DNA from: Candidatus Bathyarchaeota archaeon
Lineage (GTDB): Archaea > Thermoproteota > Bathyarchaeia > 40CM-2-53-6
Assembly (NCBI GenBank): GCA_963835925.1
Contig: CAWIHH010000004.1
Coordinates: 208,489-272,488 of the forward strand
DNA: 64,000 bases
Reading direction: 5' to 3'
Of the stretch, positions 1 through 64,000 are shown piece by piece (position 1 is the stretch's first letter; every line of letters starts with the position of its first letter). The position numbers and the translations under genes are program-made. The notes under the pieces are model-generated. The model had not been told where the DNA came from. It was given only the letters and a program-made list of their open reading frames with translations, and ran no database searches.

Positions 1-837
1 AACATGTGTGAGAATGTACTCGAGAGATATACGCCTACGAATAATCAATTTGAACCGTCGTAGTCAGTCGTTAGAAGTGTGTGTGTGGGTGGTCTAATGG
101 TGCGCCGCCCCCGCCGCCGCTCACTTGAACCTTACGACTGAGTGAACTACAAACTACGACTACATCACTAGTACTAACGTCAATACGAACTACGACGACA
201 CGCCAATGAATTATGAAAAAGCTCACTCAATGAAAGCCGCCGTATTTGGCAATTAATTCCTCAATTTGCTTCTGAACTTTCTTCACCACTGTCAATACGT
301 GAGCTCTCGGAATATTTTGAATTCTGCGGTGTCACATTGCCTAGGTTCGTCTGTCAAGTAGCAGGTGCTTTGATATTGTCCTCGTATACGTCCTCAGGTT
401 TGTAAGTAAACTAGATGAACCGTGAGAGAAATGGAAAAAGATACAGCTGAAACGCAGAGAGATAGGAACCGAGTTAGTATTCAGGTTCCCATCCCCGGCT
501 CCGACAGGCGAAAGTCACATTAATCTAATGGACATATTTGACAGGTTTGAGAAGAGCTCACATGTTGCTTAAATGCAAAAGTGTGAGATTCAAACACATT
601 TGTTGCTTTTCCCCCCGGGCCACCACTCGTCTCTCGATTGTTTGTTACTTGACGGCATAGGGGTCTACAGGATAACCCGCATGGTTTGGGAACGTTCGGC
701 CCCCAAATCGATTATCGAGAATGTGTCGTTGAAATGTTAGGTAGATCATAGTCATACTGTCTGAAAGTCTTCGCTTAGAGTCTCAACTTCTGCACGGATG
801 GCATTGTGGGGACTGCCGAAAATGTTAAGCTATCCCT

Positions 838-1641
838 GTGCCATTAATGGCACAGGCATTACTTATGAGTAGAAGACTTGATGCAGGAAAAGCGAGGGAG
901 CTAGTCAAAATAGTGAACACTCTTGCTGAGACCGCCTCGTTCCGCAACATACTGAGAGAAGCTGCGCGCGAAGGCATTCTGAGAAAACACGAGACATTAC
1001 GAACCTACCTCGACATTCTAGTTGCAGGCAAAGTCTTGCAAGTAAGGACGCGCAATGTTGGTTCCGTGAACCTTCAACAGCTATACAAGGTCATCTCGAC
1101 GAAAGCCAAAGTCTTGGTAGGCCTCGTTGTACTTCGCAAATATGGCTTGAACTGGGATGTCCCTGACACGGATATACAGACCTCCACAACAGACTTCGAG
1201 GGACTTGTTCGCTCTACGAATTACGATAAGGGCTTAATGGCATCGCTAGAAGATTGCCTCGTTCACGAATTATACGCAGACGCTAAAAAGAGCACAGGCT
1301 CAACATCATTCGTTATTGCCATAATTTCCACCAAAAAACTGGACCTCCCCTACCTGCTTCGACGTGCGGACGAGAAACACGTCGGTAACACCATGCGTTT
1401 GGCCTTCAATCAAGTTCTCGAAATCACGTCTTCTGGAAAGACAGAAGTTGACGCCAAAACTTTCTTGACTGTACGCACTTGCTTCCTCGACCTTGCGCGA
1501 CAGTATGCCCGCTCACAACCTGGTTTCTGGAAGTTCGTTGAAGAAAGAGGGATTGGTAACATTGGTCTTCCAATCATTAGAAAGCTTACCGAATATGACG
1601 TAGTCACGACAGCAGGAAAGCAGCTTGGAGTGATCGGTTGA
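838..1641 (+). CDS. Hypothetical protein with probable N-terminal winged-helix; putative AbiEi-like antitoxin
   Basis: 267-aa ORF with an N-terminal helical/wHTH-like pattern (ETLRTYLDILVAGKVLQVR...QQLYKV); stop overlaps the start of the downstream nucleotidyltransferase gene. Confidence 0.55.
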   Translation: MPLMAQALLMSRRLDAGKARELVKIVNTLAETASFRNILREAAREGILRKHETLRTYLDILVAGKVLQVRTRNVGSVNLQQLYKVISTKAKVLVGLVVLRKYGLNWDVPDTDIQTSTTDFEGLVRSTNYDKGLMASLEDCLVHELYADAKKSTGSTSFVIAIISTKKLDLPYLLRRADEKHVGNTMRLAFNQVLEITSSGKTEVDAKTFLTVRTCFLDLARQYARSQPGFWKFVEERGIGNIGLPIIRKLTEYDVVTTAGKQLGVIG

Positions 1642-2327
1642 TGAAGAAACCACAAGATGTTCGAGTTGCTTCTTCAGAATGGGTCAGCATTCTCAAAGTT
1701 GCTTTCCCTCTTCTTCGTGAGAAGGCAGGCGATCTCGTATTGTTCGGATCCCAAGCGTTGTCCATTTACATGATGAGCCCACTGCGCAGCAAGGATCTAG
1801 ACTTGCTCTCCACCCACGTTGGACCTGTCCAGATCGATAAGTTATCTACAGAACTTGCGAAGCTCAACGACGTTGAATCTAGGTCAATTACAACCCAGAC
1901 TAGGATGTTTGGTTCACGGAAGATGACTACATATGCAATTGAACTTCGGATCAAAGGAAGACCATTTTTCGTCGAGGTCTTCGATCGCATATTGGATGGA
2001 CAGGCACCAGGAATATTGCAACCCTATGTTGAGCCCGTAAAACGATGGAAGTTGGAAATCTGGGCTCCAGATCGAGAAGCAACCGTCGCCCTTCGACTAG
2101 CGTTCAGACGGCCTGAGGGAATAAGTAGATTCAACGGGACCAGACTAGACAGTTTCATACGCGAGAACCGGCGTTCGATACGATTTAACCGAGTAAGATC
2201 CATTCTTGAGACCTGGAATATTGAGAAATGGGTTGAGAATAATCTAATCGATCTGTACCAGAGAAATGGACTGCGAATAACGGGAGACAGCATGATCATT
2301 CCGGGAATCGAAAAGAAACTGAAGTAA
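1638..2327 (+). CDS. Pol-beta superfamily nucleotidyltransferase (AbiEii/DUF6036-like toxin)
   Basis: LVLFGSQAL...RSKDLDLL matches the hG[GS]x(9-13)DhD NTase signature; translationally coupled to the upstream gene. Confidence 0.7.
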   Translation: MMKKPQDVRVASSEWVSILKVAFPLLREKAGDLVLFGSQALSIYMMSPLRSKDLDLLSTHVGPVQIDKLSTELAKLNDVESRSITTQTRMFGSRKMTTYAIELRIKGRPFFVEVFDRILDGQAPGILQPYVEPVKRWKLEIWAPDREATVALRLAFRRPEGISRFNGTRLDSFIRENRRSIRFNRVRSILETWNIEKWVENNLIDLYQRNGLRITGDSMIIPGIEKKLK

Positions 2328-2940
2328 CCTCAAATGGGTACGAGAGCGAAAACACATCCAATTCGGAAGGAATTTTCAATAATAAGATGCGAGAAGCATT
2401 ATCTCGCCCAGTAACAATCCGGTCAAAGAAAGAGACCCCGACCCCGCGCTAAGCTACGGTCCACCTTTCTTTGGCTCCCCATGGATCCACTCCTAATGTC
2501 CATGCAGTTCGCACAACATAAGCGACTCGCGGAGCTTGAGAAGAGAACCAGGTCTGACATTATCCTGGATGTGACAATTTTCAAAAGGACATCAAGAACC
2601 ACGTATGGAAGCAGGCCCCCACGGATCCAATGCCCGCTATGCGGCGGCCCGCTCAATAACTAAAGCTCATGCCTAGGCAGCACCTGAGCCAGACTGGCAC
2701 CCGCGAAATACTACGGTCCTCATTTGTTTCGCCCCTGGAGCTACCGCGAGATATACCGTAATATTTCTCGCGCATACTTTCCACGGTTCTAGTGAGTTTC
2801 GCGCCTTGTCGAATGGTTCTAGGAGGGTTGTGTTGCGTGGTCGTTCGCTTTTTCGGTGCACCGCTATCGTTCAACAGGAAACTCTTGCGATGCGGTCAAA
2901 GCGGCGTCAGGCTCAGTTTGCTTGTTGTGTGCTTTCCTGT

Positions 2941-2988
2941 GAAGAAGTATATACGTTACCTATTGGTAGCTTCGCGTTGTCACTACAA
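2941..2988 (+). promoter_or_regulatory. BRE/TATA (GAAGAAG-TATATAC) plus TTGT-N4-ACAA palindromic operator (2977-2988)
   Basis: The same TATA-to-palindrome spacing (29 bp) occurs upstream of the paralogs at 20661 and 29035. Confidence 0.65.
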
Positions 2989-3047
2989 CATGTAGTGGCA
3001 TTTTCTGTACGTAGCGCAGTCATATATCTGATCCATACGTTGTTCTT

Positions 3048-3132
3048 GTTGTTGCCTGATCCACAACGATGATCTTCTCTCCTTCAGAGCCTAGGCTGTG
3101 AAGGATCAGACTCGATTGCGGTCATGCATAAC
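3048..3132 (+). ncRNA. Conserved long 5'-leader hairpin of Mo-enzyme operon 1
   Basis: Core near-perfect palindrome TCCTTCAGAGCCTAGGCTGTGAAGGA (3080-3105) extended by tgatc/gatca and gttgttgc/gcataac; aligns in sequence with the hairpin at 20687-20762. Confidence 0.5.
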
Positions 3133-3156
3133 ACAAACAGAATAGAGATTAGAACA

Positions 3157-5826
3157 ATGTCTGAAGGGAATAAGGAACAGGTTACTGATAAGAAAGTTAG
3201 TAGACGTTCAATGCTCAAATGGACTGGAGCACTCGCAGCAGCGGTAGCCGTAGGCGTGGGCGCAGGCTATGAGACGAACCAAATTCTACGACCTCTGACA
3301 ACAATGACAACCACCGAGTTACATCCGGTCGTCTATGAGGAGCAGGTATACACGAGCATGCTCGGCGACGGATCTGGAGGTCCTTGTACTCCAGCATGGG
3401 TCCACGTGAAGAACGGAAAGATCATCAGGGTTAGACCCATACAGATGACGGAGGATGAGGCGAAGCCCTGGAAGTTCAGCGCACGTGGAAAAGTCTTCGA
3501 ACCACCCAAGAGGCTAACCATAGATCCCCTCTATCAAAGCTTCAGGAGGTGGGTCTACAGCCCGAAAAGGGTGAATTATCCCCTGAAGAGGGTTGGTTTC
3601 ACGCCAGGCCCTCAGACGGCCAGCTCCATAGACAACAGGGGTAAAGGCGAGTTCATAAGGATCAGCTGGGACGAGGCTCTGGACACGATAAAAAACGAGC
3701 TTACCCGAATGAAGGCGACCTACGGCTCCAGCGCCATCCTCCTCCTAGATGATGGACACATGCAGCCAGGCAACATACATCGGCCACATTGGCAGATACC
3801 TTTCTTGCTCAGGTACGTCGACGGTTGCTCGTTTAGTGTCCGTAACCCTGACAGCTGGGAGGGCTGGTGCTGGGGTGCAGCGCACGCATGGGGGTATGAT
3901 CAAGGGTATGGTCAAGAGGACCAGACAGATCTTTTGGAGGATACTTTTCAGAATACCGAGCTGCTGATTTGTTTCGGCGACGGAGAAACCACCATTTATG
4001 GGTTTAACGCACAGGATCCATCGATACGTCATATTTGGACAAAGCAGCTGGGTATAAAGAAGATCTTCATAACACCGGACCTCAACCAAGAGGCAGGACT
4101 ACACGGCAATAAGTGGATACCCGTGAGACCTGGAACGGACGCGGCTTGGGCCGCCGCCGTAGCCAACGTCTGGATCAAGGAGGGAACATACAACAAGGAC
4201 TACGTGAACACGCATGGATATGGCTTCGACAAGTGGAGCGCATACGTAACGGGAGCAGAAGACGGAGTACCCAAGACGCCTGAGTGGGCTGAGCCGATTA
4301 CAGGGATAAAGGCCAGGATCATTAGGGCGCTGGCCAGGGAGTGGGCGTCAAAGACCACGTCGACGGAATGCGGCGGATCGAGTGCGGCGTGCCGCGCACC
4401 TTACGCCCACGAGTGGACCAGAATGATAGTCTACCTCCTAACCATGCAGGGATGGGGGAGACCGGGCGTCAACTATTTTACGGCTAGCGGGGGGCTGCCC
4501 AAGAACCCGACGCTGAAGGGTATACCAGCAAGATTCCCGACTGCCCCTTACAGGAACCCCCCACCACCACCCGCTTCCTACCTAGTACGTCAGTTTGTCT
4601 ACAAGGACAAGGTTCCCGACGCCATCCTCAACCCGCCTGTAAGTTGGTATGGTAGTTACATGACTCCCTCACGGCAGGACGAATTAGGACCCATTAACAC
4701 GTTTCCGAAGCCTGGCATGTCAGAGGCGCATATGATTTGGACGAGTACTGCCTCCCACGTAACCAACTGGAACTGTGGGAACAAGTTTGCTCAAGCCTTT
4801 AGGAGCCCCAAGATCGAGTTCATACTATCACAGCATCCATGGCTTGAGAGCGACGTCCTATTCGCGGACATCGTCCTACCAGGCAGCTCATGCATGGAGC
4901 GAGACGACATAATCCAGCGCACAGGAGGAAATCACGACGTTGCGGTGTACATGAAGAAGTGTATAGAGCCGCTTGGGGAGTCGAAGAGCGACTATGAGAC
5001 ACTATGCGCGATAGCTGACAAGCTCGGTTTGTTGAACACGTACACCGAGGGCAAGACGGTTGAGGACTGGATCAAGTTTTGCTTTAACGGCTCCAGCCTC
5101 CCCAATTTCATCAGCTACGAAGACTTCAAGGCAAAGGGATACTATGTGTTCAAGTTCCCCGATACGTGGCCCAGAAATCCTGGGGCGCAGTGGTACTATA
5201 ACAAGCCTGTGGGCGACAGTTTGGGGACGCCGTCAGGTAAGGTGGAGTTCTACTCTCAGGGCTTAGCGAACTCCTTCCCGGATGACAAGGAGAGGCCGCC
5301 TGTGGCACACTACATCCCATCGGGGGAGACCCACCAGGAGAGCCTATCTACCCCGAGAGCCCAGACGTATCCTCTGCTCTGCGAGTCATCCCACCCAAAG
5401 TGGAGGTGGCACAGCAAGTTTGGTAACGTTTCCTGGCTGCACGAGATCCCTGGTCATTTTGGCGCCAAGATGAAAGTGGGCGACTACTACTACGAGTGTC
5501 TAGGGATGAACCCTAATGATGCAGCAGCTAGAGGAATAAAGCATGGGGACATCGTGAGGGCCTATAACGAGAGGGGAGCCGTCCTTTTCGCTGCCTTCGT
5601 GACTGAGCGCTTGATGCCGGGTGTGGTAAGCGCCTCTGAGGGCTCCAACTACGACCCCATAGAGGTTGGAGTGTTTGACAAGGGCGGATGCATAAACACC
5701 ATAGCCCCCTCCAATACCTTATCCAAGAACACGACAGGCATGACCTGTAACGCCTTCCTCGTCCAAGTGGAGAAGTTGGCGGGCCCGGTTCCTCAAAGCA
5801 TAGCTGAGAAGGCAGCGGGAAAGTGA
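3157..5826 (+). CDS. athL: Tat-signal bis-MGD molybdopterin oxidoreductase, pyrogallol transhydroxylase large-subunit-like
   Basis: SRRSMLK twin-arginine signal; RNPDSWEGWCWG Ser-ligand motif as in Pelobacter AthL (NPDSWEGWHWG); ACRAPYAHEW; no N-terminal FS0 cysteines; C-terminal molydopterin-binding domain. Start at MSEGNK chosen by comparison with the paralogs. Confidence 0.9.
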   Translation: MSEGNKEQVTDKKVSRRSMLKWTGALAAAVAVGVGAGYETNQILRPLTTMTTTELHPVVYEEQVYTSMLGDGSGGPCTPAWVHVKNGKIIRVRPIQMTEDEAKPWKFSARGKVFEPPKRLTIDPLYQSFRRWVYSPKRVNYPLKRVGFTPGPQTASSIDNRGKGEFIRISWDEALDTIKNELTRMKATYGSSAILLLDDGHMQPGNIHRPHWQIPFLLRYVDGCSFSVRNPDSWEGWCWGAAHAWGYDQGYGQEDQTDLLEDTFQNTELLICFGDGETTIYGFNAQDPSIRHIWTKQLGIKKIFITPDLNQEAGLHGNKWIPVRPGTDAAWAAAVANVWIKEGTYNKDYVNTHGYGFDKWSAYVTGAEDGVPKTPEWAEPITGIKARIIRALAREWASKTTSTECGGSSAACRAPYAHEWTRMIVYLLTMQGWGRPGVNYFTASGGLPKNPTLKGIPARFPTAPYRNPPPPPASYLVRQFVYKDKVPDAILNPPVSWYGSYMTPSRQDELGPINTFPKPGMSEAHMIWTSTASHVTNWNCGNKFAQAFRSPKIEFILSQHPWLESDVLFADIVLPGSSCMERDDIIQRTGGNHDVAVYMKKCIEPLGESKSDYETLCAIADKLGLLNTYTEGKTVEDWIKFCFNGSSLPNFISYEDFKAKGYYVFKFPDTWPRNPGAQWYYNKPVGDSLGTPSGKVEFYSQGLANSFPDDKERPPVAHYIPSGETHQESLSTPRAQTYPLLCESSHPKWRWHSKFGNVSWLHEIPGHFGAKMKVGDYYYECLGMNPNDAAARGIKHGDIVRAYNERGAVLFAAFVTERLMPGVVSASEGSNYDPIEVGVFDKGGCINTIAPSNTLSKNTTGMTCNAFLVQVEKLAGPVPQSIAEKAAGK

Positions 5827-5833
5827 GTAAGCC

Positions 5834-6649
5834 ATGACCAAGGCTTTGATTGTTGATGTAACGCTCTGCAATGGATGCCACGCCTGTCAAATAGCCTGCA
5901 AGGACGAGTATGTGGAGAACGACTGGCCACCATACTCCGCCGCGCAACCCGACACGGGACAGTTCTGGATGCGAGTGGAGGAACATACGAGAGGAACAGT
6001 ACCCAAGGTGAAGTTGGCCTACGTGCCCTGGCCCTGCATGCAATGCGACAAGCCACCATGCCTAGCGGGCTCTACGAGTGGTGCAGGGTACAAGCGTTCG
6101 GACGGGATAGTGATCTTTGATTCTGTGAAGAGCGTTGGACAGAAGAATATGCAGACCGGATGCCCCTACGGCGTTGTATATTGGAACGATAAGTTGAACA
6201 TTCCACAGAAATGCACATTCTGCGCCCATCTACTTGACAGGGGATGGAAGGAGCCGCGATGTGTTGAGTCATGCCCCACCGGAGCGCTCACGTTCGGCGA
6301 ATACGATGACCTCAAGGCAACAATTCAACAGAAGGGAGCTCTCCCCCTAAACCCTGAGTACGGCGCACAACCCAGAGTCTACTACGTAGGTGTGCCGAAG
6401 ACATTCATCGCCGGTGCATTAGTGGACAGCACAACAGGTGAATGCCTTAACGGTGCAGATGTCACGGTGAAAGACACCGCAACCGGAACGACTACGGCTA
6501 CAAAGTCAGACAACTATGGAGACTTCTGGTTTGAGGGGCTCGATGCGAACAAGACATACGAGGTCACGATCAGCTCCACCGGCAAAACGTCAAAGACAAT
6601 ATCAGTGACACTCACAACGGACACAAACCTCGGAGACATACAACTCTAG
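5834..6649 (+). CDS. bthL: Fe-S beta subunit (3x[4Fe-4S]) with C-terminal carboxypeptidase-regulatory-like domain; transhydroxylase small-subunit-like
   Basis: CNGCHACQIAC, CMQCDKPPC, CPYG, KCTFCAH...PRCVESCP; C-terminal beta-sandwich (SDNYGDFWFEGL...NLGDIQL) as in the transhydroxylase beta subunit. Confidence 0.9.
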   Translation: MTKALIVDVTLCNGCHACQIACKDEYVENDWPPYSAAQPDTGQFWMRVEEHTRGTVPKVKLAYVPWPCMQCDKPPCLAGSTSGAGYKRSDGIVIFDSVKSVGQKNMQTGCPYGVVYWNDKLNIPQKCTFCAHLLDRGWKEPRCVESCPTGALTFGEYDDLKATIQQKGALPLNPEYGAQPRVYYVGVPKTFIAGALVDSTTGECLNGADVTVKDTATGTTTATKSDNYGDFWFEGLDANKTYEVTISSTGKTSKTISVTLTTDTNLGDIQL

Positions 6650-6682
6650 AAGAAGCAAAGAGATAGATTCGCACAGGACCAC

Positions 6683-6701
6683 CTTTCCTCCTTTTTCCTT
6701 T
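6683..6701 (+). terminator. Pyrimidine/oligo-T archaeal terminator
   Basis: ctttcctcctttttccttt about 35 nt after the stop codon. Confidence 0.4.
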
Positions 6702-6982
6702 AAAACATGCAATTCCTGTATTGACAATGATGCTTGAAACTCAAGAACTGTTGAGGATTGTAACTCATAGCACCCGCCAAGTCCGAAGGAAAGCTGAGTG
6801 ATCAGCTGCCAGATACCGCTAGAATCAGGATACTAAGAACGGTTAACCGAAGCCAGAATGAAGATACCGAGTACGTACTATAATGTACAAAATTACATAT
6901 GGAAGCTAACCCTCAAATCGGACCAGTTGAAAAGGAAAGACTGGACACCGATTAGGCTTAGATAGCTAGGGTTCGTCAAGAA

Positions 6983-8773
6983 ATGCAATGCGATGTCTTG
7001 CTGGTGCATCCGCCATCGTTCTACGACTTTCGGAAGAGAGTGTCTTTCCCTGGCCCCATATCACGCACCGTTATCCGCAGCACTGACCAGTTCGTAACAA
7101 TACCGTTTGGCATGTTGAGCATGGCCGACTACTTGGACAGGAATGGTTTCAAGGTTTCAATTGACAACTTGGGGGATCGGATGGTAACCGACCAAGAATT
7201 TGATGTGGAAAGGCACATACGAAGCATCTCCGCGAGGGTCTACGCGGTCGGCTTGCATTGGGTCGTTCATTCGCAAGGCGCAATCGAGGTTGCAAGGCTG
7301 TGCAAGAGACTTCACCCCAGCTCCACTGTGATTGTTGGTGGTCTTAGCGCAACGTGTTTTCACTCGGAGATCATTCAGAAGTTCGGGTTCATCGATGGCG
7401 TTGTGCGTGGTGAAGCCGAAAAACCTCTCTTGGAACTAGTCAGGAATGTAGAGAAGGGCAAATTGATTGATGAGACGCCGAGTCTGACTTCACGCCGCGA
7501 GGGCAGAGTCATAGTAGCTCCGCTTATCAAGCCGAGCGTTGACTTGGACGAGTTCAATTTCACCAGATTGGATCTGTTGGAGCCCAATACGTCGATCTTC
7601 ATCCGAGGGAATATTCCTAATTGGAAGATACCTGTATGCCGCGGTTGTGTTTACAACTGCGTCAGCTGCGGAGGTTCGGCGTATAGTTACAGAACCTATT
7701 TCGGCATGGAGAAACCTGCCTTCAGAAGTCCTAGAAAGATTGCGGAGGACATGCAGAACCTGCTTGATCAAGGCGTTGCCTTCATAGGCTTATCTCAGGA
7801 TCCGAGAATGGGAGGGAGAACTTACTGGCAGGAGCTGATTAGCGTTCTTCGAAACGAGAGGCTTGATGTGGCACGCTTAGCAGTCGACTTGTTGAGCCCA
7901 GCTGACGAAGAGTTCCTGAAAGGGCTATCTGAAACCAGAAAACCAGTAGTGTTAACAATCTCACCCGAGTCGGGAGCGAACCGCGTACACCGGTACCACG
8001 GACGTGAATACTCAAACGAAGATTGCGTTCGCACCGCGAAACTAAGCCACAAGTACGGGCTGCCCATCACTTTCTTCTTCATGATCGGTCTGGCCGAAGA
8101 GAATCATGAAACACTCAAGGAAACGTGGGACTTGTGGGAAGAGCTTTGCTTCTTAGAGCAGAAGGAACGTTTCGAAGGCAGGTTGCAGGACCTGGAATGG
8201 TTTCCCATAGGGGGGCCCATAATGGGACAGATGATCTTGCTCGATCCTGGATCCCTCGCCTTCGACTTCCCTGCTGAGCATGGATACTCGCTCATATTCA
8301 AGAACCTTGAGGATTACATCAAGGGTCTCTCCGAGCCCTCCTGGCATCAGTGGATAAGCTACGAAACGAAATCGTTGAATAGGCAGGGGTTGGCTGAACT
8401 CTTTCTCGAATCTATGGACCACGCGATTCTTGAGAGAGAAATACATGGAGTCTATGGAAAATATCAGGCGGCTGTCGAACGCTTCATAGTAAGAACACAG
8501 AGAGTGGTGATCAGCGATGTGGATCATATGCGCTCACTTAGTCAGACCGAGCAATCAAAGAGACTGAGATCGCTGAGGGAGGCTCTTGATGAATATTCCT
8601 TGGGAAAGGCATCTTCATCAGAGGCGGATCTGTACAGCTACAGACGACAGATGAAGGAAAACCTTTGCTTCTCAATAGGGCTACTTGAAGGCGGGGAGAC
8701 TGATCACTTCGCAGGTTGGAACTTCCAGCGCCCACATCGCGAGCACGCTCCACCGATTCGTCAAGACCGATGA
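6983..8773 (+). CDS. B12-binding domain radical SAM protein (TIGR04190/Ta0216-like)
   Basis: N-terminal cobalamin-binding domain (DVLLVHPPSFYDFR...GLHW...GGLSAT...RGEAE); RGCVYNCVSCGG CxxxCxxC motif. Confidence 0.85.
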   Translation: MQCDVLLVHPPSFYDFRKRVSFPGPISRTVIRSTDQFVTIPFGMLSMADYLDRNGFKVSIDNLGDRMVTDQEFDVERHIRSISARVYAVGLHWVVHSQGAIEVARLCKRLHPSSTVIVGGLSATCFHSEIIQKFGFIDGVVRGEAEKPLLELVRNVEKGKLIDETPSLTSRREGRVIVAPLIKPSVDLDEFNFTRLDLLEPNTSIFIRGNIPNWKIPVCRGCVYNCVSCGGSAYSYRTYFGMEKPAFRSPRKIAEDMQNLLDQGVAFIGLSQDPRMGGRTYWQELISVLRNERLDVARLAVDLLSPADEEFLKGLSETRKPVVLTISPESGANRVHRYHGREYSNEDCVRTAKLSHKYGLPITFFFMIGLAEENHETLKETWDLWEELCFLEQKERFEGRLQDLEWFPIGGPIMGQMILLDPGSLAFDFPAEHGYSLIFKNLEDYIKGLSEPSWHQWISYETKSLNRQGLAELFLESMDHAILEREIHGVYGKYQAAVERFIVRTQRVVISDVDHMRSLSQTEQSKRLRSLREALDEYSLGKASSSEADLYSYRRQMKENLCFSIGLLEGGETDHFAGWNFQRPHREHAPPIRQDR

Positions 8774-8876
8774 ATTCGACTATTGTTATTGGAGCTAAGT
8801 TTGCGCAAATCGGCATATGTCAACGTGAGCTGAAATGAGCTGAGTCGCATGCAAGGCCGGGCAATGTTGGTGTTGA

Positions 8877-9527
8877 ATGATGCTTGACCAGGAAGGTGAG
8901 TTCTTGGTCAAGACAGCCAGGAACACCTTCGTCACCTTTCTGACAAATATCGAACGCTTGCCGTTACCGAAAGACGTTCTAGGTAAGTTGCGGGAAAGGC
9001 GAGGCGTCTTCATCAGGGTCGGCAGGTCCCAAGAGATGGCATGCACAAGAAGAATGGAGACACTATGTTGCCTCGGATACCCGTTTCCTTCGAGAGAACT
9101 CATCCAAGCGACAATGGATTCGACGATTGCTTGCGCTGTCCGTCTTGCTGCTTCGAAGACCTTCAACACTGGACGGTTTGACAATTTGCTGTTCGAGGTC
9201 AGTGTGCTCACGAAACCCGAATTAGTTAACGTGGGAATAGCAACCGATTATGCTAAGAGAATCGAGCCAGGCAAACACGGCTTAATTGTTCAATATGGCT
9301 TCGCTACTGGCCTGATTCTTCCACAGGTCTCGATTGAAAATAACTACGATGAGAAGGACTCTCTGAGCGAGTGTTGTATCAAGGCTGGCCTTCCACCCGA
9401 TTCTTGGCTCACTTTCCCTAATATCGACATATACAAATTTCAAGCAGAAATATTCAGGGAAACCGGAACCGACGGGACAGTCGTCAGGTTTGATTCCGAC
9501 ACCTCAAAGCCTCGCGAGACTAGCTGA
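8877..9527 (+). CDS. AMMECR1-domain protein (AmmeMemoRadiSam protein A / TIGR00296-like)
   Basis: RGVFI, FEVSVLTKPE, GKHGLIV, GLILPQV, CIKAGL, FQAEIF motifs. Confidence 0.9.
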   Translation: MMLDQEGEFLVKTARNTFVTFLTNIERLPLPKDVLGKLRERRGVFIRVGRSQEMACTRRMETLCCLGYPFPSRELIQATMDSTIACAVRLAASKTFNTGRFDNLLFEVSVLTKPELVNVGIATDYAKRIEPGKHGLIVQYGFATGLILPQVSIENNYDEKDSLSECCIKAGLPPDSWLTFPNIDIYKFQAEIFRETGTDGTVVRFDSDTSKPRETS

Positions 9528-9779
9528 CGATGGAGACTGACGGTGAGCCGTGAACGACTCTGCCATTTGGCCCGCTTGTCTCTTGAACCTTCCATTTCGT
9601 AAGGCCGATATCCGCCGCCAAAGCCAAGGGTACACTTAGCAAAATGGAAGTTGAGTGATCGTCGAAAAAAAGTTCTGTACGTAAGCAGACCCAAACTCGA
9701 CGCGTACAGCTTAGCACGAAATGACTTAAATCGTAACGGAGGAGATCAACATAGCTTGAATCATGTTGCTGGTTACTTT

Positions 9780-10790
9780 ATGGGAAGTTTTGAGTTTGCT
9801 GTCCCTTACAATATTGATCGCCTGACGCTTAACGAAGTTTTCGGATTGAAGAAATCGGGTAACAATAGCATCAGGGAGGTCTATCTTTCTGGACCTCAGG
9901 AGTATTCTGGTTCGGGTAGGTCATGCCCTGAGATGAGTGTCAATGAGTTCACAGAGATTGTTGATGAGATACACAAAGAGGGAATACGGGTAAACCTGAT
10001 CATGAATCCAACCTGCGAAGGCAGCGACTGGTATTCCCCAGAGGTGTTAAGACAAAAGATGGAATACCTGAGGAAAGTACACGAGGAACATGCTGTAGAA
10101 GGCGTAACAATAGCCAATCCTATCTACATAAAAGAAGTCAGGAGAAGGTTTCCTGATTTAGATATCTGCGCTTCCGTCCTAGGCGATGTAGACTGCGTAC
10201 AGAGAGCAGTTCTCTTCAACAGGGCTGGGGCCAATGTCATAACCCCTGATGTCAACATCAATCGTGACCTAAGATTGCTCAAAGAGATAAAAAAGGCTAC
10301 GAATGCTGAATTGAAGCTGATGGTTAATGAGGGTTGCTTGTATGAATGCCCCTTCAGGAAGTTCCATTTCAATTACGTTTCACACAAATCAAAAGAGCTA
10401 GGTACCCTAGACAACCTATTCTTTGACGAATGCCTTTCGGTTAGCACTCAAGAACCTGCTCAAGTTCTGAAATCCTGCTGGATAAGACCTGAAGACATCA
10501 ACCGTTACAGCGAGATAACCAGCTTTTTCAAGATAGTGGGCAGAGAATCGCCAAGCAATAAGCTCATCAGATGTATCGAGGCATATCTGCAAGAAAGCTG
10601 GAACGGAAACCTGTTCGACATACTGTGTTCTAGCTTGAGTAACTTCAACGCAACATATGCTGCCTATCTGGATAACAAGAGCCTCGGAGAATACGGATTC
10701 TTTGATAAGGTCACGTCCTGTGACAGAGACTGTGCTCGGTGTGGCTACTGTGAAGAATTGGCTAAGAAGCTAATTATCTTGAATCGCTAG
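9780..10790 (+). CDS. U32 peptidase family protein (UbiU/RlhA/TrhP-type Fe-S hydroxylase superfamily)
   Basis: LMVNEGCLYECPF, FFKIVGR, WIRPED and C-terminal CDRDCARCGYC; probable start at MGSFEF. Confidence 0.85.
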   Translation: MGSFEFAVPYNIDRLTLNEVFGLKKSGNNSIREVYLSGPQEYSGSGRSCPEMSVNEFTEIVDEIHKEGIRVNLIMNPTCEGSDWYSPEVLRQKMEYLRKVHEEHAVEGVTIANPIYIKEVRRRFPDLDICASVLGDVDCVQRAVLFNRAGANVITPDVNINRDLRLLKEIKKATNAELKLMVNEGCLYECPFRKFHFNYVSHKSKELGTLDNLFFDECLSVSTQEPAQVLKSCWIRPEDINRYSEITSFFKIVGRESPSNKLIRCIEAYLQESWNGNLFDILCSSLSNFNATYAAYLDNKSLGEYGFFDKVTSCDRDCARCGYCEELAKKLIILNR

Positions 10791-10818
10791 CTTCCAAGCA
10801 GTAAGCTCCAAATTTACT

Positions 10819-12264
10819 TCAGCAAAGCTCTTTCTTGATCATGGATGATACAAACTGATTTAACAAATCCGTTATCATGGCGGTTCGCTCCCTTGAAAGC
10901 GTCGCCGTTTCATGTCCGATCCATTCAATCGTCCTTGATGCGCCGCATGCCCTCTGATAATCAGCAAAGGACCTAAGGAACAGTTTTACTTGGTGCTTCT
11001 CTGGGTGCAATGACATTTGACAATGGGGATCGATCATGTACGGAATGATAGGAGGTATACACGAATGTTCACTGCCATCGACAATTTTCGTGATAAAATC
11101 AGTGTTGTACTCGAGGGCAGAGGTTAGCGTTTCACCAGGCAGGCCGATCAAGAAGTATATGTCTGAGAGGACGCTGTTCTCTTCGAGGACCCTCAGCGAT
11201 TCGAAGAATTGCCTATTTGTGAATAGCCGACCAGCATGCATCCTAACATCTTCCGATGCGGACTCCGGCGAAATAGCCACGTTCAGAGAGTTGAAGGTTT
11301 TAGAGGCATGTTCCACAAAGTCTTTCGAGGGTAGACGGTGGCTCTCCCAGTATAGGGCGATATCAACGGACCGTTGCTTAATTGATCTTAGCAGTGATGA
11401 CGTGTAGTTTCTACCAAATATCTCTGGGTCGTGGCTAAGATCAACTATCTCAACACCCATTTCACTGAGTCTTGCGATGTCTTGAGCCACCTTCTCTGGA
11501 CTTCTATGAGCGGGTCCAATCCTCTCTGTCAACAAAGGATAGCAGCTGCGGCTTCCTCCACAAAAGATACAATCGTAGACACAGCCACGTGCGATGTTTA
11601 GATAGAAGCTATTTCTCGTAGATGGCTGGTAACCTGTAATTAGACACTTAAGATATGTGCTCGAATGCTCGAGCATTCCCAACCGAGTAAAGTCGAGCGA
11701 ATCGATGTTGCGCGCGGGCCTCAGAATTCGGTTTCGCTCTAAGGATTCGCCTCTTCTCCAGGTCAAGCTCCCTACTTGATTTGGTTCCCTGTTTGATCGC
11801 AACGTCTTGGTCAACTCTAGGATGGGATGCTCGCCCTCTCCCCGTATGATTCCATCTATGAACGGGTAGCTGCGCATTATTTCAAGATCGTAATGGGTGG
11901 CCGTGAAACCGCCCAGTACGACGAAGCTGCTCGGATGCAATTCCTTGCACAGCTTAGCCGTTATTATGGCACCATTACTGTGACTCACCCACTGGAGGTC
12001 AATCGCGTAAACCCTCGCATCCGCACGAGTTATGACCGCATCGATCTTCGACCCCAACATGCCCTCGACACCTAGGTTGATGACTTTCACTCCAAATCCC
12101 TGATCCTCAAGGAGTGCTGCCATGGAGAAAACACCCATCGGAATCAGCGTTCCCCAAACATGTCCATGCGTCACGTTTCTTGAGTTCCACCTCTCAAGCG
12201 AAAACTGGTCAGGTGTCTCTGCTATGAACGGGGGATGCAGAAAAACGACATCGAACTCAGCCAT
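10819..12264 (-). CDS. B12-binding domain radical SAM protein (second, TIGR04190-like)
   Basis: DVVFLHPP...AIDLQW...GGFTAT...RGEGE; RGCVYDCIFCGG. Confidence 0.85.
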   Translation of the reverse strand: MAEFDVVFLHPPFIAETPDQFSLERWNSRNVTHGHVWGTLIPMGVFSMAALLEDQGFGVKVINLGVEGMLGSKIDAVITRADARVYAIDLQWVSHSNGAIITAKLCKELHPSSFVVLGGFTATHYDLEIMRSYPFIDGIIRGEGEHPILELTKTLRSNREPNQVGSLTWRRGESLERNRILRPARNIDSLDFTRLGMLEHSSTYLKCLITGYQPSTRNSFYLNIARGCVYDCIFCGGSRSCYPLLTERIGPAHRSPEKVAQDIARLSEMGVEIVDLSHDPEIFGRNYTSSLLRSIKQRSVDIALYWESHRLPSKDFVEHASKTFNSLNVAISPESASEDVRMHAGRLFTNRQFFESLRVLEENSVLSDIYFLIGLPGETLTSALEYNTDFITKIVDGSEHSCIPPIIPYMIDPHCQMSLHPEKHQVKLFLRSFADYQRACGASRTIEWIGHETATLSRERTAMITDLLNQFVSSMIKKELC

Positions 12265-12377
12265 CTGCGAGCCTCATTGAAGGTGAGGAACGTGATTGAC
12301 CTGCATCAAGACCTTAAAGGATTTGCTTCGACATCTACTTCTCCTGTCGGTGCAAATCGTCAGATAATGTGAAGAAA

Positions 12378-13104
12378 TTAGAGTAAACACGGCGCGCCAT
12401 TGCTGAACCACTTCGGTTCATGTCCAGCCGGAAGAGCCCCACAGTTTGTGCGCCTAGTCATAGGATACTCTCTTGTTCGGACTCTCAGTACTTCGAATCC
12501 CAATTGAACCGCTGGGCCGATTGCTATAGCTGCAATAAGTGTGCCAAGCCACGCGGGTCCGCCCAGCAACCATCCTACAACAACGACGGTGACTTCGATG
12601 CAAGTGCGAGCGACGCAGTAAGCTAGTCTTACTCAGCCTGGATATGGCCAGCATCAAACTATCTCTTGGTCCTGCACCAGCGTTTACTCCGACGTATATT
12701 GCAGTCGCAAATCCCATTAGCAATGTCCCGAAGAGAAGATACGCAACCTGTATCGAGAACAGGTTAGGAACTGACGGAACATAGGGTCTCAGTGCGTCGA
12801 CCCATACGCCAATAAAAATCATGTTTGCTATTGTTCCCCATCCTAGGAGTTCCCTGAGAATTATGTCTACGAGAACAATAATGAAAGCGACGCCGATGCT
12901 TGCTTGCCCTAGAGTAATTGGCATGTGAAAGATTAGTGCCATTTGCAGAACATCCCAAGAATCTAGACCTAGACTTGCCTGAACGATTACGTCAGTCGCC
13001 AATCGAAACAGGAGGAAACCAATTTGGATAACTAGAAAATCGCGTACGAATCGTCTCCCGCCCGACCACTGAAAACGGAAGATCTCACTACGCAAGTTCA
13101 ACAA
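12378..13104 (-). CDS. YczE/YyaS/YitT family membrane protein (frameshift ~12620)
   Basis: LGLDSWDVL, GWGTIAN, GAGPRDSLM; C-terminal GWLLGG..GTLI..IAIGPAVQ continues in another frame. Confidence 0.85.
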
Positions 13105-13309
13105 TCATTCTCTTTTCGGACAAATAACGAGAGGTTGCGGATCGTCAGATTCCTTCTTTCGTTCCTTTTCTTACCCCACCGTTCTTGAAACCATCATTTG
13201 TTTCTAATCCAATCGTGCTCATGCTTATCGTTTGAGTTGGAGTTAGGGCCACGGTCCAGCTGTCGGGCTTTGCAGTTTCAGGATTCTTGAAGGCATCATT
13301 ATCGATGCA

Positions 13310-13462
13310 TCAATACAATGATCCCTTGCAAGAATAGCACCATTGCGCATCTGGAGGATTTGCAGCCCCGCATTTTGCGCACGCCTTCGCCGCAGGGTTG
13401 AATCCACAATATGGACATTGGGTGTGTGTTGAATATTTCCCACACTTGGCGCAAAATGGCAT
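13310..13462 (-). CDS. 50-aa double zinc-ribbon protein (not in the ORF track)
   Basis: Hand translation: MPFCAKCGKYSTHTQCPYCGFNPAAKACAKCGAANPPDAQWCYSCKGSLY*, four CxxC motifs. Confidence 0.8.
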   Translation of the reverse strand: MPFCAKCGKYSTHTQCPYCGFNPAAKACAKCGAANPPDAQWCYSCKGSLY

Positions 13463-13598
13463 GTTTCGAGAATCGGGAGATCATGGTAATATGCCTGCCC
13501 TTTTGACCTATCACACAGAACCAAGATCAAGAGAGTACAGGCTAGTTTCATGCAAATGTATTGGAGATCTTTCCGCGCCCACCTCCGTGGAGTCAAGA

Positions 13599-14919
13599 CT
13601 AGTAATAGTCGAACACAGATGTGACCTCTGACCACAGCTTCGCCAATTCCTGTTCAGATATGAAATTATTCGACAGCACTTGTTTTGTCGGTCGGTCTTC
13701 GAGGTACAGCGGATGACTCATCTGCGTCCACAGCTCTTGGCCGACGTTGCTTGAGCGTTAAATTGTATTTTTCCAAATTTTCGTACACATCAGTTCCGGG
13801 ATAGGGAAACAACATGTGTGCCTGGATCTGGGCTCCCATACCTTTCAACTTCTTGGCGAAAGCTATCGTTGCTCTCGCTCTCTCAGGGGTTTCGAATGGC
13901 AAATTGAGCACAAACGAACATTCCACTTCAAAACCTATTCCCAGCGCCATTCTGACTGTGCTCTCAATTTGGCTCGTGGTTATCCCCTTCGTCACTGTCT
14001 TTAGAGTAGAATCGTCCCCAGATTCACATCCGAAATACAGTAGTTTACATCCGGCGCCGTGCATCTCATCAAGTAGTTCTTTGCCAAGGCCCACCCTGGT
14101 CATGGCGGTCCAAGGGGTTCCCGAGCCTTTCTGTTTTATACCTTGGCAGAGCCTGATGGTTCGCTCCCTCCCCACAGCGAACGTGTCATCGACGAAGTTC
14201 ACCCTTTTAGGCGAATAGTGGTCCACCAAGTACACGAACTCTTCCAGCACATTCTCAACCGACCTGCGACGGTAAATTCTCCACAACTTTGGGGCGACGC
14301 AGAAGACACACCGATGTGGGCAGCCGCGGCTTGATATGATGGTTATCCTAGATTCTGCAGGATATTCTTCAAGATTGACCAGGTGCCTTGCAGGGTATGG
14401 CAGTTCATCCAAATTATCAATGAGGGAAGCGTCAGGATTGTTCTTCACATTGCCATCGAATCTGTAACTGAGTCCTTTTACTTCCTCAAGCTCCCTATCA
14501 TTTTCTATTGCGTTCACTAGCTTCAGAGTTGGGTATTCTCCCTCTCCGCGTATTACGAAGTCAACTGACTTGTAGTTGGTCAACACATCATTTGCTGTGA
14601 ATGTAACGTGTGGCCCACCGAGGACGGTCTTAGCCCCAGGCAGAACCTGCTTGAAAATACCGAGGAGTTCCAGAGCGTAAAATGTGTGGCAGGTCACAGT
14701 CATGCCAATGAGCTCAGGTCTAGTTCTCGAAACTTCATCTATCGTCTTCTTGAAACTAGCATTAAGCGTATCCCACGTTTTTCCAACTACTGTGTTGATG
14801 GGTTTATCGATCACTGCAACCTGGTGGCCGGCTTGCTCAAGAACGGCAGCGATGTAAAACAAGCCTAGGTTTGGTTCGGTCTCGAAAAAGCGCGGAGGGT
14901 TGATCAACGTTACGTGCAT
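13599..14919 (-). CDS. B12-binding domain radical SAM protein (class B methyltransferase-like; frameshift ~13740)
   Basis: LINPP..NLGLFYIAAVL, GGPHVT, RGEGE, SRGCPHRCVFC, FVDDTF, GCESG, PYPGT; C-terminus QELWTQMSHP...SVFDYY* in an alternative frame. Confidence 0.85.
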
Positions 14920-15114
14920 GGCGGCCGTTCCTCGAGCTGCTACAGTTTTGTCAATAGTTATTGCTTGCCCTTGCTTAACGTCGCAGAAAATCTGACCGGA
15001 TAGGTTTGCAACCCAAATCCTCAGATACTTTCTAAGCAGTATAAACTATACTGGTTAAATCTACTGCGTTTCGTTCTTCCCTCACGTAGAGTCGAGTAGA
15101 GTTGGTGGTTTTTC

Positions 15115-15921
15115 TCATGAATAGTAGGTTACGGAGCTGTCCTTGTTTATTTTCATCTTCTTTATTTCGACGGATGATGCGCTTCTGAGCTCTGCTATCA
15201 TGTGATCCGGCAATTCATTGTCGATATTAACGAAGCCAAGGGTCAGGTGCGCTAAGGCCTTGTAGAAGGTTGTGGTTGCTGCATCCTCTAGTTTGTGGCA
15301 GAGGTCTGGGATCCATCGCAATATGTGGTCTTTCAGGAATTCGTTCTCGAGATTCAGGTAGGCTAGTGCGTTTTCGATCTCTCCCTTCTGAATGGTTTGC
15401 GATGTCCAGTTGCATAGACTGGCCATGAACTCGAATTCTACTGATACGTGATCCTCCGGTTCAGGGAAGTCTTTTGCTTTTTCGAAACCGAGACTTCTGT
15501 AGGCTTCGACAACTTCGTGGTAGGGTTCTTCGTAGAGAAGGTGTTCCTTTCCTAAATAGAGTGATTCGATTAGGTAAACGCGCTTCAAGCCTACTCCGAG
15601 GAACAGGCTCGCGTACTCGACGGCTAGATCCAAGAACAACTTTTGCTTTCGCTCGTTGTCAAGTTTCTTGACTTCTTCTACGAATTGGAGAAGTTCCTTG
15701 CCCCCTTGCAGGAGATCCTGGCTGCTCTGCGAGTCTCCCAATGATCTAATCGTTGGTTCTAGGGCAAACACCTCATTGAGTAGTCGTTCACCCATTTCCA
15801 CTTTGAAGGCTCGAGAAAGGAAGCCGTACAAAGCTACCCTTGTAATGTTTGCTTTCGCAGTTTCCGCTAGTGACGTTTGACCGCTTCGTTCAGGTTCTGT
15901 TGGCTGCTTGAATGCACTCAC
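15115..15921 (-). CDS. torD: TorD/DmsD family Tat-proofreading maturation chaperone
   Basis: EYASLFLG, ESLY, PEPEDHVSVEFEFM, FLKDHILRW motifs. Confidence 0.9.
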   Translation of the reverse strand: MSAFKQPTEPERSGQTSLAETAKANITRVALYGFLSRAFKVEMGERLLNEVFALEPTIRSLGDSQSSQDLLQGGKELLQFVEEVKKLDNERKQKLFLDLAVEYASLFLGVGLKRVYLIESLYLGKEHLLYEEPYHEVVEAYRSLGFEKAKDFPEPEDHVSVEFEFMASLCNWTSQTIQKGEIENALAYLNLENEFLKDHILRWIPDLCHKLEDAATTTFYKALAHLTLGFVNIDNELPDHMIAELRSASSVEIKKMKINKDSSVTYYS

Positions 15922-16831
15922 CCGCCGTGGAACAGATCATCAACCGCAGTTCTTCTTGCCGTCTTCGCCGTTCTTCTTCAGTTTCGACAATAGGCTCCAA
16001 GCTGAAGTCCGCTTTGACATCAGCCGCGATCGCTCCGCTCCAGCCCTTAGGATTATGACCTAACACCATGGGGAGAACTTCGTATCGGTCAGGGACAGCA
16101 GGGAACTCATAGTATCCGGTCTTTGGGTCTGCGATTGTTTTCTGAACTACAATTCCTTTCCTCAGTAGAAGCACTTCGCCACTCAAAGGTTTGCCAGTCA
16201 CATCCTTCAGGTTTCCACTGATTTTACACGATGCCGGTGTTAGGTGAAACTTTAATGTGGTGGGTTGATTTTGAGTGGTCTTGAAATCTTGTGTCTCCCC
16301 GAGGAAGCCTGGCGCATTTCACGGTATGAACCGGTCTCCTGGTGTTACGTTGCTGAACCTGAAGTATCCTTCCATGTTTGTTGTCGCAGAGTTCATATCT
16401 TTGCCTGAGAGGACTCCGGATAGCGTGGCGCCAGCGATCGGTTTTCCTTGCTGATCGTATACGTGTCCTTCCACAATTGCTTTTACGAAGTCGAAGTAAA
16501 TGTCCGCAATTCTTGTTTCGCCAGCCTTAACCTCCACTGTTTGGGGCGGAGCTTCATACCCAGGAAAGGGCGTTTGCGCTGTGATACTGTAGGAACCGGG
16601 ATCCAGAGCGGCAAATTCGTAATTTCCAGTACTGTCCGAGAGAACTATTTTCTCTCCCAAAACAACCTTCACGTCTTTAACGATCCCCCAGGGATACTTG
16701 ATGTTTCCGCGGATGATACATTTCGGCACTTCCTCCGGTACGGGCGGTGCAGCTTCAGCAGACTCGACTGGGTGTACCTCGTTCTCCAAAGTAAGACTCA
16801 CATCTGTTCTTGAGCTTCCCTCGAAAAACAT
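15890..16831 (-). CDS. Protein with three carboxypeptidase-regulatory-like beta-sandwich domains (frameshift ~16320)
   Basis: Repeated I.G.V.D..GKP...A...T...G.Y.F..L.PG.Y pattern across ORFs 16319-16831 and 15890-16201. Confidence 0.75.
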
Positions 16832-17075
16832 TTAGAGTTTACTACCGAATTGCTCCAAGTGATAGACGAAAGATGAGACATCTTCTTGGGGGTTAACATC
16901 TGACAATCCAGGGGTTGCGAGAGATGGAACCGATGATCCTGGCGTCTTTTTGGAATTATTTGCAGAAGTTAGTTAAACTCCTCTAACGACTGGTTGGGCC
17001 GGCATTTCTCCAATCGCGCACAGTAATGTTCTGTGCGGCCTAGTCGAGTCGCTACGCTAATGTAGGTTGGAGATG

Positions 17076-17092
17076 AGAAAAAAAGAGAAAGG
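17076..17092 (-). terminator. Oligo-T terminator after the beta subunit
   Basis: T7-containing pyrimidine run on the minus strand about 25-35 nt after the stop codon. Confidence 0.4.
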
Positions 17093-17114
17093 TTGGTTGT
17101 TTCGCAGGCTGTTG

Positions 17115-17915
17115 TTACGCGTCGTCGTGTTGGGTTAATCGTAGGTGTTCGGCGACATTCTTTGGTTTCATGTTCAGCGTTGTTCGTGCTACCAGGCCTG
17201 GGGGTATGTCGGTGGCGTCGGATGCGTTCGTGTACAGTGGCGAGAGTTGAGTTATTGCGTCTCGCTTACCGAAGAGCGCTATGGCTTTGTTGGCGTCGTA
17301 GGGGATGAGTTGTTTCCTAGCGCTGTGCGGTTTGAATACTATTGAGGGGTTGGTGCTGGATGGGTCGGGCATATCCTCTAACTGCCTGAGGGTACCGTAC
17401 TTTGTCTGCAGGTCCGCCAGTGGGGCGAAGTCGAGCGCTCTCGCGTGGCAGGTGGCGACGCATTGTGGTAGCTTGCCTTGGGTGAGTCGGTCGATGCACA
17501 TTGTACATTTTGAGGCTGTGGCGTTCGTGGCATCACTGTCGAACAGTATGGCTCCATAGGGGCATGCGTCCTGCGCTTTACGTAGGTCGGAGCTAGTCGC
17601 TTTGTCAGGATCGATTAGAACCGCGCCGTACTTCTCTTCCTTGTACATGGCTCCGTTCGCCGCGTCTACGCATACTGGGTTTTCGCAGTGGTAGCATGGG
17701 GCAAAGAGTACATGCAAGCGCATTGTGGGAAATGTTCCCTTCTCCCACTCGTACATCTTCAGCCACTTCACCGGGCCTGTCGTATTATTCCAAGTCTTGC
17801 ATGCGATCACACATGCACGGCAGTCGTTGCATCGGGCTTGGTTGAAGTAGAACCCGTACTGTTTTCCTGTAGGGAAGCTGACTGGTGCAGTTTGGGTCTG
17901 TTCTGGTTGTTGCAT
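17115..17915 (-). CDS. DmsB-like Fe-S beta subunit (3x[4Fe-4S])
   Basis: YGFYFNQARCNDCRACVIAC, CYHCENPVC, CPYGA, KCTMCIDR...PQCVATC. Confidence 0.9.
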   Translation of the reverse strand: MQQPEQTQTAPVSFPTGKQYGFYFNQARCNDCRACVIACKTWNNTTGPVKWLKMYEWEKGTFPTMRLHVLFAPCYHCENPVCVDAANGAMYKEEKYGAVLIDPDKATSSDLRKAQDACPYGAILFDSDATNATASKCTMCIDRLTQGKLPQCVATCHARALDFAPLADLQTKYGTLRQLEDMPDPSSTNPSIVFKPHSARKQLIPYDANKAIALFGKRDAITQLSPLYTNASDATDIPPGLVARTTLNMKPKNVAEHLRLTQHDDA

Positions 17916-17928
17916 CTCTCAAACACTC

Positions 17929-20661
17929 CTAGGATGTAACAACTCCTGAACTAACCTTCTCCACCTGGCAGTTTGTATCAACGGCATTGTCTCCGCAAAT
18001 CCATGGGTACTGCGCTGCCGGTGTCAGAAAATTATGCATGCCGCGCATGTCAATGCCATCAGGCATTAGGGCTGTTTTGATTGAGCTGATCTCCGCCCAG
18101 GCACCGTAACCAACGTTGGATGCCCCAGGGGCGATTCTGGGCGTCACATAGGCCGGCAAGATAATCTCGCCATGTGGAGAGTACACTCGCACTAGGTCCC
18201 CGTCCTTCACGCTCCTAGCCTTAGCATCGGCGACGCTTAGCCAGCAGGCGTGCCTGGCCTCAATTCTGAAATCTGGGTTTGAGTCGTTGGAATGGTGCGC
18301 TCTGTAGTTGCTGTGCAGCGATATCACTGTCAGCGGATACTGCGCAGCAAACTTCGTAAGTGGACCATCGGGCTGTATGTGTCCAGTGAACTCGGGCATC
18401 GGCGGTATCAGTGTTGGTGAAACTCCACCATAACACATCTCCGCAACGAATCCCAACGGGGTGACGATTCCGGTGGTGGGCATCTTTGGATTTGCAAGCC
18501 AGTCCGAGTAGACTTGCATCTTACCTGTGGGAGTGTCCAGAGGGTTCTTTACTGGGTCCGACATGAAGTCCCCCCGCGGTCCCATTCTGAACCAATCGAA
18601 CGGGGCACCTGTGGGATGGCTGTAGACCTGGCCTACGTGTGGTACGCGGAATATGGGTGCCTTGAGCAAATCCTGCCAGCTTGGCGGATTGAATGGCTTT
18701 ATGTCAGCTCTGGCGATGTATGTTTCCCACGCCTGCTGGAACAGCACCAGCAATTGGTCGTCCACAGCCTTGTAGTCGTCAGCGTAGGGCATAAGCTTCG
18801 GTTGGTCCTTGTCTAGGACTCCGAGACGCTTCTCGATTTGCATGTCGCTCCAGCGGCTTGCTCTAGCTTCGCCTTGAGGCTCTGCCACCTTCAAAGAAAG
18901 TTGGAGGGTATTTATTCCACTCACGAAGCCTTGGTGGCATTCGTAGTAGTCGTCTGCTTGAGGCAGTAATATGTCAGCGTAGAAAGTGGCCGGATTATCG
19001 AGGTGATAGGCGGCAGCCTCAATGAAATCTAAGCCCTTCAAGCCTTGGATCAAGTTGTTCGCGTCAAATGTGCCGATACTCATTGATTTGCCCCACTTCC
19101 ACTTAGGTCTCGGAAGTGGCCAATCGCTGGCACAGCCTATCATTCTTCGATAGAGATCTTCCGTTATCTTTCCATTCTGCAAGTCTTGGTATAGGGCGAA
19201 CTGGATACCGCTACCACAGTCGCTAGCGACGAGCTGCGGTGTATTCCATTGAGGAGGAGCGCTCCCGTAATCTACACGAACCCCTGTAAGGTATGTTACC
19301 GATCCGAATGGTGCTTCGGGGCCTTTCCCTCCGAGTGTTCCAATCGTGCCCAACATGGCCTTGAGTGCGTCACTGGCCCATCCTGTGCTTTCATGGTACA
19401 TTTGCTTCGCAGCGGAGAAGTACATGCTGAAGTAAAGTTGTGGAGCGTTTTTCGCCATGAAATGAGCAAGTTCCCGGATCGTGTCGGCGGGTATCCCTGT
19501 GATGGGTTCTGCCCATTCTGGTGTTCTGTCTATTGCGCCGTCTGAGCCAGCAGTCTTACCTGTAACATAGTCCATCCACTTGTCGAAGCCGTATACGTAC
19601 TTCGCCACGTAATCCTTCTGGTAAGTGCCTTCCTTGTACAGCACGTTCGCTATCGCAAGCAGCAGAGCCATGTCGGTTCCAGCCCTGATCGGTATGAATT
19701 GATCCGCAAGGACTTCACCGTGGAAACCGTAGATGGGGTCGATCACGATTACCGGCACACCCTGCTCATGTAGCCAAGTCAAGTAGTATGTCTTGTCAAC
19801 ATTGGCTCCGTTTGCTTGGTAGCTTAACATCGGGTTCACGCCCAGTAACACGGCGGCTTTGGTGCTGAAAATATTGGTAACGGCAGTGGTGCCGCTCCCA
19901 ATGTTGCCTTTTCCGAAAACTGACCATCCAAACATTTCCATGCTGGACATAACGTGCCCAGCCCTGCTGCCAACACCCCACATGCTGTAGCCGTACTTGA
20001 GGTACAAAGCTCCTGGGCCAGCAGCTCCTGGACCCGCGAAGCCGGCTGCTGGGCCAGTCGAGTATGGTCCGTACTTGTCTAACATTTGTTTGATCTGGTT
20101 GGCACATGTGTCCAAGGCTTCCTGCCATGTGATGCGCACAAACTTGCGTTCTCCTCTTGCTCCAACCCGTTTCATGGGGTAGAGCAATCGGTTGGGTTGG
20201 TTCGCCGTCCTTGGGTACAGATAGCCTCTTGTGCACGGCCTGATCTGGACCAGGTTCTTCTTGAGTGTGTCCTCAACGTTGAGGTACGCATCCTCTATGG
20301 TGACCCCCGGATAGAGGGTTTCCCCATTTTCAGAGGTGGTCATAACGCCGTTCTTGACGTGAACCAAGACTGCGCAGGGGCCTCCCTTGCAGCCATTCGA
20401 TATGCAACACGTCATCACAGTCTTATCGCCTGCATGCATGGCGATAAGTTGCTGCGTTATGGCGTCTACGCGCTTTGCCACGTCAGGGCTAAGCGGCGGT
20501 TTGAAGCTTGGTGGCGGAGGCGGCGGTGCTTTGTAGGTGGCGCCGTACTCTGCGGCCACGCCTACGACAGCGCCTGCAGCTAACGCCGCAGTATACTTCA
20601 GTAGTGAACGTCTACTGATTTGCTTGTCTGTAACTGATTCGTTCTTCTTTTCTTCGGACAT
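17929..20661 (-). CDS. Tat-signal DmsA-like molybdopterin oxidoreductase catalytic subunit
   Basis: SRRSLLK; poly-Pro linker; FS0-type cysteines CCISNGCKGGPC...RPCTRG; RLLYPMKRVG.RGE.KF..ITW.EA; IRAGTD; ADILLP; C-terminal molydop domain. Confidence 0.9.
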   Translation of the reverse strand: MSEEKKNESVTDKQISRRSLLKYTAALAAGAVVGVAAEYGATYKAPPPPPPSFKPPLSPDVAKRVDAITQQLIAMHAGDKTVMTCCISNGCKGGPCAVLVHVKNGVMTTSENGETLYPGVTIEDAYLNVEDTLKKNLVQIRPCTRGYLYPRTANQPNRLLYPMKRVGARGERKFVRITWQEALDTCANQIKQMLDKYGPYSTGPAAGFAGPGAAGPGALYLKYGYSMWGVGSRAGHVMSSMEMFGWSVFGKGNIGSGTTAVTNIFSTKAAVLLGVNPMLSYQANGANVDKTYYLTWLHEQGVPVIVIDPIYGFHGEVLADQFIPIRAGTDMALLLAIANVLYKEGTYQKDYVAKYVYGFDKWMDYVTGKTAGSDGAIDRTPEWAEPITGIPADTIRELAHFMAKNAPQLYFSMYFSAAKQMYHESTGWASDALKAMLGTIGTLGGKGPEAPFGSVTYLTGVRVDYGSAPPQWNTPQLVASDCGSGIQFALYQDLQNGKITEDLYRRMIGCASDWPLPRPKWKWGKSMSIGTFDANNLIQGLKGLDFIEAAAYHLDNPATFYADILLPQADDYYECHQGFVSGINTLQLSLKVAEPQGEARASRWSDMQIEKRLGVLDKDQPKLMPYADDYKAVDDQLLVLFQQAWETYIARADIKPFNPPSWQDLLKAPIFRVPHVGQVYSHPTGAPFDWFRMGPRGDFMSDPVKNPLDTPTGKMQVYSDWLANPKMPTTGIVTPLGFVAEMCYGGVSPTLIPPMPEFTGHIQPDGPLTKFAAQYPLTVISLHSNYRAHHSNDSNPDFRIEARHACWLSVADAKARSVKDGDLVRVYSPHGEIILPAYVTPRIAPGASNVGYGAWAEISSIKTALMPDGIDMRGMHNFLTPAAQYPWICGDNAVDTNCQVEKVSSGVVTS

Positions 20662-20686
20662 TATCTTAATTCCTATTCAGTTTGGT

Positions 20687-20762
20687 CTGTTGCATGAGCA
20701 CGAAACGCCCCTCCACAGCATACGGCCAGGAGAGAGCATCATCGTTGTTGAACATGCAACAG
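20687..20762 (-). ncRNA. Conserved long 5'-leader hairpin of Mo-enzyme operon 2
   Basis: Perfect 10-bp closing stem CTGTTGCATG/CATGCAACAG plus inner stems; homologous to 3048-3132. Confidence 0.55.
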
Positions 20763-20821
20763 CAAGAATTGAGCGTGCATCCGTTAAATGTCCTTACTAT
20801 ATGCCATACTAATTCTGCTAT

Positions 20822-20862
20822 TTGTAATTACAACGCTATATTATCAACCGGTAAGATATGTA
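20822..20862 (-). promoter_or_regulatory. TATA-like box (TACATATC) plus perfect palindrome TTGTAATTACAA (20822-20833)
   Basis: Identical palindrome and spacing at 29194-29234. Confidence 0.65.
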
Positions 20863-21189
20863 CCTCGAGTAATGGGGCACACACAGCAAACGGAGTGAAC
20901 GCAGCTCATGTTGCAACCCGCTCGCCGACAAGGGTGCACGCAATAATTGGTCCAAGAGTTTCAGTGAACTATTTGCGGAAGCGCCTCGTCAAAGGTCCCA
21001 CTCCGTGAGCCTACTGCTAGCTCAGTGAGGGGTCGGGGGATTTCAACCCCGGTATGCAAGTACAGATAAGCCCAGGTCAGGGTTCCACCGCAATCTCCAA
21101 GTTCAAATTCCTCTAGTCGCACCCGCATGCCATACACACTTTCTAGGGACGAACGGCTGCAGTTTGAACTGTGTTGCCCGCGCCATTAG

Positions 21190-21532
21190 TACGACACTTG
21201 GACGGGACACATCACCAGGAAAGGATCCAAACGAGCACGATGGATCCTCGGCCAATGCGCCCAATCCACCAGACAACACGACCCTCGCATGCGAGAATTC
21301 TACGAACGAATAGAACGAAAGCATGGACCACAGAAAGCAGTCGTCGCCGTAGCACGCAAAATGCTGGCCATAATGTACGTGATGCTCATCAGAAACGAAC
21401 CCTACCACGGAGAGAAACCTCAGCTCACAGAACAAAAACATAAACGCCTCGACACATTAGCTAACAGCGCTTGCGCCACGCAGAAGACCACCCGCGAAGA
21501 CACATGCATAGTCTACAGACTTTTCATAGAGG
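21190..21532 (+). mobile_element. IS110-family transposase 3' remnant
   Basis: In-frame GHITRKGSKRARWILGQCAQ...MREFYERIERKHGPQKAVVAVARKMLAIMYVMLIRNEPY matches the IS110 C-terminus; the N-terminal DEDD domain is missing; probable end sequence gacttttcataga. Confidence 0.8.
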
Positions 21533-21715
21533 TGGTACTACTGGTGCGGAAAAAAACCGTCTGAATCACCACCACCTTGTGAAGCGACACGAATGACCAG
21601 ATTCAACTGAAGTCCAAGATGTATGAACGAAGCGTAATGTTCTGGCTGTCGACATTAGGGGCGAGAAATGTGTGTAAGAAAAATTGGGAGAATGGAAGGG
21701 TTGGGGGGGGTTGTT

Positions 21716-22477
21716 TTATCCGCTGTCGTTTTGTGTGGCTTGGATTGCTTCTGCGGCGTTTGCGGGTTTGAGTAGGGGTTTGCTGCGTCCGACTAGGCCT
21801 GTGGGCACGTCGGTGACGTCGGTGCTGCTGTTGAAGAGTGCTGGTAGTGGGTCTCTCTTGGCTAGGAGTTGTAGGGCTCTGCTCGCATTGTAGAGGATCA
21901 GAGGCGTTTTTGTTGCGTGAGGCTTGAAGATTACCGCGGGGTTGCTGGTTGCGCTGGAGGGTACGTCCTCCAGGTCGCGGTTGGTCCCGTATTTCTTCAT
22001 GAGATCATCCAGCGGACCGAAATCTACTGCCCTGAAGGGACAGGCGGTGACGCATACGGGTATCAGTCCCTGTTCGAGGCGGTCGATGCACATTGTACAT
22101 TTCGAGGCGGTAGCATCCACCCCGTCAGAATCGAATTGTATAGCTCCATAGGGACAAGCCTCCTGCGCCTTCCTCAAGTCCAAGCTTTGCGTCTTAGCCT
22201 TGTCAGGATCGATGAGCACAGCGCCGTACTTGTCTTCCTTGTACATGGCACCGTTCGCCGCGTCTACGCATACTGGGTTTTCGCAGTGGTAGCATGGGGC
22301 GAAGAGGGTGTGAACTCGGATAGTGTCGGGGAAGCTGCCTTTCTCCCATTGGAACATTCTCATCCATTTCACAGGGCCAGCCGGTATATTGTACCATGTC
22401 CTGCATGCGACGGAGCATGCCCTACAGTCGCCGCATCGGCTTTGATCGAAGAAGAAACCATACTGAACCATTCTCAC
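21716..22477 (-). CDS. DmsB-like Fe-S beta subunit (3x[4Fe-4S])
   Basis: Same Cys groups as 17115-17915 and a close paralog of it. Confidence 0.9.
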   Translation of the reverse strand: MRMVQYGFFFDQSRCGDCRACSVACRTWYNIPAGPVKWMRMFQWEKGSFPDTIRVHTLFAPCYHCENPVCVDAANGAMYKEDKYGAVLIDPDKAKTQSLDLRKAQEACPYGAIQFDSDGVDATASKCTMCIDRLEQGLIPVCVTACPFRAVDFGPLDDLMKKYGTNRDLEDVPSSATSNPAVIFKPHATKTPLILYNASRALQLLAKRDPLPALFNSSTDVTDVPTGLVGRSKPLLKPANAAEAIQATQNDSG

Positions 22478-22485
22478 TCAACCTC

Positions 22486-25125
22486 CTAACTATACTTAGC
22501 CACCTGCACTAGGCCGGCGCTGTTCATGGTCAAGCAGAGCGGGTAAACATCGTTGCAGTGAACGTTCACCGCGCCTTGAAGATCAACCCCGTCCGGCATC
22601 AATGCCGTTTTGACGCCGCCGCGAGTGTACCAGCCTCCATGGTATATTTCCACACCACCCGGCGTTATTCTACTAGTCACGTACGCATGCATCACAGACT
22701 CACCTAGGGAACTGGATACTAGGACCAGATCGTTATCCTTTATTCCACGAGCCTTCGCATCTGCCACGCTAAGCCACACCGCATGCCTATACTCGTCCCT
22801 CAGCCAAGTATTGTCGTAGTGAAGTGAATGCTGCCGATATACGCAGTGGGTTGAGTAGAGAGACAGAGGCCATTTGGCAACATCCGGGTCCTGCGTTCCC
22901 CCTCGAGCATTCATCCCGTTCTTGTAGTACCACGCCCACTTAGGCATAGGCGCGAAGGCTGTACCGTAAGAGTTTAGGTAGTAATGGGTGTGCAAATACT
23001 TGCCCGCAGGCGGAGCCGTGGCAGTATCCAAGTACTTGGAGAAGAACTCGATCTTGCCCGAGTCAGTTGGAAAGCCCTTCCCTTGCCCTATATTGTCCAT
23101 CATTGAATAGTATGGTTTGTCTATTGGGACTCGGAATATTGGTTTCTTGTTGAAGTCGTCCCAGCTTGGCGGGTTGAACGGTGCAATGTCTGGTCTCGCG
23201 CTCCAAGTCTGATAAGCTGCCTTATTCAGTCCATCTAGGGTTGAATACCACTGCGCGATGGATACATTCTGCATGGTGGCGTTCCACTTGTCCCCCACGC
23301 CCAGCATGTTAGCTATCTGCTGTTGTACCCAGGCACGTGGCCTACATTCTCCAGGCGGATCTATGCTTTTCTGACTGTAGCCCAGCGTGTTGTTCATCAT
23401 GGCTCCTGCGTAGAATCCCTTTACGTTCTCGAATTCCTCTATGGATTCGGGCAGTATGATATCGGCATATTTTGTTGATGGTGCAGAGGTCGAAAGATAG
23501 CCTGTCTGCAACCACATGAAATCCAACTTCTTAATCATTCTAATTTGCTTGTTCATGTCCTCGGCGTTGTTCACCTTGTTCGAAGTAGGGTTGTATATTC
23601 TGACGTTGGGCAGAGGGTCGCCAGGCTTACCTCCTGTTAACTTGTAGAAGTCGTCCTTGCTCAACTGACCATTGTCCAATTGCTCTCTTAGGAGAAACAC
23701 GTCACCTGTTGCCTTAGGGGCACAGATCAGTTCTGGGAGCACAGGGGATGGCGCTCTGTTGTACGCTATGGCAGGCACTGAAACGCGTCTCGCAGCACTT
23801 GAGGTGCCTCCAGTTCCCCATGTCGTTCCTGGGATTCCCACGTTCCCAGTCATCGCGGACAGGAAGTCGAGCGCTCTGGAGGTGTCTTCACCGAACTGAA
23901 GTCTGCCAATATTGAGGGTTACCTTGAGGGCGACGGGTTTGCTCTTCCCCCATAATTCGGCGAGGGCTCGGGTTGTTTCAGCAGGTATTCCTGTGATGGT
24001 TTCAGCCCATTCAGGAGTCTTGTCCACTTTGTCATCCGAATTGCCGAGCACGTAGTCCTTGTATTTCTGTAGGCCCGTGGGTTCAATCCATTTGGAAGCG
24101 AAAGTCTGGTCGACCAGGTTCTCTTTGAATAGAACGTTGGCGATCGCCAAGGCCATTGCTGTGTCTGTGTTTCTTCGGATGGGTATCCATTGATCAGCGT
24201 ATATCTCAGCATCCATCGTGTATCTAGGATCAATTAGAATAATCTTCATTCCTCTGTCCTTTGCGAGCGAGAGGTAGTAGGTGTTCGCCGATGGGTAGTT
24301 TTCTGACGGGTTCCATCCCCAGAAGATCATCAGCTTGGTGTTGAACATGTCAGGGAGTTCATTTCCAACGGCTGCTCCTCCCCATGTGCTTGACCCCCAG
24401 ATCCAGCCGTTTGCTTCTACAATCGAACCTTGAGATGCGTTGCCAAAGGCAAAGAATCCCAGTCCGTAGTAGCTCATGGGGCTCGATCCAGAAAACTCGG
24501 CAACTCCAGCGTACAGCGAGTAGGGGCCGTACTTGTCTTTGGCTTGTTTGATGTTCTGCACGACCGTGTTCAGTGCTTCGTCCCAGGTTATTCTAACATA
24601 GTTGCCTGAGCCTCGTGGGCCGACGAGTTTCATGGGGTAGATGATTCTGTTAGGGTTGTACACGTCTTTAGTCCAACCCAGAGCCATCGGACAACTGTTT
24701 CGCGCTTGCACAAGGCCTTTGTTTATCGAATCCTGGGTCATGTAGGCGTCTTCTCGACCCAGGTTCTTGTTCACGGTGTCGTCACCTGGTTCTATTGCGG
24801 TTATAGCGCCGTTCTTCACGTGAACCTTCAACATTGCGTTACAATTCGTACACCCGTTAATGACACAATTCATGTAGGAGTACGTCTCACCCGAATGAAT
24901 GTCAATAAGCTGCTTCTTGATCACATCCACACGCGACGCAATCTCAGGGCTTAAGGGCGGTTTGAGGCTGATGGGCGGTGGAGGTGGCGGCTTCATAAGC
25001 GCGCTGCCGCCATATTCTGCAACCGCACCTACCACAGCAGCCGCAGCCAATGCCCCAGTCCATTTGAGCATTGAACGTCTACTAACTTTCTTATCAGTAA
25101 CCTGTTCCTTATTCCCTTCAGACAT
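22486..25125 (-). CDS. Tat-signal DmsA-like molybdopterin oxidoreductase catalytic subunit
   Basis: SRRSMLK; CVINGCTNC...NSCP; RIIYPMK; GNASQG putative Ser ligand; IFWGWNP; IDPRYT; ADIILP; TDSGKIEF. Confidence 0.9.
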   Translation of the reverse strand: MSEGNKEQVTDKKVSRRSMLKWTGALAAAAVVGAVAEYGGSALMKPPPPPPISLKPPLSPEIASRVDVIKKQLIDIHSGETYSYMNCVINGCTNCNAMLKVHVKNGAITAIEPGDDTVNKNLGREDAYMTQDSINKGLVQARNSCPMALGWTKDVYNPNRIIYPMKLVGPRGSGNYVRITWDEALNTVVQNIKQAKDKYGPYSLYAGVAEFSGSSPMSYYGLGFFAFGNASQGSIVEANGWIWGSSTWGGAAVGNELPDMFNTKLMIFWGWNPSENYPSANTYYLSLAKDRGMKIILIDPRYTMDAEIYADQWIPIRRNTDTAMALAIANVLFKENLVDQTFASKWIEPTGLQKYKDYVLGNSDDKVDKTPEWAETITGIPAETTRALAELWGKSKPVALKVTLNIGRLQFGEDTSRALDFLSAMTGNVGIPGTTWGTGGTSSAARRVSVPAIAYNRAPSPVLPELICAPKATGDVFLLREQLDNGQLSKDDFYKLTGGKPGDPLPNVRIYNPTSNKVNNAEDMNKQIRMIKKLDFMWLQTGYLSTSAPSTKYADIILPESIEEFENVKGFYAGAMMNNTLGYSQKSIDPPGECRPRAWVQQQIANMLGVGDKWNATMQNVSIAQWYSTLDGLNKAAYQTWSARPDIAPFNPPSWDDFNKKPIFRVPIDKPYYSMMDNIGQGKGFPTDSGKIEFFSKYLDTATAPPAGKYLHTHYYLNSYGTAFAPMPKWAWYYKNGMNARGGTQDPDVAKWPLSLYSTHCVYRQHSLHYDNTWLRDEYRHAVWLSVADAKARGIKDNDLVLVSSSLGESVMHAYVTSRITPGGVEIYHGGWYTRGGVKTALMPDGVDLQGAVNVHCNDVYPLCLTMNSAGLVQVAKYS

Positions 25126-25431
25126 TGTTCTAATCTCTATTCTGTTTGTGTTATGCATGACCGCAATCGAGTCTGATCCTTCACAGCCTAGGCTCTGAAG
25201 GAGAGAAGATCATCGTTGTGGATCAGGCAACAACAAGAACAACGTATGGATCAGATATATGACTGCGCTACGTACAGAAAATGCCACTACATGTTGTAGT
25301 GACAACGAAGCTACCAATAGGTAACGTATATACTTCTTCACAGGAAAGCACACAACAAGCAAACTGAGCCTGACGCCGCTTTGACCGCATCGCAAGAGTT
25401 TCCTGTTGAACGATAGCGGTGCACCGAAAAA
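25055..25431 (-). repeat. Copy 2 of the ~378-bp promoter/leader/Tat cassette
   Basis: Reverse complement of 2849-3227; contains operator TTGTAGTGACAA at 25294-25305. Confidence 0.95.
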
Positions 25432-25824
25432 AGGAAACGGGACTCTGGCCGACTCAACCTCGGGAGTATTAGGTCAAAGGGTACTTTGTCGCACCTGATC
25501 CTAGCTCACTGATGGGGCAGAGGATTTCAACCCAAATCTACCGGTACATATAGAGTAGGCCAACGATGCGCATATATGCTAAATCGCAATTCAACTCGTG
25601 AAACCCGCGCTTCACAACGCATGCTGAAGTTGGAAAAGACATCAGTCTAGCGACTGACAATTGGCTTGCTTACCTCATCGGAAGTCAGTTTCTGAAGATT
25701 TCAGCCGCAGATCTTCAGAGACAGTACAGGGAAAGGGTTGTGGAAATCGTTTCTTGCTGAATGAAAAAAAGAAGAAAACGAGGGGTTGGCGCCGAATTGA
25801 CTTCGACGCCTTGAACGGGTTGAT

Positions 25825-26397
25825 TTATGGTAGTCCTGCGTAGTAGACTTTTGGCACTGTTCCAAGTTCTGAATTGAGCACGCTGGCTTTCATGCTGGTT
25901 ACGGAGGAGCCTAGGGCGGTGTCGTCTCCGATCGTGATGGCCTGTGTTGGGCATGCGTTTACGCATGCAGGTTGCAATCCCTTGTCAAGTCTGTGCGCGC
26001 AGAGCGTACACTTCTGGGGAATCTGGAGCTGATCATTCCAGAAGACTTTCCCGTAGGGGCATGCGTCAACGATCTGCTTCTGTCCCTTACTTTTACCCAG
26101 ATCGAAGAGCACAATCCCGTCAGGACGCATATAGGCGGCGCCATTCTTAGCCGCTGCGACACATGGAGGCTTGTCACATAACATGCAGGGCTCAGCGATG
26201 TACTTGACTTTAGTCGACACGTCAACAGCCTTACCTGACTCCTTCTCAACCACGGACACCCATAGATGCCCCGAGTCAGGTTGCGCAGCCGAATAAGGCG
26301 GCCAGTCGTTCTCCACAAACTGATCCTTGCACGCGATTGTGCAGACGTTGCATCCGATACATCGGGTTATGTCAATTAGAAGCGCGTAACGAGTCAT
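25825..26397 (-). CDS. Transhydroxylase-small-subunit-like Fe-S protein lacking the C-terminal beta-sandwich
   Basis: CIGCNVCTIAC; ENDWPPYSAAQPD shared with 5834-6649; ends at KVYYAGLP. Confidence 0.9.
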   Translation of the reverse strand: MTRYALLIDITRCIGCNVCTIACKDQFVENDWPPYSAAQPDSGHLWVSVVEKESGKAVDVSTKVKYIAEPCMLCDKPPCVAAAKNGAAYMRPDGIVLFDLGKSKGQKQIVDACPYGKVFWNDQLQIPQKCTLCAHRLDKGLQPACVNACPTQAITIGDDTALGSSVTSMKASVLNSELGTVPKVYYAGLP

Positions 26398-26401
26398 ATC
26401 T

Positions 26402-29050
26402 CTATCCCACCCACTTCTCCACCTGCGCTAAAGTAGAATTGAAACCTGCCACGTAAGCATGCGGCGACATCCCCTCATTCGACGTTAGACAGTTCACGTT
26501 ACCGCCCGTATCTATGGAGTCCACGTTTCCAGGAGTCGCAGGCTTGTACCAGGACCCCTCAGCCACCCGAACCACACCTTTCACTATCCTTTCAGTAAGG
26601 TGTGCGTAGCAGAGGATTTGGCCTCGGTCGTTGAATATTCTCACGACATCTTGCTCTTTGATTCCCCGTGCACTAGCGTCCGCCGGGTTGATCCACATAG
26701 GCTCGTACCCTTTGTACTTGTAGAGGTCTAACATCCATGGCACGTTGCCCCATTGGCCATGCAATCGGAACTTGATATGTGCGGTATTCACCTGTAATGG
26801 GTACTTGGCCATGAGTGGGCTTGATCTTCCTTCGGGGTCTGGGAAGTAGTGTGGTACAGCGCCTATTGCGTTACTGTTCTCGCCGTACTGGTCAGCTAAC
26901 ACCTTGGAGTAGATCTCGATCTTTCCTGAAGGAGTATTGAGCCCATTGGAAGGTCCTGTTATAGAGTCTCCTGTTTTCTGGTAGAACCATCTAAACGCCG
27001 TGTTAGGGGTGTAGTCACTAGGTAACTGAAAGATATAGTAGCCTTTGGCCTTGAAAGCTTCCCACGAAAGGGGCACGCTGCTCGTCTTATACATCTTCTC
27101 TAGCCACATGTCCTCAGTATTGCCTTCAGTGAACTTGTCTGCAAAGCCAAGCCGGTCTGCGATCTCAGTGAGGATCGCCCAGTCAGTTTTCGACTCGTAG
27201 AGGGAGTCTATGAGTGCACGCTGGTAAACTACAATTCTGTTGCTTAGTTCACCGGGGCCGCGCGCTGCAGCTACCTCTGTGAGGTCGTTTCGTTCAAACT
27301 CTGTGTTGGCGGGTAGAATTATGTCAGCAAACATCGCTTCAGGTTCATCCACGTAGATTGTTTCAAGGACAAATAACTCGATCTTTGGACTCTGGTAGGC
27401 TTTGCCATATGTGTGTCCTCGGGCGGTCCCTCCGAAGACGCTTGCGCCATACCTCCATACCATTTTGATCTCCGAGTTCCCGGGCATCGGATAAGTCCAT
27501 GGTTGGAAGATTTCCTGCGGCCCTACATGAATCCAGGTGCCTCCCTTCCATGTCAGCGGCGGGTTCTTTGTAAAATCGGTAAGGATGGCTGCAGGGAAAT
27601 TGAAATACTGTACTTTTTGCTTCACGAGGTTCGGCGGGTTGCTGGCTGCTACGCTGGTGAAGCTTATACTATATCCTGGCGGCGGTTTTTGTCGCACATT
27701 ATCGCTTGGTGCACCAGTGGTTGAACTCCAGATGCTTACACCAGGTTTGCCGAGACCCTGCATCGCTATTAGAGTTATGAGCGCTCGTGCCCACTCGTGC
27801 GCGTAGGCTGTTCTGCAGGCGCCGGAATTATAGGCTACAAGACTGGTGGGTTTTGAGGCCCATTCTCTGGCTAGGTTGGTTATGGTTTGAGCGTCTATGC
27901 CTGTGATCTTTGAAGCCCAGTCGGGCGTTCTATCGATTACTCCGTCCACCCCGGGCGCCTTGCCGAGAACATAGTCGCTAAATTTGTCGAAGCCGATTGT
28001 GTGTGCGACAACATACTGTTTGTCGTAAGTGCCTTCTTTGATCCACACGTTTGCGATTGCCAACGCCATCGCAGTATCCGTGGATTGTATGATTGGGATC
28101 CACTGGTCACAGTAAAGCGCGGCGGTGTCACCGTAGAGCGGGTTGATGGAGACCATCTTGATCCCCACCTGCTTCATCCAGAAGTTCCAATTAGCTGGGT
28201 CGTGCCCTCTGTACATGATTTCAACAGTTCGAGGGTCAGTTCCCCAAAATATCACCATTTTGCTATTCTGGAGTGTGTCTGCCAGCAGGTCGTCTTGATC
28301 GCCCTCCCCTTGGGCCCATTCGAACCCCCAAATGAAGGGGGCTCCGTACATCCATCCTGACCAGCTGTTGCCGTCTGACATGCGCTCTACGAAGCCGCCA
28401 TTGAGGCAGAAGAACCTGTCGAAGGCTGGGCCATACTGGAATGACCCCCAATCTTTGTGAGCTGAACCCCATTCACATATGGCTGAGTTTCCGTAGGTGC
28501 CCTTTATTCGCTTCATTTCATTCGCGATAGTGTCGAACGCTTCTTGCCATGTGATGCGTACGAATTCGCCTTTGCCTCTATTTGAGACGTCGCCCTTGCC
28601 ACCTGGGACGAAGCCCACCCGTTTCATCGGGTATCTCATACGGTCTGCTGCATAGACCTTCCTCCGGAACGACATTGCGTTTTGAGCGAGGGGAATTCTT
28701 CTTTGTGGGGTGAAGCTCTTGCCTCCGGCAGTTATAGTCCAAGGTTGGGCTTCGCTCGCAGGATATTCGAAGGGCTCTATCCAAGTTATTTTGCCGTTTC
28801 TTACATGGACGAAGAGTGGTCCGCCCGTCGTTGTTGTCACTAATACTTGCTCTTCCGCAACTGGAACACTTTGAGTGGTGGTCTGTGTAAATTCGGTAAT
28901 GGGTCGCAGTAGTTGGTTTGTCTCGTAGCCTGCGCCTATGCCTGCCACGGCGGCGGCTGCGAGTGCTCCTGTCCATTTGAGCATTGAACGCCTACTGACC
29001 TTGTTATCCGAAACTGATTCTTTATTCTCAGACAATTTCTTAATCCTCAT
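26402..29050 (-). CDS. Tat-signal molybdopterin oxidoreductase, pyrogallol transhydroxylase large-subunit-like (second paralog)
   Basis: SRRSMLK; TTTGGPLFVHVRNGKI; DGNSWSGWMYG; ACRTAYAHEWAR; probable start TTG at 29035. Confidence 0.9.
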   Translation of the reverse strand: MRIKKLSENKESVSDNKVSRRSMLKWTGALAAAAVAGIGAGYETNQLLRPITEFTQTTTQSVPVAEEQVLVTTTTGGPLFVHVRNGKITWIEPFEYPASEAQPWTITAGGKSFTPQRRIPLAQNAMSFRRKVYAADRMRYPMKRVGFVPGGKGDVSNRGKGEFVRITWQEAFDTIANEMKRIKGTYGNSAICEWGSAHKDWGSFQYGPAFDRFFCLNGGFVERMSDGNSWSGWMYGAPFIWGFEWAQGEGDQDDLLADTLQNSKMVIFWGTDPRTVEIMYRGHDPANWNFWMKQVGIKMVSINPLYGDTAALYCDQWIPIIQSTDTAMALAIANVWIKEGTYDKQYVVAHTIGFDKFSDYVLGKAPGVDGVIDRTPDWASKITGIDAQTITNLAREWASKPTSLVAYNSGACRTAYAHEWARALITLIAMQGLGKPGVSIWSSTTGAPSDNVRQKPPPGYSISFTSVAASNPPNLVKQKVQYFNFPAAILTDFTKNPPLTWKGGTWIHVGPQEIFQPWTYPMPGNSEIKMVWRYGASVFGGTARGHTYGKAYQSPKIELFVLETIYVDEPEAMFADIILPANTEFERNDLTEVAAARGPGELSNRIVVYQRALIDSLYESKTDWAILTEIADRLGFADKFTEGNTEDMWLEKMYKTSSVPLSWEAFKAKGYYIFQLPSDYTPNTAFRWFYQKTGDSITGPSNGLNTPSGKIEIYSKVLADQYGENSNAIGAVPHYFPDPEGRSSPLMAKYPLQVNTAHIKFRLHGQWGNVPWMLDLYKYKGYEPMWINPADASARGIKEQDVVRIFNDRGQILCYAHLTERIVKGVVRVAEGSWYKPATPGNVDSIDTGGNVNCLTSNEGMSPHAYVAGFNSTLAQVEKWVG

Positions 29051-29057
29051 TTCTTTT

Positions 29058-29121
29058 GTTGCCCTATCATCACCCGGCCTAGTCCTTCACTTGATGAGGC
29101 TACGTGGGTGAGCAAGGCAAC
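29058..29121 (-). ncRNA. Long 5'-leader hairpin of Mo-enzyme operon 4
   Basis: GUUGCCU/GGGCAAC, UCACCC/GGGUGA and GCCU/AGGC stems; same position relative to the start codon as in the other paralogs. Confidence 0.5.
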
Positions 29122-29193
29122 GTGTGCGCATCCCTTGTGCAGAGGATAAGACACTTTACCAATTACTCTATCAAGTGGTATGGATTCTGCCAA

Positions 29194-29234
29194 TTGTAAT
29201 TACAACTCGATGTTACCAACCGGCAAGATATGTA
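29194..29234 (-). promoter_or_regulatory. TATA-like box plus TTGTAATTACAA palindrome (29194-29205)
   Basis: Homologous to 20822-20862. Confidence 0.65.
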
Positions 29235-29647
29235 CCTCCAGCAAAGCACGCGCCGAGCAAAGAGTGAACGCAGCCGGTTTTGCAATCTTCTTGGTGACAG
29301 GAGTACACGCAAACTGTGGTCCACTGGTTTCAGTGAACTATTTGAAGGAGCCGGGTCAAAGGTCACACGCTTTGATCCTACCGCAAGTTGGGAGATAGGG
29401 TTGGGAATTCCAACTCCAACTTATCGCAACACATGTCCTGGTCGACCTCATTTCGCTGTCAAGACTAATGACTTAACCGATCTCCAGAGGTACGTGGTCA
29501 GTCCGAAGACTGCCGGAGCGAGCCAAAAATACACGCCTTCAATTGTTCACTTAAGAGTAACAGCAGGAACGGAAACCGTAAAGGGAGCGGGTCCGATGCA
29601 AGTCACTGATATTCGTTAATGAATTTGAGTGAGGGTTGGCTGGGTGA

Positions 29648-30559
29648 ATGAGCTGGATTAAAGAGGTGTATGGACGGAGGACCGTCGCGCCGTTTGACTG
29701 GCGGAAGGTATTGCCTCGGAAGATCTACTCGGAACTTGAAAGAGTTGAATGCAGTCAGCCATGGTTCGAGGTCTACAGAATCAAACGCGATGTTTATGCC
29801 TTCTATGAGCCTGGCCAATTTGAAGAGGTCTTGTCATACCTAGTCCTCGGGAAGAAGAATGCCGCACTTATTGACACTGGATGTGGCATAGGAAACGTGA
29901 AGAGACTAACCGAGGAGCTTACAAAACTACCCGTCAAGGTCGTGAACACACATAGCCATTACGACCACGTAGCACAAGATCATCTCTTCACGGATACTGC
30001 AATGTTTGATGCTCCCAATGCGCGGCAAGCCTCCAAGGTTGGTTATAGCGTAATGGAAATGTCTCACCTGCTCGCTGAAGGAATGCTCTCGAAGCCTCTG
30101 CCAAAAGATTTCGACGCTGAGATTTACCACGTACCGCCCTTTACAGTGACCTGGTGGTTGAAGGACGGAGACATAATCGATCTGGGCGATAGAGGGCTGG
30201 AGGTCATCCACACTCCAGGTCACAGCCCCGACTCCATATGTTTGCTTGACAAAAGAGCTAGTCTACTTTGGACTGGGGACACATTCTATCCTGGCGCAAT
30301 CTACCTACACTTGCCTGGCAGTGACCTGGACGCCTTCATCAATAGTTACGCAAGAATGATCGAGCTCTCACCACAATATGAAAGGCTTGCACCAAGCCAC
30401 AACGAACCCTGGGTTGAAAAGAGCATGCTTGAGCACGTAATGCGAGCAGCCCAAGAAGTCAGAATGGAGAAGGGCAAGTACATCGAAGACACGGACGAAG
30501 ACACGAAAGTTCGAAAATACAAGTTCAACCGTTTTTCAATCGTAACGAAGGCGCCTTAG
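29648..30559 (+). CDS. MBL-fold metallo-hydrolase
   Basis: LIDTG, THSHYDH, HTPGHSPD, TGD, PSH. Confidence 0.92.
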   Translation: MSWIKEVYGRRTVAPFDWRKVLPRKIYSELERVECSQPWFEVYRIKRDVYAFYEPGQFEEVLSYLVLGKKNAALIDTGCGIGNVKRLTEELTKLPVKVVNTHSHYDHVAQDHLFTDTAMFDAPNARQASKVGYSVMEMSHLLAEGMLSKPLPKDFDAEIYHVPPFTVTWWLKDGDIIDLGDRGLEVIHTPGHSPDSICLLDKRASLLWTGDTFYPGAIYLHLPGSDLDAFINSYARMIELSPQYERLAPSHNEPWVEKSMLEHVMRAAQEVRMEKGKYIEDTDEDTKVRKYKFNRFSIVTKAP

Positions 30560-30615
30560 GTGCTGAAGCGTTGGAGGAGAGATTGATACGCTTGATCTTT
30601 CGTCCTTTGTTATGA

Positions 30616-30771
30616 ATGCGAACTAAGTTGGAAACAGTAAGTGTGTGCGAGCACGGTCGAGTGAATGAGATCGGTAAAGATTTCGATAACGACGGTAGAC
30701 TTCTAAGACTAATAAGATGCCAGCGATGCGGCCTTCTAATGCGTGAATATCTCCCGATGGCCCACGATTAA
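30616..30771 (+). CDS. 51-aa putative zinc-ribbon microprotein (not in the ORF track)
   Basis: Hand translation: MRTKLETVSVCEHGRVNEIGKDFDNDGRLLRLIRCQRCGLLMREYLPMAHD*; CxH plus CxxC. Confidence 0.6.
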   Translation: MRTKLETVSVCEHGRVNEIGKDFDNDGRLLRLIRCQRCGLLMREYLPMAHD

Positions 30772-31035
30772 CATAATCAAGCAGACCGTCGAATAGAAAG
30801 ATACGCTATTCATTGGAAATAGAACTCGAAGAATTAGGATTCAAGTTCAAACCATTGGACCTCACGTTGTCCGTTGAGATAATTTTTCTTCGCAGAATCG
30901 AGGTGAGATGCTAAAGCGTCCTACGCCGTAACAGGGATACGGTTAAATCTATTCAAACATCACGGCTAATTCCAAGGCGATTTGCAGACTGTGTCTGTAG
31001 GAGCTATCATCGGATCGTTTGTTGGTGAATGAATA

Positions 31036-31928
31036 TTGAATATTCAAAAAGCATTATTCGTTGTTGTGATGATTCTCTCCTCAGCCTCATTGGTGAATTC
31101 AGCGTTCGCCCAGTCAGCACAAGTTTCGTATACGGTCAACCTGAACGTTTTCACCCTGCAGGTGACGTACCCGTCCCAAGTCAAACCAGGGGACACAATC
31201 TCGGTGAACGTTCAAGCTAGTCCAAAGACGAGCATCGCTTATCTCCAGAATTTGACCGCCACAATCTATTACGCTGACACGAGTGGTCTTCACACTATCG
31301 CTACTCAGAACCTGTACAGCAATAATGCGTATTATTACGGGAATTACGCGACTCCAAGTTTCACTAAGAGTTTCACGGTGAACGTGCCCTCGAGTGCACC
31401 TAGAACATCGTTGGTCGCCCTATTCACAGAAACAGCACAGTCCAACTACTTCTACACATTCTATAACTATGGGTCGTACTATTACGGCGGGTATTACCCG
31501 GCATACCCGTTCCAGGTTTACCCTTCCTATAACTCGGGCACCGCAACGGATAATGCAATTGCACCGCTATCATACGTCCAAGCAAGCACGCCTGAATACG
31601 TGGCTCTCCAGTCCACGTACCAAATGCTCCAGCAGCAGCTTAACCAGACACAAGCGCAACTGCGACAAGGACAAGCACAGAACCAACAGCTGCAAAATAC
31701 GGTCGCTCAACAGAGCGCGACGCTCAACCAACTAAACCAGCAACTCGCCACCGCGAGCGGCATGACACAGACCTATCAGTTGCTCGCTCTAGCCCTAGGC
31801 ATACTAGCAGCGGTCTTGCGGTCTTCGGCGTCTATGAATGGAAAGTCAAGGCCAAGACCGCGAACACTTCCGGAACTTATTCCAAGCAAGCTCAAACCGA
31901 AGAAACTCTCCATCCCACCGACTCCTAA
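31036..31928 (+). CDS. Secreted, membrane-anchored protein with Tyr-rich loop and Gln-rich coiled coil (frameshift ~31815)
   Basis: Signal peptide; Q-rich heptads; C-terminal TM LALALGILAAVL continues as AVFGVYEWKVK in a shifted frame. Confidence 0.7.
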
Positions 31929-32378
31929 CTCCGCATTTTGCTGTGCGTTAAATATCAATCGTGAAGACACTTACCGTCCGTTGACGTATAAACCAAATTC
32001 AATCTTAAGGCTGAATCTCCTACTTGGGACCGATGCGCTGTCCAAGATGTGGCTCCTCGCCATTCTTCGAAGAGATAAGACAAATCAAGCAAACTCACGG
32101 CTCCGCTAAAACTAGGATCGACTGCATTCGGAGAGGTTGGTCATTAAGAAGCGATATGCATGATGGGTAAATTCTCTGAAGAACAAAAGGCGTTCATTTC
32201 TAGCGAAGATGTTTTGTGATTCTAGACGTCAAGGGCGGGCCTCTCTAACCCTGTCTTCTTGACCGGAGGTCTAAGGACTAACGTAAGTCGACGAAGATTA
32301 TGGTTTGCGGCTAGCCGAGGCGGCGATGTTCCGATTGAAGCGAAATCTTTAACCACTAACACGCGAGGGAAGTCGACT

Positions 32379-32939
32379 ATGCTGTCTCAAGTAAGGGAAT
32401 CCCTATCACCTACCCGGACTGCTCTCATAGTGTGGGATGTGCAGGAGGCATTGGTCGCCTCAATATTTAACAGAGAAGATTTCTTGAAAAAAACCTCTGA
32501 GCTAGTAGATGTGGCAAGGAAGAAGGGTATCAGCATCTTCTACACTAAGATAACCCCGCTCCCGGAAAAGTTCGAATCAAAGGCCCGCTTGGCCATGTGG
32601 AAAGGAAGGAAGTTTCAACCAGGCGACATAGTCAAGGAGATTTATCCAAGCGAGGGTGACGTGGTGTTGAACAAGAATACGGCCAGTATATTCGTGGGAA
32701 CGAACTTCGAATACATGGCAAGGAACGCGTCATTATCTTCGCTCGTCTTTACAGGCATAGCGACGGAGATGGGTGTGGAGAGTTCCGCACGACATGCCCA
32801 GAACCTTGGCTTCCTTTCTATAATCGCGAAAGAAGCCGTCTCTTCTAGCGATAAGGATGCTCACTTAAGGTCATTAGCTAACATGGGAAAGCTGATGCCC
32901 GTTCTGAGTAACGAGGAGATACTGAGCGCCTGGAGTTAG
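32379..32939 (+). CDS. Isochorismatase/cysteine hydrolase family protein
   Basis: [32 protein letters not shown]. Confidence 0.9.
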
Positions 32940-33178
32940 GATTTTCATTATTGCCATCTCGGATTCAATGATACTAGGAAGAACTTTTTCACGTGTTGCC
33001 TTGCGAATAACTCAAGTATTCACACGTCGGAGGCCCGTGGACCGGAAGCCCATCTCTATCACGCAACGTTCCAAACGTGCCATCAAATTCAGGGAGTCTG
33101 CGACACGATCGCGAAGCTGAAGGCAGATCCATGAGATCGGATAGTAGTCAAAGTTCATCAATTTAGGGAATCACCATC

Positions 33179-33970
33179 TCAAATTGATCTTTGCACTTCG
33201 CGGGTGAAGATGTAGGCTGAAGCGAGCACGGCTGCGATGGCAAACCCGAGGACTATCAGAACATCCAATTCTAATCCGAGTCCGCTGGCTACTCTGAAGG
33301 ATGGGGTCACGAAGAACCTGATGGCGTCTATGGCGTAGGTTAGAGGATTGTATCTCGCAGCTGAAGCAAGCCAACTTGGCATCAGAGTAAGAGGGAAGAG
33401 CGCGCTGCTCAGGAACAGTAGGGGCATCCCCATGAAATTAATGATGCCCCAGAAAGTTTCTGTGGTGGTGGCTCTCGTGCCGATGATTACTGAGATTGCA
33501 GCGAATCCGCAGCCTAGAATCATTGCTACAACTAGTATGCCGACGACCCCAAGGATACCGGTGCCGATTTGAACACCTAAAAGAAGCGCGATGCCCAAGA
33601 TGCAAAACGCTTGAATCCCAGCAATAACTGAGACCGCTAGTACTTTACCTAGTGCTATCGCGTACCTGCTGATAGGCGTCGCGAGAATTTTTTGGAAATA
33701 TCCGAAACGACGGTCCCACAAGGTCGTCATTCCGCCAAAGATGCCTGTGAAAAGAACAACCATTGCTATCGTCCCTGGAGCCATATAGTCCAAGTAACCC
33801 CTCGGAAAACCGACCGACTGCAGTAGAGGTCTCGTACTGGAGAACATGTTCCCAACAAGACCTAACCAGACCACAGGCTGAAGTAAGCGCGAAATCATGC
33901 CAACTCTTGAGCGAAGGTAACGCCTCAACTCGCGCCAAGCTACCCAATAGGTTTCATCGAAGAAATTCAA
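33179..33970 (-). CDS. ABC-2 type exporter permease (DrrB-like)
   Basis: YLDYMAPG, DRRFG, PISR, FLSSALFP, NPLTYAIDA; 6 TM segments. Confidence 0.92.
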   Translation of the reverse strand: MNFFDETYWVAWRELRRYLRSRVGMISRLLQPVVWLGLVGNMFSSTRPLLQSVGFPRGYLDYMAPGTIAMVVLFTGIFGGMTTLWDRRFGYFQKILATPISRYAIALGKVLAVSVIAGIQAFCILGIALLLGVQIGTGILGVVGILVVAMILGCGFAAISVIIGTRATTTETFWGIINFMGMPLLFLSSALFPLTLMPSWLASAARYNPLTYAIDAIRFFVTPSFRVASGLGLELDVLIVLGFAIAAVLASAYIFTREVQRSI

Positions 33971-35022
33971 GCTCGCGCCCTCCGGAAACGCTCCACTGTC
34001 TGTCTACCAGTCCACGCGTTGCCCTCCTCATCACGCAGAGTTCGTCCAGTGTAGGTAAGAAAGACATCGTCCAGCGATGGTTGCTTTGCGGAAATAGCTT
34101 CAATCTTCAAACCGACTTGATTAGCGGCGTTGAAAAGCTGTGGAATCGTCTGCTCAGCCGAAGCAGCGGTTATTACGATGCTCCCGTTTTCCTGCTGGAT
34201 TTTTCTCACAGTTGAGAACGCGCTTATGCGCTCTATGAATTTGCTGGTCACATCGGACGTAACAGAGCTTGGTTTGACTCGGATAACATCTCCGCCTAGT
34301 GACGCCCTCAGATCGCCCGGGCTATCGCTGACTACAATCTTACCGTGGTCTATGATAGCCACCGTGTCACACAAGGAATCAGCTTCCTCCATGTAATGCG
34401 TCGTGAGAAAAATTGTCATACCAAATTCACTGCGAAGGCGACGGATGTACGCCCATATATTGCTCCGAGTCTGCAGGTCTAAGCCGATGGTGGGTTCGTC
34501 CAGAAAGAGGACTTGCGGGCGATGTAGGAGTGCTCCAGAAATATCGAGACGTTTTCGCATGCCACCGGAATAGTGAGAGACTTGCTCATTGGCTCGATCA
34601 GTTAGATCCACCATCTTGAGTGCTTCATCAACGCGCTCTTGGAGTTGGTTGCTACTGAGATGATACAAGTGCCCCTGTACAATCAAATTCTCGCGCCCCG
34701 TCAAATACTCATCTACGGCAACATCCTGGGACGCGTACCCAATCACACTACGAACCTTGCCTGGCTCATGAAGAACATCATGACCCCCAATAACGGCGGA
34801 GCCACTCGTGGGTTTGAGTAACGTGATCAGCATAAGAATAGTTGTGGTCTTCCCCGCTCCGTTCGGACCGAGAAAGCCGAAGATGGAACTTGTATTCACT
34901 TCGAAACTAACGCTATCCACAGCCGTGAACGAACCGAACCGCTTGGTTAACCCGTCAGCAACGATTACCCGATTCATGGTCATATGAGTCACCGATGGTG
35001 CCGGCAAATCAATAGGGGCCAT
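33967..35022 (-). CDS. ABC exporter ATP-binding protein (DrrA-like)
   Basis: GPNGAGKTT, YSGGMRKRL, LDEPT, TTHYMEEA, PSLDDVFL. Confidence 0.95.
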   Translation of the reverse strand: MAPIDLPAPSVTHMTMNRVIVADGLTKRFGSFTAVDSVSFEVNTSSIFGFLGPNGAGKTTTILMLITLLKPTSGSAVIGGHDVLHEPGKVRSVIGYASQDVAVDEYLTGRENLIVQGHLYHLSSNQLQERVDEALKMVDLTDRANEQVSHYSGGMRKRLDISGALLHRPQVLFLDEPTIGLDLQTRSNIWAYIRRLRSEFGMTIFLTTHYMEEADSLCDTVAIIDHGKIVVSDSPGDLRASLGGDVIRVKPSSVTSDVTSKFIERISAFSTVRKIQQENGSIVITAASAEQTIPQLFNAANQVGLKIEAISAKQPSLDDVFLTYTGRTLRDEEGNAWTGRQTVERFRRARA

Positions 35023-35173
35023 TAATGAACCGCACTCTTTCCATAGTCATTCAAACTTCAACCGCCACAGATGTAACGTCTCCCCGGAAGTATTCAGGCG
35101 AGGACTACGAAGCTGAGAAAATGCAATAACAAATGTCAAAGGATAAATCTGGAATAAGTAAGACCCGTTAGCT

Positions 35174-35614
35174 ATGCACTACGACGGCTCGTTCGAGGTT
35201 TCGTCACCTAAGGATATGGTCTACGCCTTCGTGACAGACCCAGCAAAGATTGCGACGATACTCCCTGACGTTCAGGACGTTAACATAATTGATGCTGATG
35301 ATTTTTCTCTGAAGGCGAAGCTGGGAATTTCGTTCATCCAAGGCCTCATGGATGTCAAATGCACTATTACCGAGAAAACACCGTCCACATTCCTGAAACT
35401 GAAGGCTAGGGCGAACGGGCTCAGTAGCGTCGTTGAACTTGAAAGCAGCTTCTCTTTGGAGGATACGCAGGGCGGCGGAACACTAGTAAAGTGGGGTGCT
35501 GACGCGAAGATCGCAGGTTTGATGGTCAGGGTTGGCTCTAGACTAATAGACTCCGCCACCGAGAAGTACGTGACACAGATGATTAATTCCCTGAAGCAAA
35601 AACTCTCTCAGTGA
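35174..35614 (+). CDS. coxG: CoxG (SRPBCC) accessory protein
   Basis: VYAFVTDPAKIATILP...GLMVRVGSRLID; convergent with coxL. Confidence 0.8.
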   Translation: MHYDGSFEVSSPKDMVYAFVTDPAKIATILPDVQDVNIIDADDFSLKAKLGISFIQGLMDVKCTITEKTPSTFLKLKARANGLSSVVELESSFSLEDTQGGGTLVKWGADAKIAGLMVRVGSRLIDSATEKYVTQMINSLKQKLSQ

Positions 35615-35623
35615 AACCTGTTT

Positions 35624-38146
35624 TCAAGCGCGGCCTGATTCTGGGTGTTTGATTGCAAGCGCAGCAAATATGGAATCAGGCGTCGCTGGCGCTACGTTTA
35701 CTCGTGCGCCGGGCCTGACGTGAGAGAGCGCATCGTTGATGGCATTCATCACCGCTGCGTAGCCTGCATTTGTACCGCTCTCTCCTACTCCCTTCGCGCC
35801 ATTGAGTGTTACGGTTGATGGAGTCACTCTATGGAAGATCTCGACGTGCGGGCTGTCCAGTGCTGTGGGCATACTGTAGTCCATCAGAGTACTTGTCAGC
35901 AGATTTCCTTGATCATCGTATGCGAGCTTCTCGAACAAGGAACCTCCGACGGCGTGGACCACCGCACCGTGCAATTGCCCTTCGACTATCGTTTTGTTTA
36001 TCATCCTCCCGCAATCTTCGACCACCACATATCTAACGATTTTGACCTTTCCCAGTTCGGCGTCCAGCGTTAGGGCACAAATGTGCACCGCGCTCGAGTA
36101 ACTCATCGCACTCAATCTGAATATGGATTCGGCGGAGATTTCACTCTGCCCTAGTCTTTCTAGAACCTCTGCGAGAGTCGACACCATTGAGCTTGGTTGT
36201 GAGGTGTTGATGAGTGTTCCGTCACGGATAGCTAGCGCTTTGGCCTCTGTACCCGTGACCTCTGTTGCTCTGGCAAAGAGCTGCGCCTTGAGCTTACGAG
36301 AAGCATCCACAACAGCACTTCCTCCTGTGGCAGCGGATCTACTGCCGAACGTACCTATTCCGCAGGGGACCAGGACTGAATCCCCCCAAACTACAGACAC
36401 CTTGTCAAGTGGAATTCCCAGTTCATCTGAAGCGAGCTGAGCAAACGTGGTCTCTTCTCCTTGGCCGTGTGGTGAAGAACCAGTGTAGACTGTCACCTTC
36501 CCGTTCCTGTCTAACGTAACTCTCGCGTATTCAGACATGAAATCAAGTTCGGCGTGGCTCCCTTCAGTTCCAGATTCAGCCTCAGAAGACCGTTCATTAT
36601 TCTCGCTTCCACGCTGAGACCCCTGCCACTCCGCGCTCGGGCTGCTCGGCGTTTCGCCCTGCGCCCACTGCTCGGCTCCCCCTTGTGAAGACCACTGGTT
36701 TTGCCCACTACTCGACTCCTCATCCTCCGAGGCCCCTACATATTCGCCACCGCCAAATCCGCCCTCTCCTCGAATCGAGACGCCCAATCCGGCAACGAAA
36801 TTCGAGTGCATAGACCCTTGCTGATCGAATTTGGCGTTGACTTCATTCTGCCATTTCAGGAGTTCTGCGTAGCGGGAGTGTTTGATGAGGTCATCGATCA
36901 GTAGAATGTAGTCTACTTCTCCCGAAGGCTTGCTGGTGCCCGGAGGCTTGGCTGCCGTTAGGTTGCGCCGCCTCAGTTCTAAGTGGTCGATTCCGATCTT
37001 CTCCGCCATGATGCTCATCGCGCGCTCTATGAAGTAGCATCCCTCGGGCGCTCCTGCTCCTCTGACTGGCCCCAGTGGCATCTTGTTGGTCGCGTATACG
37101 GCTAAACGAAAATCGACGTTTGGAATCTTATATGGACCAAGAATCGCCCACATCGACAACTGCGACATGTGGTTCTGTGTTCCCGTAACCCCCACATCAC
37201 ACTCTATATTTGCTTTGACTGCAACTATCTTTCCGTCCTTGTCACAGGCGAGTGTGATGTCGCAATACTCGTCCCTTCCAGACGCGGCTTCGAGTAACTC
37301 CTCAGTTCTGGTCGCCGTCCATTTTACGGGCAACCCAGTGAGTCGGGAGAATAGACATGCGAGTACAGGTTCAGGATAGGATTGGGATTTGCTTCCAAAT
37401 CCGCCTCCCATATCCATTACTCTTACGTGGAACTTCTCTTCGGGGATTTGAAGTTCCGAGGCGAGCTGCTCCCGTAGACCATGCACCGATTGGACCGTCG
37501 CGTAGACCTCGTAGACATCTTCTTCCCTCTTGTACCTGACAAGCGTAGAACGCGTTTCAATCGGTGCGCTCTCCTGTCTTTCGATCCCTTCCCTCGCCCT
37601 GATAACGTGGGGAGCCCTCGCGATGGCCTTGTCTGCATTCCCCCATTTCGCGTCGCTGCTCTGGGAGATATTATCGCTCCAATCCTCGTAGAGGCGCGTA
37701 TTTCCCTTCTTTGACTCATCTATCGTTGTCACAACAGGAAGTGGGTCGTAGTCGACCTCGACCTGCTCGATCAAATCTTCTAATGAGTTCTTGCGCCTCA
37801 CCAGAATCCCCACCACCGGCTCTCCGGTGAACCTCACTTTTCCTACTGCTAGGTGATACCGCTTGGCCGGTTTCTGCGGAGGCCATTGATTCTGTGAAAT
37901 CGTTGTCACACCGGACTTGATCAAGTCCTCTCCAGTGAGCGCGGCGATAAAGTCTGGTGAAGAACGTATCTTTGACAAGTCGATGCCCTTGATTGTTGCG
38001 TGGGCGAAGGGGCTTCGTACGAACCCCATGTAGGCTTGGCCCTTCAGCTTGAGGTCATCCACGAACCTTCCCCTGCCCGTTAAGAGTCGTGGATCCTCCA
38101 CTCTGCCCTTGGGCTCGCTTGTGCTCAGTTCCGAAATAAGGCTCAT
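35624..38146 (-). CDS. coxL: Xanthine dehydrogenase family Mo-binding large subunit (CoxL-like, not form I CODH)
   Basis: RVEDPRLLTG, MGGGFGSK, PVRGAG, HGQG, TFGSRS, GQLHG, KGVGE; ~70-aa acidic insertion. Confidence 0.92.
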   Translation of the reverse strand: MSLISELSTSEPKGRVEDPRLLTGRGRFVDDLKLKGQAYMGFVRSPFAHATIKGIDLSKIRSSPDFIAALTGEDLIKSGVTTISQNQWPPQKPAKRYHLAVGKVRFTGEPVVGILVRRKNSLEDLIEQVEVDYDPLPVVTTIDESKKGNTRLYEDWSDNISQSSDAKWGNADKAIARAPHVIRAREGIERQESAPIETRSTLVRYKREEDVYEVYATVQSVHGLREQLASELQIPEEKFHVRVMDMGGGFGSKSQSYPEPVLACLFSRLTGLPVKWTATRTEELLEAASGRDEYCDITLACDKDGKIVAVKANIECDVGVTGTQNHMSQLSMWAILGPYKIPNVDFRLAVYATNKMPLGPVRGAGAPEGCYFIERAMSIMAEKIGIDHLELRRRNLTAAKPPGTSKPSGEVDYILLIDDLIKHSRYAELLKWQNEVNAKFDQQGSMHSNFVAGLGVSIRGEGGFGGGEYVGASEDEESSSGQNQWSSQGGAEQWAQGETPSSPSAEWQGSQRGSENNERSSEAESGTEGSHAELDFMSEYARVTLDRNGKVTVYTGSSPHGQGEETTFAQLASDELGIPLDKVSVVWGDSVLVPCGIGTFGSRSAATGGSAVVDASRKLKAQLFARATEVTGTEAKALAIRDGTLINTSQPSSMVSTLAEVLERLGQSEISAESIFRLSAMSYSSAVHICALTLDAELGKVKIVRYVVVEDCGRMINKTIVEGQLHGAVVHAVGGSLFEKLAYDDQGNLLTSTLMDYSMPTALDSPHVEIFHRVTPSTVTLNGAKGVGESGTNAGYAAVMNAINDALSHVRPGARVNVAPATPDSIFAALAIKHPESGRA

Positions 38147-38153
38147 TTCAGGG

Positions 38154-38684
38154 CTAAGCCTCCTTCCTCTCTTCCGACATTAGTCTGGCAGCGGCTTGTA
38201 TGGATTTGACCACGTTGATGTAGCCAGTGCACCTGCAAAGGTTGCCCTCGATCCCTCGCCGGATCTCCTCCTCAGTAGGGTGGGGATTCCTTTGAAGCAG
38301 AAAGAGGCTTGACATTAAGATGCCTGGAGTGCAGAACCCGCACTGCAGGCCGTGGTTCTGCATGAATGCTTCCTGGATCGGATGAAGCCTCTTCTCATCT
38401 TCAGCCAGCCCCTCGACTGTCAGTATCTCGGCGTCTTGGGCTTGAATAGCGAGGACCATGCAGGATTTCACGGTTTTGCCGTTCATGATGATTGTGCAGG
38501 CTCCGCAGTGTCCAGTGTCGCAGCCGACGTGGGTCCCTGTCAGGTTCAAGTCATCTCTGAGGAAGTCTACAAGGAGAGTCCTCGGCTCAACCTCTCCGAT
38601 GCACTCCTTGTGATTCACCCTCATCGACACCTTGGTTCGTTCGTCGGCCTTCGCGATTTGCAGTTTCTCTGCCAATGTGCTCAC
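38154..38684 (-). CDS. coxS: 2x[2Fe-2S] small subunit
   Basis: [27 protein letters not shown]. Confidence 0.95.
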
Positions 38685-39556
38685 ATCCCGCTCATTCCGG
38701 CTCTGCTCAGGGCAAGCCTGAGCGACCTATTCGTAAGCACTTTGATCATCTCCAACCTGTATTGCTTGCTGCCATGCACATCTGATGGGGGATTTAGCCC
38801 CTCGATCGATCTCTCAGCAGCCTCCGCGATTGTCGCCTCGTTGAGAATTTTGTGCTTGAGGTACTGTTCTGCGGAGGTAGCCCTCAGTGGCGTTGGCCCT
38901 GCAGCCCCGATACCGATGCTCACGTCTCTGCACGAATTCCCATCATCCAACGAGACCGCAACCCCGACCATCGCGATGGCGAAGTCGGATTCTCTTAGAC
39001 TATGCTTCAAGTAGGCGGAGGCCGATTTCTGTGGAAGATAGGGGAGGCGCACCTCCGTTAGTATCTCATCGTGGCCGACCGCAGTGGCGAAGAGATCCAC
39101 GAAAAAGCCCCGTGCAGGCACTACGCTCTTACCATTCCTTCCTTCTATAACAAACTGCGCGTCTGCGACGAGCAGAGCTGTGGGGATGTCGGCAGCTGGG
39201 TCGGCGTGACACGCGCTTCCGCCTATGGTGCCTAGATTTCTGATTTGTTGGTCTCCAATCTTGATAGTGGCTTCGTTCAGAATCGTAAATTTTTCTCTGA
39301 TTGTTGGATTATGCTCGATGGTGTCGTGGGTCGTAAGGGCCCCAATCGCCAAGTGATCCCCGTCTTCGCGTACGTAGGAAAGATCTGGGAGCTTGGAGAT
39401 GTCTACTAGAGCGGTAGGTGCGGCTAGCCTGAGCTTCATTAGGCCTAAGAGGCTTTGCCCCCCAGCAAGCACCTTAGCCTCCTCGATTTCACTCAAGAGT
39501 TGGATTGCCTGATTGAGAGATGTGGGTGCGTAATAGTCAAACTTCTTAGGAATCAT
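38681..39556 (-). CDS. coxM: FAD-binding medium subunit
   Basis: [21 protein letters not shown]. Confidence 0.95.
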
Positions 39557-39565
39557 GTGAAAGCC

Positions 39566-40519
39566 TCATTTGAGCTTGAAGAGCTTCACGGCATTCTCGC
39601 CCAAGATCATCTTCTTTTCTTCTTCCGGGATATTGACTCCATTAATATTCTCGATGATTCTCGGTGTGTTTCCCCAAGGGAAGTCGGTGCTGAATAGCAT
39701 ATGTTCAGAACCGTAGAACCCCTGAGAAAGCACCATCGCCGGTTTCCACATTCCCTCAGCAGTATCTACGTAGAACATTTTCATGTATTCCATCGGAGTC
39801 TTTCTCAGCGGAGGAGGAGGTTCCCCCTCTTTTCCCTGACCCATTACGAAACCGTTGATGCGCCCCGCCATCAATGGTATCAGAGTACCCATGTGATGCG
39901 TGATGATTTTCAGATCCGGATGCCTTTCCAATACGCCTCCTCTGAAAATACGGAACATTGCAAGGGCTGTCTCTATGCCCCAGCCCATCATCATGTTGAG
40001 ATTAAACTCGTTCATCCAATCGTAGGTCTTTCTCAAGTACGCGGGATGTATCCACACCGCGCCGCCGAGCTGGCAAAGCTTACTGTAGAACTGATCGAAC
40101 TCCGGGGAGTCAAGCGGCTTGCCCCTAACGTTCGAAAGCACCTGAACTCCCAAGAGACCCAAGTCCTTCACTGACCTTTCGAGTTCATTGATCGCCTCAC
40201 CTACGTCAAGGAGCGAGACGGTCGCTATCCCTGCGAAACGACCTTGAGACTGCTCGACGAGCCTCGAAATACCATTATTCGCAGACCTCGTTATCCTACT
40301 TAATGCCTCCGTGGTAACATCGAGATCATCAAGAGTTGGCAATGGGAGCGATAAGATTTGGACATCGACCCGGTACTTGTCCATCAGACTAAGACGATAT
40401 TGCAAATCCGTGATTCCCCTCAATGTTAAGGAGTTGTGGGTTACTTCATTTGGCACAGACTTCGGAAGAGCCTCTAGGTATTCCTTTGGATAGAAATGGT
40501 TGAAAACATCAATGATCAA
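39566..40519 (-). CDS. Amidohydrolase_2 family protein (ACMSD/aromatic decarboxylase-like)
   Basis: IDVFNH, VWIHP, ITHHMG, FYVDT, FSTDFP, ILGENA. Confidence 0.88.
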   Translation of the reverse strand: MIIDVFNHFYPKEYLEALPKSVPNEVTHNSLTLRGITDLQYRLSLMDKYRVDVQILSLPLPTLDDLDVTTEALSRITRSANNGISRLVEQSQGRFAGIATVSLLDVGEAINELERSVKDLGLLGVQVLSNVRGKPLDSPEFDQFYSKLCQLGGAVWIHPAYLRKTYDWMNEFNLNMMMGWGIETALAMFRIFRGGVLERHPDLKIITHHMGTLIPLMAGRINGFVMGQGKEGEPPPPLRKTPMEYMKMFYVDTAEGMWKPAMVLSQGFYGSEHMLFSTDFPWGNTPRIIENINGVNIPEEEKKMILGENAVKLFKLK

Positions 40520-40853
40520 GGTCGAGTTCCCTCATACCCACGTTTTCGCAACGAGGATATTATTGATGCCGGATTAGCACGCTTATCAAAAAGTACGTAG
40601 AAACATTTCAAATGCAAAGAGAAAGTGCGACGTTTCTCTCGATTTAGCGAAGCCTACCTACCAGCATTTAATGAATTTACGAGCTACCTTCAAAATCATG
40701 AGTCTATTGTCTGCTTCAAGGAATTTGGTTTCCGTTGGCCTTATCTCAGTCTAACCTTGTCTTGAGTACATCTAATTGCAGTCTGCCGAGGCGGACTGTT
40801 GAATTCAAGTAAGCCTTTTTCTAAGTCGTGCATATGGAGTTGAGTGAGTTGAA

Positions 40854-41285
40854 TTGGTGTCCGTAATCCTAACTGAGACGATAAAAGTGCCCATCGAAAG
40901 AGTGTTCAGTTTCATAAGCGATTTTGAAAAAGCCCCACAATATTCGAACTATTGGAAATCGGTTAAGCTGATGGAACGTGAGGGCAATTCGGCGACTTAC
41001 GAAACCGTCGCTGAAGCCGAAGGCAGAAAGATGAACTCCACAACGAAAATCACCGCCCTACCCAGCCAAAAATTAGAGACAGAAACCGTTGATGGCGATG
41101 GAAAAGGAACCAGAATGAATTTCACGCTATCAGGCGTACCCGAAGGTACTCAGGTCGTCCTTCAAGGGGATATAGTGCTGCCTGGCTTCGCCAAATTGCT
41201 GGGCGGTATCGTTAAGGGAAAAATCGAATCAGGAATGCGTGAAGAGCTTCTAATCATGAAGAAAGCTCTCGAAAGACCTAGCTGA
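40854..41285 (+). CDS. SRPBCC/polyketide cyclase family protein
   Basis: IKVPIERVFSFISDFEKAPQY N-terminal signature. Confidence 0.8.
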   Translation: MVSVILTETIKVPIERVFSFISDFEKAPQYSNYWKSVKLMEREGNSATYETVAEAEGRKMNSTTKITALPSQKLETETVDGDGKGTRMNFTLSGVPEGTQVVLQGDIVLPGFAKLLGGIVKGKIESGMREELLIMKKALERPS

Positions 41286-41548
41286 GAAGAAATAGATCAG
41301 AAGTCGCTGCATGATTTACCATTGTAATCTGCTGAGTTTGAGAAAGAAAGAAGATTCGGGTTCTACTGACAGGCGTATGAAAGTACGCCAAGATAGCTGT
41401 CCCTGGATCCAGGACGCTCACGGTTGAAATACTTGTGAAATTCAGCTTCAGATAGGGTAGCGGATTTCAGCTATGGTCGGTATCTTGGGTCAATGCATGA
41501 ATGAAACCGACAGGCACCTGTGCAAACAAACGGAGAGGCGTCTTCGAG

Positions 41549-41965
41549 TTACTTTTCGAGTAGGCTGCTGAAGAAGTCGTGGTGTTCCTCTTCTGCCTCT
41601 TCTATCTCTTCAAAGATCTCTTTTGTAGCAACGTCTCCTTCCTTCTCCGACAGCGCTATTATCTCCTTGTACATGTTGATCGCTTCCAATTCCGCCTTGA
41701 TATCAAAGCTAATCATTTCCTCAAGTTTCTCGCCCACGGAGATCAGGCTGGGTTTAATTGTAGGTTTTCCGCCCAAGTACCAAAGTCTTTCAGCAATTTT
41801 CTCTGCATGCTTCATTTCCGCAACAGCAATCGCTTTGAATTCTTCGCTGACTGCGAAATGCTCTACACCTTTCCGTTGAACATGCTGCCACATGTATTGA
41901 ATTGAAACCTGAAGCTCTCTGGCAACGGCTTGGTTCAGCATATCTAAAAGTTTCGCAGATGCCAC
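41549..41965 (-). CDS. Ferritin-like / bacterioferritin-like protein
   Basis: ELQVSIQY, EMKHAE.IAER, E..A...Y, EEEH ferroxidase ligands. Confidence 0.9.
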   Translation of the reverse strand: MASAKLLDMLNQAVARELQVSIQYMWQHVQRKGVEHFAVSEEFKAIAVAEMKHAEKIAERLWYLGGKPTIKPSLISVGEKLEEMISFDIKAELEAINMYKEIIALSEKEGDVATKEIFEEIEEAEEEHHDFFSSLLEK

Positions 41966-42181
41966 GATTAACGAACACCTTACTAGAGATCAAGCTGCCC
42001 ACGGATATAATTTCTACGCATGCTTGGGCCGTTGAAAGTCATGACGCGTCATGAAGGGAATAGCAACAGCCCGTGTGGAATCCCCATTTACGGATTAGGT
42101 AAGTAGGTATAATCTGTGAATTGTGAGAATGTGTAGTGATAATTGTTAAATGTCTACTTCAAGCGTAAGGCGGGATTAGCT

Positions 42182-43170
42182 TTGAAAGTGCTCATTCTTT
42201 CCCCGCTGCCTGAGGGTTTAGTTAGGTCGCTGTTTGCGGAAAACTTAGCAAAGTACAAACTCGACATTGATTTCGTCACGATCAACGAGTTCAACCTTGA
42301 GGCCCTAAAGGGTGAGCTCCAAGATACGGATATCGTGGTGGGCGATTACACGTTCAAGATACCGATAACCTCGGAAATGTGTGAAGCCATGACCAAGGTG
42401 AAACTCATACAGCAACCCAGCACTGGGTACGATCATATAGACATCAAAGCATGCACGATGAAAAAGATTCCCGTCGCAAACATAGGTGGAGCGAACGCGA
42501 TTTCGGTCGCTGAACATACCATAGCATTAGCCTTGATGCTACTGAAACGAATCATATACGCCCATCAAAAAATCTTGGAAGGCACTTGGACTCAGGAAGA
42601 GCTACTCAACGTAATCTCTGAACTGAATGAGAAGACATGGGGCATTATAGGTCTCGGCCGCATCGGTCGAGAGGTAGCAACTCGCGCAAAATCACTAGGC
42701 GCCCGAGTACTATACTACGATGTCAAAAGGCTCTCCGAAGATGAAGAGAGAAAGATCGGAGGTTCTTTCCGTCCACTTCAGAGGCTTCTTTCAGAATGTG
42801 ATGTCGTGAGCATACACGCTCCACTAACGGAAGCAAACAGAGGGATGATTGGGGAGAAAGAGTTCCGCATGATGAGACCGTCATCCTTCTTCATAAACCC
42901 CTCACGGGGGGAACTGACCGATGAAGTGGCTTTGGCAAAGGCACTAGGCGAAGGTTGGATTGGAGGTGCAGGAGTGGATGTTTTCAGCAAAGAGCCCCCT
43001 GACAATAACCATCCACTGATCTCAGCAGCAAGAGATGGCGTTAACATTGTTCTCACCCCACATATTGCCGGGGCAACGAGTGACGCACGTACCGCATAAT
43101 TCAAGTCACGGTCGAAAATGTCCTGCGAGTTTTGCTTGGACAAAGACCCCAGAATGTTGTAAACCTATGA
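42182..43170 (+). CDS. D-2-hydroxyacid dehydrogenase (frameshift ~43090)
   Basis: GYDHID, GIIGLGRIG, INPSRG, DVF..EP, TPHIAG; C-terminus ...ENVLRVLLGQRPQNVVNL* in a shifted frame. Confidence 0.9.
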
Positions 43171-44819
43171 ACGTCGCCCAAGCAACAGTAGCGTGTCTAG
43201 AACAGCTGGGAGTAAGTCGTGCGTACGGCCTAATTGGCACCTCGATACTCGATCTCGTAGATGCGACCAAAGAAAGTAAGATCAGATATATCTCAACTAG
43301 GCACGAGCAAGTCGCCGTAAGCATGGCAGACGCGGAGGGCAGACTTACAGGAAACCCCGGCGTCGCCTTCATTCATGGTGGACCCGGCTTTCTCAATTCG
43401 TTGATCAGCGTCGCCAACACGTACAAGGACTCCTCCCCGTTGTTCATGATCGCAGGAGCTGTCAAGCGAAGACTCTCCGGCATGAATTCATTGCTAGAAG
43501 TCCCGCAGCTCGACATCATCAAACCGTTAGTGAAGACTGCACTTCGCATCGACAAAGCCTCCGAAACAGACAAGCTGATCGGTCAGGCTTTTTCTGCTGC
43601 CATATCGGCTCCAAAGGGGCCGGTCTTCGTCGAAGTGCCTGAAGACGTGTGGCTGCTTGAAGGCGCTAGCACTCGGAATGTTAGGGTGGAAACCAAATCC
43701 GTGCCTGAGATCAGTCGCGATGACATCAGAAAGGTAGGCGAACTCTTACGTTATTCGCAGAAACCTATGATGCTCGTTGGGGGCGGGTTGAATTACTCAA
43801 AGGGCTCAGAAATTCTAACAAGGTTTGTTGAGAAGCTTCAGATACCCGTTGCAACTACGGGGAACGGGCGTGGCGTACTGCCTGAAGACAACCCCCTGTC
43901 GCTGGGCAGAATCGGTTTCGGAGGAGGAAACACAATCGCTGACTCAGCTTTGGAAGAAGCGGATCTAGTGATGGCGATCGGCGCGGGGATCTCTGATGTT
44001 ACGACTTATGGGTACAACGTGCTTCCGAAAGGAGAAGTTGTAGTCGTTGATCTCGACCCACTTGCGAAGAACAAACCGGTCCCGTACAGTATGCATCTGT
44101 ACGGAGACGCGGCCTCTTTCCTAAACCAACTGAGTGAATCAGAGATCTCACAAACATCCAATCAAGAATGGTACAGATTCATCGAGAAGAAGCGCGAGTC
44201 ATGGAGCACATTACTTGAAGGAGCGTTGGCGTGGAATCCGAAAGGATACGTCAACGCATCCAAGTTCTTCAAAATGCTTGACTCCAAATTACCAAAGGAC
44301 TCGCTAATCACTTCCGGTCAGGGGTTCCATATTTTGTACACCTGTGCATTTCTGAAGATCAGAAGATACGGATCCTTCCTCGCAGCAACTAATCTGGGCG
44401 CCATGGGTTTCGCATTTCCCGCAGCACTCGGAGCAAAGGTGGTTCAGCCGGAGCGAGAGGTAATTGCTGTCCTTGGTGACGGCGAATTCCTAATGACATT
44501 ACAGGATCTTGAAACTGCAGTAAGAGAGAAGATCGTTATCAAAATTGTAGTTGTCAACGACAATTCATACAAAGTCCTCTTGATGCGACAGAAGATCCAG
44601 AAGATGGGACGTGTGTTCGGAACCCTGCATAGTAACCCAGACATGACCAAGCTAGCCGACGCCTTTGGAGCGGAGTCAATGATAGTAAGAGATGATTCCC
44701 AGATCGAGGCCGCCGTAAACTTTGTGCTAGCGAAGAGCGAGAAACCAAGAATCGTCGAGCTAAAAGTCAGCCCAGAAGATATACCACCCTTCAACATGAA
44801 CGCCTCACTCAAATTCTAG
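43167..44819 (+). CDS. Thiamine pyrophosphate-binding protein (acetolactate synthase-like)
   Basis: RHEQVA, GPG, GAMGF, GDGEF...NDN TPP motif; ATGA overlap with the upstream gene. Confidence 0.92.
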   Translation: MNVAQATVACLEQLGVSRAYGLIGTSILDLVDATKESKIRYISTRHEQVAVSMADAEGRLTGNPGVAFIHGGPGFLNSLISVANTYKDSSPLFMIAGAVKRRLSGMNSLLEVPQLDIIKPLVKTALRIDKASETDKLIGQAFSAAISAPKGPVFVEVPEDVWLLEGASTRNVRVETKSVPEISRDDIRKVGELLRYSQKPMMLVGGGLNYSKGSEILTRFVEKLQIPVATTGNGRGVLPEDNPLSLGRIGFGGGNTIADSALEEADLVMAIGAGISDVTTYGYNVLPKGEVVVVDLDPLAKNKPVPYSMHLYGDAASFLNQLSESEISQTSNQEWYRFIEKKRESWSTLLEGALAWNPKGYVNASKFFKMLDSKLPKDSLITSGQGFHILYTCAFLKIRRYGSFLAATNLGAMGFAFPAALGAKVVQPEREVIAVLGDGEFLMTLQDLETAVREKIVIKIVVVNDNSYKVLLMRQKIQKMGRVFGTLHSNPDMTKLADAFGAESMIVRDDSQIEAAVNFVLAKSEKPRIVELKVSPEDIPPFNMNASLKF

Positions 44820-45156
44820 ATCGTGGAAGCTCGCTTGAATTCACAAGTTAACGGTTACATAGTTGTGAAGGCAAAAGCTGAACGCGTCACGCAGGCGATT
44901 GCAACCATCCATTCGGCATTCGGGTTGAGAAACGGCCCTTCGATTGGGACTTATCCAGACAAAGCTAACAACGACAGCCAGGAATTGAACTTACTGCATG
45001 TTGATATTGAAGACACGCTATACAAACTCCGACAGATCCCGCGGCGTTTGCGTTTGCCGCTGTATTCTACCCGAAAAGTAGCGGATTCGGAAGTGCAGAG
45101 AAGCTAGCGCTTCAAGGATTGAACGCAGGCTTCCAGAATTCGCTCGGTTTTCCACT

Positions 45157-48100
45157 TCAAGAGAAGTTGACATCTAGCGTGAAAGGCTCACGGTAGTTGA
45201 ATGAGTTCGCACCATAAAGGGTGTCATGAAGCACGACCAGGTAAATTCCTGGAACTATTTGCTCGGCGGAAATATCTTGCTCTGGTCCACCTGTATTTGT
45301 ACGCCAATCGAACTTACCATTACCAACATTTGTTGTGGTGGGGTAATCTGAGGAAGCGAGCAAGTAACCTGTCGGGCCAGTGAGATGGGCCTGAATATCA
45401 GTGTCATTATCTGACCATGTTAAGCTGAAGCTGAGCTTGTGAACCCCACTGGGGACAACCAAAACAAATGTACGCCAGTCGCCCGCTTCGTATCGCCAAC
45501 TCCAATCGAAGGCACCATAGACCGCAAAATTCTCATAAGGAGTACCTGGATCTCTTTCTTCATAACGTCCTGGTGCAGTTATTGGGACATCAACTGAGAC
45601 AGGTACAACGCTCTGTGAACCCCCGTCTTTTACTGTGATAATTCCGTCATAAACTCCAGGAGCCGCAGAGTTTGGAACCGTAATGGAAGCGCTAAGCCTG
45701 CTTCCCTCTACGCTAAGGTTGGTGATCCACTTCCACGGTACCTTTTGATAGAATCGTACCGCCAAGTCGAAGGGAATAGATTTGGAACCCGTTTCCAAGA
45801 GAACTCTCACCTCGGGCGTGCCCGTGAACTTGTCGAGAGGTTTGCTTACAACTAGTTCGGAGGTAGTACTGGAAGGAGCACCGCTAGTTATCCGGATAAT
45901 AGAGCCGTCTGGAAGCACATTGTATAATTGTGCATAAAGTAAATCCTTGATATCGAATGATGACACGTTTATAAAATCCGAAAAGCGGTAGAGCAGAGTA
46001 ACTTTCATCAGGTCCGTTCCAGTAGGAATGACAGTTTTAGGAATGGTAACCCAAGTCACGTTACCTGTCGTCGAATTACGATATTCTCGTTCTCCTGTAA
46101 GCTGGAACACGGATGATTGCGCTTGTGGATTCAAAGCGTGTGATAGGTCGAAGGAGGCGGAGGCGGAACTTCCCGGACTTACCACACCAGCGAACCAGTT
46201 TGCAGCATTCATTGACTCATCCGGCAATGCGCTTTGAATGTTAAGTCCCCACGAATTCTCGATTAGTGTGCGGGAAGAGTTCCAAGTGTTCGTTGACTGC
46301 AAATAGAATCGGTCTGGGAATCTTGAATCTTTTTCTTCAGCAGCTGCCGCGACAGCAGCGTAGACGTCTACACGTCCGGATCCCTGTGTAAATGGATCAT
46401 AGTCCAAGTCATCGGCCGTGCTCGCCAGTATCGACTTCGTCAAGTCGGGTCTAGGTGTTTGGCCACCATGAGTATCTCGGTATTCTTCAATTAGCAGCGC
46501 AATAGCGCCTGCAGTTACTGGCGTTGCCATGCTAGTGCCGCCGAACAGATCGTAGGCTTTTGTTCCGTTACCGTAACCGCTAATGGTATATTGATCTGTG
46601 AAACCGTCCGCTCCTACGTCAACAACGTCTGGCTTAGGCTCACCCAAGGAGGTAGGACCGCGAGCGCTCCAGGGTACGACTTCATCATAGCTCCCTGGCA
46701 ATTCATTTTTCAAGGTGAGGGCAGGTTGGGCTCGGTACTGCGAAATTTGTGGAGGCCCCGACCGTAATCGCAAGAGTGGATGCCCCGGGGGATGTTGTCG
46801 TTCCGTATCCGAAGCCACCGTTACCTCCTGCCATTAACATGACAGTGCCAGGGTAAGCTGGATCCAAGTAGTGAGGAAGAGCGAACGCGTCCGCCAGTTC
46901 ACTCGTATAGTCGGGACCAAAGGTTGAACCCGAATCCCAAATCGGATCCGAGTCTCCCCAACTGTTGCTGATAATGTCTGCTCGGTGATTTCCAGTATAG
47001 TGAAAAGTGAAGTCTATGGCATTCCAATCGAAACCTGCCGCGTAGTACCATGCGAGTGTTGATTCGCCTAACCAGAGCGCCTTCACTCCTATCACCTTCG
47101 CTTCAGGAGCGATGCCCGGTAGCGAAATCAAGGTGCCGTTTTGATAGATGTCGCGTTCCAGTAGACCACGAGAGGCTGCGTTTGCGGCGGTGTTTGTGCC
47201 GTGACTTTCAAAGTCGAAGAAGACGTTAACGAAATTGCCATCTGGATCGATCGGGGGAAGAAGGGAGAAGTAACGCCCGGTTCTCCCGCTCAGATCAATA
47301 CCGAAGGCTAGTATTCCTGCGCTAAAATCCGAAACGCCGTCGCCATTTGCGTCAAAGGTGATAAAGTCACTTCCTCCTACTCTATGTGGCGTTTCATCTG
47401 CGAAACTGTGATCGTTCCAGGACGCATTCGGTTCGGGCCATAGAAGGCCAAGGTGCAGCAGATCCGTCGCAGGTGAAACTAAATTGTTCAATCTCTGCCG
47501 ATAGGTTTCGAGGAAATTGTAGTACGCTGTAGACATGTCTACCACAACGGTATCGTAGACATTCGCCACAACAGAATCCACAACCACCAGAGGGAAGTTG
47601 ATGGTCACAGTATCGCCGGAGATTACTTCTTGAATTGCTTCTCGAAGGATTCCGAAGTGATAATTCCCGGATTTTGAGACTACCGTCGGCGCTCCATAAT
47701 CATAATTCAACTTCACTGTTTGCACAGTTTGATTCGCTGTCGCGGTGTTTGTGTAGCTCGCGGCGTTCCAGACGTCGACTGACAGTCCTGAAGTTTTCAG
47801 AACATTCCCCACTTTGTGAACAACGAGACTGGTTATCACAAATCCTTGTCCGTCTGCATCAAAGGAAATCGCCTGGCCTAAACTATTTCTAGCGACGGCT
47901 TGCTGGAGATCTGGAATGGTGAAGTCCGTCCCGGTATCAACGATCGCAATGGTAACTCCTTTACCAGTGACCCCGAGCTGATTCACGCGATCTGCTCCAA
48001 TAATTTGTCTCACTCGGTACATGTCAGTTGCAAGCTTTTGGGAATAGACACCCTCATCGGGCTTCATTCGGTCGAACCCGATTTGCACGTCCGGAAAGAC

Positions 48101-48457
48101 GTATGACACTCCTTCCCTGGCTCCGAGTGAGAGGAGTGCGGCTCTCCTTATTTCCCCGTACACTAGGATCGGCGCATTCGATGGACCGAGAGGGTACTTG
48201 CTAGAAAAAAGGCCGTCGAGCGTCGACATCCCGTACCCTGGTTTAAGGGCTACAAGAACGTAGACCGAATCACCGTCAACGTGAAGACTAGAGTCAGTTT
48301 TCCCCGTGATGTAGCTTGCAAGAAGCGGCTGGAATTTCGAGATAGTTGATTCTGCCCCCAGCGATGAAGTTGCACTTATGGTGGACCCAAGAAATATCAC
48401 CAAAACCAGTACGCCAAGAGCATTGGTTAAACTCAAGGAGACCTGAATGTCGTCCAT
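45157..48457 (-). CDS. Large secreted S8 (subtilisin) serine peptidase (frameshift ~46745)
   Basis: Catalytic IVDTG, HGT, AGGNGG and GGTSMATP; N-terminal hydrophobic signal. Confidence 0.88.
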
Positions 48458-48529
48458 CTCTTGAGTATTTCAAGCTTATTTTGGACTCTTGGGAAGGGTT
48501 CAGTCTTCTCTTTTGTCTTCCGAATGGTT

Positions 48530-48784
48530 CTAAACGGTTGGACATCTCAGCCGTGCGTAGATAATGAAGCGTTTTTCACGCCGAGCTGCTGGGCGTGGGA
48601 GCGTGTGTAGCACCATCAAACCCAACAGATGACAACACCACCCAACAAAACCAAGCGTCACAAAAATGATAACGGAAGGTGACATGATTTTCTCGGCCAA
48701 CCTTTGCTCATCGTTCTCTGCCCTAAGAACCGTTTCCACCGTTCCATTGGCGCGTCTAATCTCGCCTATGAGCACTCGATACAT
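48530..48784 (-). CDS. Small hypothetical membrane protein
   Basis: One hydrophobic segment followed by basic residues; weak evidence. Confidence 0.3.
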   Translation of the reverse strand: MYRVLIGEIRRANGTVETVLRAENDEQRLAEKIMSPSVIIFVTLGFVGWCCHLLGLMVLHTLPRPAARREKRFIIYARLRCPTV

Positions 48785-49263
48785 TGCTTAGAGATTCGGT
48801 TAACTTGGCCTGCAAACGTGGAGACATCCTCCAGAACGTCCTCACTAGATATCTCTATTTTCTAACGCCAAGATTCCCATTGCGATATTCTTCGCGGAGT
48901 CCGCCATCTCCTCCAAAGTCTTGGAAACCACTCTCTTGCCCAGAATGTGAAAACGTTCACACAGTGGTCTGAAAGAAGCGCTGCCTGACCCTGGGTAACA
49001 TGGCGCTCTTAGTTTTGGACCAGAAGACATGGTCCACACACCCATTCCTCAGGCAAGACGTGTGTGTAGGCGCGGGGGAGGGGATTTCAGCCTCGGTTTA
49101 CCGTAACATGGAAGCGCGCGTTGAGGGTTTAGCCGCAATCTTTCCACGTACATAATGCGTTGCCCGGACCAAGATCCACGTACCTTCAGAGCAAACAAGG
49201 TTTCACGGACTTGTATCTCGCTTGCGCAGACTGCTATCAATTGTGGGCTATCCAATTTGTGTA

Positions 49264-49890
49264 CTATTGTGTGGATAGGGTAATCTGAGTGACGATTCGG
49301 CCATCGCCGATATCGCATTTGGAAAGTGAATCTCCTGGTCCACATGTCATTCCATATATGGTCGGCGCCCCCATGCCCACAACGTAGATGTCCCCTGTCG
49401 CTTGATCGTAGTCAAGCAGGACTCGGGGAACAGGGTTACGGGCTGGTCCTCCGATAACGGCGCCGTTGTGAACGAAATCATAAACCGAACCATGGCAGGG
49501 GCAGTAGCCTTGGGGCTTATTGATTGCGAATGTATAGGTGCAACCTTGGTGCTGACATATCCTGCTAAAGGCAACAATATCACCATCGGGCCCGATGCCG
49601 TTGCTCGCCTTCACACCGAGCTTCACTATGATATTCGATGAGCCCACTGTTGGATAATCAAAAACGAGAGGAGTCAGCAACTGTACCGATTTTACATTTG
49701 TCGCCAACAGTCTAGGCCATGCAGCCCCCCCGGTATCTGTAACAGCTACCGGACCCGCCGCAGGGGTCTCAGGACTGCCCGTAAAGAGTTTCAGCATGCT
49801 AACTGCCACACCTGCGATCACTAAGATTCCAGCGCCGATAATTATCTTCAGGGCGTTCCTTCTACCCTTCTGCTTCGTTTCGGAAGCCAA
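49264..49890 (-). CDS. Tat-signal Rieske [2Fe-2S] protein (AioB/SoxL-like)
   Basis: GRRNALK plus TM; GIGPDGDIVAFSRICQHQGC; CPCHGSVYD. Confidence 0.9.
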   Translation of the reverse strand: MASETKQKGRRNALKIIIGAGILVIAGVAVSMLKLFTGSPETPAAGPVAVTDTGGAAWPRLLATNVKSVQLLTPLVFDYPTVGSSNIIVKLGVKASNGIGPDGDIVAFSRICQHQGCTYTFAINKPQGYCPCHGSVYDFVHNGAVIGGPARNPVPRVLLDYDQATGDIYVVGMGAPTIYGMTCGPGDSLSKCDIGDGRIVTQITLSTQ

Positions 49891-50328
49891 CAGAAACCAA
49901 CTGGTAAAATGATCCGGCCACTTTTATTTCAATCTTGGCAGGCGATCGTAAGTACCTACTCCATACACAATCGAAAGGACCCTCTTGGATCTGTGAGAAC
50001 GTGCAGAGCCGTCTAGCGCATTGTGCCCTGAACCACCTATACCAATATGGTCAGTTAAGATTTTTCTGAACAGAGTGAGACTAGAGTAGCGGATTTCATT
50101 GATAGAAAGGAGTTCCCGAAGGACAAAAGCCTGCGAGAATTGCAACCCTTCTTTCTGACGGCCAACTTCACGTTGTTCCCGTCACCTGAATTCGAAGACA
50201 TGCTCATCTAATTTGGAGTCACCTTTGTAGCTACATCAAATCTCTGCGTTTCGCTATTTCGTTTGGTCTCATTGATGATCGTGGTTGTGTTGGTAGTGTG
50301 ATGTAGAGGTTGGACCTGTCTTGGAGTT

Positions 50329-52553
50329 TCAATTGGTAGTCAACGTGAATTGTGTTGTGTGACTCTTTCCTCCACCGGTCGCGGTCACCGTAATTGTGTA
50401 CGGGCCTTTTGGCGTTGAAGATGAGGTGGTGATTGTTAATGCGCTGGAGTATGATGGATCAGCCGACGTGTGGTTAAAGCTGCACGAAGCCCCTGAAGGA
50501 AGACCTGAACAAGACAAGCCTACCGATTGTGTGGAACCGCTTGTCAAGGTGACCGTGATCTTGTTGGCGCCAGAGCTACCATGAGTAACCGTAACCCCAC
50601 CGCTATTCGACACCGAAAAATCAAATGGCGCCGCAGTTACAATGATCTGCTTCGCCTGTTGCCCGATCGGCGTAGCAACAGTTCGCATCCCAAGCAATTG
50701 ATGCACTTCACTAACCAGCTTATGCAATTCTTGAATAACGCTGGTCAAGAACATGCTGAACGTGTCTGTCTGACTCACGGTAACAGTTCCGCCACTCGTC
50801 GTAGTGCTGAACACTGTACTCATACTCGTACTCATTGCGGTCACTGTGCCAATGGCTGTTACCGCAGTCTGAACATTAAGCACCCCAGTTGAGAGAGTAG
50901 TCCAACTTGTAGATGTACTCGTGGTCTGAATCATTGTGAAGGTGGTAGTACTCGTCCCAGGTACCAAACCGGTAGTCGTAGTCGTCGTTGTTGTTGTACC
51001 AGTAACCGCCGGCTTCTGCGTAGTTGCCGAAAGCGTACTAGTAGTAATCACAGACGACATTATGGTCGAAGTAACGCTCGTAGAACTAGTGGTATTGGAG
51101 ATAGATGTCGTTGAAATAGAAACAGTCGTAGTCACAGTAGGGTACTCGGTCGCTGTAATTGTCAATATCGATGACGAAAAACCGTTCGTAGCGATCTGCA
51201 AGCTGCCTGCTCCACCTATCGAACCGCCGAAAGGTATGTACCAGATAGCTAGCGTGACCTCATAGGCGCCTGCGATCTCCCCGCCGTCGATGCTGAATTG
51301 ACGAGCGTATGTGGCGGTTCCGCTTGAGATGCTGAGACCATAGACATCATTCGGTTGATTGCTGTATAATGCGCCGTTAGATGACCGTATGCTCATTCCA
51401 AGTCCTAGATTCGTTGTTGAATGCGAAAAGGAGGAAACGCTGTACAACTGAAGGTTTGCCTTCAAGGTCTGGCCATAATTGACTGAATTCGCGGACAGAG
51501 CGTAGCAAGATTGCGACGCTAAACAATCCCCAACAGATACAAGGTAGTTTGTCCAAAACTCTCCAGTTCCGAGGCTAGAAGCTAAGCCTACAGCAACATT
51601 GAGGTAGTATGGATTGTCTATGACGACGTTGATCAAGTTACCAGATAAGTTTGTGCCCAAATAGAACCCGTTTGTTGATCTTCCGACAAATATCTGATCA
51701 TTCCAGAAATTAGTTTGAGTAAACGCGGGTAACTGACTGATGTCGGATTCCTGAGTACAATCGTCTTGGATGCAAGTGGATTCCTGTATGAAGTCCGCCG
51801 ACGAAAACGTTGACGGAATACAATTGAGAGAGCATGTTTCGCTGAAGCTGGAGGACGCCCCCGTGGTGACATCCTTCATGAAAAAGTTCCACACTTGTGG
51901 ACCAGGGCTGCCTTGTCCACCAAATGATACCTTTGCGTAAATTGTGTCACCTGGAGATATTCCGCCGGACAGCTTGAACACGGTCTCGAAATTCGGAAGC
52001 ATCTCCCACCAGGTGCTAAACAGTTTCGCGCCACTCGAAGCAACATCCTCTTCAGTGCCCATCTGGACTAGATCTCCGGCCGGATTATTTCCCCCGATTC
52101 CAATCCAGGTTGAAGAATACTCGTCTGACAAACTCGTACTGGCAACATTCGGAACTGTCCATTGCCCGATAACTTGGGTAACTCCAGAATTTGCGTTAGA
52201 ATCCGGGCATTGAGTGCCCGAGACGCCGCCTACACAGTAGACGAAACCTGCCCAATTCCAAGTTTCAACAGTTGTCACTCCTACGGCTGCTGCTGGCGGA
52301 GCCGCATAGGAAAGGCTGCATGTTGTGCAAAGAAGTGCACCACGTTGCGACAGTATCTGTCGAATCGGACAAGGAAACCACATTGCGTAAAGCACTGCGA
52401 TCATCTGCAAAGCCAATAGAAGAACCGAGGTTCACTTGCCCTGGCGCACCGCGGGATAGTCGAAGGCAAAGCGATGACGTACGCGAAAAGCGCAGGCGAT
52501 AGAAGCACATAGAGAAGAGAGAAGAAAACAAAGACTGCACGTTTGTTCACCAT
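50329..52553 (-). CDS. Secreted G1-family glutamic peptidase with Thr-rich linker and C-terminal Ig-like domain (N-terminal frameshifts)
   Basis: NWAG, WIGIGG, LVQMGTE and SADFIQE (Gln/Glu dyad); signal peptide MVNKRAVFVFF in a shifted frame. Confidence 0.8.
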
Positions 52554-52770
52554 TCGAGCAACCACACTAACCTGTCGAGCGCCCCTTCGCCATTCAACGC
52601 TCACGCAAAACTGAAAGAGGGTAATTTAGCCCATCGAGCCGCATGTACAATTAGCTGTGAAGAATCAGGAACGCGAGTTCATAACTATACCAGCAAATAG
52701 CAATGTTCAGGGAAGATGCCCAGCCTTACGATGCATAAGCGCGTGCCCGTTGCTGACGATCAAGATAGCT

Positions 52771-53181
52771 CTAGCCGGGTTGCCAAATAACAACCAAGAT
52801 AGTGCCAATAAGACAATATTGGGGTTGCCCGCTGCAGGTTCCGGTTGAACCACCAAAGGCAGCACCATAAACCGTTATCCTCTGTCCATTTGCAGGTTTT
52901 GGTACACCATTCGCAAAATTCAGGAAATAAGTTCCAGTTTGGGTCCTAGGAGAGGTGACGATAAGCACGTAACTAGCTGAGCATGTTGAAGTAGGTTGCG
53001 GGCATCCAGAAACGCTCACGGTCCCAGTCCAGCTAGTCGGAACAGCCGTAGCCACAATGCCCGGAGAAGACCAGGTAATGTTAGATATTGTCGCTCGCGA
53101 ACTCCAAACGATAACCACGATAGCAAGGAACACTAATACAATTGCCACAATCGACATTTTGCCACGTGATTTGAGAGTCAT
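52771..53181 (-). CDS. Small secreted/membrane-anchored hypothetical protein
   Basis: N-terminal TM (IVAIVLVFLAIVVIVW), two Cys pairs, beta-strand-rich body. Confidence 0.55.
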   Translation of the reverse strand: MTLKSRGKMSIVAIVLVFLAIVVIVWSSRATISNITWSSPGIVATAVPTSWTGTVSVSGCPQPTSTCSASYVLIVTSPRTQTGTYFLNFANGVPKPANGQRITVYGAAFGGSTGTCSGQPQYCLIGTILVVIWQPG

Positions 53182-53285
53182 CACTGTGTCCCCGCCAGAA
53201 ATTGCAACCCTAGGACAAGTTCCCGAATACCGAGAGACGCCAAATTTGAGAATAACCCAAAGGTGTCGGGGCCCGGTCTGGGGCA

Positions 53286-56193
53286 TCACTGTTGAAAGAG
53301 TGTTCTATCCTGTTGTTTGAGGGGTTTCCTGTCGTGTCGGCGTCTTCTCGTGACCTTAATTGCCGCTAGACCGGTGAGTATCCCGATCAACACTGATTCG
53401 ATGGGGAAACCGGGTACGCCGAGTGGAAGTTGGGGGGTATACATGGCAGTGTATTCTGAAGGAGCGGTTACAGTGATTGGTGTTGCTAGGTTCGAACCTG
53501 TGGAGTCACGCCAACTGACAAATTGGAAGAACGTCATAATGGTCTGGTTGGCCGTCGGGGCCAGTGTCTGACTTTGATTATACCAAGACGAATATGGTTG
53601 GATGGGGGTGATCCGGTAATTTTGATTATTGACGTTTACTGTGACGTATGTAGAGTTCGGAAGGCCAGCGACTTTGAATGTGATTTGGTATTGGGTCACC
53701 CACTGTGCCACCACGTTAGTGGGTTTGTTGGCGGTCATGTTGAAATTGGGGCTAGTGTCAGAGATGTCACCTGCCCACCCTGTGAATATTCGACGCGTTT
53801 TGTTATTGTAATCAATTTCAGGTTGAATTGAAACTTGCGCCAAAGACCCAGCATCATGCCACCCTGATCCCTGAGGTGTGCCATAGGACGACACAGCTTG
53901 GATCAAGTATTGAATCTTCCAAAGAGCCTGCAGTCTTGCGGGTGAATTTACTGGAAACTGTAACGTTGGGGCTTGAGCTAGAGAGGTCCCATTCCAACCA
54001 GTGAATACATCTCTGGTACGGTTTGAGAATTCAACGAACGGCTGTACAGTTACATTAGCGGTTGTTCCGGCATTGTACCATCCGGCGCCGGAAGGCGATC
54101 CGGTTGGGGAAAGTATTGTTACGTAGTATTGCCGTATCCAATTTGCTTGGAGGGTGAATGGTTTGGCCATGGGGATGGAGAGGGAGGGCACGTTTGAGCT
54201 GTAGTCGCCGGACCAACTCGTGAATAGGAGTCTGGACCAGTTCGGTATCATGCCCGAGGTGGCGTTGGCGGTGACCGTCGCGATGCTGTTCGCAGCATAC
54301 CAGCCGCCGGGCGTTGTTGATCCTCCGTTCTGGTTTACTGAGAGAAGATATTGGGTCGAATACACTGCTTGAATTGCCATGTTCGAGGTTACTGTGAGCT
54401 GCCGTGGGTTCGATGCGCTTCCATCCGCCCAACCCGTGAATGCTTGCCGCACGCCCAGTGACGCGTTGACCAGGGATTGGATTTGCACCGTGACCTGTCC
54501 AGTTGGAACACTTGCTACCAATTGGGTTGAAGTGAAATTGTACCTGACGCCGTTGATCAGCACCCAGATGTTGCCCAAGGATGCGATGTTCACGGGTATG
54601 TTGATGGAGAGTGTGGGTCCAACGTTCACGTTGAACGACGCGACGTTGTTCGCTCTGCTCGGTTCATTTATCGTGTGACCAGGGTCCAGGGTTACTTGGA
54701 AGACGTGGCTTCCAACAGTGGAAATCCAAGTGAAGGTGATCTGCGTTGAGGAACCTGCACCCACGTTCGAGACCTGGAGATTCGTGAACATCTGTCCGTC
54801 GAGCATGACTTGGACGGGAACGTTGGTTGCCGCCATGGTGCCGACGTTCGAGATTTGGATACTGATTGTAACTGTCGTGTTCGAGTTGATTATGACTGGG
54901 GGTTGCGCGTTAATGCCAGTTATGGCGAGTTGAATGAACGGCTGGGTCTGGTTTTGGTTCGGGGGCGGAGGAGGTTGACCACCACCCCTATTCACGGTGA
55001 CTCGGTACGAGTTCCCGTTCTGGCTTGTCACCGTTACAGCCACATCGTTCGGTCTGTCTGTGAACGTTTGTCCCACGGTCCAAACAGCATCGTTCAAATT
55101 GGAAACGCTGGGATGACCGTCTATCACGTGCACTTTGCCGACAACCTGATTCTCATCTACAAACGTGATTAGGACGCCGACGGCGGGAAGGGCTGTGTCG
55201 AAGCCAATCTGTGCTCTCACTTCAACCAGGTAATATTCGGTTGAGATAGCGAGCGGTATCTTGATCGCGTGAATGTTATTTGACGCAATTTCTGTCGGGT
55301 CAACTGTATAGGTGGAGGTTGTTCCATCTTGGGCGGCGGTTAGTGTGGGGCCGCTGATGTACCCGAGCTGGATTTTCCCCCACGCTGTCATGTGGGCGGG
55401 GCTTGATCCTGCCGGATTTCCGTTCCATGCTCCTTTATCCATCAGTTCCCATGGGCCGAGAATCGATTTGCCCGTGTTAGTGTCATACAAGTCAGGCAGA
55501 CCGAGATCGTGACCGAATTCAAGGCAGTATACGCCCCCTGGGGAGGCTCCACTCGTCCTCCAGTTCCGGAACGATACTAAACAGTGTGATGCTTTTCGTT
55601 GTGGTTTTGATATAAAGGCCGCTCATGTACGTGACCGACCAAACGTCGTTCGTCACTCCGCTTGATTCTTGGCCGTAGCCGGAATGGATGAAGATGAAAT
55701 AATCATATTTGCTGAAGTCAACGTCCTTCTGCGCTAATATTGCGGCGTCTTGGGCAAGTTGCCATGACTGGTCCTGCCCACTGCAGTCGGAGGAGTCGAT
55801 CCCGTTGCAGTCCATTCCGTAATGGGATTCGGGATACGGCAGCGTGTACCACCCGTATACGTCCCCTTGAACAGTCAACGCCCCATAGGACAATTCGTGG
55901 TAGTACGAGCCGACCGCTCCAAACCAATTCTGTTTTACTTGTGAGATGGTCAAACTGGAGTTAATGTCCGGGAACATTGCCGCGATCACAAGAACCCGTA
56001 TGACCCCCGAGACGGGGCTGAATTGAGGCTGTGCGTAACCGATGGCAGGGAGCGGCAGTGAGGGCGTCAAGAGAGGCACGTACGCTTTCGTGGAATGAAC
56101 TCCGCTCGCGTTCACGCTCGATGATATGTTAGGCACAATTAAGATTAGGAAAAATAGGACAAACACAATTCTCGAGACTGATCTTAGGCGCAT
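53286..56193 (-). CDS. M6 (immune inhibitor A-like) metalloprotease with CARDB and repeat domains and PGF-CTERM-like anchor (frameshift ~55550)
   Basis: YY.ELSYG, FIFIHSG.GQE, xEFGHDLGLPDLYD, WELMDKGAWNG, EYYLVE.R; C-terminal VPGFPIES-TM-RRRR. Confidence 0.85.
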
Positions 56194-56512
56194 TTTCACG
56201 CAACCAAACTTCAAGGGAGTTTTGAAAAGTTCTGATAAAGTGTTTAGACGCACGGAAGACTAAACGTTCAGCGACCCCGAACGATTCGAATTAACAACAA
56301 TCATACAACGTTACCGCACACGAGTCGCTTCATTGCGAAATTCGACCAAATCGTGTCAGAACGCTGTTGAACGGACGTTCTAGACTATCCTTGCTCGTCG
56401 CAACACTCTGGGTCCGCACCCATTGACTGGACGGTTCGCGAGCTGTGAATGAAGTTTTTCAGGTGCACTGAATACTTTTCGGCGTACACCTTGCAGGCGC
56501 CTCGGATGATAA

Positions 56513-57111
56513 TTAGGTCGGAACCGGTGACGGCGTTGGGTGAAGTTCCGGGAATCTGGATTTGATCTTCTGTTCTGCGAGAGTGTCTGCTTCTTGCATT
56601 ATCTTGTCAGCTTCAGCAGTATGGATACTTGCCGGCGCCATGCTCTCGGTGACGTCGCCCCGTTGAGCACTATACCTTCAAGAGTTTCGTTGATTTGAGT
56701 CAACTCGAATGAGACGTTGGGCATCATATGTTGAATCTGCTGGCCAACAGTGGAAACGACGCTTTTGATGGGGTGGATTAGGTAGGAGATGTCACCCATC
56801 ATTTCAGCCGTTTCAAGTTTGAAGATTAGTTGATCCAAAGCCAGTTCTGAATTCAGTGTGATCTTCGCCAACTTCCTTACTTCGGCGCATTCCTCAGCGT
56901 AGAGGTTGGCTCTGGGCATATCGCCTGCTGCGCGGCATGCGACGCATTTGTCGAAGAACTCCTTGTCACGCCGTTGCATCATGAGACTCATAGATTCGAT
57001 CTTGTTGCGCTGAGTGCGAATACGATAGATCACAACTGCCAATTGTTCTTTGAGGGGTCGCTGGTGAATACCCAGCTTACCCTCCAGTCTGGAAGCGAAT
57101 GAAGATGACAT
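56513..57111 (-). CDS. cdvB: ESCRT-III / Snf7 family protein, CdvB-like (frameshift ~56660)
   Basis: RDKEFFDKCV...RANLYAEECAEVRK; C-terminal EADKIMQEA...FPEL in a shifted frame. Confidence 0.8.
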
Positions 57112-57417
57112 TTGAAACCGAACAATCACTCTACAAGCAGGATACCAACTTTGCGCGCACCTTCACTGCCAAAACACTTCCTCGCAGGACGCTTACGTGG
57201 CGCAATATTGTCAGACCTCAGCACACGGCCAAGTCAAGTACTCTCTAGGCACGCGAGAAAATTGTGCAGAGGTTGCCCCGATTATCGGGTACACAGGATT
57301 TGGAGACGGGCATAGGATTTCGAACCACATCTATCGATAAACATTACGAGACAGAGGACTGGTCCGTCTCAGATCGTTTGATAGACGTTCATATTGCATT
57401 CTGTCTTTACTCGTTTC

Positions 57418-58640
57418 TTAGCCAGTTAGGTTAATGCCAGCCGCTGGATCGTACGAGCCTACCGTAGCGAAGTCGTATCCCGTACCACTCTTCACAACTC
57501 GATATAGAGAGAATGCTACCTCGGTGATGTCTCCTTGCGCAGTTCATGGCAAGATAGCCTGACGGACCCACGTAGTGCAGACTCACCGGGACCATCTGAG
57601 CTGCAATTTGCGTACCATTGTATGCTCCCGCTTTTGCAATCGCCATCATGGCCATCGTCGCTGCATCATAGCTCTGACTCGTGTAGAGACCGGCATCGTA
57701 ACCAAAAGCCTTCTTGAACGAATTGGCAAAGCGAACATAAGTCGACGTGCCTTGTTGAGACACTGCAGTAGGGCCCGTAAAATTTGTAAGAGCCATATAC
57801 CTTGCCGCCAAGGGATCTTTGAAGAATGAAGGGTCACGGTTCTCTCTGGAGCCTACAGCTGGAACGTTTCCAAGGCCCAGATTGAGGGCGTCCTTGAAAA
57901 CGACTATCCCATCATCGACAAATTCCTCGTAGAATATTACATCCGGCTTGGCTGCTTTGACCTGCTGCATCTCGGTGCTGTAATCACTTTGACCGGCCTG
58001 GGTTAAGACTGTCACGACAATTTTGCTTCCGAGCAGAGATTGGAGGCTCTTTGCCAGCCCTTGCCCAAACGCGTCGTTCCTAGTAACGATCGCTACTCTC
58101 TGGTAACCTCTAGCGTTTATCAAAGCCGAAACGGCCTGCGTCTGGAGATTATCACTCGCAGAGGTCCTGAAGACGAATGGACTGAGCCCACTGAGCTCGC
58201 CGGCCGTGGCCGAAGGAGTCACCAGAAGTATGTGGTTGGAGTTTATGTAGTTGGTTATGGTCAGCACTTGTTGGGTCGTCGCGGGTCCTATGATTACTTG
58301 AACACCGTTGACCGAATAGAGCGTTTGAACAGCTTGTAGGGCCTGTTGAGGATCAGTCTGAACATCCTCGATGAATAGTTGCACTGGTTGTCCGCCAATG
58401 CCTCCAGTCGCGTTGACTTCCATCGCAGCGAGTCTGACCGCGTCCGTCATGCCTTTGCCGGGGCCGGCTAAAGCGCCGCTTAGAGGCATCAAAACGCCAA
58501 TCTTGATTGGAGATGTAAATCTGGCCGCCGGCATTGGAGTTGACGTGGTTCGAGTGAGAGCGGGCGATGGCTACGTACATGCCCGACGCAACCAAAAGCC
58601 CAACGATAATCATCCCGGCAATTGCATACGATGTTTTCAT
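57418..58640 (-). CDS. livK: Liv/HAAT-family ABC substrate-binding protein (frameshifts ~58560 and ~57540)
   Basis: IKIGVLMPLSG, IIGP, FVFRT, YDA; N-terminal TM anchor in a shifted frame. Confidence 0.85.
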
Positions 58641-58796
58641 TGAAATTTCTTGCTCCTTACACTACGTCGACCTGAAAGATCTATCATGGAGAAATCGAAA
58701 TGTTTGTGGCCGGATAAATATTCCGTGACAAACGTACATATTAGTACGTGGAGACGGGGTAATTGATATTCAGCGACGAAATGTACAAATCAGTAC

Positions 58797-59732
58797 GTGG
58801 CAAAAATGGCGATAGCAGATCTTCTACCACAACTATTGTTCAACTCAATTCTTAACGGAAGCGTCTTCGCCCTAGCGACTGTTGGTTTCTCGCTGACCTA
58901 TTCAATCTTGAAGTTCCCGAATATTGCACAAGCCGCGTTCATAACGTTCGGCGCCTACTTCGCTTACACAATATCTACGGTCTGGAGTTTAGGGTTCGTG
59001 CTGGGCATCCTAGCAGGTTTTCTCGCAACAGGTATCCTAGGAGCACTTTCCTATGTAGCAGTCTTCCGCCCTCTTGGGAAAAAAGTTACAGGATTCGTAG
59101 CGCCAACTGTAGCCGCAGTGGGATATGGGTTAGCGCTAACCTTCATCATGCAACAGATCTGGGGCAGAGATCATCTACTATTCTCAATAATCTTCGAATC
59201 GTTCTCTGCGGGATCAATCAGAACAAACTGGCTATGGAACGTCACAATCATCTTTACACTAATCGTGATTGTTGCCATGCATTACTTGTTGACAAGAACC
59301 AAGTTCGGTGCAGCGATGCGAGGAACGTCCAGTAATCCAGACTTGGTGCGCGCATCTGGCATTCACGTCGACCGAGTGATAATCCTTGTCTGGTTTCTCG
59401 GGTCGGCCTTGGCGGGGGCATCGGGAGTATTTTTAGCAGGACAAAATGGCGTAACGCCGGTTCTAGGCTCCAATATGCTTGTCACAGTCATCGCTGTGGC
59501 AATTTTTGCAGGCATTGGCAGCTTCTACGGCGTGATAGCGGCCGCGTACATACTGAGCTTCGCAATGAATCTCAGTATTCCCATTTTACTCGCTATCGGG
59601 CAGCCCTCGTTCTACAGCATAGCGGTTGCCTACGCAGTTGTGATAGCTACTCTATTGTTCTTCCCACGTGGGATCTCTGGTACTGGGCCAAAGGTGGAAA
59701 GACTTGTTGCAAGGATGAAAAAAGTTGTATGA
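58797..59732 (+). CDS. livH: Branched-chain amino acid ABC permease
   Basis: ALATVGFSL...NIAQ, TKFGAAMR, GIGSF.G. Confidence 0.9.
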   Translation: MAKMAIADLLPQLLFNSILNGSVFALATVGFSLTYSILKFPNIAQAAFITFGAYFAYTISTVWSLGFVLGILAGFLATGILGALSYVAVFRPLGKKVTGFVAPTVAAVGYGLALTFIMQQIWGRDHLLFSIIFESFSAGSIRTNWLWNVTIIFTLIVIVAMHYLLTRTKFGAAMRGTSSNPDLVRASGIHVDRVIILVWFLGSALAGASGVFLAGQNGVTPVLGSNMLVTVIAVAIFAGIGSFYGVIAAAYILSFAMNLSIPILLAIGQPSFYSIAVAYAVVIATLLFFPRGISGTGPKVERLVARMKKVV

Positions 59733-60643
59733 GCTGATCACGTTTCTAGGGGACTCGGCAGTAATAATTTTCATCTTCGCCACTTTGTCACTTAGTGCGA
59801 ACCTTCAATATGGTTGCACGGGCATTTTCAATTTCGGAATCGTTGCGTTCTTCATGATAGGCGCCTACACGTCATCCTTTCTTTCGCTGGCCGGATTTCC
59901 ATTTGCGTTGGCATTGACAACCGCCGCACTACTGTCAGGCGTAGCAGGTTACCTCATCTCCTTACCAGCCCTCAACCTGCGAGGAGACTTCCTATCACTC
60001 GCAACCTTCATGTTCGCTGAAATCATCAGGCTACTTGGTATTGAATATTCCGTCTCTCGGCGGGGCCGTTGGCATAGCAAGAGTCCCATCCGCCTTCCCA
60101 TTCATCACGAGCTATAGCGACCAAGTCATTGCGAACATCGCACTTTCACTGGCAGTGTTCCTTGCTTTCTGTGCAGTTTACGAGGTGATGATGGTTTCCC
60201 CATACGGTCGCGTATTGAAATGTATCAGAGAAAATGAATTGCTTGCAGAGTCGCTTGGGAAAAACACGTTTCGCTATAAGGCACAGGTATTCGTCATCGG
60301 ATCGATCGTAGCAGGGACGGCTGGGGCTATTTACTCTCAGTATCTTGGTTTTGCTGGAACTGAATTGTTCACCTACTCGGTAACGTTCACAGTTTACGTA
60401 ATGAGCATAATGGGAGGCTCATCCACTCGCCTAGGCGCACTTGTGGGCGCTTTCATCTACCTTTCAATACAGGATCTCCTCCGCATTGCAAAGAACTGGA
60501 TTGCGATTCCAATTGACCCAAACAATCTGGCTTTCATTCTCTTTGGATTCGCCACAGTGCTAATTCTCTATTTTCGCCCAGAAGGTATCGTGCGGGAGAA
60601 ACTCCGACAGGTGAGGCCGAATAGTGAAAAGCTTGGAGCTTAA
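59725..60643 (+). CDS. livM: Branched-chain amino acid ABC permease (frameshift ~60040)
   Basis: NLQYG.TG.FNFG, LRGDFL, SPYGRVL..IRENE, FRPEGI. Confidence 0.85.
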
Positions 60644-61383
60644 GGGAATTAGCAAAAGCTTCGGTGGACTCGTGGCAGTCAATAATCTGGAAATTGACCT
60701 AGAGGATGAGAGCATGTGCGGCCTCATAGGTCCGAACGGAAGCGGGAAGACTACGCTCTTCAACGTAATCTCGGGTTTCGTCAAACCGGACAAGGGCCAA
60801 GTAGTTTTCAACGGTTTGGACATAACCGGGCTTAGACCCCACGAAATTTTCCAAAGAGGAATCTACAGAACCTTCCAATCTCCCCAAATTGTACCACGCC
60901 TTTCGGTACTTGAAAATGTGTTACTTGCAGGCAGGGGCCAAGTCGGAGAAGGACTACTGCCCGCGGTACTGAAGAGGAAGCAATGGCATGAAAAGGAAGC
61001 GCAGCTCATTGAAAGAGCCTACGAAAACCTTAGATTCCTAAATATTGAAAAAGCCGCCAATGAATCACCCGAAACACTCTCCGGGGGGCAGCTTAAGCTG
61101 CTTGAAGTGGCAAGGGCGCTAATGTCGGATGCCGAACTTGTTATTACTCGATGAACCTGCAGCCGGAGTCAATCCCACTCTGGCGGCGAATATCCTCGAC
61201 TTTCTGGAAGACGTTCGCAAGGAGAGGGGAGCAACGGTGTTTATTATTGAACACAAAATGGAGCTGCTCCTCAGCAGAGTTAGTCATGTCTTCGTCATGA
61301 ACAAGGGAAGCCTTCTCTTCCAAGGTTCACCTGATAAAGTTGCGGATGAGCAGGCAGTAGTCGAAGCCTACCTGGGGGGCTGA
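60624..61383 (+). CDS. livG: Branched-chain amino acid ABC ATPase (frameshift ~61140)
   Basis: GPNGSGKTT, RTFQ, LSGGQ, LLDEPAAG, IEH, EAYLG. Confidence 0.88.
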
Positions 61384-61388
61384 GGCCC

Positions 61389-62123
61389 ATGCATCTCCAA
61401 GTAGATCAAGTCTCTTCCGGCTACGGAAAATCAATCGTTGTCGACAACGTAACAATGGGTCTCGATGGCGGTCAAACAGTTGCAATTATTGGCGCAAATG
61501 GTTCGGGCAAATCCACACTCGTGAAGACCATCATGGGACTAATCAAACCATTCTCTGGAACTATAACGTTCAACGGAACAGACATAACGGCCCTGGAAGT
61601 CGACGGGATCAACAGAATGGGCATAGGGTACGTTCCCCAAGTTCAAAACGTGTTTCCAAATCTCAGCGTAAACGAAAACCTCAGAATAGGCGGTTACTAT
61701 CTCTCAAGAGGCCCACTACAATCCAAAATTAGAGAGATGTTTTCGATTTTTCCAGAACTTGAAGGGTACGCTGAATCCAAAGTTGAGCAACTTAGCGGCG
61801 GAGAGAGACAAATGGTTGCCTTCGCCCGATCATTGATGACAACCCCTAAGGTTCTTCTCCTTGATGAACCGACAGCAGGACTGGCACCAATAGCAGTTGA
61901 CAAAGTTATGAAGAAAATCGAGTCGATCGAAAAATTAGGCGTGTCGGTCCTTATGGTTGAGCAGAATGCTAGGAAAGCGCTTGAGTTCTGTGATTACGTC
62001 TACGTCATGCTTTCAGGCAGAATAGCCAAGGAGGGAACCAGTCGAATCATTCAGCAAGACCGAGAACCTCGGTCGGATGCTTCTCGGTGTGAGATGATAA
62101 GGAAATATACAATGACCCGCTAA
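61389..62123 (+). CDS. livF: Branched-chain amino acid ABC ATPase
   Basis: GANGSGKST, LSGGERQM, LLDEP, VEQNA; the true end may be ~62097 after a late frameshift. Confidence 0.9.
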   Translation: MHLQVDQVSSGYGKSIVVDNVTMGLDGGQTVAIIGANGSGKSTLVKTIMGLIKPFSGTITFNGTDITALEVDGINRMGIGYVPQVQNVFPNLSVNENLRIGGYYLSRGPLQSKIREMFSIFPELEGYAESKVEQLSGGERQMVAFARSLMTTPKVLLLDEPTAGLAPIAVDKVMKKIESIEKLGVSVLMVEQNARKALEFCDYVYVMLSGRIAKEGTSRIIQQDREPRSDASRCEMIRKYTMTR

Positions 62124-62142
62124 CCATATTCAAGCGGTCCGG

Positions 62143-63472
62143 ATGTCTTCAGAACAAGACTGTTTAAGGACCTATTTGCCACAGCTTGAAAGAGAAAACC
62201 TACTCGTCAGAATCAGCAAACCAGTTGATGCAGAATTTGAAGCTGCCGCTTTAATCAAACAGGCATCAAAACTCGGAAAAGCGATCCTTTTCGAGAAAAT
62301 GAAAGGGAGCACTCACCGAGTAGTAGCTAATGTTGCGGGTAACAGGAGAATGATTTACTCCGCCCTGAGGCTATCTACTGAGAATTTCTTGCAGGAAATC
62401 TCAGATAGGGCTTCAATCAATTCGAAAACTAAGATTGTCAAGAATGCACCCGTCCAAGAGGTATTACGAGGAGAAAACTGACTTTTCCAAAGTCCCGATC
62501 CTGACACATTTCGAGAGAGACGGTGGCCCCTACATAACGGCGGGCATAGTTGTCGCTAAGGACCCTGAAACAGGCTACCGTAACTCTTCTTTCAATAGAA
62601 TGATGCTGAGAGCAGACTCACGGTTTGGGATTAGAATGATGCCGCCTCAACACCTAGGAATGATCCAACAAAAAGCCGAGACCGAAAAGAGAAACTTGGA
62701 GGTTGCGGTGGTGATAGGTAATCATCCGACAGAGATGATCGCATCCGCCAGCGCACTTCCATATGGGAAAGACCATTTGGATTTCGCCAGCTCTTTACGA
62801 GGAGAGCCCTTAGAACTGGTGAAATGCAAGACCGTGGATCTAGAGGTGCCGGCTAATGCTGAGATGGTCATTGAAGGCGAAATAGAAGCCGACGTGCGGG
62901 AAGAGGAAGGGCCGTTTGGAGAATTCATGGATTACTATGTTGAACGAAACAAGAACCATGTGTTGAACGTGAAGTCAGTCTCCAAGCGGAGCGACTACAT
63001 TTACCAGGCACTTCTCTGCGGATCCAGCGAAGACTTGGGAATACTTGCACTAAATCGAGAGATACTGATCTACAGAGCGTTAGAGGCGGCCGGATATGAC
63101 GTGGTGGATGTTTCCTTAATGCCCTTCTTGTTTAACGGGATCATTTCAATAAGGAAAAGATTTGAGGGCGAACCAAAGAATTTGATGATGGCCGCCTTCG
63201 GAAGCTACTCGTGGCTGAAGTACTGCGTCGTCGTAGATGAAGACGTGAATGTGCATGACCTCGCCGATGTTTGGTGGGCCCTAGGGACCCGTAGCCAACC
63301 TGACAAAGCGCTATTGACAGTCCCCGATGCCCTGGGCTTTCCAAGAAGAGACAAGGTGCAGATACATCGCGGGAAAATCGGTATCGACGCAACGGTACCC
63401 TTGGGAATAAAGAAACAGTTCGAGAGAAAAAAGATTCCCAACGAAAGCGACATCGACCTCTCCAGATACTGA
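62143..63472 (+). CDS. ubiD: UbiD-family prFMN-dependent (de)carboxylase (frameshift ~62478)
   Basis: DGGPYIT, N.S..R, VPANAE..IEG, EGPFGEF, VVVDEDV...WA, GIDAT. Confidence 0.9.
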
Positions 63473-63594
63473 CTCAATTTGACAGTAGCATGTTGTCCCC
63501 ACAAAGTTAGGCTCTATGGGGGATTGTTCACGCTGGGCAAGGGATATTGGCATGAAAGGGTAAACGCTAAACCCCCCTAAGAAAACTGCTTGGC

Positions 63595-64000
63595 ATGTTT
63601 GAAAGGGCAATTGAAGAAAAGTTGGGCGGGCATCCCAAATGTTCGCATTGTAAAGAAAAGTCTGCTCTAATGTTATTTTCTAGAAAAGAGATGACAATTG
63701 GCTGTTACACATGCCCTTCTGGATATGTGTCACGAATCGTCACATACGGAAAGGAACTTGACCTTATTGGATTCAAATCGCTCCTTTCGTCATGGGTTCA
63801 GGGAGTCACCGATCTCAAGGATGAGGATGTCCGAGTTGCGACTCGATACACCTGGGATTTGGGAATTGAAGGCGGTCAACCTGGGATGGTTTTGAGGGAG
63901 GCTTATTGGACGCAAGGTTACCGTCGGACAAGAAGCAATGATCCGAATCGTATTGCACTTTTTGTCTGCGGCAAATGTGGGGCCTTCTATAACAAGGCCC
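63595..64000 (+). CDS. Partial zinc-finger hypothetical protein (runs off the window)
   Basis: Hand translation: MFERAIEEKLGGHPKCSHCKEK...GCYTCPSG...FVCGKCGAFYNKA, open to the window end. Confidence 0.65.
   Translation, partial: MFERAIEEKLGGHPKCSHCKEKSALMLFSRKEMTIGCYTCPSGYVSRIVTYGKELDLIGFKSLLSSWVQGVTDLKDEDVRVATRYTWDLGIEGGQPGMVLREAYWTQGYRRTRSNDPNRIALFVCGKCGAFYNKA

Follow-up and report, generated by a model that had tools for sequence, protein, structure and literature searches.

A gene for a B12-binding radical-SAM protein, rSAM1 (6983-8773, plus strand; PF02310, PF04055), lies downstream of the two-subunit MopB enzyme A1B1 in an archaeal genome, and the same arrangement recurs in bacteria and other archaea. 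Relatives of rSAM1 were divided into close ones, with at least 41% identity (41 loci in other genomes), and distant ones, with at most 35% (38 relatives). An A1-like alpha-beta pair sits directly upstream of rSAM1, on the same strand, in 30 of the 41 close loci, which span 23 MAGs from Chloroflexota and archaea; two of the remainder have an A1-like alpha gene elsewhere in the flank, three have none and six offer too little upstream sequence. No alpha-beta pair was found near any of the 38 distant relatives. In the genome itself, each of the five rSAM1-like genes follows an anchor-less pair at a distance of no more than about 3 kb. The sequence-only reading that first described this DNA had put forward co-occurrence in other genomes as the test that could refute it, and for rSAM1 with A1-like pairs that co-occurrence is found.

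Genomes with several copies carry a separate rSAM paralog for each alpha-beta pair, at times two in tandem (loci L048, L051, L054 and L060). The linkage extends to alpha forms that lack a Tat motif (L067, L068, L072), and a TorD-type chaperone gene stands beside rSAM1 in the archaeal loci L043, L055 and L071. Four other archaeal loci (L044, L062, L064, L066) hold rSAM1 and AMMECR1 genes with no alpha-beta pair in the DNA examined, three of them with less than 3.5 kb of DNA upstream of rSAM1. At one related locus in an archaeon, the beta gene and rSAM1 have an SDR gene between them.

The window and its genome

The window, meaning the whole stretch of DNA analysed, is 64,000 nt of contig CAWIHH010000004.1 (assembly GCA_963835925.1; 6 contigs, 73% complete). 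Archaeal 16S is present on the same contig, and the host, an archaeon of sediment-type lineages, is probably a member of the Bathyarchaeia. ORF calls and Pfam hits matched the gene set and coordinates first described: four pairs of MopB alpha and 4Fe-4S beta subunits, all with twin-arginine motifs, alongside a single TorD-like chaperone, an AMMECR1 gene, three genes for B12 radical-SAM proteins and a gene distantly related to U32. The overall interpretation first placed on them was supported in part. Further genes of the window, counted here as aromatic context, encode a three-subunit enzyme of xanthine-dehydrogenase type, an amidohydrolase_2 and a UbiD-like decarboxylase; a subtilase and a permease in the window are split or interrupted.

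Genome-wide there are 44 matches to PF00384. Anchor-less loci number 17 of AthL-like and 6 of A2/A3-like type, and 11 alpha-beta-NrfD loci lie separately from them. At E<=1e-50, AthL-like genes occur in 11 of 401 genomes of the class, and a search of 40 relatives gave none. Seven of the genome's 17 AthL-like genes are broken into pieces, which may reflect decay or assembly error.

Two clades of alpha-beta pairs

The four pairs are real, but the proposal that they form one paralog set did not hold, as identity separates them into two clades: A1 and A4 are 41% identical, A2 and A3 39%, and cross-clade pairs 26-31%. All four are intact ORFs with conserved motifs, and paralogs at 26-63% identity retain gene order.

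A1 (3157-5826, plus; ORF from 3124, conserved start ATG at 3157) and A4 (26402-29050, minus) each match PF21423, PF00384, PF01568 and PF10518. Both belong to the AthL-like (pyrogallol transhydroxylase-like) superclade, A4 within a lineage-specific clade, and match PDB 4v4c_A with E-values of 2.4e-149 and 1.7e-135, respectively. Their bit scores of 502 and 456, against 902 for a core transhydroxylase member, accompany a position outside the core clade in the tree. The FeS subunit B1 (5834-6649, plus; Fer4_11, PF13620) carries a C-terminal CarboxypepD_reg-like barrel and aligns with 4v4c_B over its full length (E 3.6e-57; residues 5-267 against 6-270 of 274); B4 (25825-26397, minus; Fer4_11) is an FeS beta without this barrel. 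Messerschmidt and colleagues reportedly assigned catalytic roles, in 2004, to His144, Asp174 and Ser175 of the transhydroxylase. The equivalents of all three are retained in A1, and among alphas of the rSAM-linked clade His144 is kept in 30/30, Asp174 in 27/30 and Ser175 in 30/30. In A4 an Asn replaces the Asp before the Ser ligand, and Asp is kept in two of ten members of the A4 clade.

A2 (17929-20661, minus) and A3 (22486-25125/25158, minus), both matching PF00384, PF01568 and PF10518, are DmsA-like alphas with an N-terminal Cys motif that is absent from A1 and A4. Their FeS betas are B2 (17115-17915) and B3 (21716-22477), both on the minus strand and matching Fer4_11. A2 falls in a 17-row clade of the tree with support 100*, and A3B3 is the second pair of this DmsA-like clade. 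The best NCBIfam match is the dmsA_ynfE subfamily, far under its cut-off, and the two alphas score about 160 bits to DMSO/TMAO reductases versus 70-82 bits to acetylene hydratase. Judged by lengths and Pfam lists, there are bacterial A2/A3 relatives without Tat motifs.

Export and the missing anchor

A PF10518 match in each alpha bears out the Tat signals first reported. The further description of the enzymes as surface-exposed was overstated: it has no basis beyond these motifs, and a search of this assembly, 73% complete, did not find TatC. TatA is present, and TatC occurs in 20 of 22 genomes of the same genus.

A profile search for NrfD (PF03916) and DmsC (PF04976) gave no match inside the window, in agreement with the initial claim that an anchor is missing. 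DmsC is without a match genome-wide, while the 13 NrfD matches correspond to 11 genes, each behind its own alpha-beta pair of a third, distant clade; the two nearest are some 20 kb ahead of the window and 7 kb beyond it. The suggested check for a dedicated anchor elsewhere thus finds every NrfD already taken. None of the 23 anchor-less loci has a recognised anchor next to its alpha-beta genes. A2/A3 relatives were examined at 80 loci from metagenomes, and at none does NrfD adjoin the matched pair. For A1 and A4 the missing anchor is not the anomaly it was taken to be, as the pyrogallol transhydroxylase family is alpha-beta without an anchor by nature. Bacterial relatives of the A1 operon have an unclassified 4-TM protein after the beta gene in 23 of 27 loci, and no homolog of it was found in this genome. 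Because these relatives carry a membrane protein, the archaeal operon may also have an unrecognised membrane partner. The sole membrane protein of the cluster is a YczE-like multi-pass protein (12454-13104, minus; NF052291 111.8 bits, cut-off 205) with hydrophobic segments and a C-terminus that looks degenerate.

Accessory genes

The claim of dedicated accessory chemistry survives for rSAM1, the U32-like protein and AMMECR1 with A1B1, and is not supported for rSAM2 and rSAM3. rSAM1 itself carries no export signal; it scores 388 bits to TIGR04190 (cut-off 500) and is distantly similar, at 33 bits, to the NCBIfam protein-modifying B12 radical-SAM family TIGR04014. The AMMECR1-family gene (8877-9527, plus; PF01871) scores 132 bits to TIGR00296 (cut-off 91), and three of the genome's four AMMECR1 paralogs lie beside rSAM1-like genes. 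A model of the rSAM1-AMMECR1 complex scored 0.75, with the best control at 0.00. Among solved complexes 58 of 80 attain this mark, and among mismatched pairs 2 of 110. Separate runs agree in at least 80% of contacts, with a partner pLDDT of at least 83. The modeling supports AMMECR1 as a predicted binding partner of rSAM1.

The U32-like protein (9780-10790, plus; the ORF opens at 9651, with a conserved start near 9780) is a putative TIM barrel with conserved Cys motifs. Calling it a U32 gene, as was done initially, went too far, as it is a distant relative that scores 18.8 bits (E 9e-4) against PF01136, under the 22.4-bit cut-off; the three B12 radical-SAM genes and AMMECR1 that accompany it were correctly named. 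Its model (mean pLDDT 58.9) gave the U32 protein Mk0906 (5d88) as top Foldseek match at E 5e-9, the next at E 9e-6, and an Atlas feature search returned U32 clusters at 0.97. In five loci (L034, L036, L038, L046, L056) a homolog with 52-66% identity is placed between the beta gene and rSAM1.

rSAM2 (10819-12264, minus) has B12-binding and radical-SAM domains, is TIGR04190-like and shares 32% identity with rSAM1. It showed no conserved link to Mo-enzymes; one relative alone was found (L105, 41%), and no alpha-beta pair is near it. The link of rSAM3 (13666-14919, minus), a B12 radical-SAM of the HpnJ/ApyD/BchE-like group, to A2B2 is positional only, and none of the 80 loci of A2/A3 relatives has a B12 radical-SAM gene. 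The window's single TorD/NarJ-type chaperone, as first reported, is the PF02613 gene at 15115-15921 (minus; 108.9 bits; 89 bits to TorD NF003442, below cut-off), and each of the genome's seven TorD-type paralogs lies in a Mo-enzyme cluster. One in-frame TGA breaks a CarboxypepD_reg-like gene (15890-16831, minus), whose paralogs are repeatedly found next to TorD and alpha-beta genes.

A shared 5' cassette

The homologous upstream regions initially described are real, and so is a shared 5' cassette. The A1 cassette (2844-3156, plus) contains AT-rich promoter-like boxes, palindromes and a structured leader, with a match to the R1 model at 3037-3135 (C4:211525-211623). The others, on the minus strand, are those of A2 (20662-21120; R1 20684-20774), A3 (25126-25580; R1 25147-25245), which is near-identical to that of A1, and A4 (29051-29490; R1 29053-29161, a weak match of 38 bits). 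A1 and A3 are 95-98% identical over about 430 nt, first codons included, and all four regions can be aligned. Made up of promoter, leader and signal peptide, the cassette stands before 19 alpha genes and is confined to this genome.

Comparison with known systems

A1B1 resembles pyrogallol-phloroglucinol transhydroxylase (AthL/BthL, PgtL; Pelobacter acidigallici, PDB 4v4c-4v4e) in its anchor-less alpha-beta composition, an alpha with an AhtL-like first domain and no FeS cluster, the Ser ligand and His/Asp columns kept in A1, and the C-terminal barrel of the beta. It differs in its archaeal host and its B12 radical-SAM, U32-like and AMMECR1 neighbours; A1 and A4 both lie outside the core clade and carry Tat motifs (0/25 in the core), and the fourth pair has Asn-Ser for Asp-Ser and no beta barrel. 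Resorcinol hydroxylase RhLS, compared here by description only together with related phenol hydroxylases from its Ser-ligated group, is presented in the available part of its source as a Ser-ligated member of the RhL/PgtL family that hydroxylates phenolic rings oxidatively with water, and as cytoplasmic, in contrast to the Tat-motif A1 and A4 (PMC10100899). The accessible sections of two papers note 'pyrogallol hydroxytransferase' genes in sediment Chloroflexi/Dehalococcoidia genomes (PMC3971608, PMC4959651), which share superclade, habitats and bacterial hosts with the rSAM1-linked loci. Those sections make no mention of a radical-SAM, U32-like or membrane-protein neighbour or of archaeal copies, and 'Radical SAM' occurs 0 times in PMC4959651. 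We found no paper combining 'Bathyarchaeia' and 'pyrogallol', in keeping with the initial statement that no described archaeal equivalent was known to its author.

Like DmsABC and other CISM enzymes, the A2 and A3 systems combine an alpha bearing a Tat motif and an N-terminal Cys motif with a four-cluster beta, and are accompanied by a chaperone of TorD/DmsD type; unlike those enzymes, they have no DmsC/NrfD here or at 80 related loci, and all NCBIfam scores are far below cut-offs. O2-independent hydroxylases of the U32 family include UbiU/UbiV, TrhP and RlhA, as described in the portions available of PMC10990095, PMC6747719, PMC6599085 and PMC5727448. The U32-like protein shares with these a best fold match to a U32 TIM barrel and conserved Cys motifs, but it is under the Pfam cut-off and has a different C-terminal CX3CX2CX2C block. 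Pairing of AMMECR1 with a radical-SAM protein recalls AmmeMemoRadiSam (TIGR04335/6/7; TIGR04335 98.7 bits, cut-off 99), in contrast to which the partner is B12-binding and TIGR04190-like and the genome's single Memo gene lies elsewhere (C5:138979).

Proposed function

Taken as a whole, we lean slightly towards an explanation that combines phenol-type and DmsAB-like expansion, an A1B1-rSAM1 operon and common control. The region would belong to a lineage-specific expansion in which two clades of two-subunit molybdopterin enzymes (bis-MGD, Ser-ligated) have multiplied, never with a quinol-oxidising anchor. A1B1 and A4B4 would be divergent relatives of the transhydroxylase and of resorcinol-type hydroxylases; judging from sequence, their most likely activity is to transfer or add hydroxyls on phenolic rings from tannin, lignin or humics, for which quinone coupling would not be needed. 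A2B2 and A3B3 would be redox enzymes of DmsAB type whose alpha carries an additional FeS site. Cofactor loading of the four alphas in the cytoplasm is probably aided by the TorD-like chaperone and followed by Tat export, and the hydrophobic signal region may tether them to the membrane. A1B1 would open a conserved operon of the order alpha-beta-(U32-like)-B12 radical SAM(-AMMECR1), whose cytoplasmic rSAM1-AMMECR1 and U32-like proteins, we infer, most likely act on the same aromatic class after uptake; O2-independent hydroxylation, C-methylation or rearrangement are plausible candidate reactions for these proteins. The cassette would have spread among paralogs by duplication and gene conversion, giving common control. 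Several results given above weigh against this proposal: A1 and A4 lie outside the core clade, most of the A4 clade lacks the Asp before the Ser ligand, core enzymes have no Tat motif, TatC was not found in the assembly, most other AthL-bearing genomes of the class have no rSAM1 relative, four archaeal loci show rSAM1 and AMMECR1 without a pair in the DNA examined, the bacterial 4-TM protein gave no homolog here, and seven AthL-like genes are in pieces. It also counts against it that an exported enzyme and its cytoplasmic radical-SAM partners cannot share one compartment.

A maturation system would remove that mismatch, since an exported alpha could be modified before export by the signal-less rSAM1. 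As B12 radical-SAM methylases do with methyl-coenzyme M reductase, rSAM1-AMMECR1, perhaps with the U32-like protein, would then modify alpha, beta or the cofactor. The tight same-strand order in 30/41 loci, the chaperone genes beside archaeal rSAM1 and the TIGR04014 similarity are consistent with this. We nevertheless find it distinctly unlikely: rSAM1 and AMMECR1 occur without alpha-beta in the examined DNA of four archaeal loci, Tat-less alphas are linked to rSAM1 too, and one rSAM paralog per pair better fits substrate specificity than a shared maturase. Moreover, eight of ten other genomes of the class with AthL-like genes have no rSAM1 relative (E<=1e-20), so the rSAM1 partner is not obligatory for the superclade.

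The four pairs could instead be terminal reductases of anaerobic respiration, for example in reductive dehydroxylation of polyphenols or humics or in S- or N-oxide reduction, with electrons passing through an unrecognised membrane or extracellular partner. The N-terminal Cys motif of A2/A3 and the four-cluster beta make a full electron wire, the top NCBIfam match is dmsA_ynfE, albeit far under cut-off, and Tat motifs on all four alphas, the 11 respiratory-type NrfD loci and the bacterial 4-TM protein point the same way. The exported catechol dehydroxylases, in the part of PMC7028382 available, are a precedent for respiratory use of phenols; these enzymes are described there as closest to acetylene hydratase, whereas A2/A3 are nearer DMSO/TMAO reductases. 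With no recognised adjoining anchor at 23 loci, no homolog of the 4-TM protein found in this genome and Tat-less bacterial A2/A3 relatives, we think respiration an unlikely role. Incidental clustering of the rSAM, U32-like and AMMECR1 genes, or an array of decaying recent duplications or assembly errors with no joint function, would accommodate the interrupted genes (seven AthL-like, CarboxypepD_reg-like, subtilase, permease), 73% completeness despite 6 contigs and the unconserved positions of rSAM2 and rSAM3. It seems very improbable against four intact pairs with conserved motifs, old paralogs that keep gene order and an rSAM1 linkage recurring across 23 MAGs and two domains.

The linkage of rSAM1 to A1-like pairs is the new result of this work: it concerns a so far undescribed B12 radical-SAM protein, encoded in an operon with one of the pairs and found again in many archaea and bacteria.

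Gene arrangement and host

ORF listing and Pfam scans gave the same gene arrangement as had been read from the sequence alone. On the plus strand, the first pair of a MopB-family alpha gene and an iron-sulfur beta gene, A1 (3124/3157-5826) and B1 (5834-6649), is followed by the B12-binding radical-SAM gene rSAM1 (6983-8773), an AMMECR1 gene (8877-9527) and a gene for a U32-like protein of 336-379 aa (9651/9780-10790), which was without a family match in the first Pfam scan. The minus-strand genes run, in order of transcription, from A4-B4 (29050-25825) through A3-B3 (25158-21716) and A2-B2 (20661-17115) to a CarboxypepD_reg-like gene with one in-frame TGA (16831-15890), a TorD/NarJ-type chaperone gene (15921-15115), the B12-binding radical-SAM gene rSAM3 (14919-13666), a gene for a YczE-like membrane protein (13104-12454) and a further B12-binding radical-SAM gene, rSAM2 (12264-10819). 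All four alphas match PF00384, PF01568 and the TAT_signal model (PF10518), and all four betas are of the four-cluster ferredoxin type. Paralogs of the CarboxypepD_reg-like protein (269-309 aa) are uninterrupted, unlike the window copy at 15890-16831 (-), whose TGA could mean that the gene is a pseudogene, is read through or was wrongly sequenced. The host is an archaeon: the 16S gene on the window's own 1.36-Mb contig scores 1464 bits with the archaeal SSU model versus 1081 bits with the bacterial one.

Two enzyme families among the four pairs

The sequence-only reading had treated the four pairs as one set of paralogs. Four pairs are indeed present, but protein identity and phylogeny divide them between two clades, with 41% identity between A1 and A4, 39% between A2 and A3, and 26-31% across the clades. 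The AhtL-like first domain PF21423 was found in A1 (63.5 bits) and A4 (53.3 bits; cut-off 27) and was absent from A2 and A3 in the Pfam scan, and an N-terminal cysteine motif is present in A2 and A3 and in neither A1 nor A4. Against the large subunit of pyrogallol-phloroglucinol transhydroxylase (4v4c, chain A), A1 matched at E 2.4e-149 (502 bits) and A4 at E 1.7e-135 (456 bits), as compared with 902 bits for a Moorella member of the core clade and 371 bits for one alpha of the radical-SAM-linked clade described below. B1 aligns with the small subunit (chain B) over its whole length, C-terminal barrel included; the 190-aa B4 lacks this barrel.

In a FastTree phylogeny of 101 alphas, the superclade of the transhydroxylase (AthL-like) comprises 76 rows in several parts. 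These include a core AthL clade of 25 rows, a 30-row clade of alphas that adjoin rSAM1 relatives in other genomes, a trio containing A1 that is weakly attached to this radical-SAM-linked clade (support 81), a 10-row clade containing A4 and a further clade of six rows. A1 and A4 are both placed outside the clade of the characterised transhydroxylase. A2 and A3 fall in a separate 17-row clade, and alphas of this genome linked to the membrane anchor NrfD form a third, of eight rows. We checked, by residue numbering verified on an alignment with 4v4c, the conservation of Ser175, which we take to be the molybdenum ligand, its neighbour Asp174 and the presumed active-site His144. All three columns are retained in A1, and A4 keeps the histidine and serine with asparagine in place of the aspartate. 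The columns are kept in the core clade and also in the radical-SAM-linked clade (His 30/30, Asp 27/30, Ser 30/30); just two of the ten members of the A4 clade retain the aspartate.

The characterised transhydroxylase moves a hydroxyl group from one phenol to another and uses a tetrahydroxybenzene as co-substrate. Based on this similarity, A1B1 and A4B4 are read as putative phenol hydroxyl-transfer or hydroxylation enzymes. They resemble the 4v4c enzyme in the AhtL-like first domain and, for B1, in the barrel-bearing beta, but they differ from it in lying outside the core clade, in carrying a Tat motif and, for the A4 pair, in the Asn-for-Asp replacement and the barrel-less beta. The best PDB matches of A2 and A3 are DMSO and TMAO reductases (~1e-46, about 160 bits). 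Catechol dehydroxylases, for which the accessible text of one study names acetylene hydratase as closest characterised relative (PMC7028382), were considered for these two and rejected, since the DMSO and TMAO reductases score above acetylene hydratase (2e7z; 70.6/82.1 bits for A2/A3), as judged on PDB similarity alone. We read A2B2 and A3B3 as putative DmsAB-like redox enzymes with a presumed electron partner. They depart from DmsABC in having neither DmsC nor NrfD and in scoring, like all window alphas (291-430 bits), under the 777.7 cut-off of the dmsA_ynfE model TIGR02166.

Anchor genes and Tat export

Neither NrfD nor DmsC is encoded in the window, as the sequence-only reading had stated, and the genome-wide search for anchors revealed none that lacks an alpha-beta pair of its own. 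The 13 NrfD matches in the genome correspond to 11 genes, all outside the window and each following an alpha-beta pair of its own from the distant third clade, and DmsC gave zero matches genome-wide. The 44 PF00384 matches in the genome comprise 17 AthL-like loci (seven split into pieces and one truncated), six A2/A3-like loci (one of them split), the 11 alpha-beta-NrfD loci and one further alpha-beta pair on contig C6. An anchor gene of its own was found at none of the 23 anchor-less loci. Examples of the alpha-beta-NrfD (Psr/Phs-type) arrangement lie at C4:187889-192207, C4:279437-283834, C4:502665-520788, C4:537943-542292 and C5:332492-336828; the 2.35-Mb genome holds 11 such loci and 23 anchor-less ones. 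The AthL-like set is not shared by any of 22 same-genus genomes. Split genes were also seen for a subtilase and a Liv-type permease as well as for 7 of the 17 AthL-like alphas (window 45157-48457 (-) and 59725-60643 (+); C4:173798-176588, C4:1074931-1090284 and C4:1296555-1304342); together with a completeness of 73% in six contigs, this suggests either indel errors of long-read assembly or widespread decay.

For A1 and A4 the absence of an anchor is the inherited norm of the family, as the transhydroxylase consists of alpha and beta subunits only, and the part of PMC10100899 available to us lists it as cytoplasmic. A search for related loci in genome contigs with A4 alone gave no match. For A2 and A3 the absence is a trait of the clade: 80 metagenome loci of their relatives keep the alpha-beta unit, and NrfD never adjoins the matched pair.

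Export of the alphas via Tat seems likely, given their Tat motifs, the presence of TatA in this genome and that of TatC in 20 of its 22 same-genus relatives. In the assembly itself, which is 73% complete, a search for TatC gave no match. All anchor-less alphas of the genome (16 intact and seven split) carry the near-identical motif SRRS[ML/LL/IL]L with a hydrophobic stretch after it, and the NrfD-linked alphas carry SRRDFL. No lipobox cysteine follows the signal, which may be cleaved off or may act as a tether, and no Tat motif was found in any of the 25 core-clade relatives of the transhydroxylase. At C4:1049801-1051823, the only clear TatA gene adjoins an rSAM3-like gene of the B12 radical-SAM type, whose product shares 33% identity with rSAM3.

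A candidate membrane subunit in bacterial relatives

Loci related to that of rSAM1 suggest one way in which such enzymes could be tethered. In 23 of 27 bacterial (Chloroflexota) loci, the beta gene is separated from the U32-like or radical-SAM gene by a gene for an unclassified protein of ~190 aa that has four hydrophobic segments (among loci L033-L070, for example, at L040:7951-8571, L035:4165-4722 and L051:9295-9885). A custom HMM recovered 24 such ORFs, none of which had a Pfam match at E<=0.001. Most bacterial alphas of the rSAM1-linked loci bear a [ST]RRDFL motif, and those of Dehalococcoidales have a Cys-containing, lipobox-like end and a Thr/Val-rich linker after it; at the Anaerolineales-type loci L067, L068 and L072 both the Tat motif and the membrane protein are absent. 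A non-canonical membrane partner can thus exist in relatives, and the four-segment protein is a candidate for a membrane subunit of a new kind in AthL-like enzymes. It was found at none of five archaeal loci and nowhere in this genome (HMM on ORFs and tblastn), so that with the tools used the archaeon is anchor-less.

A shared 5' cassette

The sequence-only reading's claim of homologous regions upstream of the alphas holds, and blastn extends the module to other alphas of both clades across the genome. The regions upstream of A1 (2844-3271) and A3 (25011-25436) are 95-98% identical over ~430 nt, first codons included, whereas the remaining proteins are 28% identical and belong to different enzyme clades. 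This disparity indicates that the 5' module probably recombined recently, through gene conversion. An alignment of 23 such regions contains AT-rich boxes, palindromes and a conserved leader and start context. One palindrome, TTACC-N3-5-GGTAA, was considered as an operator and discarded, as only three of its eight exact genome-wide matches lie upstream of alpha genes.

Single-sequence folds of the leader give a long-range stem of ~14 bp enclosing an apical hairpin. Across 14 sequences, 77.8% of cells are paired compared with 29-44% when the partner is slid, and none of 500 shuffles scored as high, but this measure is biased because the structure was built from these same sequences. The covariation score was equalled by 15 of 500 shuffles and the two-sided changes at eight pairs by 103 of 500, and RNAalifold returned no consensus structure on MAFFT leader alignments. 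The evidence for a conserved leader stem is moderate.

R1, a covariance model of the leader, matches the genome 20 times at E<=0.01 (14 of these matches being its own seeds). Nineteen of the matches immediately precede MopB alpha genes, including two that are NrfD-linked. The twentieth (C6:84740-84819 (+), 30.7 bits) precedes an ORF whose start resembles a DPPW-type methyltransferase. R1 was found neither in 60 relatives nor in five other AthL-rich genomes of the class, and Rfam searches were negative both for the window at gathering thresholds and for 2500-29600 at E<=1. It follows that no known riboswitch, the Moco motif for instance, accounts for the leader, and that the cassette is a genome-specific module rather than a widespread riboswitch. 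Co-regulation of the alphas through it is plausible.

Conservation of the rSAM1 operon

The association of Mo enzymes and accessory genes proposed from the sequence alone survives in part: the context of rSAM1, the U32-like gene and AMMECR1 recurs in other genomes, but no conserved link was seen in neighbourhood scans for rSAM2 or rSAM3, which we rejected as conserved partners. The sole parallel for these two, elsewhere in this genome, is an A2-like alpha-beta pair with a CpD gene, TorD and a radical-SAM gene.

Within the genome, each of the five rSAM1-like genes closely follows an anchor-less alpha-beta pair, and three of four AMMECR1 paralogs adjoin an rSAM1-like gene. Scanning one genome per GTDB species with a seven-protein alignment of rSAM1-like sequences gave 79 loci. 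In the close set of 41, where the radical-SAM protein is >=41% identical to rSAM1, 30 have, ahead of the radical-SAM gene and in the same orientation, an A1-like alpha (35-46% identity) with a B1-like beta, two have an alpha-beta pair elsewhere in the flank, six are covered by <3.5 kb of upstream DNA and three have no alpha-beta pair. The 32 positive loci are spread over 23 MAGs of Dehalococcoidales, Anaerolineae, other Chloroflexota and archaea (Bathyarchaeia, Conexivisphaerales and Nitrososphaeria-labelled). None of the 38 distant relatives (<=35% identity) has alpha-beta neighbours; these come mostly from Methanomassiliicoccales and Thermoplasmata, the home of TIGR04190 and of the relatives at 30-35% identity. 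rSAM1 and rSAM2 contain a B12-binding domain and a CX3CX2C cysteine motif, and score 388 and 272 bits with TIGR04190 (cut-off 500). The link between rSAM1 and the Mo enzymes is not universal, as an rSAM1 relative was seen in only two of the class's ten other AthL-bearing genomes, once in an alpha-beta cluster with SDR and TorD genes and once in an unrelated context.

Several loci have features of their own. Tandem rSAM1-like genes follow a single alpha-beta pair in Chloroflexota loci L048, L051, L054, L060, L067 and L070, and one Dehalococcoidales MAG has nine separate alpha-beta-radical-SAM loci. At the archaeal locus L026, an SDR gene (L026:3707-4477 (-)) lies between beta and the rSAM1 relative, SDR being, we presume, the enzyme class of phloroglucinol reductase, and a TPP-dependent enzyme flanks the cluster (L026:13924-15624 (-)), as at 43035-44819 (+) in the window.

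Homologs of the U32-like protein (52-66% identity) are encoded between beta and the radical-SAM gene in five loci. Three weak lines agree in placing the 9780-10790 product, with its conserved cysteine motifs, among distant TIM-barrel members of the U32 family: a sub-threshold match to PF01136 (18.8 bits; cut-off 22.4), a best Foldseek hit to the U32 protein Mk0906 (5d88, E 5e-9) from a model with a mean pLDDT of 58.9, and Atlas features of 0.97 to U32 clusters. The available portions of four papers describe U32 enzymes as O2-independent hydroxylases (PMC10990095, PMC6747719, PMC6599085, PMC5727448).

Complex modeling with small custom alignments gave a score of 0.75 for rSAM1 with AMMECR1 and 0.00 for the best of three controls, a mark that 58 of 80 solved complexes attained, as did 2 of 110 mismatched pairs. 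Contact agreement between runs was >=80% and partner pLDDT >=83, and these models support a predicted binding of AMMECR1 by rSAM1. AMMECR1 also sits, in divergent orientation, beside an rSAM1 relative at archaeal loci L044, L062, L064 and L066, with no alpha-beta pair in the DNA covered.

Proposed function and significance

The accessory proteins could be thought to act as maturases of the Mo enzymes or, as we propose, to act jointly on small aromatic compounds. We favor the action on small aromatics as the more likely, because each paralogous alpha-beta pair has its own radical-SAM gene and because rSAM1 and AMMECR1 also occur together where alpha-beta genes do not.

The best-supported reading of the region as a whole is an aromatic-compound island. 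The window also encodes a three-subunit Mo enzyme of the xanthine-dehydrogenase/CoxLMS type with CoxG, an amidohydrolase_2 protein (decarboxylase-type) and a UbiD-like decarboxylase (35174-40519 (-/+) and 62435-63472 (+)). Xanthine-dehydrogenase/CoxLMS-type, amidohydrolase_2 and UbiD-like genes are typical of anaerobic aromatic-acid metabolism.

An operon joining an alpha-beta pair with a B12 radical-SAM protein, a U32-like protein and AMMECR1 appears to be undescribed. Our literature search returned nothing relevant joining pyrogallol hydroxytransferase with radical SAM, no paper joining Bathyarchaeia with pyrogallol, and none joining Dehalococcoidia with radical SAM, molybdopterin and B12-binding. 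In the text available from two earlier studies, the Chloroflexi alpha-beta genes are recorded only as pyrogallol hydroxytransferases (PMC3971608, PMC4959651). Annotations of this name in sediment genomes span at least five distinct clades, with the characterised enzyme in only one.

At its broadest, and as a tentative possibility that we think rather unlikely, the set would constitute an unrecognised system of Chloroflexota and Bathyarchaeia-type archaea. In this system, AthL-like alpha-beta enzymes, a U32-like iron-sulfur protein and a B12 radical-SAM protein bound to AMMECR1 would remodel phenolic rings without O2 in anoxic sediments, by hydroxyl shift, hydroxylation and C-alkylation. Dozens of substrate-specific copies would be present per genome, much as the reductive dehalogenase genes of Dehalococcoides are multiplied, and the tether would be the new four-segment subunit in the bacteria and some other means in the archaeon.

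Anoxic sediments and peat hold much carbon, with slow turnover, as polyphenols, tannins and lignin fragments, and their most abundant uncultured inhabitants include Bathyarchaeia and Dehalococcoidia. To our knowledge, the AMMECR1 family has no known biochemical function, and if our proposal is correct it would gain a specific context and a specific protein to bind. A family of phenol hydroxyl-transfer enzymes that is multiplied and tagged for export would likewise provide a testable handle on the O2-free attack on aromatic carbon, one that the conserved partnership of B12 radical-SAM, AMMECR1 and U32-like proteins would strengthen.
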